IMG/VR virus record: IMGVR_UViG_3300043438_000704
Location: 1 to 57,310 of that record
Strand: one strand, 5' to 3'
Length of the DNA stretch: 57,310 nucleotides
Source: a virus
Taxonomy: Duplodnaviria; Caudoviricetes
Shown here: piece by piece, positions 1-57,310 of the stretch
How the letters are laid out: the number at the start of each line of letters is the position of its first letter
Position numbering within the stretch: the stretch's first letter is position 1
Notes under the pieces: generated by a model
Seen by the model: only the letters and a program-made list of their open reading frames with translations
Database searches by the model: none
Told to the model about the DNA's origin: nothing
Translations under genes and position numbers: made by a program

Positions 1-1
1 T

Positions 2-364
2 GGGGGAGAACCCAAACCATTCGTCGTTAAAAACAAAAATACCAAACAAAAATTCCGACACTTCCGTTCCCCTTATCCCGTGGAGGATTCGGAAAAGATG
101 GTGGAAGCTGAAATGATCAATACCTTAACATTTTATAATTTGAGAGCTATCTTTGCTAATCTTGGTTCCGCCAACAGAGGGGGTGGTAAATTCATTGATA
201 TTGTCAAGGTGGGGGAAGGCAAGCAGAAGAGCGATGAAAAGTTGCTTGGTAGGTGGTTTGTTCATGAATTGAGACACATTTTTCTAGGAGACGGTTACAC
301 GAATGAATTTTCATGTTGTAAAACATATGTCGGACCCCAAACAAATATAAAAAATGCGGACTAA
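2..364 (+). CDS. Partial gene (C-terminus, open to the left edge); possible T4-type baseplate hub/tail protein
   Basis: Frame is open from position 2. The end GRWFVHELRHIF..YTNEFSCCKT resembles the G-x-W/Y-x-V/I-x-x-L/I-R-H terminal pattern of T4-like hub proteins (recall only). Confidence 0.4.
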   Translation, partial: GGEPKPFVVKNKNTKQKFRHFRSPYPVEDSEKMVEAEMINTLTFYNLRAIFANLGSANRGGGKFIDIVKVGEGKQKSDEKLLGRWFVHELRHIFLGDGYTNEFSCCKTYVGPQTNIKNAD

Positions 365-1265
365 TATCGACGTTTTAAGAGGACTGTGCTTTTCCAAGGA
401 AGATTTGGAGCAAATCCAAAATCTGGGGGATCAATTCACCGAGAAGGAAATTGAATTCATGATTGAGTTCAAGAAGATTTATGAATTGGGTTTGAACCAA
501 TTGGAAAAATTCATCAACAAGCTGGATGAAGAAGGGAAGGATTTGGAGACGTGGGATATTGATTACTATGTGAGACATCTTCTCAATGGTCCACTTACGG
601 CACAAACGCAGGAATTGTCAAAAGATAAAAAATATTTTAAAGCGATTCCCGATATTTTGGGTATTCTGGGAAACAACCAATCTACCCGTCACAACACAAC
701 CCTTTACACTGATGATATTGTAGCTCTGGATGTCCCTGTGGACGTTTACAATAAAACACCATCATTTACACAAAAAAATATTATAAATTCCAATGATCAG
801 GTGGAACAAATGTTCCGTTCTTCCATGAAAATGGCGGTAGTTCATGACAACACCCTTCCAATAGCCGATAAGAAGCCACAGGATCGCTACAGTGAGGAGA
901 AGACCGGAAAGTGGGTAACTAAGTCAAACGGTAGCTATGCCGTCAAGGATTCGTTCTGGCGCGTCAAATTGAAGGATGTGCGTCAAAAGGTGTTTGACAA
1001 GGTGAAAGAGATGATCGGGGAGGAACACTATCGTATTTTCGGGGATCGCAAGACCTACACACCATTTGATTCCGATAAGAATGATTCAGTTGCAACCGCA
1101 TACGAAATCGAAAAGACCGTTGTTGATGGGGACAAGGAAGAAACGTTCAAATTGGATGTCTATGGGGACGTTTACGATACCCGTGACACCATTCTCAAAG
1201 TTGAGAATCCAGAAAAGAATAAGGAATACCTATTGAATACCGTGGAAGGTCAATTCGGGATTTAA
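354..1265 (+). CDS. Hypothetical protein (303 aa)
   Basis: Long ORF overlapping the previous stop; no recognised motif. Confidence 0.8.
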   Translation: MRTNIDVLRGLCFSKEDLEQIQNLGDQFTEKEIEFMIEFKKIYELGLNQLEKFINKLDEEGKDLETWDIDYYVRHLLNGPLTAQTQELSKDKKYFKAIPDILGILGNNQSTRHNTTLYTDDIVALDVPVDVYNKTPSFTQKNIINSNDQVEQMFRSSMKMAVVHDNTLPIADKKPQDRYSEEKTGKWVTKSNGSYAVKDSFWRVKLKDVRQKVFDKVKEMIGEEHYRIFGDRKTYTPFDSDKNDSVATAYEIEKTVVDGDKEETFKLDVYGDVYDTRDTILKVENPEKNKEYLLNTVEGQFGI

Positions 1266-1750
1266 ACGTCAACCGTTACCGGAACAGCGGGAGGAGCGTC
1301 ATCGTCATCATCCTTTTTCTTTTCCAAAAGTTTCAGAATATCATTTCTGGTGAACGTGAGCTTTGGAGTCCCATCGTCATCATCTCCCTTGGACATCTTC
1401 GCATCAATGTTCATCTGAGCGATTTCCTTTTGTGCTTTAATCTTATCTTCCGCATTCTTAAATTTCAACAATGTTTCCAAAGCGGATGTGGTGGATTTGG
1501 TATGTGCTGAATATGCTTCAAGCATCTTGGAATCTTTACTGGCGATCACATCGTCTTTCATCTTCTCCATCACTTCGACGGAATGGGCGATTACCTTAGA
1601 TGCTGTTTTCAGCAACAATTCTTCCAAATTCTCCCGATTCAATTCGGGAATTTCCGTTTCTTCTTTTTTGAAATTTTTCGATTGGTTCTTAATTTGGGAA
1701 ATGATATCATTCACCTCATTGTCCAATTCTTCATCATCGTCGTAATCCAT
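1262..1750 (-). CDS. Putative terminase small subunit, T4 gp16-like
   Basis: Likely start MDYDDD at 1750. Helical core (KVIAHSVEVMEKM..SKDSKMLEAYS..ALETLLKFK) and C-terminal TFTRNDILKLL follow the gp16 pattern. TAAATA lies 5 nt upstream. Confidence 0.5.
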   Translation of the reverse strand: MDYDDDEELDNEVNDIISQIKNQSKNFKKEETEIPELNRENLEELLLKTASKVIAHSVEVMEKMKDDVIASKDSKMLEAYSAHTKSTTSALETLLKFKNAEDKIKAQKEIAQMNIDAKMSKGDDDDGTPKLTFTRNDILKLLEKKKDDDDDAPPAVPVTVDV

Positions 1751-1755
1751 GGCAA

Positions 1756-1762
1756 TATTTAC
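1756..1762 (-). promoter_or_regulatory. T4-type late promoter-like element (GTAAATA)
   Basis: The minus strand reads GTAAATA-TTGCC-ATG in front of the gp16-like gene. Confidence 0.45.
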
Positions 1763-1790
1763 CCTTGACTTATCAATATTCAAGGGTAAA
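1758..1790. repeat. Perfect 11-bp inverted repeat in a divergent intergenic region
   Basis: TTTACCCTTGA (1758-1768), 11-nt spacer, TCAAGGGTAAA (1780-1790). Confidence 0.85.
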
Positions 1791-1802
1791 GTAATGGAAA
1801 TT

Positions 1803-2843
1803 ATGGTTAATTTGTCAAACAAGAATATCTGCATCACGGGCGGTGCGGGTTTTATCGGGAGCAATTTTATTGATATGCTTTTATTGAAATTTCAAAATCT
1901 TAAAATTTATAATTTTGATAAATTGGGAGAAGGCTCCAAGAGAGTCCTTGGTAATAAGTGGCCAATCGGTTTTCAAAAAATTGATAATGGAGAAATGTTG
2001 AGATTCGAAAATCCTTCAACTCGTAATACAGTATTTCAAGTTATCATGGATATTCGTGATAATGATAAATACGATTTTGGTAAATATTGGATAACTTCAA
2101 AGGATATTAAATTTGATTATATCTTCCATTTCGCTGCTGAATCCCATGTGGATCGTAGCATTAGCGGACCAGCCCCATTCATCGAAAACAATGTGATGGG
2201 AATGGTATCCCTTCTGGAATGGGTTAGACAACATCAACCACAAGCCAGAGTCATTAATATTTCCACGGATGAGGTATATGGGCATTTGAATAAGGATGAA
2301 GCACCTTTCAATGAGAATTGTATATTTGCTCCCCGCAGCCCATACGCAGCATCCAAGGCATCTGCCGATCTGATTGCCAATTCGTATGTCACTACCTATG
2401 GTCTGGATATTCTAACAACCCATTGCTGCAACAATTTCGGAAAGCATCAGGCGGATGAAAAATTCATCCCCACGGTGATTAGGAATATGGTTCAGGGTAA
2501 CAAGATTCCGGTTTATGGCACGGGAGAGAACATCCGTGAATGGATTCATGTGGACGATCACAACAAATCCCTTCTGGAAATCGCTGAAGGGGGTAGGGCT
2601 GGTTATCGTTACAACATTGGATCAAAGGTGGACAAAACAAATCTGGAAATGATCGTTGACATTTGTAATATTCTTGGTATGGTGGCTGATATTGAATATG
2701 TGGAAGATAGAAAAGGACACGATTTCCGGTATGCGGTGGATAGTCTCAATTACCGTAGGCAATTTGAACTTAGGGATCATTCCGAAGCTTTGAGGGAGAC
2801 GGTGGAATTTTATAAGAATAAATATGGACAAGGAACAAATTAG
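1803..2843 (+). CDS. rmlB: dTDP-glucose 4,6-dehydratase (extended SDR)
   Basis: Motifs ITGGAGFIG, HFAAESHVDRSI, STDEVYG, PYAASKA, REWIHVDD and DRKGHDFRYA. Start is probably 1794 or 1803 rather than 1749. Confidence 0.92.
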   Translation: MVNLSNKNICITGGAGFIGSNFIDMLLLKFQNLKIYNFDKLGEGSKRVLGNKWPIGFQKIDNGEMLRFENPSTRNTVFQVIMDIRDNDKYDFGKYWITSKDIKFDYIFHFAAESHVDRSISGPAPFIENNVMGMVSLLEWVRQHQPQARVINISTDEVYGHLNKDEAPFNENCIFAPRSPYAASKASADLIANSYVTTYGLDILTTHCCNNFGKHQADEKFIPTVIRNMVQGNKIPVYGTGENIREWIHVDDHNKSLLEIAEGGRAGYRYNIGSKVDKTNLEMIVDICNILGMVADIEYVEDRKGHDFRYAVDSLNYRRQFELRDHSEALRETVEFYKNKYGQGTN

Positions 2844-3183
2844 AATCGCAGTTGCCAAAGAATTGGGATGGACAAAAGATTACATCCAAGGTAACGGTCT
2901 TGATTGTGATATGTGGTTCCATCCAAGTTCTGGCATGTGTTACCACGATCTTCCCAAGTATCCAGATTCCTTGGATGATTGTCAAGAGATGTTGGCTAAT
3001 CTGAAGGACGAAGAACTCCATATCTTTGACAAACATCTGTCAGAGATTCCAGAGGTGGGTTATTCGTGGTTGGCAAAGCCGATTGATTTATGTGTTGCCT
3101 TTTTACAGACACGGAAGAACCCATCTGTTAAGGAATACCCCGAATGGCTTGTTAAATTTGTAGATGGGATTAACAAATTGTAA
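2824..3183 (+). CDS. Phage ABA-sandwich-like protein
   Basis: IRIAVAKELGW...PKYPDSLDDC...PIDLCVAFL pattern. Confidence 0.45.
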   Translation: MDKEQIRIAVAKELGWTKDYIQGNGLDCDMWFHPSSGMCYHDLPKYPDSLDDCQEMLANLKDEELHIFDKHLSEIPEVGYSWLAKPIDLCVAFLQTRKNPSVKEYPEWLVKFVDGINKL

Positions 3184-3464
3184 AATTCATAATGTTGAAG
3201 CGCGTAAGGATGTTGGAATGTTGATATTCTATGATGATGAAGTTCTTGATTTCTATTATGATATGGATGAAATAATCAAGAAACATTATGGTGGGGATGA
3301 AGGTAAATATGAAAAGGCTCTGGATGAGATATTCAATTTCACTATGGCTGAATATATGGAAAACGACTACTCAATCAATAAAGGATTTGAGGAAACCGTT
3401 CAATTTTTTGAGAAGGAAGAAGTCGGTTGGAAATGGATTCATGCTGATCGAGACTTGTTCAAAG

Positions 3465-3472
3465 ACTAAATA
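3465..3472 (+). promoter_or_regulatory. T4-type late promoter-like element ACTAAATA
   Basis: Lies in the intergenic gap before the 3494 gene; the same 8-mer precedes TnpB on the - strand. Confidence 0.45.
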
Positions 3473-3493
3473 ATAAGGACTAAAACAAAAATT

Positions 3494-4573
3494 ATGGAAA
3501 TACGAAAAAACGTGGTTGAAGCAAGGGTGATGAAAGGATGGACTTTCTCAAAGATTTATGACACTTATGGTGTTCCCAAATCAACCGCCCAAGATTGGTG
3601 TCGCAAATATGTGGACGAGGGGGGCGATGAAGAAGAATCCCCAACTCCCTATGAGGAATATAAACAAGGATATGTGAACGAAAACCTCCAGAGGGATAAG
3701 CCCAAGAAACCCAAGAAATCCGAAGAGGAAATCATGGAATTCCTATCACAGCTTGCCCCGATTCAAGTTCATAGTGGTTATACAGTAGCTCCTTCAAATC
3801 TAAATGATTATGCGGTGGTTGGATCAGACTTCCATTTCGGTTGTCACGATGAAGCTGCTATTAATATCTTCCTATATACCATCGAGGAACTGAAACCCCG
3901 CACAATCGTTCTAAATGGAGATACCATGGATATGCTCGCCATTTCCCGCTATCCCAAGGACATCAAGAAACAATGGAGTCTTCAGGATGAGCGAATTGCT
4001 TATCATGAATTTTTGGATAATCTGATTGCTGTTTCGGGGGGTGCCAAGATTTATGAAACAGTCTCCAATCACAGCGGACAATCCATTGATGGTAGATGGA
4101 GACGTTATCTATCGGAGCGGTTGGGGGAACTCGCATCGTTGCCAGATATTACCGATAAGCTGAGTTACCAGAACGTGTTTATGGGTGATTATCAGGAGCA
4201 TGTGGAGCATGTTGATTATGTCGATCTGAACGGGTTGATTGTGACACATGGTAATACCGTGCGTGGGGCTGGTGGCGCGTCCGCAAGGGGAGAGATTGAC
4301 AAGTGGCACACAAGTATTCTACATGGCCATACCCACAGAATTGGAAGTTCTGCTAAAAGAATACCATCTGTTGGTAATCGCCCTGAAAGACAAATAATCG
4401 GATTTGAGGGTGGAGCATTATGCTCACTGGACGCGACATATGGTTCGTGTATGAACTGGCAGCAAGGTTTTAATATAGTTGCTTTGGGTGGAGAGTCTTT
4501 TGGAATGGAACAAGTGATGGTGAATAATGGGGTTGCCAATATCTCCACTCTTGGACAGACTATCAGAGGTTAA
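3494..4573 (+). CDS. Calcineurin-like metallophosphoesterase with N-terminal HTH-like segment
   Basis: Motifs GSDFHFG, LNGDTMD, SNH, THG and HGHTHR. N-terminal GWTFSKIYDTYGVPKSTAQDW is HTH-like. Confidence 0.85.
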   Translation: MEIRKNVVEARVMKGWTFSKIYDTYGVPKSTAQDWCRKYVDEGGDEEESPTPYEEYKQGYVNENLQRDKPKKPKKSEEEIMEFLSQLAPIQVHSGYTVAPSNLNDYAVVGSDFHFGCHDEAAINIFLYTIEELKPRTIVLNGDTMDMLAISRYPKDIKKQWSLQDERIAYHEFLDNLIAVSGGAKIYETVSNHSGQSIDGRWRRYLSERLGELASLPDITDKLSYQNVFMGDYQEHVEHVDYVDLNGLIVTHGNTVRGAGGASARGEIDKWHTSILHGHTHRIGSSAKRIPSVGNRPERQIIGFEGGALCSLDATYGSCMNWQQGFNIVALGGESFGMEQVMVNNGVANISTLGQTIRG

Positions 4574-5376
4574 TGGAATCCTTTTCAACATTCTTTGAAC
4601 GCCGCGAACGCAATCCTCTACGCAAAAGGGAATTGGAGCAACAAGGTGTTATTGATAATGATAAGTGGGTGGAGCAAGAAGCTGAAAACCTACCCCCCGA
4701 AGAAAAATATAAATTACAGGCTGACTATCTCAAAGGTAAATCCTCATTCGATGATAAGAAGTTGGTTGGACAAGTGAGGAGAATCAAGATTTACGCCGAT
4801 CAGTATGTGACGAATCTGGCAACATCAAAAAAACAAATGATTGAGTCCGTTCAATCATTATTAAGGGATTATAAAGACATCCTTCCAATCAGGGGGTTTG
4901 TGGTTATTATCAGCAATTCAGAAAATAATCCAAATTTCATTAGATTATGGAATACAGGGAGTAAGGAAAGCGCGGGGGCATTTTACCATCAAAATAAAAT
5001 TTATATTGATGAGAGTCAGACCAAACATCCTGACATTTTATTACATGAATACGCTCATTTGATGGCTGATCGCGTTTCAAAACAGGTGGTTCCCATCTTG
5101 AGAAGAGAATATGAGAAAATGATCAACGACTTTTTCACCATTTTGATGGGAAAGAGAACCAGAAAAAAACATCTTCAAGGAGATAAAAACGCTTTCAATC
5201 GAAAAGTGATTACCAAAAAGTTGAACATTCCCGATTTGGAGGATGGGCAAGGATACGGAGCCACCAATTTTGATGAATGGTTTGCCGTGACAATCCAAAA
5301 ATGGAAAGAGATTCCCAACAACAAGGCGACATACAGATTCAAGCAAGTGATGAAAAAAATAATTAATAGACTGTGA
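4573..5376 (+). CDS. Zincin-like metallopeptidase domain protein
   Basis: LLHEYAHLM (HExxH) with downstream NFDEWFA. Confidence 0.65.
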   Translation: MESFSTFFERRERNPLRKRELEQQGVIDNDKWVEQEAENLPPEEKYKLQADYLKGKSSFDDKKLVGQVRRIKIYADQYVTNLATSKKQMIESVQSLLRDYKDILPIRGFVVIISNSENNPNFIRLWNTGSKESAGAFYHQNKIYIDESQTKHPDILLHEYAHLMADRVSKQVVPILRREYEKMINDFFTILMGKRTRKKHLQGDKNAFNRKVITKKLNIPDLEDGQGYGATNFDEWFAVTIQKWKEIPNNKATYRFKQVMKKIINRL

Positions 5377-5575
5377 TGAGTGAGAAATACGAGGCAGTGA
5401 TAGGGGGTTATACCTTCTTGATGAAGGATGACGGGGTAATTGAGGTGTGGTGTGGATTGGATAGCGAATATCCAGAATCCTTTATTTACACGAAAGATGG
5501 AAGCATTTCTGATCGGAAGGCATTCGAGATGGAAATTATGGATTGGATTCTTAAAAACTAGGATACAATCGACCC

Positions 5576-6292
5576 ATGACTAAAATCGAATTTACCGACG
5601 AACACCTTCGGGTGATGATGACTGCTTTGGAAGTGTATTCCAGATTGCGGGCTGGGCAGATCAGGATCGCTATTGATGAGGCGTTTCGGGATATGCACCT
5701 ATCTTGGAAAGAACTGGAATCCATTGAAGAATTTGTAAGAGATATTCTATATCCCAAACCCGTCGAACTGAAATATGATGGACATGGGGGTTATTATGAC
5801 CAATATGGATGCACATACGATGAAAACGGTGTGCGAGATACTGAAGTAACATGGGAAGAGAAGGAGCGTTTGAAGCGTTCTCAATTACATGGTAATTATG
5901 GGGTTTGTCACGAAGAGATGATCAAGAGTGGGGGAACCTTGGCATACGAAATCTATTCCACGCTGCGTCAATATGTCTCTCTGAAAAATAACGATGGATA
6001 CGAAGGTGTGGGGGTGAATTATCGTAGTCCTTTGCAAATCACCGAAGTTACCTTACCAGTGATTGAAGGATTTACAGCGGAGAAACACTTTCCCATCAAA
6101 GGAAAGTCAATTGTTGATAAATTGGATAAAGCCCAAGAAACCAAAGATTATTCCAAGGTTTGGGAAGTGGTTGGGGAATACTTGAAACGGAAATATCCTG
6201 AATTGGAAGGCTATTCTCAAGCAAGGATTGAGAAAGAGGAAAATCATTATGTGGTGATTGTGAAAGGAGCTAGAAAGAAAAAAGGTGAATAA
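5576..6292 (+). CDS. Hypothetical phage protein (238 aa)
   Basis: Starts exactly at the +1 of the junction element. Confidence 0.85.
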   Translation: MTKIEFTDEHLRVMMTALEVYSRLRAGQIRIAIDEAFRDMHLSWKELESIEEFVRDILYPKPVELKYDGHGGYYDQYGCTYDENGVRDTEVTWEEKERLKRSQLHGNYGVCHEEMIKSGGTLAYEIYSTLRQYVSLKNNDGYEGVGVNYRSPLQITEVTLPVIEGFTAEKHFPIKGKSIVDKLDKAQETKDYSKVWEVVGEYLKRKYPELEGYSQARIEKEENHYVVIVKGARKKKGE

Positions 6293-6692
6293 AAGAATTA
6301 TAATTTTAAGAGGAACCCAAAATTCTGGAAAATCTACAGTCGCAAAGCTGTTTGGAGAAAAATCAATAATCTGCTGTGCCGATGATTACTTCACGGACAA
6401 TTGGGGTAATTATAATTTTGATCCAAATCTTCTGGGTGTTGCACATAGAATCTGTCGGGAAAAATTCATCAATGCTTTGGATGATCCTGATATTGACACT
6501 ATTGTAGTCGCCAACACGAATGCGACTCAAAAGGACTTTCAATTTTACATTGACTCTGCGGAACAACATGGTAATATGGTATTCTCGTTGGTGGTAGAAC
6601 GCCGACATGATAACCACAACAATCATAACGTGCCGCAAGAGGCGATTGATCGCTGTGAACAGAATATTAAAAATAGCTTGAAATTGAAATGA
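6285..6692 (+). CDS. P-loop kinase (AAA_33 / polynucleotide kinase-like)
   Basis: Walker A GTQNSGKST, CADDYF, VVANTN, and HNVPQEAIDR lid region. Confidence 0.8.
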   Translation: MNKRIIILRGTQNSGKSTVAKLFGEKSIICCADDYFTDNWGNYNFDPNLLGVAHRICREKFINALDDPDIDTIVVANTNATQKDFQFYIDSAEQHGNMVFSLVVERRHDNHNNHNVPQEAIDRCEQNIKNSLKLK

Positions 6693-6860
6693 AAGAAAAA
6701 AGACTAACTAGATTCTATCTGGCATTTTTGGATAATCCTTTGAATACTATCGTAAAAACATTGGAAGAGCGGTTTCCCGAATATGAAAATTTCAGGTTTA
6801 AAATCAAAATAACTTTATCCACCAATGAAGTAATGGTGTTTGGAACAAAAAAGAAAAAAG

Positions 6861-7541
6861 ATGAATAATTTAAATCAAGATATTTACTTGGTGGGAGACA
6901 TCCACTCTGAATTTGATGCTCTATTCCGAAAGATAGCGCATTTGGAAATTGGTAATTGTTATCTGATTCATGTTGGGGACGGGGGTGAAGGATTTTTACC
7001 GGAATTCAAGCAAATGCGCCAATTTGAACATTATAACAATTTCTTCAAAAAACATAACATACAATATCTCAGTATTCGCGGAAATCACAGCGACCCCGCC
7101 TACTTCCAAGGACAAGTCAAGCTCTCCAATTTTGAGCTATTACCCGATTACACCTATCGGGAACTGAATGGTGAGCGTTTCCTATTTGTTGGGGGTGCTG
7201 TGAGTATTGATCGTCGTCTTCGTATTCCTCGCATGTCATGGTGGGAAGATGAAACATTTGTTTTGAAACCTGAATTGGTGGAGAAGGTGGATGTTTTGAT
7301 CAGCCATTCAGCACCCTATTGGATCGGTGATTTTGAAAAGAGCGGCATTGCCAGTTGGTGCGAGCAAGACCCCACACTATGGGCGGAATGCTCCAAGGAA
7401 CGGGAGGATATTGCCAAGCTGATTGATCTTTGCGGTTGTAAAAAGCATTGGTCTGGGCATTTCCACAAGTCATGCTTTGCATCTTATAATGGGTGTGATA
7501 GCCGAATTTTGGATATTTTGGAAATCATGGAACATAGATAA
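6861..7541 (+). CDS. Metallophosphoesterase
   Basis: Motifs GDIH, GDGG, RGNH, GGAVSID, SHSAP and GHFH. Confidence 0.88.
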   Translation: MNNLNQDIYLVGDIHSEFDALFRKIAHLEIGNCYLIHVGDGGEGFLPEFKQMRQFEHYNNFFKKHNIQYLSIRGNHSDPAYFQGQVKLSNFELLPDYTYRELNGERFLFVGGAVSIDRRLRIPRMSWWEDETFVLKPELVEKVDVLISHSAPYWIGDFEKSGIASWCEQDPTLWAECSKEREDIAKLIDLCGCKKHWSGHFHKSCFASYNGCDSRILDILEIMEHR

Positions 7542-7777
7542 TGAAAAAGATAATTCACGTTCATCAGGCTAAGATAAAATCTAATGCTAAAAATTCCCTA
7601 AACGAACCTGTCATCACTTGCAAGACTTACAAGAGCAATGACTATGCCCATGAAGTTGAGATAATTTCGGATGGTAAAGTGGTTGCCAAGGTGGTGTATC
7701 GACCAGACAAACCCCTTTCATGTGGAGCAAGAGTGTGGATCGAAACGGAGGAAGAAGTGAGACTTATTAAAAACTAG
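7541..7777 (+). CDS. Small hypothetical phage protein
   Basis: Coupled start; ends KN* inside the junction element. Confidence 0.75.
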   Translation: MKKIIHVHQAKIKSNAKNSLNEPVITCKTYKSNDYAHEVEIISDGKVVAKVVYRPDKPLSCGARVWIETEEEVRLIKN

Positions 7778-7791
7778 AATACAATACAAAT

Positions 7792-7956
7792 ATGAGTGAA
7801 AACAAAACAGATAAAACAGCATTTTGGACGGGTCTTGGACAAGGTATCGGAATCTTTTTGATTTGCCTTGGAATGGGAACATGCTCCGCTTTGGTTGAGG
7901 GACATATCAAAATTGGAAATCAAACACAGGAAAAACATGAAAATAACACTAAATGA
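7792..7956 (+). CDS. Small membrane protein (54 aa; below the ORF-track cutoff)
   Basis: ATG at the element's +1; MSENKTDKTAFWTGLGQGIGIFLICLGMGTCSALV... has a hydrophobic helix. Confidence 0.7.
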   Translation: MSENKTDKTAFWTGLGQGIGIFLICLGMGTCSALVEGHIKIGNQTQEKHENNTK

Positions 7957-8284
7957 CCAAGAAATTAGGGAGGCTCTGATTAAGGCTGTCAACGAAAAAA
8001 CAAGTTGTATCATGGGCGTTGCCGAAGATAATAACTGCTGGTTTACAGCAACCGATACAAACGGCGAAGAAATTGATGATTTGGGATTCATCGAATTTCA
8101 TTGTGAATTTTAATAATATGAAAGAATTTTTTAAAAATTTCATCAGGATTTCTACTACATCATTAATTGGATTGATGATATTAATTGGAATTTATCAATT
8201 AGTATTATACAACCCAATTATTGGAACATTTACTGGAATCGTCGTGCTGTCTTTGATTTCTGCTGCTTTAGAAACATTTAAAAC

Positions 8285-8653
8285 ATGAAAACAATACTAA
8301 TACTACTACTGACAATTAACCTTGGGTTTTCCCAAGAATACGGAATTGCTTCCCATTACTCAATTCGCACGAATGGGGGGACGCACACGGCAAGTGGAAT
8401 CACTTTGCGGGATGATGCTTATATTACCGCCCATCGCACATTACCATTTGGAACTATCGTGAATGTCACTAATATTAGAAATGGGAAAAGCGTGAATGTT
8501 AAGGTGGTTGATCGAGGTCCACATATCAAGGGTAGGATTGTTGACCTTTCCCAAGCTGCTGCCCGTAAGCTTGGTTTCCTGAAAAACGGGATTACCAAGG
8601 TGCGGGTGGAAGTGGTTGAGATGGGGGATGGGAAGACACACTTTAAAAACTAG
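8285..8653 (+). CDS. rlpA: RlpA-like lytic transglycosylase (DPBB domain) with signal peptide
   Basis: Motifs GIASHY, TASG, AHRTLPFGT, VVDRGP and RIVDLSQAAARKLG. Confidence 0.9.
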   Translation: MKTILILLLTINLGFSQEYGIASHYSIRTNGGTHTASGITLRDDAYITAHRTLPFGTIVNVTNIRNGKSVNVKVVDRGPHIKGRIVDLSQAAARKLGFLKNGITKVRVEVVEMGDGKTHFKN

Positions 8654-8667
8654 AATACACTGCGGAT

Positions 8668-11579
8668 ATGGACAAACAATCAGAAATCACTTATGAGGAC
8701 ATGCGTAAATACCTTGTCCAAAGTATCAACACCAACGCTAGAGATATTTGGGAACTGGAAGATAAGCTAAGAAGTGAAAACCAACGGGTTGCAGATGGCA
8801 AGGAATCTATTGTTCGGGTGGTAAAAAGATTTGGAATCATGGGGGAAGAAGCTGGTCACGAATTACAAAGGATTGCTTATGATCTTGATCCTAAAAATAA
8901 GGAGAATAAAATCAACAGACTTATCACCGACGCACTTGTTTACGTTGATGCTGAGTATGAAAGAGGAAAATACGAAGGTCGCGATATGAAAACACTCTTC
9001 GGTGCGCTTTTTGAAATGATTGGAACAGAGGCATATGCCCGATTTGATGCTGCATATTCCCTAAGATAGAGAGATTAAAAGTATGCAAAAAATATACGTT
9101 TTAAAATATGGTGATGTTGGGCAGGATGGTGTCATTATGGAAGCATTTAAAACCAAAACATCCTTTCGCAAACATGTCCGTTTGGAATATCCAGACGCAA
9201 TCGGTAGAAATAGAGATAAACCAAACGAACTTTATTGGGAGTGGGGTTGTCATGGGGAACCCAATGGGGGGTGGATCATGGGAGAAGAAGTAGAATTACA
9301 TTAAAAATATGATAAAATTAACTAAAATAGACATTAATCCCAACAGTGGAGCGATTCAAGCTTCAACCATTGAGGAATACCGCACTGACCAAGAGCGTGG
9401 TACATGGGGTCAATGGTTTGAGGGCAAGTCTCCTCCTGTGGATTACTGGATTGTGGGAGAGCTTATTGGAGAAATCCAAGTCGGAAAGGCTATTCTCATT
9501 GACCGTTGGAATCGCAATGGGGTTGTGATTCGGGGAATCATGCATACATCTGAAGTGATGAAGCTTGAAGAGAATGATGGAGTAACCTATATCACAACCG
9601 CAAACAGTCTGTATAAGATGGAGCAAGTGGACGAGGAGGATGTTTTAAACTATGAAATGGGTTTGTTTAAAAACTAGAATACACTGATCACATGCAATTA
9701 AAATTCATATCAACAAAAGAGAAGTTACCGAAGAACGGGGAATACATTTTCGCTATCAAAACGGATCGGCAAATAATGTATAAAGATGCAGGAGAACCAG
9801 CATTCATCAAATGCGAATGGGCGTGGAATGATGGGGATGGGGGAACTTGTGGATGTAAAAAATCAGAATCATCCATTGATAACATGCCGAAAGGATACAA
9901 GTATCTGGATATCATAGATGGGAATGGGTATGTGATTTGGACAAGTGAAACAAATCCGGGTAATCCAAAAATCGAGCATTTTTGGTGGATGTCTCAGAAA
10001 GAATTCGATAAGATTTGGAAAAACGCGAAACATTGAACGAAGTATGAAATGGATGTCAATATTTGTGGAACCAGAACCATCCGGTATGGAATGGGAACCC
10101 CCGAATTACAAGCCAGAGGACTACACTTGCTTTGATTGTCCCCATAAGGATACCTGTGAATACGCTTGGGATCACTACAATACGAATGGCGATTGCCTTG
10201 CAATGAAATAAAAAATAGAACACAATAACTTCATGCACGAATTTATTAAAACAGATAATTGGCAATACATCTTTGACAATTACGAATCCACCTATCTTGA
10301 TGGGTTGAAAGGGAGTTTTCTGATCCGTAGCTGGAGAATTGATGAAAATAGCCTTCACGAAGGTCTTAATGACATGGCAAGAGCCTACCAGACTGCTCAA
10401 CGCCAAGACAAGGAATGGGACGAAAGGGTGTGGTTCCCTTTTCTGGATGAGATCAAGGCAAGGGCTGTTGATAACAAGGTGATTCTCCATGCCAAACCAA
10501 CCCATGAATATTCAGGAAAACAAGACCAATGGTGGGAATATACATATTCAAATACCAATCCTCGTTACGGGTGGGGATACTCCTTCAATTGGATTGAAGA
10601 ACCCGATGAGAAAATCAATCACGATTTGGGGCAGAAGCTTTATGAATTGGATCGCTATCAAAGGAAATTCGACCAGCGTGTGTTCATGCTTCAAAAGCTG
10701 CTTGAGAAGTATCTGTTGAAATATGTCTATCGCATCTATAATTATGAATGGCTTGACAAGAACCAATTCTCCGGTAAGCTGGTGAAAATCACCTTGCGGG
10801 GAGATGAGTATTGGTATCACATTACCACAAACAGAAACGGTGTGCCTGTATGGGAGAACTTCATCTGGCAATCAAATCAAACGGAGGAAATTAATTTATG
10901 AAAAAAATCAAAGTTAGGAAAAATTTGTCAGATCATCTATATGAACTGGAAGGTTCTCTGGATAAAGCCATTGAATATTTGAAAGACCTCAAGGGAAAAT
11001 ATTCCCAATACGAAAATCTTCACTTTGATGTTGATTATGATTGGGATAGCAAACAGCTTTACCTTTGGGGTGAGATTGATGAAACGGATGCTGAATATGA
11101 AGCACGACTTGGACGCGAAAAGATCGTTCAGGATCAGAATGATAAGAGAGATCGTGAGCATTATGAACGATTGAAAGCCAAATTTGAAAATGAAAAAGAA
11201 TAAATTAATTAAAATTCTACAGAATATGGAGGGGAATCCCGACATTAAGATTTGGAATGGTTACGCTGAAGATTGGCAGGATTTCAATCTTGTTGAACAG
11301 GAATTTGTTAAGGAGACGGAGGAATTTATTCGTTGGCGAATAGAAACCGATTGGAAATTTAGGAATGAAAATTGGACTATTCCACCGGATGTTCAGAGAG
11401 AACTTGATGTCATCATCGCCCGACAATTAAAAGAGCGGGAATGGGAATTTCAAAATCCATATTTTTCAGGGGAGGATGAAAAACGGCGATATGGAAAGAA
11501 TCGTAAGAAGGTGTTTCTAATCAACGCTAAAATGCGGGGCAAAAGCACGTTTGATCGCATGGGTGATATTGATTATTAA
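8668..11579 (+). CDS. Run of hypothetical genes (8668-9069, 9083-9304, 9309-9677, 9692-10036, ~10044-10211, 10233-10901, 10898-11203, 11184-11579)
   Basis: Head-to-tail + strand ORFs; several start at junction elements. Confidence 0.75.
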
Positions 11580-11600
11580 AAACTAGGTTACACTACGAAT

Positions 11601-12293
11601 ATGAACTACAAATTTTTAATGGATCAAGATGAGCTTGAAAGGTTTATTGACTGGCTACCAGACTTGGAAGAGCATGAAATATACTACTTGGCAGCGTTTA
11701 CAAGAAAAAAATACTGTTCAGACGACCAACATCCTTGGATCAAGGCGGATAAAAATCATTTGAAAAGATTTACGTCCACCAAAGAGCGTTTGGTATCCAA
11801 AATCAAACAATTGGAATGTCCTCTTGGTTCTTACACCATGAAAGGCAAAGGTGGGGGTGAATTTGTAGTTCCCCAAGAGACGCTTGTTTTGTATATCTCC
11901 CCAAATCCCCGCGATTTATGGAAAGCCACTATCCAAGGTGCAATTGATCTTATGAAAGTTGTGCAATGCCAAGGCAAGAACAGCAATCCCCATCAGGAGA
12001 TTCTATCCACCATCCAAAGGACTGCTTCCAAGAAAAGGATCGTCACGTTCGATGTGGATGAGAAGAGTCAGAACGTTCTGGATCGCTTTACGGATGTCTG
12101 TGGCAAGGCTGTGGACGTTGTGGAGACGCGAGGTGGTTATCACTTCCTAGTCCATCCCAAGGAGATGCCCAAGAATGAGAAATGGTATCAGACTCTATCG
12201 GAGGTTTCGGACGTAACTGGTGACGCATTACTCCCGGTTCCCGGCACATTTCAGGGATCGTTTGTCCCTCGTATGATCATCAACAATCATTAA
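11601..12293 (+). CDS. Hypothetical protein with AEP/prim-pol-like motifs
   Basis: TFDVD (DxD) and ETRGGYHFLV (GxH) motifs. Confidence 0.45.
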   Translation: MNYKFLMDQDELERFIDWLPDLEEHEIYYLAAFTRKKYCSDDQHPWIKADKNHLKRFTSTKERLVSKIKQLECPLGSYTMKGKGGGEFVVPQETLVLYISPNPRDLWKATIQGAIDLMKVVQCQGKNSNPHQEILSTIQRTASKKRIVTFDVDEKSQNVLDRFTDVCGKAVDVVETRGGYHFLVHPKEMPKNEKWYQTLSEVSDVTGDALLPVPGTFQGSFVPRMIINNH

Positions 12294-12548
12294 AATTATG
12301 CAAAAATTAGTATTGAGATATCATTGGTGCGTCCCCTATGAAGCGGAAGGGGATGTAATCCTTCCATTTGAATACGAATCCAAAGAACAAGCATTTGTGG
12401 ATTTCATGGAGCTACGAGAAGACGCTGAATGGGAATTTCAATTTTTGGGGCAAAGGTTTGATGTTGATGTTACTGAAGATACAGAATTCTTCACTTTGGA
12501 AGAATGGTTTGAAATATACAAGATTAAAAACTAGATTACAATGATCCC

Positions 12549-13007
12549 ATGAAAATTGAAATCACCACGAAGGAGAGACAAAAAATTCTCAGATTCTCCA
12601 CAAAAATAAAACAAAAATTTGAAGATGGGGAAGTTGAACCCATTCATAATTCAAAGGAATCCCAAGATTTCATTAAAGAATTTTTAAAGAGTCGGGGAAT
12701 CGATAAACCAAGGGTTTATGAACAAGGAATCTATGCTTTTGGTAATGTGGGGATGCACACCGACAATCTCTCCCCAAAATCCGCGATGACGATGTGTCTG
12801 TTGATTTCCGGTAGTGGTAAATTGTTCGCTTGGGATGGTAAAAAGGTGAACGAATATCGTATCAGTAAAGGAGATGGTGTTATTTTTGATTTCAATCTTC
12901 CCCACTCATTTGAAGCTGATAAAACATGCCAAGCATTTCTAGTGGACATTCCAAAAAAATATAAGAAGAACTTACAAAATGATAAATATGAAACTCCCAA
13001 ATTCTGA
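12549..13007 (+). CDS. Cupin / 2OG-Fe(II) oxygenase-like protein
   Basis: HTD...H metal triad (GMHTDN ... LPHSFEA). Confidence 0.6.
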   Translation: MKIEITTKERQKILRFSTKIKQKFEDGEVEPIHNSKESQDFIKEFLKSRGIDKPRVYEQGIYAFGNVGMHTDNLSPKSAMTMCLLISGSGKLFAWDGKKVNEYRISKGDGVIFDFNLPHSFEADKTCQAFLVDIPKKYKKNLQNDKYETPKF

Positions 13008-14067
13008 AGAATTTAATTTCAAAGATGTCACCATTACTGGAGATGAATGTTGGCTGATTACGCCAGATTCAATAAAATGCAAGTGGACGGAAGATACTCT
13101 AAAGTTCCGATCCATGATCATTCGTAAATCGGATCATCTCATCATTTCTAGATCGTTCCCAAAATTCTTCAATTACTCTGAGCAACCCGATTTGGATAAA
13201 TTTCCTCTGGATGAGCGATTTACTGCTTATGAAAAGCTGGATGGTTCCCTTGGAATCTTTGATTCATATAGAGGAGAACTTTTGGCTAGAACGAGGGGAA
13301 CTTCCAATCTACGTCAATTGGAGAATGGCCATGAATTGGATTTCTTATTGAAAAAATATAAAAAATTCTTTGATCATGTGATGAATGAGCCTGATTATAC
13401 GTTCCTCTGTGAATGGCAGACAAATAGTAATATAATTGTTGTTGGAGGATTTCCAGAACCGAAATTATCTTTAATTGGCATTATTCACAAGGAAACTGGA
13501 CTAATGTTCTCCCAAGAACATTTGGATGATTTGGCAAAAGACTTGGATATTCCAAGACCGGATAAATACCATTACGAATCAATTCAGGAATGTGTCCAAG
13601 ATGTGGAGATGTGGCGGGGGAAGGAAGGAGTGGTTTTGTATTCCGAAAGTGGTAAGATGCGTAAGCTGAAAGGTGAATGGTATCTGAGCCTTCATAAAAT
13701 TTTTACGGGAATGCGATCCCTTTCCAATATTCTGGATTTTTTCCTATCATCTCCAAGATTTGTTGAATATGGAGATTTTTATAATTACACTGTCCAACAT
13801 GTGGATTTTGAATTGGCTGAAAAAATCAAAGATGAAATGATACAAATCACCGAAGCATACGGTAAGTTCATCCATTCCGTCAACATCATTGAACGTGCCA
13901 TGGGATACATTTCCAAGCTGGAGACTCGTAAAGAGCAAGCATTGGCAATTCAGAAAGAGTGGAGTGAGTGGAGTTGGATGATTCCATGTGCATTTTCGTT
14001 GCTTGACAACAAGCCTTTAGATGATAAGCTGGTGAAGAAATCGATGGAGAAACTTTTAGGATTATGA
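12979..14067 (+). CDS. RNA ligase, T4 Rnl1-like
   Basis: Motifs FPKFFNY, YEKLDGSL (motif I), LCEW, EGVVL and KLKGEWYLSLHK. Confidence 0.85.
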   Translation: MINMKLPNSEEFNFKDVTITGDECWLITPDSIKCKWTEDTLKFRSMIIRKSDHLIISRSFPKFFNYSEQPDLDKFPLDERFTAYEKLDGSLGIFDSYRGELLARTRGTSNLRQLENGHELDFLLKKYKKFFDHVMNEPDYTFLCEWQTNSNIIVVGGFPEPKLSLIGIIHKETGLMFSQEHLDDLAKDLDIPRPDKYHYESIQECVQDVEMWRGKEGVVLYSESGKMRKLKGEWYLSLHKIFTGMRSLSNILDFFLSSPRFVEYGDFYNYTVQHVDFELAEKIKDEMIQITEAYGKFIHSVNIIERAMGYISKLETRKEQALAIQKEWSEWSWMIPCAFSLLDNKPLDDKLVKKSMEKLLGL

Positions 14068-14657
14068 TAGATTACAGACAAGCCTTGAAAAACAAATGTA
14101 AAGATTTTCCAGTCTTTACCGATCCAGTGTTGGATGATCCCAGATTTTCCACATGGTCGGGAGCGGGAAGTGAAAAACACCATCATTACGGGGATGGGGG
14201 TTTGTTGAAGCACACCTATGAGGTATTTGAATATGCGGAACTGATCGCCATGCAACATAATTCCACTTGTATTGGTTGGGAGAATCGGATCAATCCCGTG
14301 GAACTGTTTATTAGTGTCATTTGGCATGATTATGGTAAGATTTGGGATTACCAGAAAGTAAATGGTATTTGGGGTAAGCATAACAACCATGCTCGTCAAA
14401 TCCATCACATTTCCAGATCAGCCATGGAATTTAGTAAACATTGTCTTAATATATTGGATGAAGATTTTTTGGATCATAAAGGGAATGTTGATATAAATCC
14501 AGATAACATCATACACAATATCCTAGCTCATCATGGACAACGAGAATACGGCAGTCCCGTGGCACCAGCAACCAGAGAAGCATGGATTCTGCATCTGGCA
14601 GATAATCTTTCGGCAAGGCTTGACGACTGTGGAAAGCATGATATAATCAATCACTGA
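14064..14657 (+). CDS. HD-domain phosphohydrolase, YhaM-like (no OB fold)
   Basis: HHHY..GGLLKHT, WHDYGKI, ILAHHG..EYGSP..P.TREAWILHLADNLSA. Confidence 0.85.
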   Translation: MIDYRQALKNKCKDFPVFTDPVLDDPRFSTWSGAGSEKHHHYGDGGLLKHTYEVFEYAELIAMQHNSTCIGWENRINPVELFISVIWHDYGKIWDYQKVNGIWGKHNNHARQIHHISRSAMEFSKHCLNILDEDFLDHKGNVDINPDNIIHNILAHHGQREYGSPVAPATREAWILHLADNLSARLDDCGKHDIINH

Positions 14658-15469
14658 TATGACAAAAAATAAATTAATAGGTTGGGGGCTTCTTTCAATT
14701 CCTTTTTGGATATTTCTAGGGGTTGCCATTATCACAAATTCAGTAATGCCATTTCTTACTGCAATGACAATTGTGGGGGGTGGGACTATAGCAATATGGA
14801 CGGGGATGTATTTCTTATTTAAAGATTGATATGTGGATATACGCAGAAGAAATTAAAAAATTTATGACCCAAGAAGTCGATCTTTTGAAAGAATATGATA
14901 GGAGAAATGAATCACATTTCTTCATAAAGGTTGCAATTTGCCACTGGCATGATAAGAATGGGTTGCACATGCGAAAGGATATCCGCGTTCTCTCCCGAAA
15001 AAGTGGGAAATCTTGGGTTGATTGGTTCGATGAAGATTGCTCAAATTCCGGTGCTGATCTGATATTCAAGAATTTCGAGGATTTGGAAGAAGGAACTTAT
15101 AAAGTGAAAATGCGAACATTCAAAGATTGGGAGACTGGTTATGTGGATGATTGGGTATATGAAACGGAAAAAATATGAAATTGGAACAATTACTAAAAAC
15201 AACTCCTGAGACACTTGCCATGGAGCAATATGCGGCACTCAAGGAACATACCATCAAAACGCTCAACACTGTGATTAAAGCAATTGAAAATGATGCTGAT
15301 TATCCAGTTATTCAGGAGATGACAGCATATTCCCCTGCTGGGGATGGTATGGGATGTGATAACTCATTCATCAATTTTGGATTCTCGGAGAAAGAACCTC
15401 TTGACATCATGGAAGTGGTTGGTAGATTAGAAGAACTTAGGACAATATCAAAAAAGAAAAAAAAGTAAT

Positions 15470-15706
15470 ATGGAAAAACAATACACGTTAGCTACGAGTG
15501 CCACTTGCGGACCCTGCTACACCCTCAAAGCCCGAATTGAAAAGGAAAATCTGGAGGTGGAGATCAAGGACTACACAAATCCTGAAAACATTGAATGGTT
15601 TAAGAAACATGGTATCCGTGCCGTCCCTCGTCTGGTGATTGAGGATGGAGATAGCGTGGAGATCATTCAGGGTATGGACGATATCGTTGAAGCACTAAAA
15701 CGATGA
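15470..15706 (+). CDS. Glutaredoxin/thioredoxin-like protein
   Basis: CGPC active site and GIRAVPRL cis-Pro motif. Confidence 0.85.
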   Translation: MEKQYTLATSATCGPCYTLKARIEKENLEVEIKDYTNPENIEWFKKHGIRAVPRLVIEDGDSVEIIQGMDDIVEALKR

Positions 15707-15921
15707 AAAAACAACCATCTCAAATTGAAGCACAATGGGAAGTCCAATTGAATTGCGAATGCCCCTGTTGTGGGGAATTCGTCAATCTGTTGCATGAACC
15801 CGATTTTTGGGATGGGCGCGGATGGTTGGACATTCCCGAACATGGAACGGAACGAAGCAATAATCTGGAAGTCAATTGTCCTGAATGTATGCATTTTTTC
15901 GAAGTGTGTTGTGTGTGGTAA
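15703..15921 (+). CDS. Small zinc-ribbon protein
   Basis: CPCC and CPEC pairs. Confidence 0.55.
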   Translation: MKKQPSQIEAQWEVQLNCECPCCGEFVNLLHEPDFWDGRGWLDIPEHGTERSNNLEVNCPECMHFFEVCCVW

Positions 15922-16209
15922 AATATAAAAATATAATATGAAAATGTGGTTCAAAAAACAAACGGTTCCGGTATCGAACGATACCAAGGAAATAGATGTG
16001 GTTCAACTGTGGGAAGTGCGTTGGTATTCCAGATATGGGGAATGGAATGGTAATACTAAACCAGAAATCGAATGCTTCACCAGTGAAAAAGACGCGGAAG
16101 AATTTGCCAAATCATTGAAAAACGCTTTCAATTTGATTCGCCATACCAGCGGAACAAAAGTGACGGTGGTGAAGGGTAAGGAATTTAAAAACTAGAATAC
16201 AATTTTCCA

Positions 16210-16406
16210 ATGACATGATCGGCAGCATCACAACATTGCCAGAACCTCCCTCTACTATTAACTTAGCATGGAGACTGGCGGGATCGGGAAGATGACCCTT
16301 CGGGGATCGGAAAAAACGAGTAATCGCAAGATGGCGACTCATCGACTCCTAAAACCCGGATGCTGAAAAGGTGGGCGCACACCGTTCCGAAAATGTCACC
16401 TTTTTT
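16210..16406 (+). ncRNA. Candidate structured non-coding RNA (~200 nt)
   Basis: The junction element at 16186 leads into ATG-ACA-TGA only. GC-richer gap with helices CAGCATC/GATGCTG, GCCAG/CTGGC, CTCC/GGAG, CCC-TTCG-GGG, ATC-GCAA-GAT and a terminal AAAAGGTG/CACCTTTT stem followed by a U-tract. Confidence 0.65.
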
Positions 16407-16619
16407 AAAAAATAATATGAACAAAGACGTAAAACAAATGGGCTGTGTGACAATCTCCCGAAACGGATATGTCCAAGAGCTTGAGGAACAGCTTCGCCAA
16501 GAGCGCGAACTTGCTGATAAGCTTGCGGTGGAATTGTCGGCTTGTAACAACACTTGGATATTCAATGAGAATAAGAACGTGGTAGAGGCGTTGAAAATGT
16601 GGAGGGAACTTAGAGGGAA

Positions 16620-17267
16620 ATGATTAAGATTAAGAAAAAACGCAAGGATTACGATCAAATCCTCTGGATTGGGGACACGCATTTTGGCCATAACAAACCA
16701 TTCCTATGGGAACCACGGGGATTCAAATCATCGGAAGAACATGACGAGTGGCTTCAGGATCAGATCGATTCTGTATCACCAGACTCGTTGATCATACACT
16801 GCGGCGATACTGGATTATCAGTCGGGTCAGAGCGTATCAAAGATTTCATGTTGACATTTCCCTGTGAAACATTAATGATCAAAGGCAACCATAATTCTGG
16901 TGTTCAACAGCTTTATCAAGAACATCTACCAGAGGGATTTCAGAATTGTGAATTGTATCCGATTCGTATTACTCCAAACATAACATTAATGGGATATGAA
17001 TTTCTTCTGGATATTGATCACCACAAATTCTATGTTCGTCACATGGCACCTTTGATTTGGCCTGAGCAGAACAGAAATCGAGTATCTATTATCGCCCACA
17101 GCCACTCAAATCTCAAGCAAGCCAATCCCGATGGGAATGGATTTGGTAAGATGCTTGATGTGGGAGTGGAGAACGCCAAGAGGTATAATGGAACCGCTTT
17201 CTTCAAGCTGGAGGAAGTTGTGGATATCATGTCCAGAAAGGAAACATCACACTTTGATCATCACTAA
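16620..17267 (+). CDS. Calcineurin-like phosphoesterase
   Basis: Motifs GDTHFGH, HCGD, KGNH, AHSH and DVGVE. Confidence 0.85.
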   Translation: MIKIKKKRKDYDQILWIGDTHFGHNKPFLWEPRGFKSSEEHDEWLQDQIDSVSPDSLIIHCGDTGLSVGSERIKDFMLTFPCETLMIKGNHNSGVQQLYQEHLPEGFQNCELYPIRITPNITLMGYEFLLDIDHHKFYVRHMAPLIWPEQNRNRVSIIAHSHSNLKQANPDGNGFGKMLDVGVENAKRYNGTAFFKLEEVVDIMSRKETSHFDHH

Positions 17268-17467
17268 CATGGAAGAATTATTTAAAAAGCTGGAGAAGTT
17301 GAAATCACAAAAAGAAAGATTTTTTCAAATGATTGACAACCAAGAGCTTGACATTGATCAGATTGATGGTAACTTTAGAAAGTTTGAGAAGAGAGTGGCA
17401 GACCTTAGAAATGAATTTGAGGTTGAGGACTTCCTTCTCTTTGGTGCAAAAGGAAAAGAATAATAAT

Positions 17468-17704
17468 ATGAAAAAAAGAAAAATAGATGTAAAATCATTA
17501 CTAAGTCGTGGTAGTGGCAATTCAACTCAATATTATTTTGATAATACTTGGCTAACTTTAGCTGCTATCAGTTTAATGAATTCAAACGATGAATCTTCAA
17601 ATTATAGTGGATATGATAATTCAAGTTACAGTTATGATAGTAGTTCAAGTTACAGTTATGATAGCAGTTCAAGCTATGATAGTGGAAGTAGCAGCTTTGA
17701 TTAA
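17468..17704 (+). CDS. Small protein with Ser/Tyr/Asp low-complexity tail
   Basis: Likely start MKKRKID; tail is SSYSYDSSSSYSYDSSSSYDSGSSSFD. Confidence 0.65.
   Translation: MKKRKIDVKSLLSRGSGNSTQYYFDNTWLTLAAISLMNSNDESSNYSGYDNSSYSYDSSSSYSYDSSSSYDSGSSSFD
17620..17682 (+). repeat. 24-bp coding tandem repeat (about 2.6 copies)
   Basis: TTCAAGTTACAGTTATGATAGTAG, TTCAAGTTACAGTTATGATAGCAG, TTCAAGCTATGATAG. Confidence 0.85.
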
Positions 17705-18000
17705 TCTAACAAAACGAAACACAAACAACAATATATGACAAATAGTAAGAAAAAAACAGATACACGAACAATGCGTCGAAACAAAGCATGGCTTCGCAGC
17801 CCCGATCAACGGAAACGGACGAAAATTTTCCGTGTTGAGATGATTCAGCGTAAGGATGGTTCTTTCCATATTTTGGGAGGAGGAGCTTCAGCGGTGTTGA
17901 GAACAAATGCTAAACATTCAATCACCGTACCTGTTGATGTCCGTGATTTGGCAACGGAGATGCGGATGAATGGTGTGACATCGTTCTAATCCATAATAAT

Positions 18001-18047
18001 GAAAATTCCGTCTCCTCTTTTTATGTTTTGGGGAGACGGAATTTTTC
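18001..18047 (+). terminator. Intrinsic terminator (possibly bidirectional)
   Basis: 14-bp stem AAAATTCCGTCTCC/GGAGACGGAATTTT after the 17735-17989 gene and immediately before a junction element. Confidence 0.8.
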
Positions 18048-18074
18048 GTTTAAAAACTAGACTACAATAAGATC

Positions 18075-19052
18075 ATGAATGGATACTTGGGAGAATTTGA
18101 AGTGGATATGGAAGACACGCCATACAAGGGTTATGATAAATCCGATTGGATGGCTGAATATATCCAAATGTATGGGAGTATTGATGGTAGCCATCACAAG
18201 GATTGGGTGATGGATCAATGCATCCGTATTTGGAGTGGTTCTGAAGTAATCGTCAAGGAAGCTCGCTGGAAAGATGGTGAGCAAGAGCATTCAGAATTTA
18301 GAATTAATGTTGGGGAACCCACCAGAAAATATGAAAAATTGGTGGCGGCGGATACCGAAGAAGACGGATATGAATGGAATCAAGGAATAGCACCTTAAAA
18401 ACTAGACTACAATAAGACAATGCCAACAGGATATACAGCAGCAGTGCAAGACGGAACAATCACAGAATTTAGGGATTACGCACTTCGTTGTGCCAGAGCT
18501 TTTGGAGCTTGTGTGATGCAACGGGACGACGATCCATCAGAACCTCCAAAGAAACAGGAAGAATCTTCCTATTATCAGGAAATGGTTGACGAGATTCTGA
18601 AAGAAATTGAAGAACTGAAAAATCTTTCCGATGATGAATTGGTGGAATCTGAAAAGAATGCAAATCTGAGAGAAATCGAGGGATGTAAGCAACGTATTGA
18701 AGATAAAAAAATCGAAAGACTTCGATATGAAGATATGTTGGAGAAGGTGAGAGCTTGGGAATCCCCGTCTTCCAAACACGATAATTATAAGGAATTCATG
18801 ATCAGTCAATTGGAAGATTCCATTCGATGGGATTGTAGTGGTAGTTATTACGAAGACAGTCTTCTACAAGCTGTTTCCAAATTGAAAAATATGCCAACAA
18901 CCAAAGAAATTAGGGAAGAGCGTTTTTCACGCTTACAAAGGGATTTTGAATATTATCAGAAAAAACTAGCAGAAGAGAAGGAACGAGTATCTGGTAACAA
19001 CCAATGGATCAGACAGCTTTATGAATCACTTGAAAATGGCAGCAAATCCTAA
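18075..19052 (+). CDS. Two hypothetical phage genes (18075-18398, 18420-19052)
   Basis: Each starts at a junction element; the two elements share TAAAAACTAGACTACAATAAGA. Confidence 0.85.
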
Positions 19053-19140
19053 AGAATAGTTCCTATTTTCCATGAATTATTTGGTAATAACCACTTCAAC
19101 AGGTTTAGAAGAAGGGGGACTATAGACTCCCCTCCGTAGA
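19030..19140 (-). ncRNA. Candidate TnpB omegaRNA 3' scaffold and guide
   Basis: The minus strand has hairpin GAGGGGA-GTCTATAG-TCCCCCTTC overlapping the tnpB 3' end, then AATAG-GAA-CTATT. omegaRNAs are known to overlap tnpB 3' ends; boundaries are uncertain. Confidence 0.45.
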
Positions 19141-20168
19141 ATGTTGATGGAGGCATTTAAATCTGCATCCATCTCCAGACCACACGAACAGGAATAGCTT
19201 TCGCCTTTCCTATTCTCCTTTTTAATAACTCCACAGCGGCTACAAGTCTGACTCGTGTAGGCGGGATTAACTTTCCTTAGCTCGAAACCTTCGGCCTCTG
19301 AATGTCTCTCCAACGCTGTCAGGAGCTTTGGATAGCTCCACCGTTGCATTTTATTATTAAATTCTTTACGAATCTTACCTTTGGATTTGTGTTTCACGTT
19401 CACCAAATCCTCCACGATAAGAGTCTTTAAATCTTGATTATCTTTCACAAATTGATTCACAATCTGATTGATCTTGTTATCACGCTCTTTCAAAGAACGT
19501 TTGAAAGCTTTTGATCCTTGCCTTTTACTGGAAATCTTTTCGTAGATATTAGCCATATCAGAACCATATGTCTTACCATTAGATGCTGCTATCAGCTTTT
19601 TATAACCAGTGTCTAATCCAATGTTAATTCCTTCTGATTTCTTGGGAATATCTTCTTTTTCCCACACAAATCCAATGGTATCTTTTTTAAGGATGATGGT
19701 GTTTCTCTTCTTAAATCCTCGCAACTCCAACAAATTAGAATGTTTATGATTCTTAATTGGGATATTGATAGAAATTGCTCTTTTTTTATGAGGGTGAAAA
19801 AAGGGTGTTCTAATTTTTATAAAAGAATTAAAGTGATTACCAGCTACAATATTAAAAAGACGAACATCGAGTTCTATTGTGATATTTTTAATTTCTGGTT
19901 TTGAGAATTTAACTTTCTTTTTCTTAAAACGTGTTCTAAGAATAGAGGATGCTTGTTTGTAAGCTACCTGCTTCCATTGGGAGTGAGCGATATCTTCAAA
20001 ATCTGGAAGTTCTTTGGAATTTAGCAGAGTCCTGTGTGGTAACTTTTTATCCCAAATCAAATCGATGTAATGTTGTAAAAGTCTCCCATAACAATCCAAC
20101 ATATCCTGATATTTTACCATCTTGGATTTGTTTGCGAATTTTAATATATGTTTTGAACTCCTAATCAT
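19077..20168 (-). CDS. tnpB: TnpB-family RNA-guided nuclease (IS200/IS605/IS607 OrfB-like); no TnpA nearby
   Basis: RuvC-I IGLDTG, RuvC-II IVEDL, Zn finger YTSQTCSRCG..CSCG, RuvC-III DADLNASINI. Confidence 0.92.
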   Translation of the reverse strand: MIRSSKHILKFANKSKMVKYQDMLDCYGRLLQHYIDLIWDKKLPHRTLLNSKELPDFEDIAHSQWKQVAYKQASSILRTRFKKKKVKFSKPEIKNITIELDVRLFNIVAGNHFNSFIKIRTPFFHPHKKRAISINIPIKNHKHSNLLELRGFKKRNTIILKKDTIGFVWEKEDIPKKSEGINIGLDTGYKKLIAASNGKTYGSDMANIYEKISSKRQGSKAFKRSLKERDNKINQIVNQFVKDNQDLKTLIVEDLVNVKHKSKGKIRKEFNNKMQRWSYPKLLTALERHSEAEGFELRKVNPAYTSQTCSRCGVIKKENRKGESYSCSCGLEMDADLNASINILRRGVYSPPSSKPVEVVITK

Positions 20169-20180
20169 TCTCTCTAATAC

Positions 20181-20188
20181 TATTTAGT
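20181..20188 (-). promoter_or_regulatory. T4-type late promoter-like element ACTAAATA upstream of tnpB
   Basis: The minus strand reads GACTAAATA-GTATTAGAGAGA-ATG. Confidence 0.5.
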
Positions 20189-20196
20189 CTTTTAGC

Positions 20197-20224
20197 TTGA
20201 CTTTTTTGAAAATGTGGTTAAAAT
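20197..20224 (+). promoter_or_regulatory. Sigma70-like promoter TTGACT-N16-TAAAAT
   Basis: ATG of a 59-aa ORF (20232-20411, MSDEYTIKKEY...) lies 7 nt after the -10. Confidence 0.6.
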
Positions 20225-21826
20225 ATTTTAGATGAGTGATGAATATACAATAAAAAAAGAATACTTCTACGAGAAGTGGTTGAACGAACACCTGAGAGTT
20301 CAGGAACTTGAGAATTTCGTGCGTCTTGCCGCCAATGGTAAGCGATCAGATGGGACTTATAATTATTGCCGAGAGGCGTTGGAACAAAAAGCAAAGGAAC
20401 TATTGAAATGAACATATATTTAAAATCAGTTATATTTAGTCTGGTGTTGGGACTGTTGGGAGGGATTGCATTTCAATTCGGTTATATTCCGATTGCTTGT
20501 GTTTTTTGTTTCTTTACTTTTGTGACTCTTATGTGTGGTCCATTGATTTTTGAGAAATAATATGGAAAATAATACAGAAATGAATCCGTTACATTGGTGT
20601 TGGATTGCCCCATTTGCATTCTTACTATCTCCATTTGGAACGGTTATATTTACAATTCTATTTCAATTGGATTTAATTCAATGTTGCGGACTTATACTGA
20701 TACAATTTTTGATAGTTTGTTACGCGGGTATTAAGTCTAACTTTGGAGAATAATTCAGATCACATGAAATACAAACTTAACATATCCAATGGATGCACGG
20801 CAGGAGGACATCTGGAAGTCAATGGTGTCGCCTATTCCTGTGAAGACCCGCGATATGAGCTAACCAAAGAACAGCGAGAAAAGTTCCATGAGGATTTGTT
20901 TGCGGAGATTCGGCGCATGTTTGATGATGGGGAAATCGGTGTGAATGATTTGGTGCAATTGCTTCCCGTCGAGGATATCCATTATTCCGAGACTTGCGAT
21001 CAATGCTTTGATAACATGGTGACAACTTATTACGAATTTGACACCAATGGATGATAAATTAAAAATTTACCAAGAATTGGTTGACACTATTGCCAATATG
21101 TGCCACACTGTCACCACAAAACCCGAATATAGTAGGGTTGATCTGGCGGAAACGATTGCTAGATTGATAAGAGACGCAAAAGCTAAATTATGAATAAAGA
21201 AAGCACATTTTTTAAGGGTAAAAGATTATTCTATACAAAATCCGAAGAGGACGGGTATGAAGTTCAATTCGGTTTTGACGATGGAGACAACTTGATTTAT
21301 ATTAAGGCTAATGAAATACTGACCATTATTAACGATGAAAATCGAGAGTTGTTCATGGAACAGTATAACAAAGTTTACGATTCAACTATGAAGTATATTA
21401 AATCAAGCGGAGGGACGATAAGAAGATTATGAAAGATTATCACAACGCTATTTTTGACGAACGATTCGGTCTGTTGCCCGAACATCAACAAAAGCTGATT
21501 CTTATGTTTTTCGGCTCAAGCTGCTATAGTGTGGCGGAAGCTGTGGTGATTTGGATGAACAGTATGGATTGTTCTAGCGTGGCGAGAGATATGATCCTTG
21601 ACTATAAGAATGAATATGATAAATTGATGACCGAATATGAAAAAGAAAACAAAGAAACAACTTGAAGGTTGGATGCTCGAAAACTTTAATGGTAAATATG
21701 TAAGCATCAATAATCTAACAGAAGACGAAGCAAAGGCGCAGCTTTTAGAACACTGCCTAGCAATGGATAAGATGATGGGCAACCTCCAAAAGAACTTTGA
21801 TATTTGGGAAAAAATGGGATACTAAC

Positions 21827-22225
21827 ATGAGACAACTTAAATTCAGAGTTTGGGACAACCTCAAAAAAGAATGGGTATCCAATAAGAGCATTTGGAGGAT
21901 GAAAACCGATCCCAATGGCATTGGGGAAATTGAACCGAATGCTTTCTATTGGAAACAACATTCCCAAGGATTGACGATCCAACAATTCACTGGTCTTCTT
22001 GATTCAGAAGAAAGGGAAATCTACGAGGGAGATATTGTGATTTATAGGAATAAAAATAGAGAAATCAGAATAGGGCAATTTTGGAATGGTGAGGACGACC
22101 GAGTAGGTTGTTTTATTCAAGACCCTATGGTTACACATAGAAATTTTGGAACTAATAGAGTTTCTGCTTTTGAAAAATGCGAGATTATCGGCAACATCTT
22201 TGAAAACCCAGAACTTTTAAAATAA
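21827..22225 (+). CDS. YopX-family protein
   Basis: MRQLKFRVWD...QFTGLLD..EIYEGDIV...EIIGNIFENPELL. Confidence 0.88.
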   Translation: MRQLKFRVWDNLKKEWVSNKSIWRMKTDPNGIGEIEPNAFYWKQHSQGLTIQQFTGLLDSEEREIYEGDIVIYRNKNREIRIGQFWNGEDDRVGCFIQDPMVTHRNFGTNRVSAFEKCEIIGNIFENPELLK

Positions 22226-22704
22226 TGACTCAATACACAATATGGATGACATGTAGCGGCGGAACTGCCACCGCTGGAGACTACATCGCGGAAACCAAGC
22301 GCAAGGCTCTGGCAATGGCTAAGAAAGAGCATGGGGACGAATGGACTTATTATGTCCACAAAGAGAAGAACATAGATATGAACAAACGACATTTCTTTGT
22401 TGCTCATTATTGGAATGATGAGGATAATAGGCTTGGTGCTTACACATATCACAACGAAATCCAATATGGAACGGAAGCTGATGCTCTCAATTTTTTAAAA
22501 TACGTTCAAAGACCGGAAAATGGTGGTGATCACGATTGGCAAATCTTCTGGATCAACACTGATAGGGATGATCGCAGAACTCCAGAGAGTGTTCGGGCGT
22601 ATATTGAAGCCAAGGGTAAGGAAATGGAACGCTTGAAGGAAACTGATTATGCTGCGTGGGTTGATTTGAAAAACGATTGTTAAAAACTAGAATACGATCA
22701 GCGC

Positions 22705-23190
22705 ATGAACATTATAGTAACTTCCGAGTGTCCAGACCAATCAGCAAGGTGGTTGGTGGATGCTCATATGAAGCTTGGATTGGAAATGACACAGATGCTT
22801 TGCACAGCTTATCACGAACAAGGCGTTGAAGCCCCCTATCGCCCAAGTCACCGAAATCATCCAAGTAGTCTTTGGGTAAGGGCGAGCTACGACAACTTCC
22901 AGTGGGCAATTGCTCATGGACATGCCATTTTTGACGAATATACAGAGCGTTATAAAAGAATTCACAAATCCCAAGCTGTTCTTGATTGGTGTGAGGAAAA
23001 TGTATCCAAGCTGGGATTTGATTCGTTTGACCTGACATCATTTGCCATTGCCATATCGGAGGATAGCATTTGTCGGACATTGCCGGAATTCGAATCGCTA
23101 TCTGCCACTGAAAAATACATCAGGTATATTCAATACGATAAAAAGCATTTACATGCTTGGAAAAGGAACCGCCCATTTTGGATTGAATAA
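22705..23190 (+). CDS. Pyrimidine-dimer DNA glycosylase-like protein (DenV-related phage family)
   Basis: MNIIV...QMLCTA...YRPSHRNHPSSLWVR..NFQW...EYTERY..IH. Confidence 0.7.
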   Translation: MNIIVTSECPDQSARWLVDAHMKLGLEMTQMLCTAYHEQGVEAPYRPSHRNHPSSLWVRASYDNFQWAIAHGHAIFDEYTERYKRIHKSQAVLDWCEENVSKLGFDSFDLTSFAIAISEDSICRTLPEFESLSATEKYIRYIQYDKKHLHAWKRNRPFWIE

Positions 23191-23564
23191 TTATGAGACA
23201 ATTTCAAACAACGTATCTATATAGAGCGACTGTGAAAAAGAGAAACAGTTGGGAAAAACCACACCCGACATTCTATTTCATTGCTGCAAACGAAAAAGAG
23301 GCATTGGAAAATGCCAATCGAAATATTAAGGAAGGATTTGAATTGAATAAGATTTCCAAATTGGGGAGACAATATGGGGAATATTTTTTTAAAGAAAAAT
23401 GAAATACATTTATAATAACGGCGGCTGGAATGGTAATAATTTGAGGCTATTCACGGATGATGGGGAAGAGATTGGACATTTTTATCCATGTGATGGATTT
23501 GATCCAGATTCTTTAGGGTGGATTGAAATAGTAGATTTGAAAGCAGATGCAGAACTCATCAAAA

Positions 23565-24335
23565 ATGAAATCACTGATCATGGGTAGTCACGCTATCCGC
23601 CATTGGTTTCCCGATTTTTCAAGGGAACCAAAGGACATGGATATCATGTGCGAGCAAGGCAATAGCACCAAAGAGGTGGAATATCTCTGGATACCAGAAT
23701 ACCAATATTTTTTAGACATTAACCAAGATAAACAGTATCTTGATCCCAATCACCTATACACATTAAAATTATCGCATTTGGGTTTTAATATCTTTTGGGA
23801 AAAGCATTGCTCCGATGTTTGCTTTCTCAAATCAAAAGGATGTGTGGTCGATGAAAAACTATATAAGAAGTTGGTAGCCGCGTGGACATTAAAATTTGGC
23901 AAGCAATGGGCTTCCCTGAAAGGCAAGGATTCCCAAACATTCTTTGAAGATGCCGTGAAGCGGAAATATGTCCACGACACTATTCACGAAGCGGTAGCCA
24001 TCTACGACAAACCTTTATATGAATCCTTGGTATATGAAGGAGTATCATGCTCCAAAAAAGGATTTGACAAATTATCGTATGATGATAAATTGAATTTAGT
24101 CCGAGAGGAAGTTTATGTCACCGCTTTAGAGAGGTGGCTGATTCCCCATGACTTCAAATTCTCAAAGATTGAGGCGTATCAGAAAGCTTTGAAGAAATTG
24201 GCCACAACCATGAGTAGTGGATGGTTCAAGTTCTTCATACTAACAAACATCGATGTCCTGAGAAACGATAGGGATTTCTCATATATCGATAAATTTAAAC
24301 AAGCAGAAACAGAAAACAAATTAAGAACAACATGA
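23565..24335 (+). CDS. Phage protein with N-terminal nucleotidyltransferase-like motif
   Basis: IMGSHA...EPKDMD matches the GS..DxD signature. Confidence 0.5.
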   Translation: MKSLIMGSHAIRHWFPDFSREPKDMDIMCEQGNSTKEVEYLWIPEYQYFLDINQDKQYLDPNHLYTLKLSHLGFNIFWEKHCSDVCFLKSKGCVVDEKLYKKLVAAWTLKFGKQWASLKGKDSQTFFEDAVKRKYVHDTIHEAVAIYDKPLYESLVYEGVSCSKKGFDKLSYDDKLNLVREEVYVTALERWLIPHDFKFSKIEAYQKALKKLATTMSSGWFKFFILTNIDVLRNDRDFSYIDKFKQAETENKLRTT

Positions 24336-24826
24336 AAACAAGTAAAGAACTGGAAGCGGAAATTGCTCGTATGAAGCAAGAATTGGAAAAAGTGAAGGAA
24401 ATGGAAAGCGGGAAGCTGCCCGATATTCTGGAGAATTTTAACCCCAAGAAGATTAAGAAAATTCTTGATTTTTTTGAAGAAAAGGAGAATTGTAAAAAGT
24501 ATCTCAACAACCCAACTGTAGGTGATCTTAAATATGGGGTTGATTCTGGTGATTTTTGTTACGAAAAAAATTCCATCTCCTTTGGTGGTTGGGTCGTGAC
24601 AGTAGTTGACCAAGAAGGGGGTGGTGAAGGTTCGGGAGAACATTGGCATTGCGTCTTCAAGGTTGAGAAGAACGGCGAATTGGTGGGTCATTACTACATT
24701 CCCGGTTATTACCAATCCTACAATGGAACGGAAATCGAATGGGATAGCATCTACGAAGTTGAGCCATATGAGAAGATGGTGATCGATTGGAGGGCTAAAG
24801 GTTAAAAACTAGCGTATGGTCGTTCC

Positions 24827-25270
24827 ATGTTGAAAGCGAAGGGAACCATCCGCGTTGAATCCAAGAAATCCCGTATTGTTGTCGAGACAGGATCGGGAAT
24901 TCTGGATTTCTATGGGTGGCTCATTTCCAAAAAATATTGGATAAAGCTACAGAAGCCCTTGCACGATGCTCACATAACATTGGCGAGCGAAAAATTCCAT
25001 AAAGATGTGGATTGGAAGAAAGCTGAATACTACGATGGAGAAGAGATTGAATTTGAATACGATCCATATCTTGTTCGCGGGGGATATACCAAAGGATTCA
25101 TTATGTTTTATTTGAAGGTCTATTCAGAAGCTATTGACAAAATGAAAAAGGAGCTTAACATTGTGGACGGCGACACTTTCAAGGGAATCCATTTGACCAT
25201 TGGAAGCTCAGGCAAGAGCGGATCAAAACACGTTCCATATTGGCCGGAACTAATCACAATTAAAAACTAG
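24827..25270 (+). CDS. 2H phosphoesterase-like protein
   Basis: Two HxT motifs, AHITL and IHLTI, about 70 aa apart. Confidence 0.6.
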   Translation: MLKAKGTIRVESKKSRIVVETGSGILDFYGWLISKKYWIKLQKPLHDAHITLASEKFHKDVDWKKAEYYDGEEIEFEYDPYLVRGGYTKGFIMFYLKVYSEAIDKMKKELNIVDGDTFKGIHLTIGSSGKSGSKHVPYWPELITIKN

Positions 25271-25287
25271 AATACAATACAAATATT

Positions 25288-25896
25288 ATGGGAACAAGAA
25301 ATCTAACATGCGCGGTAATCAATAATGACTATAAAGTGGCACAATTCGCTCAATGGGATGGCTATCCAAGTGGACAAGGCATCATCATTTTGGAATTTAT
25401 CAGGGATAAGATGGATCGCCCCCTTATGGAAAAAAGGTTGCGGGAAATTACTTTCCTGAATGATGAGGAGATTGAACTGATCAATGAATCCAAAAAGTTC
25501 CCCCAACAATTTAGTCGAGATGTGGGGGGTCGTATTTTTGAATTCATCCAGAATGGGAGGTATTCAAGCCGAGAATTACAGGTTCCGTCTTACAATTATA
25601 AGGAAGTTGAACATCTGTGGGAGATGGATAAATTGTTCAACCAATTATCATTCGCAGCCGATTCCCTTTTTTGCGAATATGCTTATGTTGTGGACTTTGA
25701 TAAGAACACCTTTGAAGTGTATAAGGGATTTGTAAAGTCTCCCCATACGGGAGAAAGATTTTCCGATATGGATACTCACAAATCAAATGGGGATTCCCAA
25801 TACTATCCGGTCAAACATTGGAAGACCTTTGATCTGAATGATCTACCCTCAAATGAGGTATTTCTGGAAGAGCTTGCCGAGAACGAAGAAGATTAA
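25288..25896 (+). CDS. Hypothetical phage protein (QWDGYPSG motif)
   Basis: Starts 3 nt after the junction-element +1. Confidence 0.8.
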   Translation: MGTRNLTCAVINNDYKVAQFAQWDGYPSGQGIIILEFIRDKMDRPLMEKRLREITFLNDEEIELINESKKFPQQFSRDVGGRIFEFIQNGRYSSRELQVPSYNYKEVEHLWEMDKLFNQLSFAADSLFCEYAYVVDFDKNTFEVYKGFVKSPHTGERFSDMDTHKSNGDSQYYPVKHWKTFDLNDLPSNEVFLEELAENEED

Positions 25897-25900
25897 AATT

Positions 25901-26329
25901 ATGAAACAAAATAATAAAGAAAAACGGGGTAGCATCACTACCATCACAGTTATTAGCATTCTAACCATGTTTGGGATTATTTTCCTATCAATGTGGGGAA
26001 TTCCCAAATATCGGATTTATGCTCAAACCATGAGAGGGACTGCCGCCTTCAAAGAAGCTGAGATTGACAGACAGATTCTTGTGGAAGAAGCCAGAGCGCA
26101 GGAAGAAGCATTAGCAATGCGAGCGCAAGGAGAAGCTGCCAGAGAACGTATCAAGGCGGATGCCACTTCATATGCGATTGAGAAGCTGGGCGCGACCCTT
26201 GAATCACACCCTTCTTATCTTAGGTGGATGTGGATTAATGAAGTGGCGGGTGGAGAAGGTGATCGCATCTATATCCCCACGGAAGCTGGTATGCCAATTC
26301 TTGAAGCTGGAGCCTTTAAAGGAAAATAA
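25901..26329 (+). CDS. Membrane-anchored coiled-coil protein (SPFH C-terminus-like)
   Basis: N-terminal TM helix, EA-rich coil, YLRWMWI..IYIPTE. Confidence 0.55.
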   Translation: MKQNNKEKRGSITTITVISILTMFGIIFLSMWGIPKYRIYAQTMRGTAAFKEAEIDRQILVEEARAQEEALAMRAQGEAARERIKADATSYAIEKLGATLESHPSYLRWMWINEVAGGEGDRIYIPTEAGMPILEAGAFKGK

Positions 26330-28873
26330 TTATGAATTGTGTAATCGGATTGATCGTGGTATCGGTGCTTATCTTAAGCATACCAGTGTTGGGATTTCTG
26401 GTTTATCTAATCCATGATGAGAAAGAATAATATGAAAAATATACTGTTAAAAATTGAGAACAAATGGAATGTTGCCTGTGATAAAGCCTATCATAGAATC
26501 AATGATTGGATGTGGAGTAGGAAAGAATCTAAATTTGATAAGTTCGTGCTTGATAAGATGAATCCTGAATGGGTTCTTTATGAGAAGGAATACCATGATA
26601 AGGTGTTTGATGAGACAATTAAGGAAGATTTGGAAAATCCTGATCGTTTCATTCCCCAATATGATGAGAATCTGAACCGAATTTGGAGTAAAAACTAGAA
26701 TACAATACAGAGACTATGCAACACACACTAATCCGATACATTAGAAACAAAAAGGGACAACCTCGCGGGGTCGTCGTAGCTCTACGGGATAACAACGAGG
26801 TTTGCTATGGCTACTCCATTTGCAATCCGATTGATCCTTGGAACAAGCACAAGGGACTCAAGATCGCAATTGCCCGTGCGCTGGCAAGGGAATATGAGCT
26901 TCCCCAAGCGGAGAACACCACCAAGCAAATCATGGAAGGATACGCAAATCTTTCCAAACGGGCGGTGAATTACTTCAAGGACTTGCCGAAAGACATGGTG
27001 GAATTTGAACAATAAAATATGAACATTGGAGATTTGGAGCCAATCACTGGTGGTGAAAAAGAATTCTTTAATCGAAAGATTGGAAAGAGATTAATTTTTC
27101 AATCTGAAAATGATGGAACTTTTCCGAAATGTCCTAAATGTGGTCATAGTAAAAAAGTTTTTAAAGCTTGTGATGTATATGTATGTTCAGAATTCCACGC
27201 AGTAGATAATAATGATACCTGAAAAAACATTACCGCTCCATGAGTTGAAATACTACCATAGCGAAAGCCTTGGTTTCGTATTTTCTGGCGTGATACCCTC
27301 TTCCGATGACGCTCTCCAAAGGCTTGCCAATAATCTGGTGGGATGGGGGGTATCTAAAAAGCTACCGGAGTTCTATGTTCGGGTGGCTCCCAATGAAACG
27401 GCATTCATCTACGCTTCCGATTCGGAATTCAAACAGGCGGCATTCTATCAATTCTGTAGTAAGTTGAATGTGATGGGAATCTTTTCCATTGACACTCTCG
27501 CTGCATGGCTTAAAATACACTAAAACAACAACATGGACAAAGAAAAAATAAAAGAAATATCGGAACAAATTCAAGAATTGATTGAGGATGAAGTCGCTAA
27601 ACAAAATACAAATCAAGAATGTAAAGATAGGATTGAATCTTTTATCAATACTTTTGATTATATGATCGAAGAAGCCCGTGAAACACTTGAAGACTTTAGA
27701 AGCCAAGGATTATCTCTCAATACGATTGAATCGGAAGGCTATCTAAGGGCATTTTTAACAATTCAATCCATACTGCCAACCATTGATTAATGGATTACCA
27801 GTTGATTATGCTGCCCTTGGAAGCGGGAGGAACATGCATTCTGGATTACGATCCTGAGATGCAGGAGAACATGGAAAAATCCATCATGCTGTGTGGTAGG
27901 GAGGATTTGGTTCTCTGTTCCGTTCCCGTGGTGTTTCAGGGGAAGTGTTCTCTACATTTGATAAGCGATAATCAGAATTTAGAAGATTTTTGGGAAGCGT
28001 GTGTTACAATAAGTGAAAATGAGTGACGAAATTATATTACCGATTGAATTGTTTGATGGTCGGCTATCTCTCCGAGAGATAGGAACGGTGGGGGTGATCA
28101 TGTCATATCCCCATCAACCCAAAGATGTGGTTGACAAGTGGGATGAGACTGCTATCTTCAACCAAATGATCAACAAGATGATGGATCGGGGAATGATCGT
28201 CGTTGAAGGGGATGAACTGGTATTGAAGATTGATGGAGAACCAAAACATAAAAATATGAAGATTGAAACAGCACTGAATGAATTGTATAACAATGGAATC
28301 TGCAATGAGGACAACGTGGAGGCGATCCGTGATGTCATGGAAGAGCTTGCCAATGATTTCTATCATCTGGGTTACGAGGATGGTAGGATTGATTTTGAGG
28401 TGAGTGGTGACACGTTCACAGCTTATGGAAAGAAGGAAGACTTCTCTTAAAAACTAGACTACCATAGAGCTATGAAAGCAAGCCACCGAAAAACAAAGAC
28501 CGGATTCTACCCCGTGGTCATCTTTAACAACAAGAGTCGCATGACGCATCGTGTTCTATGTCTGACAAAGGACATGGCTAAGATCGCAGCAGAACAAATT
28601 ATTCAAGATTGGAGAATTCAATATCCTGAACACATGGAAGTGTATGATAAAGCCGTAGATTAATATGAATATACAAGCATACGTTAATATTGAGCCTAGC
28701 ACGATCAAGAGAGAATTGACCAGAAGTGAGTGTCTGGAGTTCATCACTGAAATTGATGCTGCATACGAGGAAGTGGATTTCACATTGGAATTGATTAGAA
28801 TTTTGATGAAATCTGTTAAGGGTGATCTGGAGAATTACGAATGGAATGAATTATTGGAATCGTTTACGAAATT

Positions 28874-29308
28874 ATGATTAAGATACCTGAAGAAATTATA
28901 AACAGATTCAATTTACCGAATACGGCATTTCTATCTGGAAGTAGAGCCATGGGATTCCCAAGAGAGGGAAGTGATTGGGATGTTTGTTTTCCCAATCATC
29001 TAATTGTGGAAATTAAAGAGAAATGCGATAATGTCAAGGAAAGCGAATACTTCGAGGGATTTGTAACACAATTTGGGAAATATAAAGTGAATTTCATTCC
29101 TCTCCATCCTTTGGACATGGCTTGTTGGATTCTGGCAACCAAGACAATATCTGACTTAAACAATATCTACGAACATACCAGAGTAAAAGACCCTGCAATG
29201 CGCCATGGAATATTTGAAACATTCAGAGGGGTGTTTAAAACGACCATTGTTTATGGGGGAGCAGAGGCACTTGATCCGATGATTGAAAAGTTGCTTGCTG
29301 ATTCTTAA
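28874..29308 (+). CDS. Pol-beta superfamily nucleotidyltransferase
   Basis: LSGSRAMG...SDWDV motif. Confidence 0.75.
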   Translation: MIKIPEEIINRFNLPNTAFLSGSRAMGFPREGSDWDVCFPNHLIVEIKEKCDNVKESEYFEGFVTQFGKYKVNFIPLHPLDMACWILATKTISDLNNIYEHTRVKDPAMRHGIFETFRGVFKTTIVYGGAEALDPMIEKLLADS

Positions 29309-29329
29309 AAACTAGAATACACTCATACC

Positions 29330-29953
29330 ATGACAACGCTGGTTAAATTTCCCCGAACCTCCCATCTCCCTTGGAGTGAAGGATGCACATCTGATGATAA
29401 GATCATTCCTAATTTGGATAGTTTGATGAATCAGAATGTAGTTGTCACTGAGAAGTTGGATGGTGAAAATTGCACTTGGACTAAAGATAAAATCTATGCT
29501 CGCTCTACATCTTCCGATGGTGGTTTGCTTAGGGAACGAGTGAAGGCACTATGGTCTTCCAAACGATGGTTGATCCCCGATGGATTGAGAATTTGTGGGG
29601 AGAATATGCAATGGGAACATTCTATTCGATATGAAGATTTGGAATCTCCTTTTTATATTTTTGCATTGTTTAATGATGAATTCTGCATTGGTTGGGATGA
29701 TGTTCTCTTTTATTCCGAATATATAGAAATCCCCACTGCCCCTATTATTTTCGAGGGGAAATTTGACAATTCTACCATCGATTTATTAAAAAATCTAAAT
29801 TTAAATGGTCGAGAAGGATATGTGGTTCGCAAAAAAGAATCATTTAAGTTTGATGAATATTCAACGTGCGTTGCAAAATTCGTCCGAAAAGACCATGTTC
29901 AGACCAACATCCACTGGACAAAAAATCTTAAAGAAAACGGTTTTAAAAACTAG
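29330..29953 (+). CDS. RNA ligase family protein (short, Rnl2-related)
   Basis: Motifs KFPRTSHLPWS, TEKLDGEN, CGEN, EGYVVR and AKFVR. Confidence 0.85.
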   Translation: MTTLVKFPRTSHLPWSEGCTSDDKIIPNLDSLMNQNVVVTEKLDGENCTWTKDKIYARSTSSDGGLLRERVKALWSSKRWLIPDGLRICGENMQWEHSIRYEDLESPFYIFALFNDEFCIGWDDVLFYSEYIEIPTAPIIFEGKFDNSTIDLLKNLNLNGREGYVVRKKESFKFDEYSTCVAKFVRKDHVQTNIHWTKNLKENGFKN

Positions 29954-30255
29954 AATACCATCACGCCATGCAAAGACTTATTGTAGCAGCAGCAATGCTC
30001 ATGGATGATGGTGACGTTATCGTGGGTGTCCGTCATTATTCTCCAGAGATGCGAAAAACGCTTGAAAAAGCTTATGGTGAGAAGTATCATCTAAGAGTTA
30101 AGGAACAAGGGTTTGTTGATCAAAAGGGTGTTTTTCTCAATCGCAAGGATGCTTGGGTAATCGCTGAACAGGAAGGTCAAATCAGACGTAAAGTATCGAC
30201 CGAAGGAACACTTTATTCAGAGAATCTTTATTAAAAACTAGACTACACTTGAGCC

Positions 30256-31215
30256 ATGCAGATCAACACACTGGAAACCAAATTCGCAAAATGCTCCTCA
30301 ATTGAGATTCCCGAGTCCTACTACAATAGGATGACCACGGGATGCCCCGAGATTGACCTGATGTTCGGCACTGAACACCTTCCCGGATTCATGCCCGGAA
30401 GCGCAATCTCCATATGTGGAGTTGGAGGTTCCGGCAAGTCCACCGCACTTTGCCAGATTGCTCAAATGCTTACCACTCAAGGTAAGAAAGCTGCCATTGC
30501 ATCTGGCGAGGAATCCCATCTACAACTTGCCTATGCTTGCAAGCGTCTTGGGGTTACAGATGTGGATGTTGCCCATATCAGCAATGTGGAGGATATTGCG
30601 GAAGCCATGCAGGAATATGATTTCATGGTTGTGGATAGCTTCCAAGCTTTGCGTTCTTCCAATTCCAAGATGAAGAAGAGGGAATTCTATCAGTATGCAC
30701 AAGACTTGCTTCTCTCAACTGCCAAGGAAACGGGATGTGTTCTGGTGTTCGTTCTCCATATCACTACCCAAGGACTACCCAAGGGCGGAACCGATATCAT
30801 CCATGCCGTGGATGTGAATATGAAAGTCACGGTGGATAAGGATGATGATACGATGCGTCTCTTCCATGTATATAAGAATCGTTTTGGAGAAACCAAGATT
30901 CACATGGCGATGATGACTTCCAAGGGTTTTGATTTCAAGGGTGCGTATGTTGCTCCCGTGGAAGAGGATAAACCCAAGAAAGACAAGACTCCTGCCGCCG
31001 ATGTTCGTAAGGAAGAAATCCTGAACATGGATGAGCCTCCCCACTTGACTCTGGATCGGGTTTGTGCCAAGCTTGGTGTGTCGGGTCAAACCGCTGGCAT
31101 TCTCCTTCGGGAGCTTGTCGGAGAGGGCAAGATGCAGAAGTTTGGCAGGGGTGCTGCCGCTGTATGGAAGATCGCGCAGGAATGTCAGAAATTACACAAA
31201 CAATTAACGAAATAA
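30256..31215 (+). CDS. RadA/Sms-like RecA-family ATPase with C-terminal winged helix
   Basis: Motifs GVGGSGKST, SGEES, VVDSFQ, HITTQG, IHAVD and KNRFG; the C-terminus is HTH-like. Confidence 0.8.
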   Translation: MQINTLETKFAKCSSIEIPESYYNRMTTGCPEIDLMFGTEHLPGFMPGSAISICGVGGSGKSTALCQIAQMLTTQGKKAAIASGEESHLQLAYACKRLGVTDVDVAHISNVEDIAEAMQEYDFMVVDSFQALRSSNSKMKKREFYQYAQDLLLSTAKETGCVLVFVLHITTQGLPKGGTDIIHAVDVNMKVTVDKDDDTMRLFHVYKNRFGETKIHMAMMTSKGFDFKGAYVAPVEEDKPKKDKTPAADVRKEEILNMDEPPHLTLDRVCAKLGVSGQTAGILLRELVGEGKMQKFGRGAAAVWKIAQECQKLHKQLTK

Positions 31216-33813
31216 AATTATGGGAGTAGATAATAGCACATATATCGGGGTATTTTTGGAAGTTCCAATCTTTGAAGGAATGGTTCCATATACCGTTAAG
31301 GTGAATTCCAAAGGTAAGGAGTATGATGAAGATATGCAATTCTGTCCAACCACTGGAGAGAAATTGAAAACGATTGAGAAATCAAAAAAGGAAAGAATAT
31401 ATCCACACCCATACATAGAAGATGAGAATGATGCAGATTATGATACTTTCTGGACGCCGGAATATCACGAAGGTAATAGAAATTTTAAATACTTTCTGAT
31501 CAATAGTAGAGCAAATCATGTGAGTCTTGAATCGTGTGAAACATACGAATTCTTCGGTAAACGTGATTTTGATGAGGAAATTGAAAAATTTAAAGAAAAA
31601 TATAAAAAATATCTTGAGTATTACAAAAGCCTTGGGTATGATTATAAGATCAAATGGGGGTGTGTGAATTATGCACACTGATAAGGATAGACGGGAGATA
31701 GGTAGAGAAATGGTAATTGCATATGATGAAACATCTTATATGAAAGATGCGATCAAAAGAGTTATTTCAAAATATCCACAAATACCAACAGATGTTCTTG
31801 AGATGATGTGGTATTCAATTGATGAACATATAGACAAGTATGAAGGATCTTGAATTAGCAAACGAAATGATCGCCAATCTGGACGCACACAAAGCACAAC
31901 CGGATTGGCAAGAGACAATGGATCAATTCAAACCAATGATTGAGGAGATCATGGAAGAGGATCAATGCAATGCCATGAAAGCATCCATCCCAATTCTCAA
32001 GAAATTCAAAGAGAATGACGATCAATATGGAGCGGGTTTGCTCATGGCGATTGTCACTGATATGATGTTGGAAAATGTTAAAAATTAAAATTATGGAAGA
32101 ACACGATTATTACAGAGTTCAAGTAACCAAACATAGTTACACGGATGTTTACATTAGAGTCCCCAAGGGAGAGACTGTGACATTCAAGGATAGGAAGCTT
32201 ATCAAGGAAGCCACGGTTAAGACAACCACGAAATATGATTGGGATGACTATGGGTGGGAAGATGATCTTGAGGTGCATGAAGTGGAGAAGGTGTCTGAAA
32301 AGGATGCGACCCAATACACTTTCTATGATGGGTTTGATTTCAAATGCCTTTAAAAACTAGAATACACTTGTGACACTATGAGAAATAAATTATACATTCA
32401 TAATGGTGCTGGGCATTACATCGGATCGAGAGTAATCGTTTGCGCCACTTGTAGGGAAGATGCTGAGAGCCTTATCAGAAATGAGTTGGATAAAGCTGGA
32501 CTTCGTGATGAGCCGTTGAATGTTACGGAAGCGAAGTTCAGTAAAAACATGGTGATTCTATTTGAAGACGGGGATTATTGACATGGAAATCATCCCCGTA
32601 AAATACAAAATAAAACAGGACATCAATGAGCATGTCTATTACATTGAATTAATGGGAACTGCTAAAGAACCGGGATGGTTTGTCACAATTCGTAGTGGTA
32701 GTGATTGGGCTGTATTGTGTAAGGATGGTGGTTGGTCTGCTTGGTCGGATTATAAACAATCATACGCCACTCCAGAGGAAGCTTTGGAGTTCTGGAAAAG
32801 TATTTACGTTAAAAAATAGCATAGAATAAAGACATGATTGACGACATCTACAAAATTCTAAGACATCATGACAAAGCCGCAAAGCTGTTGAGGGATATAG
32901 AGGATAACAAGATCGCGCTTGCATCCATCATCGCTAGGGCGGCGGATGATATTAAAGAGTTGCGGCGGGAAAACGCCACTTTAAAAGCCAAAATCAAGAA
33001 GTGGAAAACATCTTGAAAACCATCGGCATTGTGGTAGGATTCCTTTGTGGATTGTATTTGATCTACCTAATTTTTAAGAAAATATTATGAAACTTAATCA
33101 ACGAGAACAGACCATCATCAAAGCCATGCGAGGTGGGGAGAGATGTATCTACATGCCTTATGCTGGAAGATACAATCCCAATGCATATTATACCATTGGT
33201 AACATTGGAAAATGCACCCGCGAAATCAATAAGCTGATTAAGTTGGGTTTGGTTGGACATGAAACATTGGGATTCAATAAAGAAAAAGTATCCTTAACAT
33301 CGGAAGGGGAAGCTTTCAAATTGGAATTGGAAGAACCCTATGATGTGTGGGTGGTTAATCGTAGCTGGGGGTTGAAAGTTGAGAAGTATTCAGGATTTCT
33401 CAAGAATGACACTCTACTTATGGCCAATGGTAGCTCTGTTAAGAAAAGTAAAGATAAGGAATTCTTCACGGATAGGGATAAGGCGTTTGAACGTGTCATT
33501 GCTTTGCAAGAACAATATGTCAGGATAGCGGAAGGAAAGGTTGGGATTGAAAAGAAAGCCTTGGAAGATATGGAACATCATAGGAAGAACCCTGATTTGG
33601 ATAAGGCTGGGTATCTTTAAAAACTAGAATACAATCAATTCATGAAGCAAGATTATTCCGTTGATATTTGGCGAAGTGTGAACGGCGCGTTGAAAGCAAT
33701 GTTGGAAGAGCATGGAACCATCACCAAACAGAATTACGGTAGTGCTGGTAAAAGAATTGCTGGACAAATTGAAACCATGATTCATAATCAAATTAGAAAA
33801 CAAATACAAGAAA

Positions 33814-34773
33814 ATGAACAACTTAGCAAGTATTGAAAAAATCACCCGTGTATATCCTCACTCCACCGCCGATGCCTTGGAGTGCTTAGAAGTCCGCAAT
33901 TGTCAAGTGATTGTCCCCAAGGACAAGTATAAGGAAGGACAGAAGATCGTATTCATCTGGCCTGATTCCATCCTGCCGGATAAGCCATGGGCGGAATTCT
34001 ACAAGGCTAAGAGTAGTAGGGTGAAAGCAATTAAGCTCAGAAATCTGTTCAGCTTTGGAATTGTTGAGACATTTGAAAACGTGGGATATACCGGAGAGAT
34101 TGAAATTGGTAAAGAGATTTCTGAAGAATTGGGCATTTTTAAATACGAGCCACCAGCCCCGAAAGACCTTCAAGCCAAGGGTGGATTGCCGTTTGGTATT
34201 CCCAAGACGGATGAAGAGAATCATTATAAATTTGATACTCTCCCATATGGAGAGCTTTGTACAGTTTCTAGGAAAAGAGATGGCTCGTCTGGGTCATTTT
34301 ATTATCATTTGGAATCTGATACTTTTGGTGTCATGTCCCGTTCTCTGGAACTGAAACCTGAATGTTTCAATATGTGGACTGAACATATTCCTCAATATGA
34401 TATTGAAAACAAGTTGAGAGAATATTGTATTCAAAATCAAATCTCTCTATGTATTTGGGGGGAGAGCTTTGGTAATGGTCGCAATGGTCACAAGGCTAAC
34501 GTGGATGCCAAGGAACAAACATCTTGGGAAATGTTCAGCGTGTGGGATATTGAGAAGCGTAGATATATCACTCTGGAAGAAGAGCATAACTTCATCGCGG
34601 TAGCCAATGCTTGCGGATTCAAACATGTTCCTGTTCTGGAACAAAACGTGGTTTTAACTACTGAATTGGTTGAAAAGTATGCGAACGGTAATATTGGGTT
34701 TGAGGGCGTGGTAATTCATTGTAAAGGTGATACGTTCAAAGTTATATCATTATTTTATGATGCTAAAAAGTAA
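33814..34773 (+). CDS. RNA ligase, DRB0094 family
   Basis: N-terminal LASIEKI..PH..ADALE...PDSILP, then IPKTDEE, KRDGSS, WGE, EGVV and FKVIS. Confidence 0.85.
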   Translation: MNNLASIEKITRVYPHSTADALECLEVRNCQVIVPKDKYKEGQKIVFIWPDSILPDKPWAEFYKAKSSRVKAIKLRNLFSFGIVETFENVGYTGEIEIGKEISEELGIFKYEPPAPKDLQAKGGLPFGIPKTDEENHYKFDTLPYGELCTVSRKRDGSSGSFYYHLESDTFGVMSRSLELKPECFNMWTEHIPQYDIENKLREYCIQNQISLCIWGESFGNGRNGHKANVDAKEQTSWEMFSVWDIEKRRYITLEEEHNFIAVANACGFKHVPVLEQNVVLTTELVEKYANGNIGFEGVVIHCKGDTFKVISLFYDAKK

Positions 34774-35346
34774 TTGCATATTAATATTTATCACAACGAC
34801 CATCAACAAAATTTACGACTCTAAAAAATGATTGATATATTTGAAAAACATGGGCTACGCATCGCCCGAATGATAGGACATTCCAAATCGTTCTATCGAC
34901 ACGAACATCCCGATCATGTTGTGGTATTCAATGCCAACGTTTTCACGGAATCATCCGGCAAGGTGTGGCACGGTGATCTGGACTTGACAAAGGATGGGGA
35001 TAAGCTATCATCCATTTCAAAGGAGATTGGCGAACCGCTGTATGTCTTGTATGAGATGGATGGTAGGTTTGAGAACGAGAATCTGAAATTTAAATTGGTG
35101 AAAGAAAAGGCAATCGGGAGATTTTGATATGGATCACAAATTCTACTACTATGAATACTCCGATGATGGGGGACAGACTTGGATGTTTGGGGATTATAGC
35201 AAATATTTGATATCCATCATAGACATCACGAAGGACAATCCATATCAGGTTAGAATCAGGAACGAAAAGGATGAAGATGTTAATTGGGATTTTTTGTCGG
35301 ATGCGAGAGAACAACTTGAATGTATTAGAAAAATATTAGAGAAATT

Positions 35347-35943
35347 ATGAAATTATATTTGATTCGACATGGGGAAAGTTTGGGTAATAAACATCCCGAA
35401 ACATACTATCAAATGCCCGAATGGAAAATTCCAATTACGGAAGAGGGTAAGCAACAAGCTGAAAAATGTGGTTGCGACTTGGCGTGGAGGATGTATTATG
35501 CTATTATGATTTCCAGCCCATATGTGAGAGCTAAAGAAACAGCATCCATAATTAAAGACCAATTCCATAAAGCGAAAATTTTCTCATATCTTGAAAATCC
35601 TCTCATTGTTGAACGTGCATGGGGAAACCTACGCGATGAAGTGGAGCAATTCAAGACAAGGGAAGAACGCAATCACCTGTTTGATTTCTATCGTCGCCCA
35701 ACAGGAGGGGAATCGTTTGCTGATGTTTATCAAAGGGCATTCATCTTTCTGGAATATCTCAAGAACAAATTCAAATATGATAGAGATGATCCATGGGACA
35801 GAGAAAACAATATCATCATCGTATCCCACGGTGAATTTCTCAAGGTTCTGCTTATGATCATTGATGGCAACACCGTGGAGGAATTCGATGGTCTGCCGAA
35901 TCCCAAGAATTGTGAGATTATCATGCGAACGATTGGTGAATAA
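35347..35943 (+). CDS. Histidine phosphatase family protein
   Basis: Motifs IRHGES, SSPYVRA, GGES and VSHG. Confidence 0.9.
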   Translation: MKLYLIRHGESLGNKHPETYYQMPEWKIPITEEGKQQAEKCGCDLAWRMYYAIMISSPYVRAKETASIIKDQFHKAKIFSYLENPLIVERAWGNLRDEVEQFKTREERNHLFDFYRRPTGGESFADVYQRAFIFLEYLKNKFKYDRDDPWDRENNIIIVSHGEFLKVLLMIIDGNTVEEFDGLPNPKNCEIIMRTIGE

Positions 35944-38311
35944 AAACTAGACCACAATCAGGACATGGAAAACGACCGATGTAGATATACTCCATCATGG
36001 AAGGAGCCATATCCAAGGGATGAACATGGTTCATGTCTATGTGAAAATTGTGAAAAGAAACGTCAAAAGACCAAAGCATTGAGAGAAAGACAGAAAGAAA
36101 ATCTGGATGATGCTTATCTTTGTAGATATTATGGGAAACCTCAATGTGAAATGACCTACGACGATTGGAAAGTTGTGGATACTCTCAAAATAAATCTCAA
36201 ATTAACTAAAAAAATAAAAGAAACATATGCAAAACAATATTGAAACACTACGGACTAAATTGTGGGATGTAATCGGTCGTATTGAAACCGATCCTAGCTT
36301 TGTAGCACAAGCTGTTCAAATCAACAACGCTGCTGGGAAATTGATTTCCACCGCTAAAGTTCAATTGGAATACCATGCATTACGCAAAGAAAGCCCCAAT
36401 ATTGAATTTCTTACTACCCCGAAGAAGTGAAAAATAAAATTATCAAAGCTTGGGATCGCTTCATATACAAACACACATTCCATACAATCAAGAGAATGGC
36501 AGTGAATACTCCGGGATTTTCATATCTGCTGGAACTCCACATTCGCAAGTGGAATGAAATGAATCCGATTCCTGATAGCTTAAAAAGCGCAACGGAAACG
36601 TTCTTTGAAGCGATGGAGAAATACGATAAAAACTAGAATACAATAACGACATGTTCAAGCTACCACAAATAATCATTGGCTGTGTGCTATTCTTCATCGG
36701 CATGTCCATCCCTCTGGGATTCTTCGGACTGTTTGGTATGTTGTTGGCACTAATTGGCGCGTTCTTTCTCTCCCGTCCTTTCGCTTTGGACAGCGGATTT
36801 GGGAATACTCCCGCGTTCTTCCTGATTGGCATGTTTGTGTTTATCCCATCGTTCTTTTTAGCTGAAAAGCTATTTATGGAAATCGGGTTAGATAGCTTGA
36901 CAAGTGGGGTGATTAGGCTAACACTTTGTCTGGTGGCAGGGGTTCTGTCCTTTCTCTCAATCTCAAAAAATTAATAATATGGCACTATATAAAAAAGTAT
37001 GGTTTAACGCTGGTTATCGAGATAATCAGAAAAACACTGAAAATCCCGAAGCGATTTGCCAAGAGGAATGGAGTCGAATGGTGGATGAGGTTGAAAATAG
37101 TAGCTATTCATTCACATTTTTAGTGGAACATTTTCCATTCTATAAACAAGGAGTAACAAAAGCATATAACGAAAAGAACAAATAACATGGCTAATAAAAA
37201 AACGAGAGCAAGTCGGGCAAGAGGATGGTGTAGTTCCTTGGATGAAGCTACCAATGGGAACAAAATCTTCAAGGGAGACGTATGCGATACCGCATGGAAC
37301 GCCAAGGCATCCAACAAGAGGGCGCGAAAGGTCTATGGTAGATCACCCCAACATGGTAAGGACTGATGGGTAGTATCTTCAACAGGCGTAAGATTCTCCA
37401 TGGCTTTCCAAAGGATGGACAGAAGATCAAAGCCATTGCAAATGAAACCAATTCGTGGTTCACCAATGTAATAGAGAATACCAAGAAGCTGGAGATTGGA
37501 AGAGAATATACCGTTCTTAAAACCGAATTAAATTCATCCACATCTTATGTATGGTTGGAGGAATTCGGGAAAGATATGTTTTTCAATCTACATAGCTTTG
37601 AATGGGAAATGCCGAAGCTTGATCCGAATGATCTGATTGGGTTCTTTGTTCTTGATTTGCATATGTTAAATTACAAATATGGATTGGGTATCCAGTGGAA
37701 GGATGATATCCGTTGTGATGGAAGTCCCATGCTTGTGGTGAAGTGTGAGAACGAGGAACACAAAGACATGGTGACGAGCGCATCTTTTAAAAACTAGAAT
37801 ATAATACGAACATGATCAAATTCATTACAGAACAAGAAAAGACGGAGAACCAATTCCAAGATGTGGAACATGATCAATTCTTCATTGATTGTTTGGGATA
37901 TCTCTGCCAAAAGACGAATGATGTTACATATACAATCATCGCAAATTCCTATGGCATACCTTATTCAGATCATCGTTTACATGTCAAACGAGAGGATAAA
38001 ATCGGGAAAATCCTTCCAAAAGTAACCAAAATCGAATTTAAATAATGCACCCAAAATTCAATCCCCAAGCACTGCTTAACAAACCTCTGGAAATCTCCTA
38101 CTGGAAAGATTCCGCTGGCGAGGACGCAAAAATCGTTGACATTGGCGATGGTCAGTATAAGATCGTATTTGAACAAGCACCGGAAGATGACGAACAAGAC
38201 GATCCCTTCATCTGGACAACCCAAGAACCCGAATCAGTTGAAGGGGATACAGCATTCTTCCGTAACATTGGAGTGACAAATTTCTATCTAAAAGTAAAAC
38301 AAAAGAACAAT

Positions 38312-38494
38312 ATGAGAACAACCGTGAAGGAACTGAGTGAGAAGCTGGGGGTGGATACCGTTTATGTGAACGGATTTCTCCAAACCCTAATCAAGATGGG
38401 CAAGGCAAGCGTGGTGGGCAAGGTGGAGAAACCTGCCGGAACAAGGGGCAAACCTTCCAATATCTACGAAATCAACGAAGGGATCGTGGATTGA
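38312..38494 (+). CDS. Small winged-helix DNA-binding protein (probably its own start within ORF 38045-38494)
   Basis: TVKELSEKLGVDTVYVNGFLQTLIKMGKA...GTRGKPSNIY; A/C-rich leader before the ATG at 38312. Confidence 0.65.
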   Translation: MRTTVKELSEKLGVDTVYVNGFLQTLIKMGKASVVGKVEKPAGTRGKPSNIYEINEGIVD

Positions 38495-38502
38495 TTTTTT
38501 TC

Positions 38503-38598
38503 GATAGATTGGTGTAGTGGTAGCACGGCAAATCCGAACAGGACAACCCTGATTAGGTATCCAAAATGGTTGCGATGGTTCGATTCCATCATCTATCA
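38503..38598 (+). tRNA. tRNA-like RNA with aberrant, elongated anticodon arm
   Basis: Acceptor GATAGAT/ATCTATC, D arm GTGT-AGTGGTA-GCAC, T arm GATGG-TTCGATT-CCATC; 46 nt between the D and T arms; no encoded CCA. Confidence 0.75.
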
Positions 38599-38631
38599 AC
38601 ATTATAAAAACTAGATCACAATACAAAAACA

Positions 38632-39192
38632 ATGAGCAAAACACTAATTACAACACTGTCGGTTCTTGGGGGTATCATCCTCCTTGGAGTAATCCTTCTG
38701 GTTTCCGTTCTGGGAAGCTTTAACTCTTACACAAGATTTGAGAATCTGGCGAAAGCAGCGCAAACGGATAATAAAAATATCCTTGATAACACCCGAAAAT
38801 CCATTCGGGAAGCTGCCAACGTATCAGACAAGGAGGTGGAAGCCCTTACCAACATCATCACGGGCTATGCCGATGCAAGAGGGGGTAACACGGCAGGAGA
38901 GGGGCAGCTTGTCACTGTAGGTATGGTGACGGAAGCAGTCCCAAGTATCCAAGGCATTGAAACGCTAAAGAATCTCCAGAACATCGTGGTCGCAGGGCGG
39001 AAGGATTGGCAAATGGCGCAAACACGATTGGTAGATATCAAACGACAAGCGGATAATATGTTGGGGACTGTGCCATCTGGTCTTATTCTGAAGATGTTTG
39101 GTAAAAAGGAAATTGAAATCATTATTGTGACATCAAAGGAAACCGAAGGTAACTTTGCCACTGGTGAGGATAATTCCAATTGGGTTGAGTGA
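38632..39192 (+). CDS. Membrane-anchored LemA-like helical protein
   Basis: N-terminal TM helix; LKNLQNIVVAGR..WQ..Q.RL.D.KR...TVPSGLI pattern. Confidence 0.5.
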   Translation: MSKTLITTLSVLGGIILLGVILLVSVLGSFNSYTRFENLAKAAQTDNKNILDNTRKSIREAANVSDKEVEALTNIITGYADARGGNTAGEGQLVTVGMVTEAVPSIQGIETLKNLQNIVVAGRKDWQMAQTRLVDIKRQADNMLGTVPSGLILKMFGKKEIEIIIVTSKETEGNFATGEDNSNWVE

Positions 39193-39467
39193 TGAATACC
39201 AAATATCCAATAAATACTGAAGTCAGATATGTTGATCCATATGTCTTATGGAAAACGGGTAAGATTGTTGATTACACAATTAAAATGGGTAAAGTGATTG
39301 ACCATACGGATTCTGGATATACAATCGATCCATGGGCTTCCGGTCATTACGGGCATAAAACATATAATGTTTCAGAAGAAGACATTTGGCCAACGGAAGA
39401 ACGACTTGAGAATTTGAAAAAAATCGCACCCGTAAAAACCTGTAAAGGTTGGAAAAATAAATAAAAA

Positions 39468-40541
39468 ATGACAAGCGGATATTGGATATTCCTACTGATG
39501 ATAATCCCTGTGATCGCGGGGATTATCTCTTGGCAAAAGTTCCACACCATTGAATTGTGGGAAGCTGCAACCAGTGTCGGATCGGCACTGTTGGTTATAA
39601 CGGGAGTCTTTGTGATATCCCAATGTAGCCTGAGTCATGATAATTACACGGAATCGGGGAGGATCATGTCGGTTGTCCATACGCCCGAATGGAGGGCGGA
39701 ATGGACGGAAACAGAGACATACACGACAACCGATTCCAAGGGTAAATCCCATACACATACAAGACTGGTCACAAAAAGAAAAACACATCATCCCAAATGG
39801 GAAGCAGATACTTCAATTGGTCGCATGAGAATCACGGAAGGATACTTCAACCATATTGGAGCCAAGTGGGGGATTCATAAAGAGCGAGGATATCGCCCCA
39901 ATTATGATTCAGGAGATAGATATGATTATCATTCAATTGTAAGTGATGATCCTGAATATTGTGATTATCCTGTCAACGGGACTGCCATGTGGTCAAACCC
40001 TATCAAAACCCAAAAGGGTTTGCACGGATATGGAAAGCTATCGGATAAGGAAATCCAACAATATGGATTGTTTGAATATCCCAACCATGATAAATTCAAA
40101 TCTTCCCGATTGCTTGGTGATGCTCCTATAAGCCATTGGGATTGGGATAAGATGAACACATACCTGTATGATCAACGGGGAGTGAATGTCCTTATGATTA
40201 AATTGGGTAGCATTGATACCGCGAAGAAATTACAACAACATTGGAAGAACGGTAAGAAGAATGATTTGATTCTATGCTATGGTGATGGTTGGTCTTATGT
40301 GTTCGGGTGGAGCGACAAGGAGCTTGTTAAGATGAATTTACAGACAATCTTGCTGGACAATCCGATTGATGTTAATATCATCCCTCTGATAAAATCCGAA
40401 ATCCTGAAAAATTACAAGCCCCACAATTGGGAACAGTATCAGGATGATGAATTCGTGGTGGAGACTTGGATGATCGTCACGGCATTCCTGCTGATGATCG
40501 CAACCCAAGCGGGACTCTATTATGCGTTTCATAAAAACTAG
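39468..40541 (+). CDS. Membrane protein (2 N-terminal and 1 C-terminal TM helices)
   Basis: Hydropathy pattern; ends KN* in a junction element. Confidence 0.75.
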   Translation: MTSGYWIFLLMIIPVIAGIISWQKFHTIELWEAATSVGSALLVITGVFVISQCSLSHDNYTESGRIMSVVHTPEWRAEWTETETYTTTDSKGKSHTHTRLVTKRKTHHPKWEADTSIGRMRITEGYFNHIGAKWGIHKERGYRPNYDSGDRYDYHSIVSDDPEYCDYPVNGTAMWSNPIKTQKGLHGYGKLSDKEIQQYGLFEYPNHDKFKSSRLLGDAPISHWDWDKMNTYLYDQRGVNVLMIKLGSIDTAKKLQQHWKNGKKNDLILCYGDGWSYVFGWSDKELVKMNLQTILLDNPIDVNIIPLIKSEILKNYKPHNWEQYQDDEFVVETWMIVTAFLLMIATQAGLYYAFHKN

Positions 40542-40778
40542 AATACACTCATAGCATGAAACAAGGAACCGAAGAATTTTGGAAATGGTGGAATGATCAG
40601 GATAATGGTTGTCCCACTCTGGTATTGGACAATGATGAGGAATTCGCCATTGCTGTGTGGAACGCTGCCATGAAAGTTGCGGCGAATACATGCGATCAAA
40701 TCGGCATCAAACACCAAGAAGTGGATGGATCATACTCAGCGGGAAAACACGTTTCATAAAAACTAGAATACACTCATA
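40525..40778 (+). repeat. 29-bp perfect direct repeats flanking a 67-aa gene
   Basis: CGTTTCATAAAAACTAGAATACACTCATA at 40525-40553 and 40750-40778. Confidence 0.9.
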
Positions 40779-43461
40779 CCACAATGAATCCGTTCAAACC
40801 AACAATCAACCTGATCAAGTCCACGTTTTGGAAAATCCATTATCGCCTGTTTCTAGGCAAGGATTACCAGACACGCATGGAGCAAGCATCAAGCATCTTC
40901 TCCAACGTGATCGATTCCACGAACGGCAGGGTATCCCATTTCCATGATATCAAGGGAGAACGCATCCGTGGTTATCACAAGCGGATCAAGTTCAATGATG
41001 TTGCACAACATCCTTTGATTACGAAATACTCATAATATGAAGACTAAAGATTATCTTGGATTAGGACTTCTTTGTGGGTTTGTTTTGGGAAATGGTATTT
41101 GGATTATGGTTGGAATATCTATCAACGAATCTACCACAAAAACATACCAAGCAGAAGCTTTCAATCGTGGTTACATGGAGAAAAAGATTGATGAAAACGA
41201 TGAAGTGATCTACGTTTGGATCGAACCGAAGGACAAATAATATGATGCAGGAAACTTACGAAGTCGATGGTTACACGATCATCGTGGAACGACATGAAAC
41301 CGAAGATGATCTATATTATATCCACAATGTCATGCTTCCCAATGGGGAGACACATATGCTGGATACGTGCAGACAGGTGTATGATCGGGACATTCTGGCG
41401 TTTCTGGCATTCTATGAAGTGTTTGGGCGATTCCCGACACGCAAGGATCATCCGACGAACAAGATCGGTGGCTTGAATGCCAAGAGGATTCTTGAGATTA
41501 AAAACTAGCTTACACTTGAGCCATGAAAGTTCAATCCGTTTACATCTGTGAAATCTGCAACGTTTCACATAAAACCAAGAGTGCTGCGAAAAGATGTGAA
41601 ATCGCTTGCACAAAAGAGCGGGAAAATTCCCAAGAGGAAAAGAATAAAAAAGATGCTGAGAAGGAAAAATGGTTTTCGGCGCAATCTCTTTCTGAAATCG
41701 CGCAAAACATTTCCAAGTATTTGACTAGCAAAACAAAAATCAAGTGCCGCGCAGAATTTACGGGCATGTCTCCTAATGAAACTTGTAGTAATTCCCACGG
41801 TTCCCCAATTGGAAAACCTTCAAATTGGTGCGCCAAAAATAACAACTTGCCAACTGGTTACATGGGCATTGTCGGAAATTTGAACATCCATATTGAAGGA
41901 GGTTATAACTCTAAAGTTAGTTCTGCTTTTGACAATATTCGTTACCAATACAATATCTCTACAGGTTGCGGCGGTGCAAGAGGGTGTGGCCTTGGTTATC
42001 AAATAACCGTTTGGGCTGATGACTTTCCGAATATCAGGAAGAAAATGGAGGCATACTTCAAGACAATTCACCAAAGCGGGATTTATTCAGATGAATTGAA
42101 CCAAATTAAATCGGATCATTATTACTCAAAAATGAATTTCATTCACAATCACGAAGAATATATAGCTCAAGAAGAAGTAATACGACAAGCGCAAAAACAA
42201 ATGAGGGAAATTGAAGAATCATTAGTCGCCGATTTTCAAAATAACAACCCCATCCCAAAACCGAAAAATGAAAAGGTTACTTGGGATGATGTTCGCAAGA
42301 TTGAGCAAAGTTTTATCAATTAACAATATGACATTCACAATCGAACAAGTCCGCGAATACGTTGAAGGGTTTCTAGGAGCGGACAATGACATGCAAGCCC
42401 TTGACTTGAACCAGATTAAGGCAATGTTGAGCAACGCTAAGGCATGTGTAGATGATCCAAGCGATGGGATCGTGGATTATGTGGGGAGACAGGGTATTCC
42501 ATTGTATAAGGTATTGGGTATGTCCGAAGATTCATATGAGAAATCCCTGTTGAAAACACTTGAAAATGAAATGAATATGACTCTGGATGATGTTTATGAA
42601 TTTGTTGATCAAAGTTTAAATAAAAAATAAAAGATGGAAGATTTCGTAGATAAATTCGAAGAGTGGACAGACGAAGAACTCACCAAAAGGTGGAATTATC
42701 TGGAAACCAAACCGCTTTCCCATTATGTGGAACAAACGATGGATGACATTGAGGCAAGTCTTAGTTATCGGAGGGTGGTAGCTTGGGATGCGGATGGTAA
42801 GATCACCCACAGGGATTAAAAACTAGATTACACTTGAGCCATGAACGAAGCGCAAATCGCAATTTGGCTAACGGAGCATACAATCAAAACCAATAATCCC
42901 ATCACTTTCATGAAGGTGTATTGGTCAATTGGTGATTGGTATGTGGAAGGCAGCATTTCCATTCATGAATTGGGACATGCTAAAATCGATTTCATGATTG
43001 ATTCATGTCACAAATTTGTAGGGTTTGACAAGACTACGGATGTGGAGATCAAATTCTCCACAGATCGGAGCCATTGCTATCGCGCAATTCAATCCTTTCA
43101 ACAAAGGATTGATCGGGAATTAGAGAAGATTGAAGCATTCCTACTCACCATTCCCGTTAAAAACTAGAACATAATCACACCATGGCTAAACAATACTACA
43201 TGTATATCCCACTGGATATCGACAAGAACAAGAACACCCGATTCGTTGTTGAAACGGATGGAATTCCCACTGGTAAAGAATTCTCAGGTAAGGTGGTGGC
43301 AAGGAACAAGAAAGCTTACTGGTATCTGAATGCGGAATGTGAGCATTGGGTGAATCCTATTGCTGAGTTGCAGGAAGGTAGCAAGCCAAGCTTTCTCCCA
43401 ATCAATGAGGATGAAGTGAAGGAACGATTTGATGAGCATTGTATTGAAGAATAAAAACGAA

Positions 43462-43489
43462 TTGACTTTTTTAAAAACTAGAATACAAT
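43462..43489 (+). promoter_or_regulatory. Hybrid promoter TTGACT-N16-TACAAT with the AAAAACTA box inside the spacer
   Basis: TTGACT 43462-43467, TAAAAACTAG 43472-43481, TACAAT 43484-43489. Confidence 0.7.
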
Positions 43490-43524
43490 TTGCTCGTAAC
43501 GAAAAACAACAACACACTACTACA

Positions 43525-44559
43525 ATGGCACACGAAATTGAAATTGGAACTGATCGGGTAATCACCTATGGTGAGCGTGCATGGCACTTGCTTGATGAAA
43601 ATCACCAGACTCCTCTTACCAAAGAGGTTCTGAATCCCCTGTTCATCCCCTATCTGGAAGGACAAGCTAACGTCAACATCGACGGGGTGGAAGTCCCGCT
43701 TGAGGGTTGGAAGACCATTGTTGCCGACACTCGTAACATCAAAGACATTGAAGGGGATTTCCGTCCTGTTCATGTCGCATCCGACAAGTATGAAATCCTT
43801 CAAAATGAAACACTGTTTGATGCGTTTCAAGAAGCCTTGGATGGTATTAAATATAAGATTGTATCGGCTGGAACTCTATCTGGTTTAAAAACATTCTTCG
43901 CGTCTGTGCAATTTGATGAGGATTCAAATATCAATCTTCCTGATGGGAGCGAGTGTAAGGCATTTTTCAATCTTGTAACATCCCATGATGGCACACGAAA
44001 TGCACAATTCTACGATTCTGGTTTGAGGGTCGTTTGCCAAAATACCGTACGTATGTCTCTCCAAACAAAAGGTGAGCAAGGGTTTAATATCACTCATACT
44101 AAAAATGCCAATGTTCGCATCAATAACATGGCACAAATTATGAATAATATTCTGCTTGGTCGTCGCCAATTTGAAGAGAAGATGGCGGAACTTTACAATG
44201 TGGAGTGTGATCTTTCCAAGGCCGAACGCTTTGTTGCGGGATACCTTGCCGACAAGACCAAGAGCGATGAGAAGCTTTCCACACGTTCTCTGAATCAGAT
44301 GACGGAAATCGTCTCTCTGGCATGGAACGGTAGCGGTAATCGTGGGGGAAACATGTTCTACCTTGCCCAAGGTGCAACGGAATTCTGGACTAGGGGCAAC
44401 GGCACTGGTGGTGCTGGTAAGGATGCGGGACGTAAGGCATACTCCGCTGAATTCGGCTTGGGTATGGAGAACAAGCGAAACTTCGTATCTGCTCTTGTCA
44501 ATCCTGAGCAACGTGAGAAGCTTATCAAGCGGGGAGATTTGGTTCTTACTGCTGGATGA
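43525..44559 (+). CDS. DUF932 / phage-plasmid-like protein (TIGR03299 type)
   Basis: MAHEIE..AWH, YEILQN, SAGTL.G, TSHDG and RVVCQNT motifs. Confidence 0.85.
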   Translation: MAHEIEIGTDRVITYGERAWHLLDENHQTPLTKEVLNPLFIPYLEGQANVNIDGVEVPLEGWKTIVADTRNIKDIEGDFRPVHVASDKYEILQNETLFDAFQEALDGIKYKIVSAGTLSGLKTFFASVQFDEDSNINLPDGSECKAFFNLVTSHDGTRNAQFYDSGLRVVCQNTVRMSLQTKGEQGFNITHTKNANVRINNMAQIMNNILLGRRQFEEKMAELYNVECDLSKAERFVAGYLADKTKSDEKLSTRSLNQMTEIVSLAWNGSGNRGGNMFYLAQGATEFWTRGNGTGGAGKDAGRKAYSAEFGLGMENKRNFVSALVNPEQREKLIKRGDLVLTAG

Positions 44560-44569
44560 TATCAAACAG

Positions 44570-44637
44570 CTTCCGATTAATCCCGCTCGGACGGGAAAAA
44601 TGCTGAGACGGAAGGAACGGGAATAGCATTACGCCCG
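44570..44637 (+). ncRNA. Candidate pseudoknotted RNA element
   Basis: Helices CTTCCG/CGGAAG, TCCCG/CGGGA and CGGG/CCCG plus the crossing pair AATGCTG/TAGCATT. Confidence 0.55.
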
Positions 44638-46764
44638 ACCACTTTTAAAAACTAGATTAAGATTTGCACATGAAGACACAACAAGAGATGTTCTACCAAT
44701 CCCAAAGGAAAATCGCAGAACGATACCATGTCATTGATTGGCTCGCAAAGCAGGATAACAAGCCGACATTGGAAGAGTTGGAAATCCTACGGAAAAAGAA
44801 TCCCGCATGGAACTCGTATCCTGAAGCATTCGCTTTTAAAAACTAAACCATAATTGAGACATGATAACAGGAATTATATTCATTACAATGTGTTGGCTGA
44901 TGATATCGGGAAACTTTCTATGGGGACTTGGGTTGCTGATAGCATACCTATGGATGCCGAGTTTTGATTAAAAAATAGATGATAATACGCATATGAAATT
45001 ATTTGAAGATACTTTTAAATTGACAGATGAGGGGATTAGGATTCAGAACGAATTTGAAGATTTGGTGAAACCATTTTTTGAAAAATATCGTGATGTGACA
45101 AATCCAATTGAATTTGATTGGCTTGTAACACAACCATTTGAAATGCAAAAATGCGCCAATTATGTTAAACGTGTTACAAATTTAAGAAGCAACATATAAT
45201 TACAACATGACACATCTACTACAACTTAAACGGGATTCCCATAACACATATCTCAATAACGAGCATTTGAAAATTTCGATTGGGGAATCCACAACATCGC
45301 TTGAAATCTCCGATTATGATAGGGTGATCGAGGTTGGCAACGATGATCTGCGAGTGATCCTGTCAATTCTGAAAGATAAAAACTAAGAAGCTCTGAAAGA
45401 AACAAAAATAAGCGATATTTAAAACATGAACGAACATCCATTTGACGATTTCCAATTCTCCATTCCCTTAACATCGGAAAATGAGAAATATCTGAAATCC
45501 AAGAAATATGAAAAACGCTCTGGAACATGCGCCTATCCAGAAAATAGGAAGGTTTTTCGGGTTGTCCCATTCAAGAAATGGTATTGGGAGGACACTTATC
45601 GTTCCCAAGTTCACATTGATGTTAAGAAAACCAAAAAGATTGTGAGGTCTTTGGAAATCAGTGGTGATTACGAAAAATAAAAACTAAACGATAATACGCA
45701 TATGAACAAAGAAATTGCAGAACTGATTGTTGGCTATAGTGACGACCTATCCCTTCACAAAGATTACAGTGGACGGGGAATGTATGGAAAAACCACAACC
45801 GCCATCACTGGTGATAGTATGAACGAGCTTATGGCAGCAATCGGAGACTGTTTCTATGATATGGTTCTGGAAGCAATGAGTGATGGGAATGATTATGATG
45901 AGACAAATGCTGTGGAACTGACCAATGTTCTCTCAAGTATCCGACAAGATAGCCTTGGGATGGGATACATTTTTTACTGATAAAAACTAGAACACAATAC
46001 AAATATGAAGACAACGACACAATCACTGACAGCCCAAGAAATCTTGGATCGTATTTTAAACGCTCGCGGCCAATTCGTGAAAGCGGTTTGGAAGAGCAAT
46101 CCAACTCCTGCTGCCGCTCACAAGAAAGCGGGAATCCAACTGGAGAAACATACATCCGCTGTATGCCGTGCGGGTATCAACTTCGCCAATCTCTCAAGCG
46201 TTCAACAAGGCATTGAGGAAGGCACGCGAGGAGAGGTTCAAGAACTACCTTTCGGCACTTGGCTTCACTTCCCATATATCATTAAGCACACTCCGAAAGG
46301 TTGTGATGAAGAGCAACATTATGTTCGCTTATATCCAACAGAAACTCGTAGTGAAACCATTTATTTTGTGAATGGTGAACAAGTTGATAAGGATAACTTC
46401 GCTCAATACCTAACCGAATCGGATAAAAAGAAAATGTATTCAGGCGAAAAGCCCGAATGCTTCACAATCAAGCGGGAGAACATCCTTGCCACTGAAGACT
46501 TTGGAGTATAAAAACTAAAATAGAATTACATCATGAACAAGAAAAAAGCAATTGAAGAGTTGGAAAGCACACTGGACAATGTGGCACATGAACTTATATC
46601 CACTGATTATTTCTCAGTGGAGGCTTATCATGAATTGTTGAGTGTATATTACACATTTCGTAAGCAATTTCATAGCATCATTCGTGAGGATTTTCCGAAT
46701 GAAGAATTTGAAAATTTCTAATAAAAAAATAGATTCTCAAAAACAAAACAAAAAGAAAACAAAC

Positions 46765-47004
46765 ATGACAAACAAACTGAACTGCTGCGCCCATAACATC
46801 ACCAAGCCAACGAAACGCCCCCAACGACAACGTTTCACAATGCATGGGGATATTACACGGGTTCTGGATATGAATCGTAAAGGAATTGCTCTTCTTCGCA
46901 AGCGTAAGTTCACATGGACTCAAATCCACCAGTGCCTTCAAAAGATTGGTGTGGACGTTGATTACAACAATCTGTATCAATGGCAGGTTCGTAGGTTTCG
47001 CTAA
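46765..47004 (+). CDS. Small basic HTH-like protein
   Basis: LRKRKFTWTQIHQCLQKIGVDVDYNNLYQW; A/C-rich leader. Confidence 0.5.
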   Translation: MTNKLNCCAHNITKPTKRPQRQRFTMHGDITRVLDMNRKGIALLRKRKFTWTQIHQCLQKIGVDVDYNNLYQWQVRRFR

Positions 47005-47015
47005 TCGATATATCT

Positions 47016-47135
47016 TTCCCTTGGTTGCTTAGAGTTATCTCTGGTGTTGATAATTCTGAACAGCCAAGGGAATTCTCTTTCTCATAAACAAGCATAGCGG
47101 AAGCTCCCGCCCGATCCTGATATACGGTAATCGGG
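47016..47135 (+). terminator. Long imperfect hairpin (terminator or processing stem) followed by two short hairpins
   Basis: TTCCCTTGGTTG/CAGCCAAGGGAA plus TAGAGTTATC/GATAATTCTG, then a pyrimidine tract, GCGG/CCGC and CCGAT/ATCGG. Confidence 0.65.
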
Positions 47136-49301
47136 AACCTTTAAAAACTAGAATACAATAACGACATTACAAACGAATGAAAGATTATGATCTATATTCC
47201 ATTGAATGGACATATGAAGATGCGCTTCCCAAGGACTTATCCGATCTGGAATATGATCTGATGTTTGATAAGAGCGAGATTCAGGATGGTGTTCGCATGT
47301 TCCCCTATATCACGATCTATTCCAATGAGGATGGATCAAGCAAGCGCATCTATCTCTGTGTTTAAAAACTAGATCACAATACCAACATGAAAACAATCAC
47401 AAAACAAGAACTCATTGATTATATCAATTCCCAGCCGGATGATAAGAGGGTGGATATGAGGCAATGCTCGGTTCTTGGCAATTGTGGTTGTGTGATGGTT
47501 CAATATTCCAAGGAAATTCTTAATATCACCGATCCATTTTGGTGTGGATATCATGTAATTTATGTCAATAATTTTCCCGAATATGCATTGGGGGCGGACG
47601 ATAATATTGATGATATAATTGATGGCGATCATTGGGATGAAATCGAGACATACGCGGATGTTCGCAAGTTTCTTAAAAACTAGCCCATACTCCTACTATG
47701 AAGATCGTCAAACACACTCTGGAACATCTACACAAGGGAACGGATATGCTTGACCTTCCCGAATATTTTCGGGGAACGGAAAAGCAATGCAAGGGGATGA
47801 TGTCGCGCTTTGAATGGTGCAAGGATCAAAGCCTGTTCGGGGGATACTGGCGGGATGAGGATGGGGAATGCTACTATCTACTTCCATAAAAACTAAACGA
47901 TAATTACGACATGGTAAAAGCCACCTCAGAACAACTTGAAACACTCCGCAATATCTCAGTCGTAGCAGAGCGCGAAGGTTTCACGGAATCATCCAAGTGT
48001 GGATTTGTCAGCTATTCCAAAGCGAAAACCGGACAAGCCGATCAGGAAGAAGTGAGTGCAAGAATCCACAGCATCCGCGAAATTCTCCGCACATACAAAG
48101 GATCAATGTTCGCGGATGCAATCGCTTAAAAACTAAACCATAATACGCACATGGACAAGAAAACAAAATTCGCTTTGGATTATCACAGGGGATCATTTCA
48201 AATGTTTTTGAGGAATGGTAGATGGGGAACTTGTATGGATTGCCCCCGTGATTCTGAAGGTAATGGTTATCCTGAATTTTGTAGCAACACCGAGCGACAT
48301 GATCATCACCTAACTTTTGATGGATTGGTTGAAAATTATAAACACACATTGAATAGAGCTTGAATATGGACATGGAAAACATCAAGCCCTATGAGGACAT
48401 GACCGACGATGATCGTTGGCAAGCCATTGGTTCCGCCCAATACATTCTGGAGGATGTGAGTATGGAAAAGATGGCGGAAGTCTCAGGGTTGACCTTGGGG
48501 GTGATTTCAGCGGCATATAGGAACATCTTTCGCCATGTCAATGATGTGGAAGAACCGCGCCCGAAGAATCCGACAAAACCAAGACGCATTAAAAACTAGA
48601 ACACAATTACACTATGAGCGAACCATACAAGCTGATTGAAAAAGAATATACATGGGATGAATTCTATGATCTTCTCCAAGAGGGGGATCAATTGATTAGG
48701 ATTTACCAAAAGTATAATGAGAATTATACTTCAATCAGGGAATATGATTGGGAGCAAAGGCGGATTCATTTCTCTGATGGCAAGATAGAATTCTTCAATG
48801 GTTCTCATGTGGATTACAAATTTGAAAAACAATTCAACGAGAACATTCTTTATGGATTTGGATCATTCCATCTATACAGCCAAGTATTTGATACTATTGA
48901 ATTGGAGGAAACCGAAGAGGTTTGGTTGATGAATGGGATGGTTGAAGATAGACCTATTATTAAAAAATTGGAAACCTTCACTTTAAAGGAACGCGAAGTC
49001 AAAATCTACGGGGTGAAAAAATATGTTTAAGAAGATAACAGATTTTAATTCAAGTGATGAATATCTGGATTATTACAATCAAAGAAAAGAAGACTTTTCA
49101 AGTGTATATGAAATGAATTGTTATCTCGCCACCATGCGACACACCAAGGATTTTGTATCCAATATGGGAGACGAATTTTGTGATTCCTTGTATCAAACTT
49201 TGATCGAATATGGGAATGTTGAAGATTTTCTCAAACAAATCCAACATGAATATCTCACCAGACACGATAGAATCCTTTAAAAACTAGAACACAATCACAC
49301 C

Positions 49302-50063
49302 ATGACAAAGAACCAAGAAACAATCGCCAAAGCTTTCCGTCACAATTCAGGCAAGTCTTTCCTAGACTCTGGAGACTTCTACGGAAGGCATTATGACAAG
49401 CCGCCAATCTCCGATGAGCAACCGCTTATCAAGGTGCATGTTTATGGCAACGAGCCAAGCGCAACCATTGAAACCGCTCTTTTCCTTGCCGAAACATGCG
49501 AAGTGGATTTTGATATTCAAGAGCAATTTGAGGAATGGGCGGCATTGGAAGAGAATTCGGAACTCTCATGGTTTGAAGCGGGAAAAACCTTCGCAACCGA
49601 GGTGCTTGGTCTGACTCAGCTTGCAAGGGATAATACATATAACAATGAGAATGACTTATCTCAGGACTATGTATGGGAAGTATATGCTGCGGAAGATGGG
49701 GGGGATTGGATTTATCAGGATGACGCTTTGATGGTTGTTTATGCCCATACGGGATGCGATGTGCGGGGAGGTTATGCCTATCCTCTGTTCATGCGATGCC
49801 AAGGGGATTACAGCGTTCCATTCGACCTATGTGTGGAATGGCGTATCTCCGAAGGGACAAGGGATGGGGAGGAACTTAGTCAAGAGGAATGCCAAGAGCT
49901 TGATGAGCAATGGCAGATAGGTTACACTTCATGCCCATCCTATCAATTCTCCAAGGACATTGAGGAAGTCATTGAGGACTCGGCAACCGTGGATAGCGTG
50001 GAAGTTAAGCTGAAAAGCGGGGAGCTTGTCAAGGTCTATGCAAGCGCAAGGACTGATTGGTGA
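49302..50063 (+). CDS. Acidic hypothetical phage protein (253 aa)
   Basis: Starts at the junction-element +1; rich in D/E. Confidence 0.8.
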   Translation: MTKNQETIAKAFRHNSGKSFLDSGDFYGRHYDKPPISDEQPLIKVHVYGNEPSATIETALFLAETCEVDFDIQEQFEEWAALEENSELSWFEAGKTFATEVLGLTQLARDNTYNNENDLSQDYVWEVYAAEDGGDWIYQDDALMVVYAHTGCDVRGGYAYPLFMRCQGDYSVPFDLCVEWRISEGTRDGEELSQEECQELDEQWQIGYTSCPSYQFSKDIEEVIEDSATVDSVEVKLKSGELVKVYASARTDW

Positions 50064-53000
50064 TCTTAAAAACTAAAAGATAATCAAACCATGAAACTAT
50101 TCAAAAGAGAAACGACACAGGAAAAGATTGACCGATTGGAAATCAAACTTGCGGGGGCGTTGGCGGCGGATGAAACCTTTCGGGTTTTAATTAAAAGTAA
50201 AGTTCCCATGTATAGTGTGGAAAACTTTATTAAAAATCGTGCAAAGGTCGCAGAGATTCAAAAGGAACTTGAAATTTTAAAAACTAAAGGATAATACGAC
50301 CATGGGATGCGACACAAAAGGATATGTAGTTACCGACAACATTGATGTTCGGGAGATTGGTAAGCGAGTGCTTGCCGTAGTAAGAACGATTCAGGGGGAA
50401 GCTACAAGCACATTTGTAAAGAATGATAATGTATTTGTAAAATCTGTATATGATCCTGATTGGAATTACTATATCTTCCGTTTCAAGGATGGGGTTGACC
50501 AACGGCAAATGTTTGTCCATATGGACACGGAAGATTTCGAGGAATGCCACGGGGAACTTGGCAAGCGGGGAATCATTTTCTCTCTGGGAATGTGGGGGAA
50601 TAGCGTGGAACTGATTGGGAAATTTCTGGATGTTTTTCAGGACATGGGAGCTTGCTATATCCAAGAAAACGATTGTGGGGATGCTCCAGTTGCGTATAAA
50701 AACTAAACCATAATAAGCGCATGAGCGATGTTGATATCCAAGAGATGAAGCAGTGGTATTGGGAAGCTTCCGATGAGTGGATCAATGGGGTGTTGCTAAA
50801 GGCCAAAGAAAAGGCTCAATCCGCAAACAAATCAATTTTTATCATGTTTGATTATGGTTGTGCCTATTTTGAACATGATCCCGTGAATGTGAGAGACATC
50901 ATTCTGAGAATCGATCCATAAAAACTAAAGGATAATACGACCATGAACAAGATACCAAGGGAACAGATCGAAAAGCTTGCCAATCGCGCAAGGGTGAATG
51001 AAACCGCTGTGTGGAACTTTCTGGGAACCGCACACCATTGCGGAAGCATTCCCAATGCCCTGATGAATCTGGACATGGATGCCCGTATGTATGGGTGGAA
51101 CAAGGAAACCAAGCAAGCGATTCAGGATGGACTACTGAATAAAAACTAAAGCATAATCATAATCACACCATGACCACAACCAGAAAAATTATTGAATCAA
51201 TCGATCTTGAAAAACACGGGGAAAGTGTTCATGGGAGCGAAGACCTTGCTGGAGTATTCGGAATTTATAATTACGTCGAATTTGATGATCGTATCAAAAT
51301 GGTGTATGTTCGCCCCCATTATTGCACGGATTCTTGGGTGGGTGTTCGGGCATACTTCCTTGATGGGGAATTTGTCGCAATCTCCACACAAGTAGGTCGG
51401 AAATGGGATGAGGAATTCCAATTCGTATCAAACGAAGCTGCGATGAAAGTTAGGGACTATGTATTATCTTTCGTTGAACCGAAATATGATATCAAAATTG
51501 CCGATAAGCTGGATGAAGAGATTGATGATTTCTATACAGTTGAATATGCGGAACAGATTCTTCACAAGCATGGCATATATGAAGGGGAGCGTGTTGAAAT
51601 CAAGCTCAAAAGGAGAGATTGGAAAGATTTCCATACTACAACAATTGTTGGTAAGGATGGAAAAGAGCGGGATGTTGATAACAGGGATATCAAATTATCC
51701 TACGTTGATCTGTCTTAAAAACTAAACCACAATCCACACATGACAATCGAAACCGTAGGAATTGAAGAGATTGAAGGGGAGAAATACCACATTGGAACTC
51801 CCATGGAACATCTGACGATCAAGGAAGCCAAGGCATGGATCAAGGAACATATGTTTGACCCCGATTATTGGGACTACAAGGCGGAACGCAAGGGATTCTT
51901 TCAGGAAGTCAAGTTCATCCATATCCTGAAAAACGGGGAAGTCCATACGGAATACCTAACCAACTTCGCATAAAAACTAGAGGATAATAAAGCCATGAAA
52001 GACGAAATTATCACAAAGAAATTCGGAAAATACACCGTCACCTTGGAACTCTTTGAGGAAAGTGGTGAACAGCGTTCATACTGCGATATTGTGAGCAGCA
52101 ATGGGGGAGCATCTTCCCTTGGTTTTGCTCTGGATATGGGATACCTTGAGAAAACCAACGGATCGGAAGAAGAGATTTCTGAGGATTTTCTCTCCAAAAT
52201 TGAGGATTGGGCATTGGAGAACGGATATTAACATAAAAACTAAACCATAATCACACCATGAAAGAAATTACTGATACCGAACTCCTGATCATTCGTCACC
52301 TGAAACGTAATAATTCAAATGATAAGATTCTGAAAAGACTTGTGGGGAGATATTACGCTCTGTATCCTGAACATGTTGAAAGGGATGAAATTTTCCATTG
52401 TCTCTTTGATATCATTGAAAAGTTTGATCTTCTTTACTACACGGAAAAGGGTAAAGATATCCGTAACTTTTTCATCTACAAGGATTCTTTCATGGATGAT
52501 GATATTGATATGTTGGATATGTGGATTCAGAAAGCGAAATCTCGCATCCGGTTATCGGAAGTCGCCAAGTTCCCAAGATATCCTAAACCAGCGCGTTCGC
52601 GCAACCGTGATAAAAACTAAACGATAATCAAACCATGTCCTATCACACTGACAAACTCGACAAGCTAACGGAAGATGAGCGGGATGCCCTACTGGATTTC
52701 CTTGAGAACATCACGGAAGGCGATATTCTGATCATCGCCAACGAAATGCAGATGGATCAAGCCGACAAGCGAAAGCTTTGCCGTGCATTGGAGAACTTCC
52801 AAGAAGCTTAAAAACTAAACCATAATAAAGACCATGAACGAACACAAAATGTATGGAATGAAAGTCACACGGGATCAATTCGGACAATTGTTGGATGATT
52901 ATTCTGAAAGTGGATATACCAATTCATCTTATTCCGATATCATCATTGATCTTTTCAATGTGGAGGATCATAGAGCGGAATTTGCGGAACTCATTGGATT

Positions 53001-54055
53001 GCCTTTGGATAAATTGCCGGAAGAGGGATTGATGAATCTCTACCCATAAAAACTAGCCTACACTTACGACACAATGAAACACTACCTTGTTACACTTAAA
53101 GTCTTTATCAACAGCGTGGAAAAGTATATCCCATCCATCCGATTCGCGGGTTCTCCCGAAGAAGCGGGTCAAATGGCTCTGGAAGGGGAATGTCATGGGG
53201 AATTGGAGGAAGAGGTTGGCTATTTCTGGGATACGGGTGCAGAATGCGGATATGTTATCCAAAGCGTGGAGGAAGTCCCAGCATTTGGTGATGATGTGAT
53301 GAAGTTCCTGATGCACAATATTTAATATTATGAAAATTCTTTTAAACCAAGGTGAAATCAATGCTGCAATACTTGAATATCTATCAAGTAAGAATATGCA
53401 AGTGGGGTTGAATGAAATCCAATTGAAATGTGAATGGGATCAACAATACGATTCATATCCAACATCTTTCTATGCTGAGATTGATCTGAATCCGCAAGAT
53501 AAAAACTAGAATACACTGATACCACAATGACAACGAAACTTAAAAGCAACTGGATGGGAAGCAAAACCTCGTCACCCGTGAAATTCCGTGCCGCATCAAA
53601 TGGCAACGTATTCACACGTTCGGAGAAGCTGAAAATGATCTTCGCGGAAAAGGATCGCGCCCATCGCAAGGCGGAACGGGTCGAATTGATCCTTCAGGAG
53701 CGCAACAAGGCGGCGGAAGAGAAAGCCAAGCGGGAAAGGTTCTTCGCCGCGACAAACGCTCTTCAGGAGCATCCTGACGCAAAGGTGAGGCATTCCAAGA
53801 ACGGATTGTATATCCAACCGCGTGTAAATGGCGCATTCCAAGCCAAGATTGAACTCTAATATATAAAAATATGGAACCAATATATATCATATCCGTAACA
53901 TTTCATTTCATCTTCTGTGGAACTGTGGGATTTCTATGTGGATATCATATCCGTAACATATATCTAGGTATATTTTGTGCGGGTTCTCTGGCCATTGCAT
54001 CATACGCTTTACTAAACCATTTCGTATTGTCCAATTTCTGATTCATGGTGAAAGT

Positions 54056-54087
54056 CCCCTCTTCCTTGGTGGTTCTTGGGAGAGGGG
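54056..54087 (+). terminator. GC-rich hairpin before a junction element
   Basis: 10-bp stem CCCCTCTTCC/GGGAGAGGGG with a weak U-tract. Confidence 0.5.
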
Positions 54088-56571
54088 CAAATCTTTAAAA
54101 ACTAAAATAAAATAATAATATGTTCAGACACATTGGAGCTATCGTAGCGGGACTTTCATCTGCGCTTGTAACTGGAGGACACCTTTTCACTTCTCCCTAT
54201 CACTTTGGCGTTTTCATCGCATTCCTTTTTGTGGGGATGGTTTTGGGAGCCATTGTGGATTCCGTGCTTAAAAACTAGATCATAATCAGCGCATGGCTAA
54301 AACACCACAACAAAAGGAAGCTGCCGAACTATGGAGACGGGAGCAGCAAGAACTGGAGTGGATGGCAAAGGACAGGAGCAAGGCTTATTATCTTCCGAAA
54401 TATATCAGGGACATTGGCAAGACGGGGGATGTGGAATTGGACGAATTGGTTGATGAAATGCGGAAGATTGCCTATAAGATTGATGAACATTGGAGCAAGC
54501 AACCTTAAAAACTAGACCACAATACGGACATGAAAGCAACAATCGATCCCAAGGAAGTGACAGTGAGACATAGCATCCGGGAGGATGTGGGAAGGGAATT
54601 CCTGACCGTGGATTGTCCCGAAGGATGGGATGATGTGAAGAAGCTTGTGAAAAAGGTTCTTACGTTTGAGGGGCGGAAATTCGCTTACACGGGATGGAAT
54701 AGCGATAGGAACGAAGCTTTCTTCGCTCGCCCTCTGAATGGGGTGGAGATGGTTGCAAGGATTTCTTAAAAACTAAATCATAATCACAACATGACAAATA
54801 GATACTCAGTAGGATTCAAAGACCCTGAAATAAAGTGCGGGGTAACGGAAGATTATCCTTTGCTTGTGCCGATTGTTGATTATCGGATGTTTGGGTTCGG
54901 GGAAGTGATTGGGTTCGCTTTGGGGGAGTATGAGGCAACAACTTTAGTAGAGAAGTTGCAAGCCTTGGAAGATTTGAAAGATAAAGGTTTTAAGATTGAA
55001 CAATAACATGAACGAAATTCAAAAACGATTGGAATATCTTCGCGGGGAGATTGAAAAGGAATGTATCAGTTATACGGAAATTGTGGAACTGGAACACCTA
55101 CAAGAATATATCGATCCCGATGATGTTGTGCTTCTGGAATGGGCTGGAGTGCCTGAATAAAAACTAGACGATAATAACGACATGATATTTCCACAATACA
55201 AACAAGCAACATGTGATGCCACCTTTTCTGAAAAGGTGATGGGGAAATGGTATTGTTCATATTTTGAAGAACTTAATGGTCGGAATTTCGATAGGTATCT
55301 TCATCCTGATGGGTGGAAAAAATATGCTTATTGGTGGAATGCGAAAGAAGAGTGTGAAAATACATTCCAAAAATTTAATCAATCACATTTAAACGTGGAG
55401 GAATTTGAAGTTGACAATGCTATCGCAGAGGAAGAGTGGTATTCAGATTATTTGGAACAACAATTCTCTTAAAAACTAAAATAAGATTAACGCATATGGG
55501 AGCCGGATGTTACTACACACATAAATGCAATCGCCAAAAAGCTTGCTGGATTGACTTCAACCATTCCGATAATGAGGGATACGAGGAAGATGATTGGGAT
55601 ATTATGCGGATGTGGGAAGAGGATATCATTGACAACATTGAATGTCTGCTTGCCAAAATCGGGTATCGCAATATGCAAAACGGTCTTTGTAAGGTGGAGC
55701 TTGTGCCGACATATTACGGGGATGGTATGATCATCGACATATCTCCAGCAATGGAGGAATGGGAACCGTCTTACAATCTCTTTCTAGCCAATTTTGATCG
55801 TATGGAGGAAAACATCCTGAGATGCTTGCACAAGGCGGGATTTGAACTAAGGATTGCCACAAGCGGATACACTTCCGGCCAATACATCCCCAAGGGATGT
55901 GTTAAAAACTAAAGAATACTTCAAACATGAAACACAAAGCTGGTCTGTATCGGTTTGAGAGAAGTCCAGACTTGTTCGCCGCCATCAAGGGATGCCAAGG
56001 GGATACTCTGGAAATCCGTTTGACGGAAAAGGAAGCGAACACCCTATTTCAGAATCAGCTATTCCAAAGGCTGGGATTTGTGGGATGGGCATATTTGGGA
56101 GAATAAAAACTAAACAATAATAACAATATGAAAGATGTAATACACGATTTCGGAAAAAGTAGGGTTCGCCGTCTGGTGGATGGGAGCTATGTGGCGGAAG
56201 TTAATGTGGGGTGGATTTTTAAGTATTGGAAAGGCATTTCAAAATCCACTGGTTATCTGTGGGATCGCGATAGTTATAATTTCTGTAAAGTTCCAACAAA
56301 GGAACAAGCCTTGACATTGCTGGCAACACGTGGCTTTTAAAAACTAAGATAAGCTTTGACCATGCGACAATACAAAAACATCATGGATGGGTTGGAAACG
56401 ATGATTCAAGACATTGCCAAAAAAGAAAAAGGCAATCTTACGCTTGAATCCAAGCTTCATATGAAAGTTGTGAAAAAAGAACTTGCGGAGATGCGTCGGC
56501 AATTGATTCTTCTACACTTTGATATTGAGGACATTTACAACATCGCTTAAAAACTAGGATACCATTACGAC

Positions 56572-56940
56572 ATGAAACAAACACTTACAACTTACCAAGC
56601 GGCGCAACAACTCCATGACGACAAGGACGGGGGATGGACTTGGAACGGGGCGCAAGCCCTTGTGGAGTATCTGGAAGAGCTTGAAGCGGACATGGGGGAG
56701 GAAATCGAATTTGACAGGGTTGCCCTTCGCTGCGATTTTTCTGAGTATGAAAGCCTTGTGGAATGGGCGGAAGGATACTTTGGGGATGATGCTTGGAGAG
56801 GAGAATTGAACGCTGATATTGATGACGAATCCGGCAACTCCGAAGATATTGAGGATGTGGAGGAAAAGATTCGGGAATATATCCATGAACACGGGCAATT
56901 GATCGAATTCAACGGGGGGATCATCGTTTCATCGTTCTAA
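56572..56940 (+). CDS. Highly acidic small protein
   Basis: About 33 D/E versus 7 K/R in 122 aa (manual count). Confidence 0.8.
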   Translation: MKQTLTTYQAAQQLHDDKDGGWTWNGAQALVEYLEELEADMGEEIEFDRVALRCDFSEYESLVEWAEGYFGDDAWRGELNADIDDESGNSEDIEDVEEKIREYIHEHGQLIEFNGGIIVSSF

Positions 56941-57310
56941 TATGACAGGAAGAGCATTATTTGAATTGTCCCTGCTGGGATTACTAACTTGGGTATTGAT
57001 CGGAATGATTGCCCTTCAAATCTTTAAAAACTAGCGCAAAATAAGCTCATGCAATGGCAAATGATAGAAAAGGACAATCCCCTTGCGGTTCATGTAATAT
57101 TTGAATCCAAGGAAACCGGGGAAGCGTTTCTGAAAAACACGGTTCCCGATTATGTGGCAAGGAGTCTTTACATGGATAAGACCCTGACAGCCGAAAGCTT
57201 TGAGATAGTCCCAAGACCATTAAAAACTAAACGATAATCAGCGCATGAACAAATACCGGATCACTTACAAGGACTGCGGCGAAATCATCACGGAATATCG
57301 CAAGGGGGGG

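Follow-up and report, generated by a model that had tools for sequence, protein, structure and literature searches.

Why does one short sequence recur in front of gene after gene on a single strand of this DNA, and what reads it? The window, i.e., the whole 57,310-nucleotide stretch that was analyzed, is the accessory "early arm" of an uncultured lake phage of about 200 kb with a T4-like core. The phage origin, already assumed in the first-pass annotation, was supported by the T4-like core genes (gp20 portal, terminase, gp43, gp46/47, and a gp55-like late sigma), and all 24 public runs containing this DNA were lake-water DNA runs. Judging from its sequence, the recurring 28-base element most probably acts as a promoter that lacks a -35 element.

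Results

The box TAAAAACTAR occurred in 66 exact copies in the window, 66 on the + strand and 0 on the - strand, against an expected count of 0.35 (maximum 3) in 100 dinucleotide shuffles. Three further copies with the variant box TAAAAAATAG, at 10209, 32810, and 44969, each had a hexamer and an ATG at N6 and brought the same-strand total to 69, the number given in the first-pass annotation (Table 1). In 68 of the 69 copies the second base of the hexamer was A and the sixth was T (A2/T6), the exception being 45377 (AGCTCT). The ATG lay exactly 6 nt from the hexamer in 56 copies (53 of the 66 exact copies and the 3 variants); 55 of these 56 opened a frame of at least 20 codons or ran off the window, and the copy at 16186 gave just ATG-ACA-TGA. 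A 3-nt leader preceded the ATG in 7 of the 69 copies (ATT once, ACT twice, ACA four times), and in the remaining 6 the ATG was 1, 2, 6, 11, 25, or 29 nt beyond the predicted start. The offsets from the predicted +1 in the window were therefore 0, +1, +2, +3, +6, +11, +25, and +29, with none shorter than N6. These figures reproduce the earlier claims on the hexamer, the 6-nt spacing, the A-initial leaders, and the span 5552-57247 (first element at 5552, last ATG at 57245-57247), and the strand bias and ATG spacing that had been singled out for checking both held.

The base preceding the ATG was C in 49 of the 66 exact copies. The -1/+1 pair was CA in 47 copies and TA in another 11 (together 58 of 66), and the copies with a 3-nt leader likewise had CA or TA. 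Among the aligned window copies there was no conservation upstream of the box, -35 and TG elements were absent, and all 10 box positions were more constant than the -10 hexamer. In 56 of 68 elements, the upstream frame ended at a stop codon within the box. The element-led share was 36 of 44 genes in 44646-57310, and 29 of 87 in 5552-44645 minus the box-free stretch.

TABLE 1 Copies of the element in the window (+1, ATG at the predicted transcription start).
Feature	Position	Strand	Hexamer	ATG	Product
element	5552..5578	+	TACAAT	+1	238 aa
element	7768..7794	+	TACAAT	+1	54 aa
element	8644..8670	+	TACACT	+1	133 aa
element	9668..9694	+	TACACT	+1	114 aa
variant box TAAAAAATAG	10209..10235	+	CACAAT	+1	222 aa
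element	11577..11603	+	TACACT	+1	230 aa
element	12525..12551	+	TACAAT	+1	152 aa; leads multi-gene run to ~16195 incl. RNA ligase
element	16186..16212	+	TACAAT	+1; next ATG +6	2 codons
element	18051..18077	+	TACAAT	+1	107 aa
element	18396..18422	+	TACAAT	+1	210 aa
element	22681..22707	+	TACGAT	+1	161 aa
element	24803..24829	+	TATGGT	+1	147 aa
element	25261..25290	+	TACAAT	3-nt leader ATT	202 aa
element	26689..26718	+	TACAAT	3-nt leader ACT	99 aa
element	28448..28474	+	TACCAT	+1	63 aa
element	29306..29332	+	TACACT	+1	207 aa, RNA ligase family
element	29944..29970	+	TACCAT	+1	88 aa
element	30232..30258	+	TACACT	+1	319 aa, KaiC/RecA-like ATPase
element	32351..32380	+	TACACT	3-nt leader ACT	67 aa
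variant box TAAAAAATAG	32810..32836	+	TAGAAT	+1	60 aa
element	33618..33644	+	TACAAT	+1	64 aa
element	35941..35967	+	CACAAT	+1	92 aa
element	36627..36653	+	TACAAT	+1	107 aa
element	37788..37814	+	TATAAT	+1	77 aa
element	38605..38634	+	CACAAT	3-nt leader ACA	186 aa
element	40532..40558	+	TACACT	+1	67 aa
element	40757..40786	+	TACACT	3-nt leader ACA	83 aa
element	41499..41525	+	TACACT	+1	266 aa
element	42817..42843	+	TACACT	+1	108 aa
element	43158..43184	+	CATAAT	+1	90 aa
element	43472..43498	+	TACAAT	29 nt further; predicted +1 is G	DUF932 gene
element	44646..44672	+	TAAGAT	+1	58 aa
element, box ending A	44837..44863	+	CATAAT	+1	36 aa
variant box TAAAAAATAG	44969..44995	+	GATAAT	+1	68 aa
box with degenerate hexamer	45377..45403	+	AGCTCT (sole copy without A2)	25 nt further	
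element	45678..45704	+	GATAAT	+1	92 aa
element	45981..46007	+	CACAAT	+1	168 aa
element	46509..46535	+	TAGAAT	+1	62 aa
element	47142..47168	+	TACAAT	11 nt past predicted +1	62 aa
element	47363..47389	+	CACAAT	+1	98 aa
element	47674..47700	+	CATACT	+1	63 aa
element	47887..47913	+	GATAAT	+1	72 aa
element	48127..48153	+	CATAAT	+1	70 aa
element	48590..48616	+	CACAAT	+1	138 aa
element	49278..49304	+	CACAAT	+1	253 aa
element	50067..50093	+	GATAAT	+1	67 aa
element	50278..50304	+	GATAAT	+1	134 aa
element	50697..50723	+	CATAAT	+1	66 aa
element	50919..50945	+	GATAAT	+1	68 aa
element	51140..51172	+	CATAAT x2 in tandem	6 nt past second hexamer	182 aa
element	51716..51742	+	CACAAT	+1	77 aa
element	51971..51997	+	GATAAT	+1	78 aa
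element	52234..52260	+	CATAAT	+1	120 aa
element	52611..52637	+	GATAAT	+1	58 aa
element	52809..52836	+	CATAAT	1 base late	71 aa
element	53047..53076	+	TACACT	3-nt leader ACA	83 aa
element	53500..53529	+	TACACT	3-nt leader ACA	110 aa
element	54096..54122	+	TAAAAT	+1	52 aa
element	54269..54295	+	CATAAT	+1	71 aa
element	54506..54532	+	CACAAT	+1	79 aa
element	54767..54793	+	CATAAT	+1	71 aa
element	55158..55184	+	GATAAT	+1	96 aa
element	55470..55498	+	TAAGAT	2 bases late	138 aa
element	55903..55929	+	AATACT	+1	59 aa
element	56104..56130	+	AATAAT	+1	70 aa
element	56338..56364	+	TAAGCT	+1	62 aa
element	56548..56574	+	TACCAT	+1	122 aa
element	57025..57051	+	CAAAAT	+1	62 aa
element	57221..57247	+	GATAAT	+1	frame leaves window

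The element occurs in more than 100 copies per genome, with the lineage-wide box variants CTAG, CTAC, and CCAC. At 14 fully aligned orthologous sites of the window and the complete relative G001, the box was identical at 138 of 140 positions (98.6%); the 6-nt discriminator was identical at 57 of 78 (73%), and third codon positions at 74.5%. The 65 element-led proteins of the window gave no BLASTP pair at E<=1e-3, suggesting that the element did not spread by gene duplication. Among 125 ATG offsets in G001, 75 were 0, 16 were +3, and a single one was -1. In G008 the box reads AAAAACCAC, the purine 7 nt past the hexamer is retained, and the ATG stands at +1 or behind leaders of 3-7 nt. Elements also preceded tRNA genes at 5-15 nt in G002, G003, and G008, with the predicted start at or slightly 5' of the mature tRNA 5' end, indicating that the element is not merely a translation signal. 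In G001, the tRNA genes for Ile, Met, and Arg begin 0 nt past the hexamer, and in G003 a canonical promoter likewise abuts tRNA-Tyr at 0 nt.

Two other promoter classes were found in G001. Of 93 heptamers, 37 fitted [C/T]TAAATA-N5-ATG, and the offsets peaked sharply at 0; 8 Markov controls yielded 0-2 such cases. This class is T4-late-like and equals the late consensus CTAAATA of Aeh1, given as "beginning at -12" in the excerpted text of PMC1524935. The canonical class, TTGACA-N16 (ending TGn)-TAAnnT-N5/6-ATG, had 16 matches against 3.0 expected. Both classes place the ATG at the predicted +1.

Shine-Dalgarno motifs were depleted, in line with their reported absence: an SD-like word at -20 to -5 was present at 3 of 59 box-led starts in G001 and in 17 of 156 other ATG genes, compared with 19.8% at random internal sites. 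Of 148 other ATG genes, 95 overlapped the upstream stop or started no more than 15 nt from it. The 5' ends were unstructured (mean MFE -2.2 vs. -4.6 kcal/mol for random 40-mers), and RNA structure was weakest in the element itself (mean -1.3 vs. -4.6 kcal/mol). Two counts of intrinsic terminators (20 against 14.0 expected, 19 against 14.1) showed no enrichment, so transcription should continue into the cassettes downstream, and the cassettes are not independent units. Of roughly 152 + strand genes modelled in the window, 65 are element-led, and the earlier statement that almost all accessory genes form transcription units of their own was too strong.

The first-pass annotation had also called for a search for a phage sigma or activator. 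A gp55-type late sigma gene, the sole sigma-like gene found, adjoins gp46/47 and gp43. MotA (PF09158, PF09114), AsiA (PF09010), and sigma region 4 (PF04545, PF08281) had no match in the two complete (G001, G002) and two to three partial relatives searched, the number of partial genomes (G003-G005) varying by search, and phage RNA polymerase (PF00940, PF00562, PF00623) had none in G001-G005. A conserved early 166-aa protein of no assigned function did not have a predicted fold recognizable as a DNA binder. Five large G001 proteins (854, 755, 694, 592, and 529 aa) matched no PHROG family, and a Pfam scan of four of the five found only PKD domains, in the 694-aa protein. T4-like phages use the host RNA polymerase, and a phage without a polymerase of its own would be transcribed by the host enzyme, whose use is also implied by the canonical promoters in G001.

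Discussion

On balance, we favor the explanation that the accessory arm is driven by host-read promoters lacking a -35 element, with leaderless starts. In this early-type promoter of 28 bp, a sigma70-family sigma would use the hexamer nAnnnT as its -10 element (-12 to -7), and the invariant box (-24 to -15) would substitute for the missing -35 and TG elements. From geometry alone, transcription would start 7 nt past the hexamer, with the A of the ATG as the first base and C at -1, so that the first gene of each unit would be translated from an mRNA that is leaderless or has a 3-nt leader; later genes would depend on stop/start-coupled translation, with Shine-Dalgarno pairing nowhere used. A sigma70 -10 element predicts both the A2/T6 hexamer and the hard N6 lower limit for the ATG, and the promoter anatomy first proposed (A-11/T-7, no -35, start at the A of the ATG) is retained here. 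The leaderless reading is strengthened by the two other G001 promoter classes, which share the start-codon-at-+1 geometry. The G001 tRNAs at 0 nt count against the start-site model, since a start 7 nt past the hexamer would lie within the tRNA.

What contacts the box is a separate matter. The first-pass annotation proposed an activator or a dedicated phage sigma. With the gp55-type gene as the only sigma-like gene and none of the other families matched in the relatives searched, a dedicated sigma is less likely; the activator was a guess, and contact through the Z-element was overlooked. Our own pick, held tentatively and at slightly under even chances, is a sequence-specific protein dedicated to the box, which the phage would make or bring in and which would dock beside sigma region 2/3; the constancy of the 10 box positions, which outdo the -10, and the lineage-wide variants point to it. 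A newly made factor sits awkwardly with more than 100 early-arm promoters firing at the start of infection. A less likely but credible alternative keeps the same promoter and leaderless start with no phage factor, the box being a strong Z-element read by the host beta' zipper, whose contact can replace that of -35 and sigma region 4 given a good -10. In the excerpted text of Yuzenkova et al. (2011; PMC3173786), the Z-element comprises 5 bp separated by 4 bp from the -10 that follows (AACCT in T7 A1, AACAT in T7 A2, AAATT in a crystallized fragment); it replaces the -35 for the polymerase of T. aquaticus and also plays a part with those of E. coli and B. subtilis. The box occupies the place of that zipper contact, the corresponding 5 bp are AAACT in 66 of 66 exact copies, -35 and TG are lacking, and no activator gene was found among the relatives searched. 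A factor-free promoter would let the arm fire immediately upon infection. Sigma region 4 may be blocked by the phage as well, which would silence host and canonical promoters but leave these active; the sigma4/flap interface switch by T4 AsiA and Thermus phage gp39 is a precedent in the excerpted text of PMC4124052. However, the same excerpt of PMC3173786 reports changes in activity of less than 2-fold for single substitutions and calls the consensus loose, which fits poorly with 10 invariant positions including T-24 and TAR at -17 to -15, and in G008 most copies read AAACC, so that the T of AAnnT is lost.

Two readings depart further from the preferred host-read promoter. As terminators are not enriched, transcripts reading through from upstream would contain the elements too, which could then work in RNA, as a transcript-processing site or as an A-rich unstructured ribosome landing pad in a host that makes no use of Shine-Dalgarno pairing. 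The low structure of the element, the disuse of Shine-Dalgarno, and the three G001 tRNAs beginning right after the hexamer agree with such a role, but we consider it very unlikely as the main function: a hexamer with A2/T6, a C-A start, and a constant 6-nt spacing belong to promoters and have no RNA meaning known to us, conservation is lowest in the 6 nt adjoining the ATG, the recognizable promoters of the late and canonical classes share the geometry, the distance to the tRNA 5' end varies from 5 to 15 nt in relatives, and no Rfam family matches the window. The least probable reading is that a divergent polymerase or sigma encoded by the phage itself, possibly virion-borne, reads the whole 18-24 bp (T7-type or phiKZ/AR9-type). 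A contiguous, high-information, strictly one-stranded block in such copy number would suit it, as would the large G001 proteins without a PHROG match and the abutting tRNAs, which would be compatible with transcription starting within the element or immediately past it. Against it stand the T7-like and multisubunit families, unmatched in two complete and three partial genomes, the T4-like core with its gp55 late sigma, the A2/T6 signature and N6 floor expected of a sigma70 -10, and the canonical promoters of the same genome.

The elements probably also serve as crossover points in cassette shuffling, being short, identical, and located at gene borders. Ends of homology blocks lay within 10 nt of an element in 46 of 99 cases, vs. 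6% at random; this enrichment may just mirror the coincidence of elements with gene borders.

The claim that this architecture had not been described stands in part: no prior description was found in the literature searched, but close relatives in concept are known, namely PeSL cassettes, leaderless Pribnow-box genes, and the Z-element, whose position is that of the box.

Anatomy of the Element

The box TAAAAACTAR occurs 66 times in the window, always on the plus strand, versus 0.35 copies expected, and three further copies, in which A replaces the C of box position 7, were recovered after allowing mismatches (n = 69). A2 and T6 of the hexamer, which correspond to the A at -11 and T at -7 of a sigma70-family -10, were kept in 68 of the 69 copies, the exception being the copy at 45377. 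The ATG was located exactly 6 nt past the hexamer in 56 copies, and 7 copies had a 3-nt leader starting with A. The copy number and geometry described in the first-pass annotation were identical to all of these counts. No Shine-Dalgarno (SD) sequence was found before the start codons of the elements, and SD words were depleted; thus, the elements show the pattern by which leaderless genes are recognized, a Pribnow box 6–8 nt before the start codon and no SD.

In a position table, the copies formed one conserved block, [T/A]-TAAAAACTA-[G/A]-A-[a/c]-[t/c]-A-[c/t]-A-A-T, followed by 5 free bases, a C (49/66) and the ATG. The -1/+1 pair was CA in 47 and TA in 11 of the 66 exact copies, which at the sequence level fits a purine start about 7 nt past the hexamer behind a pyrimidine at -1. 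This pair was also present in copies whose ATG comes three bases later, suggesting that it is a feature of the start site and not of the start codon. No column upstream of the box was conserved in the window copies, indicating an element without a -35. Consistent with this, the elements had no TTGACA-like hexamer 16–18 bp upstream, and the TG of an extended -10 at -15/-14 was absent, those positions being R and A. Canonical -35/-10 promoters were not enriched in the window (68 versus 56.8 and 47 versus 50.4).

The ATG offsets from the predicted +1 were 0, +1, +2, +3, +6, +11, +25, and +29 in the window; in G001, a complete relative of the window phage, 75 of 125 were at 0, 16 at +3, and a single one at -1. 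An anatomy of a sigma70 -10 with a start site, and an ATG essentially never nearer than 6 nt, points to a promoter. Two subtypes were apparent, since boxes ending in G went with TAC hexamers (28 versus 0) and boxes ending in A with [CG]AT hexamers (14 versus 5). At one site, the hexamer CATAAT stands in tandem after a single box, with the ATG 6 nt from the second copy, which fits slippage or recombination within the element.

Evidence for Promoter Function and Leaderless Starts

At 14 fully aligned orthologous sites of the window and G001, 138 of 140 box positions were identical. Identity was lower in the 6-nt stretch from hexamer to ATG (57 of 78 positions) and at third codon positions (74.5%). 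These results show that selection acts on the box and leaves the discriminator free. The 65 element-led proteins showed no mutual similarity, and duplication was therefore rejected as the origin of the repeats. Conservation of the box for the sake of its stop codons was also rejected, because one or both stops are lost in the variants of G002 (complete), G003 (partial), and the further relative G008. G008 (portal 84% identical) has AAAAACCAC as its box and retains the purine 7 nt past the hexamer, with the ATG at +1 or behind 3–7-nt leaders.

Elements also precede tRNA genes in G002, G003, and G008, where the hexamer lies 5–15 nt from the mature 5' end and the predicted start falls at, or just ahead of, that end. 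An Rfam search of the window gave no match. In G001, tRNA-Ile, tRNA-Met, and tRNA-Arg begin 0 nt past the hexamer, and the complete 20-nt spacer between tRNA-Met and tRNA-Arg is one element; one canonical promoter of G003 abuts tRNA-Tyr in the same way. A start 7 nt past the hexamer would fall within these G001 tRNAs, against the expectation of the promoter model. The abutting tRNAs may mature from read-through precursors, in which the hexamer T would be the base ahead of the RNase P cut. The same unit, consisting of an element, a 22-codon ORF and tRNA-Leu(UAA), occurs twice in G001; the C-terminal half of the ORF is conserved, and the ORF may encode a leader peptide or be a small gene linked to the tRNA.

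Two further promoter classes were found in the relatives. On both strands, a late class, [C/T]TAAATA-N5-ATG, precedes genes for structural proteins and other genes. An ATG (at least 40 codons) stood exactly at the predicted +1 for 37 of the 93 heptamers of G001, versus 0–2 in eight Markov sets and at most 6 at other offsets; the corresponding number in G002 was 33 of 104. Phage Aeh1, which is T4-like, has CTAAATA "beginning at -12" as its late promoter (Nolan et al.; PMC1524935, available portion), which places +1 on the ATG of this class. The late-class geometry was retained in a subclade with portals only 59–62% identical. In the window, a late-type CTAAATA lies upstream of the gene for a 359-aa protein, one of the few genes of the arm with a predicted leader, within the element-free first 5.5 kb.

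The canonical class (TTGACA, 16 bp ending in TGn, TAAnnT, 5–6 nt, ATG) had 16 matches versus 3.0 expected. According to PHROGs and Pfam, it precedes genes for thymidylate synthase, glycosyltransferases, a DHH phosphoesterase, and unknowns in G001, and it probably also heads the DNA polymerase gene. It is difficult to account for the coincidence of start codon and expected start in three recognizable promoter types other than by leaderless expression. Taken together, the promoter and leaderless reading of the element is well supported at the sequence level.

The remaining ATG genes of G001 were depleted in SD-like words (17/156, versus 19.8% at random internal sites), and 95 of 148 such genes overlapped the upstream stop or started at most 15 nt from it, 32 of them with ATGA. 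Thus, coupling is the likely mode of translation. A Kyanoviridae comparison phage had ordinary AAGGAG-type leaders ahead of its late genes. This predicted leaderless, SD-poor expression is a trait of the clade, and presumably of its host.

A T4-Like Genome on a Deep Uncultured Branch

The window is an entire IMG/VR record, rated 28% complete. The most frequent exact 18-mer of the element was found in more than 112 IMG/VR stretches, including two complete genomes with terminal repeats, G001 (207,489 bp) and G002 (197,682 bp). G001 contains 114 forward and 1 reverse exact copies; they occupy its first 75 kb on one strand, with few others elsewhere. The window is collinear with G001 2,686–55,229, at 76–94% identity across 32.0 kb of aligned blocks.

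G001 codes for a gp20 portal (PF07230, 1.5e-87), a T4-type terminase (PF03237/PF17289), DNA polymerase (gp43), SbcCD-like gp46/47, and a helicase (phrog_262, phrog_100, phrog_77, and phrog_234 were matched). A gp55-type late sigma of 149 aa (phrog_234, 1.9e-23) adjoins the polymerase, gp46/47, and helicase genes, and its weak Sigma70_r2 signal was seen in all five genomes searched. Accordingly, G001 has the T4-like set of gp20, terminase, gp43, gp46/47, and gp55, none of which lies inside the window. The closest cultured portals are only about 28% identical, which places these phages on a deep uncultured branch, and megablast of 20 kb against phages gave no match. A 466-aa virion protein of G001 shares 62–66% identity with proteins of the SAR116 podovirus HMO-2011 and of T4-like phages that infect marine and freshwater Synechococcus. 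This likeness greatly exceeds that of the portal and suggests that a structural gene was transferred horizontally. The DNA occurs in 24 public runs, all of them lake-water metagenomes, with no RNA run listed among them.

The genes of the window are accessory, including an epimerase, phosphoesterases, a KaiC/RecA-like ATPase, DUF932, DUF7275, and many small ORFans. Three RNA ligase family genes (Table) and several phosphoesterases in one arm look like a large RNA-repair tool kit. GC skew was above 0 in every 2-kb bin of the window and its cumulative curve climbed steadily, in agreement with transcription of nearly everything from one strand. A TnpB/Cas12f-like gene lies directly after an element-led gene and opens an element-free stretch; in G001, a different 460-aa minus-strand ORF flanks the other side of the homologous gene. 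The two look like independent mobile-gene insertions at neighbouring cassette borders. Between 76 and 207 kb, G001 encodes several glycosyltransferases (397, 255, and 226 aa), a tRNA nucleotidyltransferase, thymidylate synthase, and a protein with a Mom-like domain. The DNA of the phage is possibly modified, with potential consequences for promoter reading.

Table. Positions of individual features in the window and in the complete relative G001
Feature	Sequence	Position	Strand	Description
Late-type CTAAATA	Window	3466-3472		21 nt before the ATG of the 359-aa protein gene
359-aa protein gene	Window	3494-4573		Predicted 16-nt leader
RNA ligase family genes	Window	12979-14067, 29330-29953, 33814-34773		RNA_lig_T4_1 and two RNA_ligase, one with PHA02142 OB-fold
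Element-led gene before the TnpB-like gene	Window	18420-19052		
Element-free stretch	Window	19061-22680		3.6 kb
TnpB/Cas12f-like protein gene	Window	19077-20168	-	363 aa; PF07282, 1.1e-19; only clear minus-strand gene
Tandem CATAAT	Window	51140-51172		Two copies after one box
460-aa ORF	G001	20635-22017	-	
Element, 22-codon ORF, tRNA-Leu(UAA)	G001	57597-57769, 58970-59147		
tRNA-Ile	G001	57791		
tRNA-Met	G001	59643		
tRNA-Arg	G001	59738		
466-aa virion protein gene	G001	138443-139843	-	

Cassettes and Transcription Units

A simple gene model counted 65 of about 152 plus-strand genes as element-led: 36 of 44 in the last 12.7 kb, and 29 of 87 in 5,552–44,645 outside the box-free stretch. About ten genes follow in a run behind the element at 12,525, and intrinsic terminators were not enriched in the window. 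The stop codon of the upstream frame lies inside the box in 56 of 68 elements, which leaves a stop-to-start gap of just 14 or 21 nt. With such gaps and no terminator enrichment, transcripts must overlap. These results indicate that the first-pass proposal of nearly every accessory gene as its own transcription unit was overstated. The element region is the least structured RNA of the window, and a second, RNA-level role in read-through transcripts is possible.

An element lay no more than 10 nt from 46 of the 99 homology-block ends in the comparison of the window with G001, versus 6% at random points, although part of this signal could arise from the coincidence of elements with gene borders alone. 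It is plausible that the 28-bp unit serves as a crossover point for cassette shuffling.

What Reads the Box

Phage RNA polymerase domains (PF00940, PF00562, PF00623) were absent from G001–G005, the PF00940 search being a weak one whose control had no match. The C- and N-terminal domains of MotA (PF09158, PF09114) and AsiA (PF09010) had no match at E ≤ 10 in G000–G004, including two complete genomes, a search that very divergent forms could escape. Sigma regions 4 and 4_2 gave nothing above the cut-off, with only weak HTH-like stretches in 312–350-aa frames of G002 and G003. By default, then, transcription would fall to the host enzyme carrying its primary sigma. The box lies beyond the reach of sigma region 4 and of the TG contact, and we know of no phage activator that binds at -24 to -15.

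A dedicated sequence-specific protein that reads the box has, in our judgement, somewhat less than an even chance. All 10 box positions are more constant than the -10, and each lineage has its own version of the box, namely CTAG in the window, CTAC in G002, an A-started form in G003, and CCAC in G008; the separate canonical promoters of the phage also suggest temporal classes. However, the searches turned up no such protein, and one conserved early unknown, once folded, was not recognizable as a DNA binder. We consider it rather unlikely that the core of the host polymerase itself reads the box in the manner of a Z-element. The beta' zipper was shown to sense five spacer base pairs (AACCT, AACAT, AAATT) located 4 bp upstream of the -10, an element that can stand in for the -35 (Yuzenkova et al., 2011; PMC3173786, available portion). 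AAACT stands precisely 4 bp upstream of the hexamer in 66 of 66 exact copies, with no -35, which agrees with reading by the core, but the Z-element is weak and loosely defined, and G008 alters the last base. Each other reading of the element is very improbable.

Several candidates for a reader were discarded. With a phage polymerase in view, the 12 largest ORFs of G001 were scanned, and a PHROG scan covered ten large ORFs, seven of them from that dozen; five of the ten had no PHROG family. Unknowns of 224, 144, and 131 aa behind canonical promoters of G001 were dropped because they are absent from G002, which uses the box. A conserved 166-aa unknown had 90 relatives, all uncultured, and a predicted fold (pLDDT 84) that had no match in the PDB (best E 0.46, with a faint FEN1/GEN1 likeness) and no usable match in the Atlas; it was dropped as an activator, as the predicted fold does not appear to be that of a DNA binder. 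The 359-aa protein, with a weak N-terminal HTH_23, is a member of the metallophosphoesterase family. We tentatively suggest, as a possible but doubtful account, that this lake-phage clade makes mostly leaderless mRNAs from three promoter classes and that, in the largest class, the box at -24 to -15 may be read by a phage protein or by the core, a novel form of polymerase takeover that would make sigma region 4 and the -35 dispensable.

Host

The TnpB gene of the window had no relative among genome contigs, and identity of the epimerase to its matches in genomes from many phyla did not exceed 43%. The exact 18-mer of the element gave 25 matches in genomes, about 14 of them in Bacteroidota; none had an ATG after it, which indicates chance matches. 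The box-plus-ATG pattern was absent from five named genomes, and psbA and WhiB were not found. Bacteroidota have TAnnTTTG as their -7 box, and leaderless mRNAs make up just 5.5% of the total there (PMC9723704, available portion). TAnnTTTG promoters were not enriched, and together with the canonical TTGACA/TGn class this speaks against Bacteroidota as the host. Actinobacteria and Deinococcus-Thermus typically have leaderless Pribnow-box genes, but their other genes use an SD (PMC6028130, in the part available). The missing SD argues against a typical actinobacterial host. G001 has 13 tRNA genes at 57–76 kb, all for A/U-ending codons, one being called Ile with anticodon UAU, suggesting that the host is richer in G+C than the phage (about 40%).

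Significance and Comparison With Known Systems

If transcription starts where predicted, the elements would constitute a very large promoter family, found in nature, that lacks a -35 and has its second element in the spacer. Such a family would allow a direct test of whether a beta'-zipper contact or a new sigma-proximal activator can carry a whole transcription programme. In a T4-type phage, the early, replication, and late genes would then all be expressed with neither leaders nor SD. This would bear on leaderless translation beyond archaea, Actinobacteria, and Deinococcus-Thermus, and also on viral-metagenome gene calling, in which promoters can fix start codons. The 28-bp unit of stop, promoter, and start is, to our knowledge, about the most compact gene punctuation known. 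A literature search that included AAAAACTAG and the topics of leaderless genes, T4-like phages, PeSL, and the zipper yielded no description of the element.

The accessory arm of T4 is driven by early sigma70 promoters. T4 middle promoters combine a MotA box, TGCTTtA, with a sigma70 -10 (consensus quoted in the available portion of PMC1524935). The element shares with them a TAnnnT-type -10, the lack of a -35, a conserved upstream box, and a T4-type phage on host polymerase. However, its box is TAAAAACTAR at -24 to -15, compared with TGCTTtA near -30, where no position of the elements is conserved; moreover, motA and asiA were not found, the elements stand on the accessory arm, and the mRNAs are predicted to be leaderless. 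The PeSL/PmSL cassettes of T4-like phages have been proposed as crossover points in hyperplastic regions (Arbiol, 2010; Comeau, 2014; PMC4122927, available portion). As far as that text describes them, they are similar in being repeated regulatory cassettes before ORFans in a hyperplastic region with mosaic junctions (here, 65 unrelated genes and 46/99 ends). They comprise a stem-loop terminator, -35/-10, SD, and start codon, whereas the element has no stem-loop, -35, or SD, and it confines the intergenic space to 14 or 21 nt, the upstream stop falling within the box.

We know of no natural promoter family of such size tied to the beta' zipper. Like the Z-element, which was first noticed in the early promoters of phage T7 (PMC3173786, available portion), the box has an AAnnT form 4 bp upstream of the -10 and no -35; the Z-element described there is 5 bp, loose, and weak, whereas the box spans 10 invariant bp. 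Leaderless genes with a Pribnow box 6–8 nt before the start codon are found in Actinobacteria and Deinococcus-Thermus and form group C of GeneMarkS-2 (PMC6028130, PMC12340547, available portions). The element resembles them in its -10 at 6 nt from the ATG and a 5'-terminal AUG as start. In those genomes, according to the same portions, 25–50% of operons are leaderless and the others use an SD, whereas here all three classes are laid out for leaderless starts and SD is depleted throughout; an invariant extra box is no part of the pattern presented there. Many leaderless transcripts were reportedly described for the Thermus phage phiYS40 by Sevostyanova in 2007.

The likeness to the Aeh1 late promoter, as far as the accessible text on it goes, concerns the CTAAATA from -12 and the gp55-type sigma of the relatives, that is, the late class and not the box element, and here the start codon itself follows the heptamer. 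In halovirus HF2, short intergenic repeats carry promoters, as shown with reporters (PMC8707807, available portion). With its archaeal host, TATA-type promoter, 29–58-bp repeats, and very long transcripts, as reported there, HF2 differs from the element and is an analogy only. Taken together, the element combines known kinds, namely T4-type regulatory cassettes, -35-less promoters, and leaderless genes, and the reader of its box has a real chance of being new.

Follow-up and report, generated by a model that had tools for sequence, protein, structure and literature searches.

The 57,310-nucleotide stretch of DNA analysed here, which we call ‘the window’, is a fragment of an uncultured T4-like phage, in which a 27-base promoter-like box directly abuts the start codons of ~65 small genes. 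The same box also provides stop codons for the genes that precede it, and the question that this raises is whether it represents a ‘plug-in’ joint for gene cassettes, as a sequence-only reading had proposed, or a promoter on which stops have accumulated through compaction of the genome, the alternative offered by that same reading.

Anatomy of the box and the ORFs that end in it

The 5' motif of the box, TAAAAACTAR, is matched 66 times in the window, on the + strand only (first match at 5552, last at 57221), whereas 100 shuffles averaged 0.35 matches and never gave more than 3; three one-mismatch copies (C7 to A; at 10209, 32810 and 44969) bring the total to 69. In all 66 exact copies the strand of the box is also the coding strand. 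T1 and T8-A9-R10 are invariant (66/66), as is T at position 18 (66/66), with position 14 being A in 65/66 copies and position 24 being C in 49/66; upstream of box position 0 there is no conservation. Of the exact copies, 53/66 have their ATG at position 25 and 7/66 at position 28, the pyrimidine-purine pair at positions 24/25 being kept in 8 of the 13 copies with a displaced ATG. The copies are given below, with box positions of the stop used by the upstream ORF in brackets.

5552..57247, +, array of 69 joint copies (66 exact, 3 one-mismatch); consensus W-TAAAAACTA-R-A-n-y-A-Y-A-M-T-N5-C-ATG
5552..5578, +, joint; ORF 5376-5561 to TAR(8-10), KN*; ATG 5576
7768..7794, +, joint; ORF 7541-7777 to TAR(8-10), KN*; ATG 7792
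8644..8670, +, joint; ORF 8285-8653 to TAR(8-10), KN*; ATG 8668
9668..9694, +, joint; ORF 9309-9677 to TAR(8-10), KN*; ATG 9692
10209..10235, +, variant joint (C7 to A); ORF 10044-10211 to TAA(1-3); ATG 10233
11577..11603, +, joint; ORF 11190-11579 to TAA(1-3); ATG 11601
12525..12551, +, joint; ORF 12298-12534 to TAR(8-10), KN*; ATG 12549
16186..16212, +, joint; ORF 15938-16195 to TAR(8-10), KN*; ATG 16210
18051..18077, +, joint, not overlapped; strong hairpin with T run upstream; ATG 18075
18396..18422, +, joint; ORF 18075-18398 to TAA(1-3); ATG 18420
22681..22707, +, joint; ORF 22225-22683 to TAA(1-3); ATG 22705
24803..24829, +, joint; ORF 24332-24805 to TAA(1-3); ATG 24827
25261..25290, +, joint; ORF 24827-25270 to TAR(8-10), KN*; ATG 25288 (position 28)
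26689..26718, +, joint; ORF 26414-26698 to TAR(8-10), KN*; ATG 26716 (position 28)
28448..28474, +, joint; ORF 28019-28450 to TAA(1-3); ATG 28472
29306..29332, +, joint; ORF 28874-29308 to TAA(1-3); ATG 29330
29944..29970, +, joint; RNA-ligase-family ORF 29330-29953 to TAR(8-10), KN*; ATG 29968
30232..30258, +, joint; ORF 29968-30234 to TAA(1-3); ATG 30256
32351..32380, +, joint; ORF 32075-32353 to TAA(1-3); ATG 32378 (position 28)
32810..32836, +, variant joint (C7 to A); ORF 32583-32819 to TAG(8-10), KK*; ATG 32834
33618..33644, +, joint; ORF 33087-33620 to TAA(1-3); ATG 33642
35941..35967, +, joint; ORF 35347-35943 to TAA(1-3); ATG 35965; left end of 668-bp segment absent from L087
36627..36653, +, joint; ORF 36496-36636 to TAR(8-10), KN*; ATG 36651; right end of the same segment
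37788..37814, +, joint; ORF 37366-37797 to TAR(8-10), KN*; ATG 37812
38605..38634, +, joint; TAR(8-10) reached by 14-aa ORF only; tRNA-like fold upstream; ATG 38632 (position 28)
40532..40558, +, joint; ORF 39468-40541 to TAR(8-10), KN*; ATG 40556
40757..40786, +, joint; ORF 40556-40759 to TAA(1-3); ATG 40784 (position 28)
41499..41525, +, joint; ORF 41242-41508 to TAR(8-10), KN*; ATG 41523
42817..42843, +, joint; ORF 42634-42819 to TAA(1-3); ATG 42841
43158..43184, +, joint; ORF 42841-43167 to TAR(8-10), KN*; ATG 43182
43472..43527, +, joint with leader; upstream ORF ends 20 nt before; likely start ATG 43525, ~30-nt A/C-rich leader
44646..44672, +, joint, not overlapped; upstream stop 89 nt before; ATG 44670
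44837..44863, +, joint; ORF 44670-44846 to TAA(8-10), KN*; ATG 44861
44969..44995, +, variant joint (C7 to A); ORF 44861-44971 to TAA(1-3); ATG 44993
45377..45386, +, 5' box alone, without -10 and without ATG at position 25; ORF 45207-45386 to TAA(8-10), KN*
45678..45704, +, joint; ORF 45426-45680 to TAA(1-3); ATG 45702
45981..46007, +, joint; upstream ORF ends on own TGA, 3 nt before box; ATG 46005
46509..46535, +, joint; ORF 46005-46511 to TAA(1-3); ATG 46533
47142..47179, +, joint, not overlapped; hairpins upstream; ATG 47177 (11-nt leader)
47363..47389, +, joint; ORF 47177-47365 to TAA(1-3); ATG 47387
47674..47700, +, joint; ORF 47387-47683 to TAR(8-10), KN*; ATG 47698
47887..47913, +, joint; ORF 47698-47889 to TAA(1-3); ATG 47911
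48127..48153, +, joint; ORF 47911-48129 to TAA(1-3); ATG 48151
48590..48616, +, joint; ORF 48366-48599 to TAR(8-10), KN*; ATG 48614
49278..49304, +, joint; ORF 49023-49280 to TAA(1-3); ATG 49302
50067..50093, +, joint; upstream ORF ends on own TGA, 6 nt before box; ATG 50091
50278..50304, +, joint; ORF 50091-50294, third frame, to TAA(15-17), LKTKG*; ATG 50302
50697..50723, +, joint; ORF 50302-50706 to TAA(8-10), KN*; ATG 50721
50919..50945, +, joint; ORF 50721-50921 to TAA(1-3); ATG 50943
51140..51172, +, joint; ORF 50943-51149 to TAA(8-10), KN*; ATG 51170 (position 31)
51716..51742, +, joint; ORF 51170-51718 to TAA(1-3); ATG 51740
51971..51997, +, joint; ORF 51740-51973 to TAA(1-3); ATG 51995
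52234..52260, +, joint; upstream ORF ends on own TAA, 5 nt before box; ATG 52258
52611..52637, +, joint; ORF 52258-52620 to TAA(8-10), KN*; ATG 52635
52809..52836, +, joint; ORF 52635-52811 to TAA(1-3); ATG 52834 (position 26)
53047..53076, +, joint; ORF 52834-53049 to TAA(1-3); ATG 53074 (position 28)
53500..53529, +, joint; ORF 53330-53509 to TAR(8-10), KN*; ATG 53527 (position 28)
54096..54122, +, joint, not overlapped; strong G+C hairpin upstream; ATG 54120
54269..54295, +, joint; ORF 54120-54278 to TAR(8-10), KN*; ATG 54293
54506..54532, +, joint; ORF 54293-54508 to TAA(1-3); ATG 54530
54767..54793, +, joint; ORF 54530-54769 to TAA(1-3); ATG 54791
55158..55184, +, joint; ORF 55008-55160 to TAA(1-3); ATG 55182
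55470..55498, +, joint; ORF 55182-55472 to TAA(1-3); ATG 55496 (position 27)
55903..55929, +, joint; ORF 55496-55912 to TAA(8-10), KN*; ATG 55927
56104..56130, +, joint; ORF 55927-56106 to TAA(1-3); ATG 56128
56338..56364, +, joint; ORF 56128-56340 to TAA(1-3); ATG 56362
56548..56574, +, joint; ORF 56362-56550 to TAA(1-3); ATG 56572
57025..57051, +, joint, not overlapped; upstream stop 87 nt before; ATG 57049
57221..57247, +, joint; ORF 57049-57237, third frame, to TAA(15-17), LKTKR*; ATG 57245

Our own tally matches that of the sequence-only reading, in which the element supplied upstream stops in two, sometimes three, frames. The 32 upstream ORFs assigned to TAA(1-3) are recovered as 31 in our greedy gene set plus ORF 40556..40759, and the 25 KN* endings as 24 ORFs that are 35 aa or longer, together with the doubtful 14-aa ORF at 38605, all eleven KN* end coordinates cited there being ORF ends here; the single KK* ending in a variant copy is that at 32810, and the two third-frame stops fall on TAA(15-17), ending 50091..50294 and 57049..57237. 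Nine copies had been described as not overlapped; we count 9-10 (from 18051, 38605, 43472, 44646, 45981, 47142, 50067, 52234, 54096 and 57025). The five said to follow hairpins or structured RNA can be identified among these: a strong hairpin with a T run precedes both 18051 and 54096, a tRNA-like fold precedes 38605, and structured stretches precede 47142 and 44646. At 45981, 50067 and 52234 the upstream stop lies 3-6 nt before the box.

A candidate early promoter and its genome context

In its sequence, the 27-nt element looks like a promoter that lacks a -35 element and is placed at leaderless distance from the ATG. It would consist of TAAAAACTAR as an invariant upstream box at roughly -24 to -15, a TANNNT -10 element (-12 to -7) and a probable C(-1)/A(+1) start site whose A(+1) is also the first base of the ATG. 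The genes it heads would then be transcribed as leaderless mRNAs that lack a ribosome-binding site. The A and T of a sigma-70-type -10 element are the two flipped-out bases, and A14 and T18 of the box correspond to these. An experimentally demonstrated counterpart is described for Deinococcus in PMC12340547, where TANNNT a few bp before the ORF drives leaderless genes. Between 40 and 57 kb neither canonical -35/-10 promoters (42 found vs 45.5 expected) nor terminators (17 vs 13.7) are enriched.

In the complete 207-kb relative G003 the motif occurs 114 times in forward and once in reverse orientation; these copies are restricted to 0-72 kb, apart from 5 at 150-170 kb, and the rest of the genome contains the T4 core (gp23, portal, gp55-like late sigma, clamp loader, UvsX, gp41, gp32 and terminase). 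The box is thus a marker of the early arm in a T4-like genome. None of the gene classes of G003 shows an excess of Shine-Dalgarno cores upstream (5/71, 14/70 and 11/142; background 0.12), and no phage RNA polymerase was seen in that genome. Taken together, the element is probably an early-class promoter of a T4-like phage that is read by host RNA polymerase. Lacking both a -35 and a TGn extended -10, such a promoter would need something to recognise the upstream box; profile searches for MotA and AsiA gave no match, as did the controls for these searches. G003 also has a second, late-type promoter motif, TAAATA-N5-ATG, which likewise ends upstream ORFs.

Origin of the stops

If the box had been plugged in behind existing genes, native C-termini might appear truncated or replaced at the motif. 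They do not: motif-less orthologues stop 0-2 residues from the corresponding point (ITIK* vs ITIKN*, EIK* vs EIKN*, FKK* vs FKN*), and more distant RNA-ligase homologues mostly end in the same alignment column, with nothing past the last column of the window protein in 34 of 71 aligned rows and one residue in 12. In L087 and L105 the same two neighbour genes are joined at offset 0 and offset 7, through a 7-nt indel that leaves protein length the same. G003 repeats the pattern of the window: of its 114 copies, 53 have the stop of the upstream ORF at offset 0, 32 at offset 7, 1 at offset 14 and 1 at offset 17, while in 27 it lies upstream.

Compaction fits better than a cassette joint. Junctions without the motif are equally tight: stop-to-ATG spacing is ≤4 nt in 63/91 of these, a class diluted by some spurious small ORFs in the greedy ORF call that serves as our gene set. 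In a control promoter class, the TAAATA-N5-ATG sites of G003, 10/15 close same-strand upstream ORFs stop on a TAA inside the motif.

Box position 10 is only ever G or A (66/66), both of which keep a stop, and selection on the stops themselves would predict this too. Against this, the choice co-varies with the -10 subtype (35 copies pair G with C15, and 16 pair A with T). The stop bases are invariant also in copies where they are unused, each stop being used by fewer than half. The supply of stops looks like a side effect of extreme genome compaction around an A/T-rich promoter, and not like a joint made for cassettes: being A/T-rich and invariant, the box allows no read-through in two of three frames, and the promoter sequence and compaction together thus yield the stops. 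Gene junctions throughout the genome have essentially no spacer. Upstream ORFs have probably been shortened or shifted so far that their native C-termini meet the box directly or run two codons into it, and they stop on its TAA or TAR. Deletion pressure is one possible cause; another is that, lacking Shine-Dalgarno sites, a terminating ribosome would have to stop near the next AUG to re-initiate on read-through transcripts.

We regard the combination of an early leaderless promoter with compaction, in which stops are incidental and the box serves secondarily as an exchange patch, as the probable explanation of the whole.

Gene exchange at the box

The cassette proposal is partly supported: gene content does change at the box, and in 13 of 54 clean indels between related genomes the motif lies at both ends, with one copy left behind. 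Against it, a further 27/54 have the motif at neither end and are equally precise, and segments beginning with the motif (22/54) match the share of motif junctions overall (63/155). Neither is the joint frame-indifferent, as upstream-ORF frames fall 37:29:3 (69 copies; chi-square p = 1e-6), the third being avoided (3/69) despite a third-frame stop in 31/66 exact copies. Gene gain and loss do not depend on the box.

Cassette exchange at the box nevertheless does occur. Homology breakpoints are found at 46/58 motif junctions vs 47/86 junctions in the diluted motif-less class (p = 0.006), a modest enrichment which argues that the box is not neutral for exchange. Its variable core is inherited with the upstream gene in some cases and with the downstream gene in others: counting at most 2 of 15 differences as shared, and with pairs that are not phylogenetically independent, the core is shared in 14/77 pairs with the same upstream but a different downstream gene, in 59/209 with the same downstream but a different upstream gene, and in 809/57,865 unrelated pairs. 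Homologues of motif-led genes have the motif in 98/139 contexts and those of genes without it in 18/211, these contexts likewise not being phylogenetically independent. As a secondary effect, the repeated box may act as a short patch of homology, at which recombination could delete, insert or swap promoter-gene units between related phages. The closest known system is the PeSL cassettes of T4-type phages, where PeSLs are likewise points of exchange.

Anatomy of the box and its promoter-like features

The decamer TAAAAACTAR is found in 66 exact copies within the window (57,310 bases, 40% G+C, an estimated 28% of the genome), all of them on the + strand and spread from 5552 to 57221; the mean count in 100 shuffles is 0.35. 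It opens a 27-nt element that abuts the ATG of the downstream gene—here called the ‘box’—of which three extra variant copies carry A in place of C at position 7. Working from the T of the leading TAA (position 1) towards the start codon, the aligned copies read W-TAAAAACTA-R-A-n-y-A-Y-A-M-T-N5-C-ATG, with A14 conserved in 65/66, T18 in 66/66 and C24 in 49/66 copies, position 10 taking G or A only, and an information content of ~31 bits over positions 0–27. In a logo of the 66 exact copies no position upstream of position 0 is conserved, nor is any inverted repeat in or beside the box. The ATG lies at position 25 in 53 of the 66 copies, giving a spacer of 6 nt from T18, and at position 28 in a further seven; among those 53, 41 have the dinucleotide C-A at positions 24/25, and of the 13 copies with the ATG elsewhere, 8 still have a pyrimidine followed by a purine there. 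Two subtypes can be told apart: G10 with TACAAT, TACACT or CACAAT (44 copies, across the whole array, 5552–57034), and A10 with CATAAT or GATAAT (22 copies, found solely from 44.8 kb onwards, 44837–57230), which may represent two promoter classes or two sources.

A −10 element of the sigma-70 type is marked by fixed bases at −11 and −7, to which A14 and T18 correspond, the bases that separate them being free; T18 also lies 7 nt upstream of the first base of the ATG, a spacing usual between a −10 element and a transcription start site. Pyrimidine-purine is the preferred start dinucleotide, which the conserved C-A at 24/25 fits. The logo reveals no Shine-Dalgarno sequence in positions 19–24, and in no gene class of a complete 207-kb relative (G003) do Shine-Dalgarno cores exceed the background ahead of the genes (5/71 motif-led genes; background 0.12). 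Between 40 and 57 kb, canonical −35/−10 pairs show no enrichment (42 versus 45.5 expected), and 17 terminator-like sites are found where 13.7 are expected. Given a −10-like signature and a C-A start, with neither a −35 element nor a Shine-Dalgarno sequence, we read the box as a −35-less promoter with predicted leaderless mRNAs that start at the AUG; both promoter activity and the position of the start site are inferred here from sequence. Our favoured interpretation, which we hold to be probable, is that the box is a leaderless early promoter, that its invariant A/T-rich sequence became the default stop of the preceding gene under compaction, and that exchange between copies, of the kind known for the promoter-early stem-loop (PeSL) cassettes of T4-type phages, is a side role.

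The same leaderless arrangement is reportedly present in the Thermus phage phiYS40, as Sevostyanova et al. are said to have described in 2007. Among the Deinococcus-Thermus leaderless promoters, PMC12340547 describes experiments in Deinococcus in which TANNNT, placed a few bp before an ORF, drives leaderless expression; the need for a set spacing, the lack of a ribosome-binding site and the dispensable −35 are all points of likeness to the box, whereas the box adds an invariant 10-nt part and belongs to a T4-like phage of ~40% G+C, in whose lineage an early and a late-type motif both stand at leaderless distance. Within the limits of the library searched, we found no printed description of the box, nor, judging by titles and abstracts, of leaderless promoters of this kind in T4-like phages. 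An archaeal-type TATA box was considered as a candidate and rejected, since the fixed bases A(−11) and T(−7) as well as the presence of T4 core genes speak for a bacterial host polymerase.

One copy, within 43462–43527, is an exception to the leaderless rule: a near-consensus −35-like TTGACT lies 16 nt 5′ of its TACAAT, and a leader of ~30 nt separates it from a DUF932 gene whose likely start is the ATG at 43525.

Genomic setting, presumed polymerase and a late-type motif

Scans of the window against PHROG (96 ORFs) and Pfam (12 ORFs) identify three genes of the RNA-ligase family and several metallophosphoesterases, together with a thioredoxin-fold protein, a KaiC/RecA-like ATPase and many ORFans; the window is an accessory, early-type part of a large phage. 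The RNA-repair-type set is unusually large for one early region.

Genes of the window identified by domain content
12979–14067, RNA-ligase-family gene (PHROG/Pfam)
29330–29953, RNA-ligase-family gene (PHROG/Pfam)
33814–34773, RNA-ligase-family gene (PHROG/Pfam)
3494–4573, metallophosphoesterase or phosphoesterase gene (PHROG/Pfam)
6861–7541, metallophosphoesterase or phosphoesterase gene (PHROG/Pfam)
16620–17267, metallophosphoesterase or phosphoesterase gene (PHROG/Pfam)
19077–20168, minus strand, TnpB-like gene, 363 aa, Cas12f1-like TNB domain (70.8 bits)

A 16-nt stretch of the box has more than 115 matching stretches in IMG/VR, many of them in contigs of 120–207 kb, and of five such related records, four code for a major capsid protein of the Gp23 type that shares only ~34% identity with its cyanophage counterparts. 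The closest isolates, whether judged by RNA ligase or by gp23, are less than 35% identical, and a near-identity search of window positions 20000–32000 against a phage collection returned no match. The complete relative has direct terminal repeats and carries the box 114 times in forward and once in reverse orientation, confined to an arm of small genes at 0–72 kb plus five copies at 150–170 kb; the rest of that genome is a T4 core, with portal, prohead protease, gp55-like late sigma factor, clamp loader, UvsX, gp41, primase, gp32, terminase and ribonucleotide reductase. A phage RNA polymerase turned up neither in its 147 ORFs of at least 90 aa at 70–207 kb nor in the 96 window ORFs. From this placement of the box, the T4 core and the lack of a polymerase gene in the ORFs screened, we take the box to mark one temporal or positional gene class in a phage that depends on the host polymerase.

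That screen also bears on whether the box could instead serve a phage-encoded or phage-modified polymerase, as a T7-like single-subunit promoter or a MotA-like box followed by a 6-nt leader. An 18-nt conserved block ending 6 nt before the ATG, close in length to the promoters of single-subunit polymerases, and the missing −35 element would both suit such a reading; with no polymerase gene among the ORFs screened, however, and with A(−11)/T(−7) and the C-A at 24/25 fitting a sigma-70-type holoenzyme, we judge it very improbable. Profiles for the MotA C-terminal domain (MotCF) and for AsiA gave no hit in five records, the control genomes being silent too. The MotA-dependent middle promoters of T4 have their MotA box at −30, whereas the box described here is centred near −20 and differs in sequence.

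A second start-associated motif, TAAATA-N5-ATG, occurs 48 times in the complete relative, against 1–7 times for other spacings, and precedes core and late genes; we take it to resemble the T4 late promoter. TAAATA lies at exactly −11 to −6 in 26 of 142 core or late ORFs of this genome (72–207 kb), which suggests that late genes, too, are served by a late-type promoter at leaderless distance. Forty-five of the TAAATA-N5-ATG sites precede a real gene; 15 of these also have an ORF close upstream on the same strand, and in 10 of the 15 that ORF stops on a TAA inside the motif. Within the window there is one TAAATA-N5-ATG site, near 1761 on the minus strand, before an ORF at ~1262–1747 that lies in a gap between + strand genes.

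Should the start sites be confirmed, this would be a T4-like lineage expressing scores of early genes, and apparently late ones too, as leaderless mRNAs, with promoters that fill the whole intergenic space in an extreme form of regulatory economy, and it would offer a plain rule, read from the sequence, by which starts and transcription units could be annotated in a large group of uncultured phages from lakes and the sea. It is in this expression system, rather than in the stop overlap described below, that the main interest lies.

Termination of upstream ORFs inside the box

For each copy the upstream ORF was taken as the longest one still open 90 nt upstream, and was cross-checked with the raw list of ORFs and with a greedy gene set. 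The leading TAA terminates 32 of these ORFs; the AAA-AAC-TAR reading, which stops at offset 7 and gives a protein ending in KN, terminates 24 ORFs of at least 35 aa plus one doubtful ORF of 14 aa at 38605; a KK ending is seen once, at the variant copy 32810; and two ORFs run in the third frame to the TAA inside GATAAT (ends 50294 and 57237). In all, 59–60 of the 69 copies are used as stops and 9–10 have no overlapping upstream ORF, a recount that bears out the tally of the sequence-only reading. Of the copies left free, 18051 and 54096 stand behind strong hairpins with T runs and 38605 behind a tRNA-like fold; at three others the upstream ORF has its own stop 3–6 nt before the box. The fold, at 38495–38604 just 5′ of the joint at 38605, has an acceptor-like stem, a GGTTCGATTCC T-arm and ~45 nt of extra mid-sequence; ARAGORN and Rfam scans of the window made no calls, here or elsewhere. 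Of the 114 copies of the complete relative, 53 have the upstream stop at offset 0 and 32 at offset 7, with single cases at offsets 14 and 17; at the other 27 the stop lies upstream of the box.

An ORF that terminates inside the box ends at one of two set distances, 14 or 21 nt, before the next ATG. With few terminators and no Shine-Dalgarno sequence, a gene behind a box would also be internal on read-through transcripts, where a ribosome terminating 14–21 nt before the next AUG could re-initiate; this would offer one possible reason for so tight a stop. Taken further, the box might be an intercistronic RNA signal that holds the terminating ribosome and hands it to the AUG 14–21 nt downstream, the stops being integral to its function. 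The fixed distance in 59–60 of 69 copies would agree with such coupling, as would the absence of Shine-Dalgarno sites throughout and the ATGA or TAATG-type overlaps, typical of coupling, at junctions that lack the motif. We nevertheless rate it improbable as an account of the box: the 9–10 copies with no ORF ending in them include several behind terminator-like hairpins, where a new transcript must begin; 27 of the 114 copies in the relative are likewise not overlapped; the pattern of invariance (fixed A14 and T18, variable bases between them, C-A start) would be expected of a −10 element plus start site rather than of a signal that works by base pairing; and the copies at 43472 and 47142 retain the box despite leaders of 30 and 11 nt. 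We also considered a −1 slip on the A-run at KN junctions, which would shift the upstream ORF into the frame of the following ATG since positions 1 and 25 share a frame; the neighbouring genes are, however, unrelated.

The sequence-only reading had proposed that almost any ORF joined upstream is terminated by the box and any ORF joined downstream expressed, as a plug-in joint for gene cassettes needs, and had named compaction as an alternative. In a selected form of this reading, the box would have been shaped to carry stops in two or three frames so that any promoter-gene unit can be inserted behind any ORF. In its favour are the presence of stops in two frames in all 66 exact copies and of a third-frame stop before the ATG in 31 of them, the restriction of position 10 to G or A, and the use of 59–60 of the 69 copies as stops. 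We regard such a universal joint as unlikely, and five results point to an incidental supply of stops.

The first concerns compaction in general. At junctions without the motif, 63 of 91 have 4 nt or fewer between stop and ATG, mainly as ATGA or TAATG-type overlaps; where no junction has a spacer and a promoter must lie in between, the tightest arrangement is a stop inside the promoter. Secondly, the stop bases are invariant in 66/66 copies, yet the TAA serves as a stop in 32 cases and the TAR in ~25; being just as fixed in copies that make no use of them, they must be constrained by something other than stop use.

Thirdly, the proteins that end in the box have native C-termini and are not truncated or replaced at the motif: orthologues without the box end at the same place, with ITIK against ITIKN, EIK against EIKN and FKK against FKN as last residues. 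This is the first of the outcomes that the sequence-only reading had itself named as counting against it. In the family of the ORF at 35347 the last two residues are GE, QG, KN, NE or SE at constant length, and two loci of related phages (L087 and L105) have the same two genes joined at offset 0 in one and offset 7 in the other, with a 7-nt indel between them. The RNA-ligase-family protein encoded at 29330–29953 (ending NGFKN) was aligned with 70 homologues no longer than 235 aa, taken in order of id from the 120 listed among 292 found, and beyond its last column 34 of the 71 rows have nothing, 12 have one residue and 25 have 2–17.

Fourthly, the joint is not frame-indifferent. Upstream ORFs are distributed over the three frames as 37:29:3 (p = 1e-6), so that the third is used in 3/69 cases though a stop is available to it in 31/66, and use drops as the number of box-encoded residues added rises (0, 2, 5). 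Lastly, the late-type TAAATA motif has the same stop overlap, which counts against purpose-built stops in the box. An A/T-rich promoter that cannot be read through may simply become the default stop of the gene before it, and we would caution against inferring design from such overlaps.

Exchange at the box and comparison with known systems

Chained alignments of the window with loci of related phages yield 176 breakpoint clusters, 59 of them at exact-motif junctions, one at a variant junction, 55 at motif-free junctions and 61 inside genes. A breakpoint hits 46 of 58 motif junctions versus 47 of 86 motif-free ones (odds ratio 2.8 with variants pooled, p = 0.006), an excess that speaks for a universal joint. 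The same can be said of those clean indels (54 distinct, with 100 bp or more on one side and no more than 30 bp on the other) that are flanked by the motif at both ends (13) and leave one copy behind, its variable core resembling the left copy in some and the right copy in others; crossovers thus fall on either side of the core. Against this, 14 more have the motif at a single end and 27 lack it altogether, these last being as precise as the motif-flanked ones, and the proportion of indel segments that begin with the motif (22/54) equals the motif share of junctions (63/155).

Evidence for crossovers can also be seen at individual junctions. Two related loci (L089 and L105) share the same upstream gene and an identical 24-nt box yet have different downstream genes. 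Across 353 distinct junctions from the window, the complete relative and the loci, a near-identical variable core is found in 14 of the 77 pairs that share the upstream gene and differ in the downstream one, in 59 of the 209 that share the downstream gene and differ in the upstream one, and in 809 of 57,865 unrelated pairs, these pairs not being phylogenetically independent. The box usually travels with its downstream gene (98/139 homologue contexts of motif-led genes versus 18/211 for genes that lack it), and the motif is kept beside a changed neighbour in 81/121 cases on the 5′ side and 56/111 on the 3′ side; these contexts, too, are not phylogenetically independent, and the ORF set includes some spurious small ORFs. 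Exchange, then, occurs at and within the box in the manner of PeSLs, but genes can be cleanly gained and lost without the box, and such events do not clearly favour it. Of the cassette-joint proposal, the exchange at and within the box and the breakpoint excess stand; an essential role in clean indels is not supported, with half of these events free of the motif and the share of motif-started segments at background.

PeSL cassettes of T4-type phages, as described in passages of PMC2839356 (Arbiol et al. 2010) and PMC4122927 (Comeau et al. 2014), are the closest known system. These are repeated early promoters that precede small ORFans in hyperplastic regions and end at the start codon; according to passages of PMC2839356, they are found at insertions, deletions and replacements, deletion between copies leaves a single and sometimes chimeric copy, and crossovers fall between the −10 and the ATG. 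The box is likewise repeated before ORFans, ends at the start codon, is associated with indels that leave one copy, and has crossovers within it; a T4-like hyperplastic location (Gp23 in 4/5 records, the 0–72 kb arm) and the link to indels (13/54 indels, 46/58 junctions) are shared. It differs from PeSLs, as those passages present them, in having an invariant element at ~−24 to −15 instead of a −35 hexamer, in lacking the stem-loop/terminator part (only a few copies follow hairpins), in lacking a Shine-Dalgarno sequence, with its ATG at the predicted transcription start, and in the upstream ORF that stops inside it, an overlap of which there is no mention in the passages of PMC2839356. Since three defining features (the −35/−10 pair, the stem-loop and the Shine-Dalgarno sequence) are absent, we do not file the box as a PeSL; for exchange, it acts like one. 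The PeSL idea, a repeated promoter serving as a patch for modular exchange, would thereby extend to a form with no stem-loop, −35 element or Shine-Dalgarno sequence. That the lineage runs its whole programme without ribosome-binding sites, its early box and late TAAATA motif both at leaderless distance, and that the early box was, in addition, selected as a frame-tolerant stop and recombination patch, through which phages could swap promoter-gene units and leave either neighbour properly terminated and expressed—a 27-nt stop-promoter-start module and compact, leaderless counterpart of the PeSL without its stem-loop—is a combination we consider improbable.

Integron-type joints pair attC sites with an integrase; the box has no inverted repeat, and there is no integrase among the 96 window ORFs of at least 75 aa. 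Short conserved elements fused to start codons are also known from the poxvirus late promoter TAAATG and from the start-associated sequences of mycobacteriophages. In the former a TAA abuts the ATG; the polymerases and hosts are different, and we claim no homology.

The only match to a mobile element among the 96 window ORFs is the TnpB-like gene, which is also the only long minus-strand gene of the window. The segment 19062–20256 is missing from a 90%-identical locus (L031), and the TnpB-like region thus resembles an IS-type insertion. A second locus, 98–99% identical to the window (L042), has ~1.6 kb of extra DNA (its positions 843–2469) inside the ATPase gene 30256–31215, at window 30437–30464, and identity falls to 86% just 3′ of it; this extra DNA could be an intron or a homing-endonuclease insertion.

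Follow-up and report, generated by a model that had tools for sequence, protein, structure and literature searches.

A structured non-coding RNA in a promoter-like cassette of an uncultured T4-like phage is a member of an apparently undescribed phage RNA family

The window analysed here is the whole of a 57,310-nt stretch of DNA, an IMG/VR virus record of 57,310 bp with an estimated completeness of 28%. Nearly all of its genes are on the + strand. Its close relatives, up to 207 kb long, have terminal repeats and carry a T4-type Gp23 capsid gene, which identifies the window as part of an uncultured T4-like jumbo phage. Protein searches found no cultured close relative, the best matches being 25-29% identical, and a 3-kb piece of the window had no blastn match among cultured phages (50,697 GenBank phage records). 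The window contains no tRNA genes. The locus around position 16210 and the genes that bear on it are as follows.

12979-14067: RNA ligase, Rnl1-type
14064-14657: HD domain protein, putative end-healing enzyme
16186..16203, + strand: cassette element TAAAAACTAGAATACAAT, a perfect copy of a repeated promoter-like element
16210..16218, + strand: ATG-ACA-TGA, a 2-codon ORF with its start codon at the usual cassette spacing; probable transcript start region
16211..16398, + strand: the structured RNA proper, 188 nt from the first to the last base of stem P1a, delimited by covariance model matches (R1, 229.6 bits; R2, 224.6 bits) and the family alignment
16399..16406, + strand: 3' tail, CC followed by UUUUUU, directly after P1a; possible leaky termination point
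16620-17267: 215-aa metallophosphoesterase-like protein, putative end-healing enzyme, no Pfam match
33814-34773: RNA ligase, PF09414 with an OB fold, in a second block
35347-35943: histidine phosphatase, putative end-healing enzyme
37187-37342, + strand: 56-aa very basic protein, 52% identical to homologues that adjoin the RNA in relatives; 21 kb from the RNA

A degenerate form of the cassette element, TAAAAAYTARNNNANNAT, occurs 49 times in the window, always on the + strand, against 0.02 expected copies, and in 41 of the 49 an ATG follows at a distance of exactly 6 nt. A promoter that adjoins the start codon and gives rise to leaderless mRNAs would have such a layout, and it is from the layout that we infer the promoter role. 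The conserved 18 nt contain no -35 box, and a consensus scan at the element returned neither a sigma-70 promoter nor a + strand terminator. Two further perfect elements (43472-43489 and 47142-47159) have no ATG at 6 nt, the next one lying 35 and 17 nt away, respectively; they may serve other unusual cargo or starts that have shifted. The cassette at 16186 is the only complete one among the 49 copies with a 2-codon ORF. Here the sequence-only reading was accurate in describing a perfect element ahead of ATG-ACA-TGA and then a GC-richer sequence, which extends over some 190 nt. The UGA of the AUGA beginning at 16210 already belongs to P1a, and the cassette ATG is missing in lineages that lack the promoter element.

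Immediately upstream, an 85-aa ORF (15938-16195) ends in a TAG stop at 16193-95, within TAAAAACTAGAATACAAT. The cassette of this ORF is absent from the relatives L002 and L047 and from a third contig, X3, in all of which a 72-aa ORF (homologous to that at 15703-15921) directly precedes the RNA cassette; the 85-aa ORF cassette exemplifies how cassettes insert at the repeated element. X3 comes from a sequencing run of unknown kind, the third run considered below, and carries the RNA cassette with a different upstream neighbour and a 173-nt insertion after it, an arrangement from which it follows that cassettes shuffle or recombine.

The RNA gene spans approximately 16210-16400 on the + strand, its U-run reaching 16406. 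GC content is 0.48-0.52 over 16200-16400, compared with ∼0.37-0.44 in the flanks, and the folding z-score is −3.43 for the + strand and −3.67 for the − strand, with none of 200 shuffles folding as well on either strand. The first homologues were recovered at loci found through the neighbouring 215-aa phosphoesterase, where the element is 78-80% identical. The set was then widened by exact and degenerate motif scans of viral contigs and metagenomes, filtered by the covariance models R1 and R2, which matched in 16/35, 4/15, 40/56 and 37/48 sources. It holds 65 distinct sequences from viral and metagenome contigs, 133-212 nt long and 41-64% GC, with the indels behind the size variation located in peripheral hairpins. 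The family spans T4-like jumbo, lambda-type and SU10-type phages with both AT-rich and GC-rich genomes.

Several candidate homologues were discarded. Two 17-mer matches (L050 and L051) were due to chance, both lying inside coding DNA, and loci recognised by a 32%-identical phosphoesterase (L011-L016) hold no RNA. In 185,579 bacterial and archaeal genomes, the single strict pattern that was searched, GCCAG..GGAGACTGGCGGGAT, retrieved 60 stretches, which are chance matches in GC-rich DNA; none was matched by model R1 and none has the downstream CTGAAAAG motif. An exact 20-mer from the UUCG hairpin matched no viral contig because that hairpin is variable, and two distant family members had no blastn match among cultured phages in the GenBank phage records.

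Known RNA families did not account for the element, in agreement with the failure of the sequence-only reading to place it in one. With gathering thresholds, Rfam 15 gave no match over the whole window, and in E-value mode over 16100-16500 it gave matches at chance level only (E 0.6 to 8), the best sub-threshold scores being AgvB at 17.7 bits (gathering 56) and ZTP at 15.4 bits (gathering 39). Self-cleaving ribozymes (hammerhead, HDV-like, twister, hatchet, pistol) had no Rfam match at E up to 10. The ZTP riboswitch (RF01750) is a two-subdomain pseudoknotted aptamer found upstream of purine or folate genes; it was rejected, as its 15.4 bits (E 3.4) stand against a gathering score of 39 and are driven by GACUGGCG, and the genes downstream of the phage RNA are unrelated and variable. 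We conclude, from comparison of homologous sequences, that the element is a gene, on the + strand, for a structured non-coding RNA of a large, widespread and apparently undescribed phage family. The 8495 candidate RNAs of 29-151 nt that Fremin et al. 2023 (PMC10690425) report from IMG/VR may include fragments of this RNA.

The secondary structure consists of the following elements, all on the + strand.

16211..16222: 5' strand of P1a, pairing with 16387-16398 and joining the 5' and 3' ends
16223..16229: 5' strand of P1b, CAGCAUC, pairing with 16359-16365
16230..16237: junction J1/2, ACAACAUU, conserved in the alignments
16238..16279: P2 arm, made up of P2a, P2b and P2c
16238-42 with 16275-79: P2a, GCCAG/CUGGC, 5/5 pairs changed on both sides, 99.4% paired
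16246-49 with 16270-73: P2b, CUCC/GGAG, 3/4 pairs changed on both sides
16255-57 with 16264-66: P2c hairpin, 3/3 pairs changed on both sides
16280..16283: 5' strand of the pseudoknot, GGGA, pairing with UCCU at 16347-16350
16285..16358: P3, CGGG/CCCG (16285-88 with 16355-58), enclosing the variable hairpins P3a and P3b
16296-16305: P3a, cUUCGg hairpin, covarying, in the T4-like subgroup only
16317-16326: P3b, CGA-GUAA-UCG hairpin, covarying, with a conserved G(U/C)AA loop
16347..16350: 3' strand of the pseudoknot, UCCU, followed by a conserved AAAA
16359..16365: 3' strand of P1b, GAUGCUG, partner of 16223-16229
16366..16386: AAAA, hairpin P5 (GGUG at 16370-73 with CACC at 16380-83) and GUU
16375-78: palindrome GCGC at the P5 apex, in the loop G-GCGC-A, self-complementary
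16387..16398: 3' strand of P1a, partner of 16211-16222

Covariation across the homologues is strong. In 38 distinct sequences, 94.8% of 1413 cells pair, compared with 72.9% in shuffles (0 of 500 shuffles reach the observed value), and 35 of 45 pairs have changed on both sides; sliding the partners lowers pairing to 31-43%. These counts come from alignments fitted to a covariance model, which favours pairing, and compensatory exchanges are already present in a model-independent MAFFT alignment of sequences from three lineages. In P1a, 11 of 12 pairs have changed on both sides and 93.1% of cells are paired, and in P1b 4 of 7 pairs show double changes. P3 is paired throughout (100%), with a G-C to A-U exchange at one pair in 16 of 38 sequences. 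The pseudoknot, whose 5' strand lies in J2/3 (GGGAU), is complementary in 38/38 and occurs in five versions (GGGA/UCCY, GAGG/CCUU, GAAG/CUUU, GAUC/GAUU and GAAC/GUUU), whereas permuting the partners leaves on average 19.7, and at most 28, of 38 complementary. The fold that this covariation shows has a long end-joining stem, P1a/P1b, a three-way junction with P5, and a second junction with P2, P3 and the 4-bp pseudoknot. G-U pairs (12/38 at one P1b pair) and an orientation shared with tRNA genes fix the strand as +. RNAalifold paired the second CGGG with CCCG; we preferred the first, as it is the only one in compact members and takes part in the G-C to A-U exchange.

The existence of a structured RNA, as first proposed from the letters alone, is thus borne out by covariation across 38 distinct homologues, and three of the five helices proposed with it stand. 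The closing helix CAGCATC/GATGCTG (16223-29 with 16359-65) and the GCCAG/CTGGC and CTCC/GGAG helices are confirmed by covariation, and the cUUCGg hairpin at 16296-16305 is real and covaries but is peripheral and confined to the T4-like subgroup; P3a and P3b are both absent or replaced in compact relatives. The other two do not hold. A GCAA-loop hairpin inside GAGT/ACTC is unconserved, the conserved hairpin at that place being CGA-GUAA-UCG (16317-16326), and the terminator-like helix AAAAGGTG/CACCTTTT is not conserved either. A distal CACC before the T-run had been taken as the partner of GGTG (16370-73); the near CACC at 16380-83 pairs instead, since L003 has GUUG/CAAC in place of GGUG/CACC and keeps the distal CACC. 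UUCG and GCAA loops, offered as hallmarks of functional RNA, lose that weight on comparison, one being limited to a subgroup and the other unconserved. The outer 5'/3' stem, the pseudoknot and a palindromic loop are additions to the helices first seen.

Codon-type conservation in place of covariation would speak against an RNA, and what we found was compensatory change in stems and no conserved frame. It is accordingly very improbable that the element is a small protein gene, even though all candidate ORFs do exist: the 26-codon ORF from 16215 that the sequence-only reading gave as its alternative, an extension of the 16417 ORF from an in-frame ATG at 16360, and antisense ORFs at 16112-16342 and 16263-16691. 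The frame of the 16215 ORF is not conserved, and the 16360 extension is closed by a TAA in L047. Read from the cassette ATG, the frame is open in one of the three closest lineages, L002, where it runs for 66 codons through the entire RNA (L002:2625-2822), but a stop closes it in the window (codon 3) and in L003 (codon 20); its openness in L002 is probably due to chance. Substitutions are compensatory in stems rather than codon-like, and indels are not multiples of three, with lengths of 133-212 nt.

Of the 38 sequences in the first set, 37 have a self-complementary apex in hairpin P5, and of 64 sequences scored, 57 have their longest palindrome centred 18-19 nt downstream of AAACYCG. The bases of P5 were unconstrained by the search patterns. 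The longest palindrome anywhere in the sequence is not discriminating (43% of shuffles reach 6 nt), and the weight therefore lies on the fixed position only. Approximately 20 versions of the palindrome occur, among them GCGC, AUGCAU, CGUACG, UGCGCA, GGGCCC, GCGCGC, GUCGAC, CUGCAG, GUGCAC, GGCGCC, AGCGCU and GCGGCCGC. The hairpin measures 14-15 nt, and in several lineages the entire 14-mer is a perfect palindrome; a Watson-Crick palindrome is missing in 3 of 64 sequences, one of which pairs via G-U. Palindromy maintained through ∼20 versions, in loop bases that as neighbours are unable to pair within one chain, argues for pairing between two copies, and the P5 apex is, on the evidence of palindrome covariation, probably a symmetric kissing loop that would give an RNA homodimer. 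The dimerisation initiation site of HIV-1 is a palindromic kissing loop with a 4-6-nt self-complementary core and purine flanks. P5 resembles it in having a purine-flanked core (G-GCGC-A, G-AUGCAU-A); the biological setting is different, and dimerisation through P5 is proposed from covariation only. The same reasoning from palindrome switches was applied to the kissing loops OLE L9.3 and GOLLD L21a (Kretsch et al. 2025, PMC12286853).

A palindrome of this kind could also act in DNA, and the element might then be a protein-binding palindrome, a recombination hotspot or a packaging signal. As DNA, the 14 nt of P5 form an almost perfect inverted repeat, the element often adjoins terminase genes in small phages, and cassettes recombine, as in the X3 contig. 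However, only one strand preserves G-U pairs, covariation over long range and in the pseudoknot has no meaning for duplex DNA, and the element has a fixed orientation within tRNA arrays. We give a DNA-level function next to no credence.

In other phages the RNA is found in varied company. At 9 of 20 distant loci it lies inside tRNA arrays on the same strand, and at 8 of the 20 it starts 0-3 nt after the 3' end of a tRNA; with L200, from the second set, the loci where it abuts a tRNA number nine. In L174 (11916-12206) and L150 (983-1271) it sits between two tRNAs with spacers of 0-1 nt, and the predicted mature ends give RNAs of 140 and 137 nt. An array in L186 that also holds the RNA includes a tRNA predicted by ARAGORN (2098-2171) with a four-base anticodon (ctcg). 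Overall, tRNAs on the same strand occur at 5 of 19 T4-like loci and 5 of 37 second-set loci. In small GC-rich phages the RNA is found at module borders, near RusA, NinB, NusG-like, terminase, portal and SU10-type capsid genes, and most of these loci place it near packaging genes with no tRNA nearby (tRNAs at 5/37). Such borders are where tRNAs and morons usually sit. The downstream gene varies by lineage and may be a 68-aa ORF, the 215-aa phosphoesterase, another gene or a tRNA, amounting to at least five different genes. Placement in tRNA arrays and the variety of downstream genes point to a stand-alone product, not a leader or riboswitch.

A cis-acting 5' leader, in which P1a and the U-run end transcription or pass it into the gene starting at 16417, has nevertheless to be weighed. 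The pseudoknotted junction with its invariant unpaired bases resembles an aptamer, and there is the weak ZTP match of 15.4 bits, which is far under the 39-bit gathering score. Between the U-run and the next start codon there are 10-25 nt and no separate promoter element, an absence that the leader reading would also explain. Three sequencing runs contain part of the stretch, all as assembled contigs; two contigs of relatives from RNA libraries (151 and 225 nt) correspond to 16281-16404 and 16247-16405 and extend beyond the RNA into the gene that follows, so bridging the two, and could be read-through mRNA or contaminating DNA. On the other side, the downstream gene is unconserved, a leader would have nothing to regulate in tRNA arrays, the palindromic loop has no role in this model, and the U-run, which follows P1a in AT-rich lineages, is absent from tRNA-flanked and GC-rich members. 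We regard a leader as improbable.

The locus is further marked by genes for RNA ligation and end healing. Of 18 T4-like loci, 12 have a same-strand RNA ligase gene 0.8-2.4 kb upstream of the RNA; the ligase is Rnl1-type in the group of the window and, in eight others, of the PF09414 family with an OB fold. Nine of these loci also have a histidine phosphatase, and four the 215-aa metallophosphoesterase-like protein. The ligase linkage amounts to about two independent syntenic blocks and not twelve, and it may only reflect a shared neighbourhood of RNA genes. In 14 relatives (L138:2430-2600 and 13 further loci) the gene for the 56-aa basic protein ends 4-17 nt before the RNA. This protein had no Pfam match and no informative Atlas neighbour, and it is a candidate for a protein that binds the RNA. 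When 355 neighbouring ORFs were clustered all against all, only lineage-specific clusters emerged, and no protein partner was common to all members. The window retains the second block, with the ligase at 33814-34773, the phosphatase at 35347-35943 and the 56-aa protein, in a form that lacks the RNA, which implies that the RNA cassette has moved between ligase neighbourhoods.

Taken together, we think it likely, from these sequence comparisons, that the locus is a stand-alone gene for a trans-acting structured RNA of ∼190 nt, encoded on the + strand and representing an apparently new phage family of RNAs. In the T4-like phage, the RNA would be made from one of the start-adjacent promoter cassettes that the phage itself carries; its transcript would start around A16210, with leaky termination in the U-run behind P1a; members in tRNA arrays would be freed by tRNA-processing nucleases. 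Two copies would pair through the self-complementary P5 apex into a symmetric homodimer. Since tRNA genes, RNA ligases and end-healing phosphatases accompany the RNA, one may speculate that it forms an RNA-only or RNA-protein particle acting on the tRNA or RNA-repair side of infection, perhaps as a decoy, a scaffold or an RNA ligase substrate.

A refinement of this stand-alone RNA gene, rather than a strict rival to it, is that an RNA ligase of phage or host seals the processed RNA into a circle. Through P1a the 5' end and the short 3' tail come to lie side by side, as in a hairpin loop that has been cut, the ends being always paired; genes for Rnl1-type or PF09414-type ligases and phosphatases adjoin the RNA at 12/18 T4-like loci; and in the lineage of the window the RNA has passed between ligase blocks. 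Against circularisation, the back-joint is absent from the RNA contigs, although assembled contigs drop such forms, a primary transcript would have a 5' triphosphate, and many small phages with the RNA have no ligase in the surrounding stretch that was covered. Circle closure seems unlikely, if worth keeping in mind. It is doubtful, too, whether the parts combine into an RNA particle that comes from a tRNA-type transcript or a cassette, is paired by kissing loops and circled by the adjacent ligase, and serves as a nuclease-resistant decoy or scaffold in the phage-host contest over tRNA cleavage and repair.

By context, the closest analogues of the stand-alone phage RNA are GOLLD/ROOL and T4 rnaC/rnaD, and it belongs to none of them. 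GOLLD and ROOL are large ornate RNAs of phages and prophages, described as of unknown function and 'often near tRNA islands', with complex pseudoknotted folds and symmetric kissing loops supported by palindrome-switching loops (Kretsch et al. 2025, PMC12286853). The family described here is likewise phage-borne and found near tRNA islands, and it too has tRNA company, a pseudoknot and a palindrome-switching loop. It differs in length, 133-212 nt as against >500-800 nt, in having a single self-complementary loop, for which a dimer and not a cage is expected, and in occurring also as a promoter cassette and beside packaging genes. Membership in GOLLD or ROOL was rejected, as no Rfam model matched and the RNA is 188 nt long, against >500 nt for those two. 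T4 rnaC and rnaD (species 1 and 2) are non-tRNA stable RNAs arranged head to tail with tRNA genes, as is the phage RNA in arrays, and are reportedly released by tRNA processing. In contrast to the phage RNA, rnaC has a T-arm-like GGTTCGAATCC stretch, and homology was rejected when model R2 found no match in T4 69000-75000.

The cassettes themselves recall the PeSL cassettes of T4-type phages (Arbiol 2010; Comeau 2014, PMC4122927), their nearest published analogue. Both systems place a repeated promoter-like motif before many small genes of a T4-type phage (49 + strand copies here). PeSLs are composite motifs that flank small genes in hyperplastic regions and act as crossover points, and the context of the RNA cassette likewise varies in close relatives. 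The element of the window differs in sequence, shows no obvious stem-loop and is followed by an ATG at a fixed distance of 6 nt, and the cargo of the 16186 copy is an RNA, not an ORF. A PeSL is a terminator stem-loop fused to an early sigma-70-type promoter (Comeau 2014, PMC4122927).

Structured RNAs with so much covariation are seldom found, and the span over T4-like jumbo, lambda-type and SU10-type phages suggests that a general phage need is served. Its association with tRNA arrays, two kinds of RNA ligase and three kinds of phosphatase points to the RNA side of the phage-host conflict. The RNA would be a compact relative in lifestyle of GOLLD and ROOL and could ease the question of what RNAs of tRNA islands do. 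It is small enough for crystallography, NMR or, as a dimer, cryo-EM, and its palindromic P5 loop offers a clean test of natural RNA-RNA assembly.

A minor observation concerns the gene order downstream of the locus. Inside the + strand block, the only long minus-strand gene is a 363-aa ORF (19077-20168) with a Cas12f1-like TNB domain of the TnpB type, which may be an IS200/IS605-type insertion carrying its own guide RNA.
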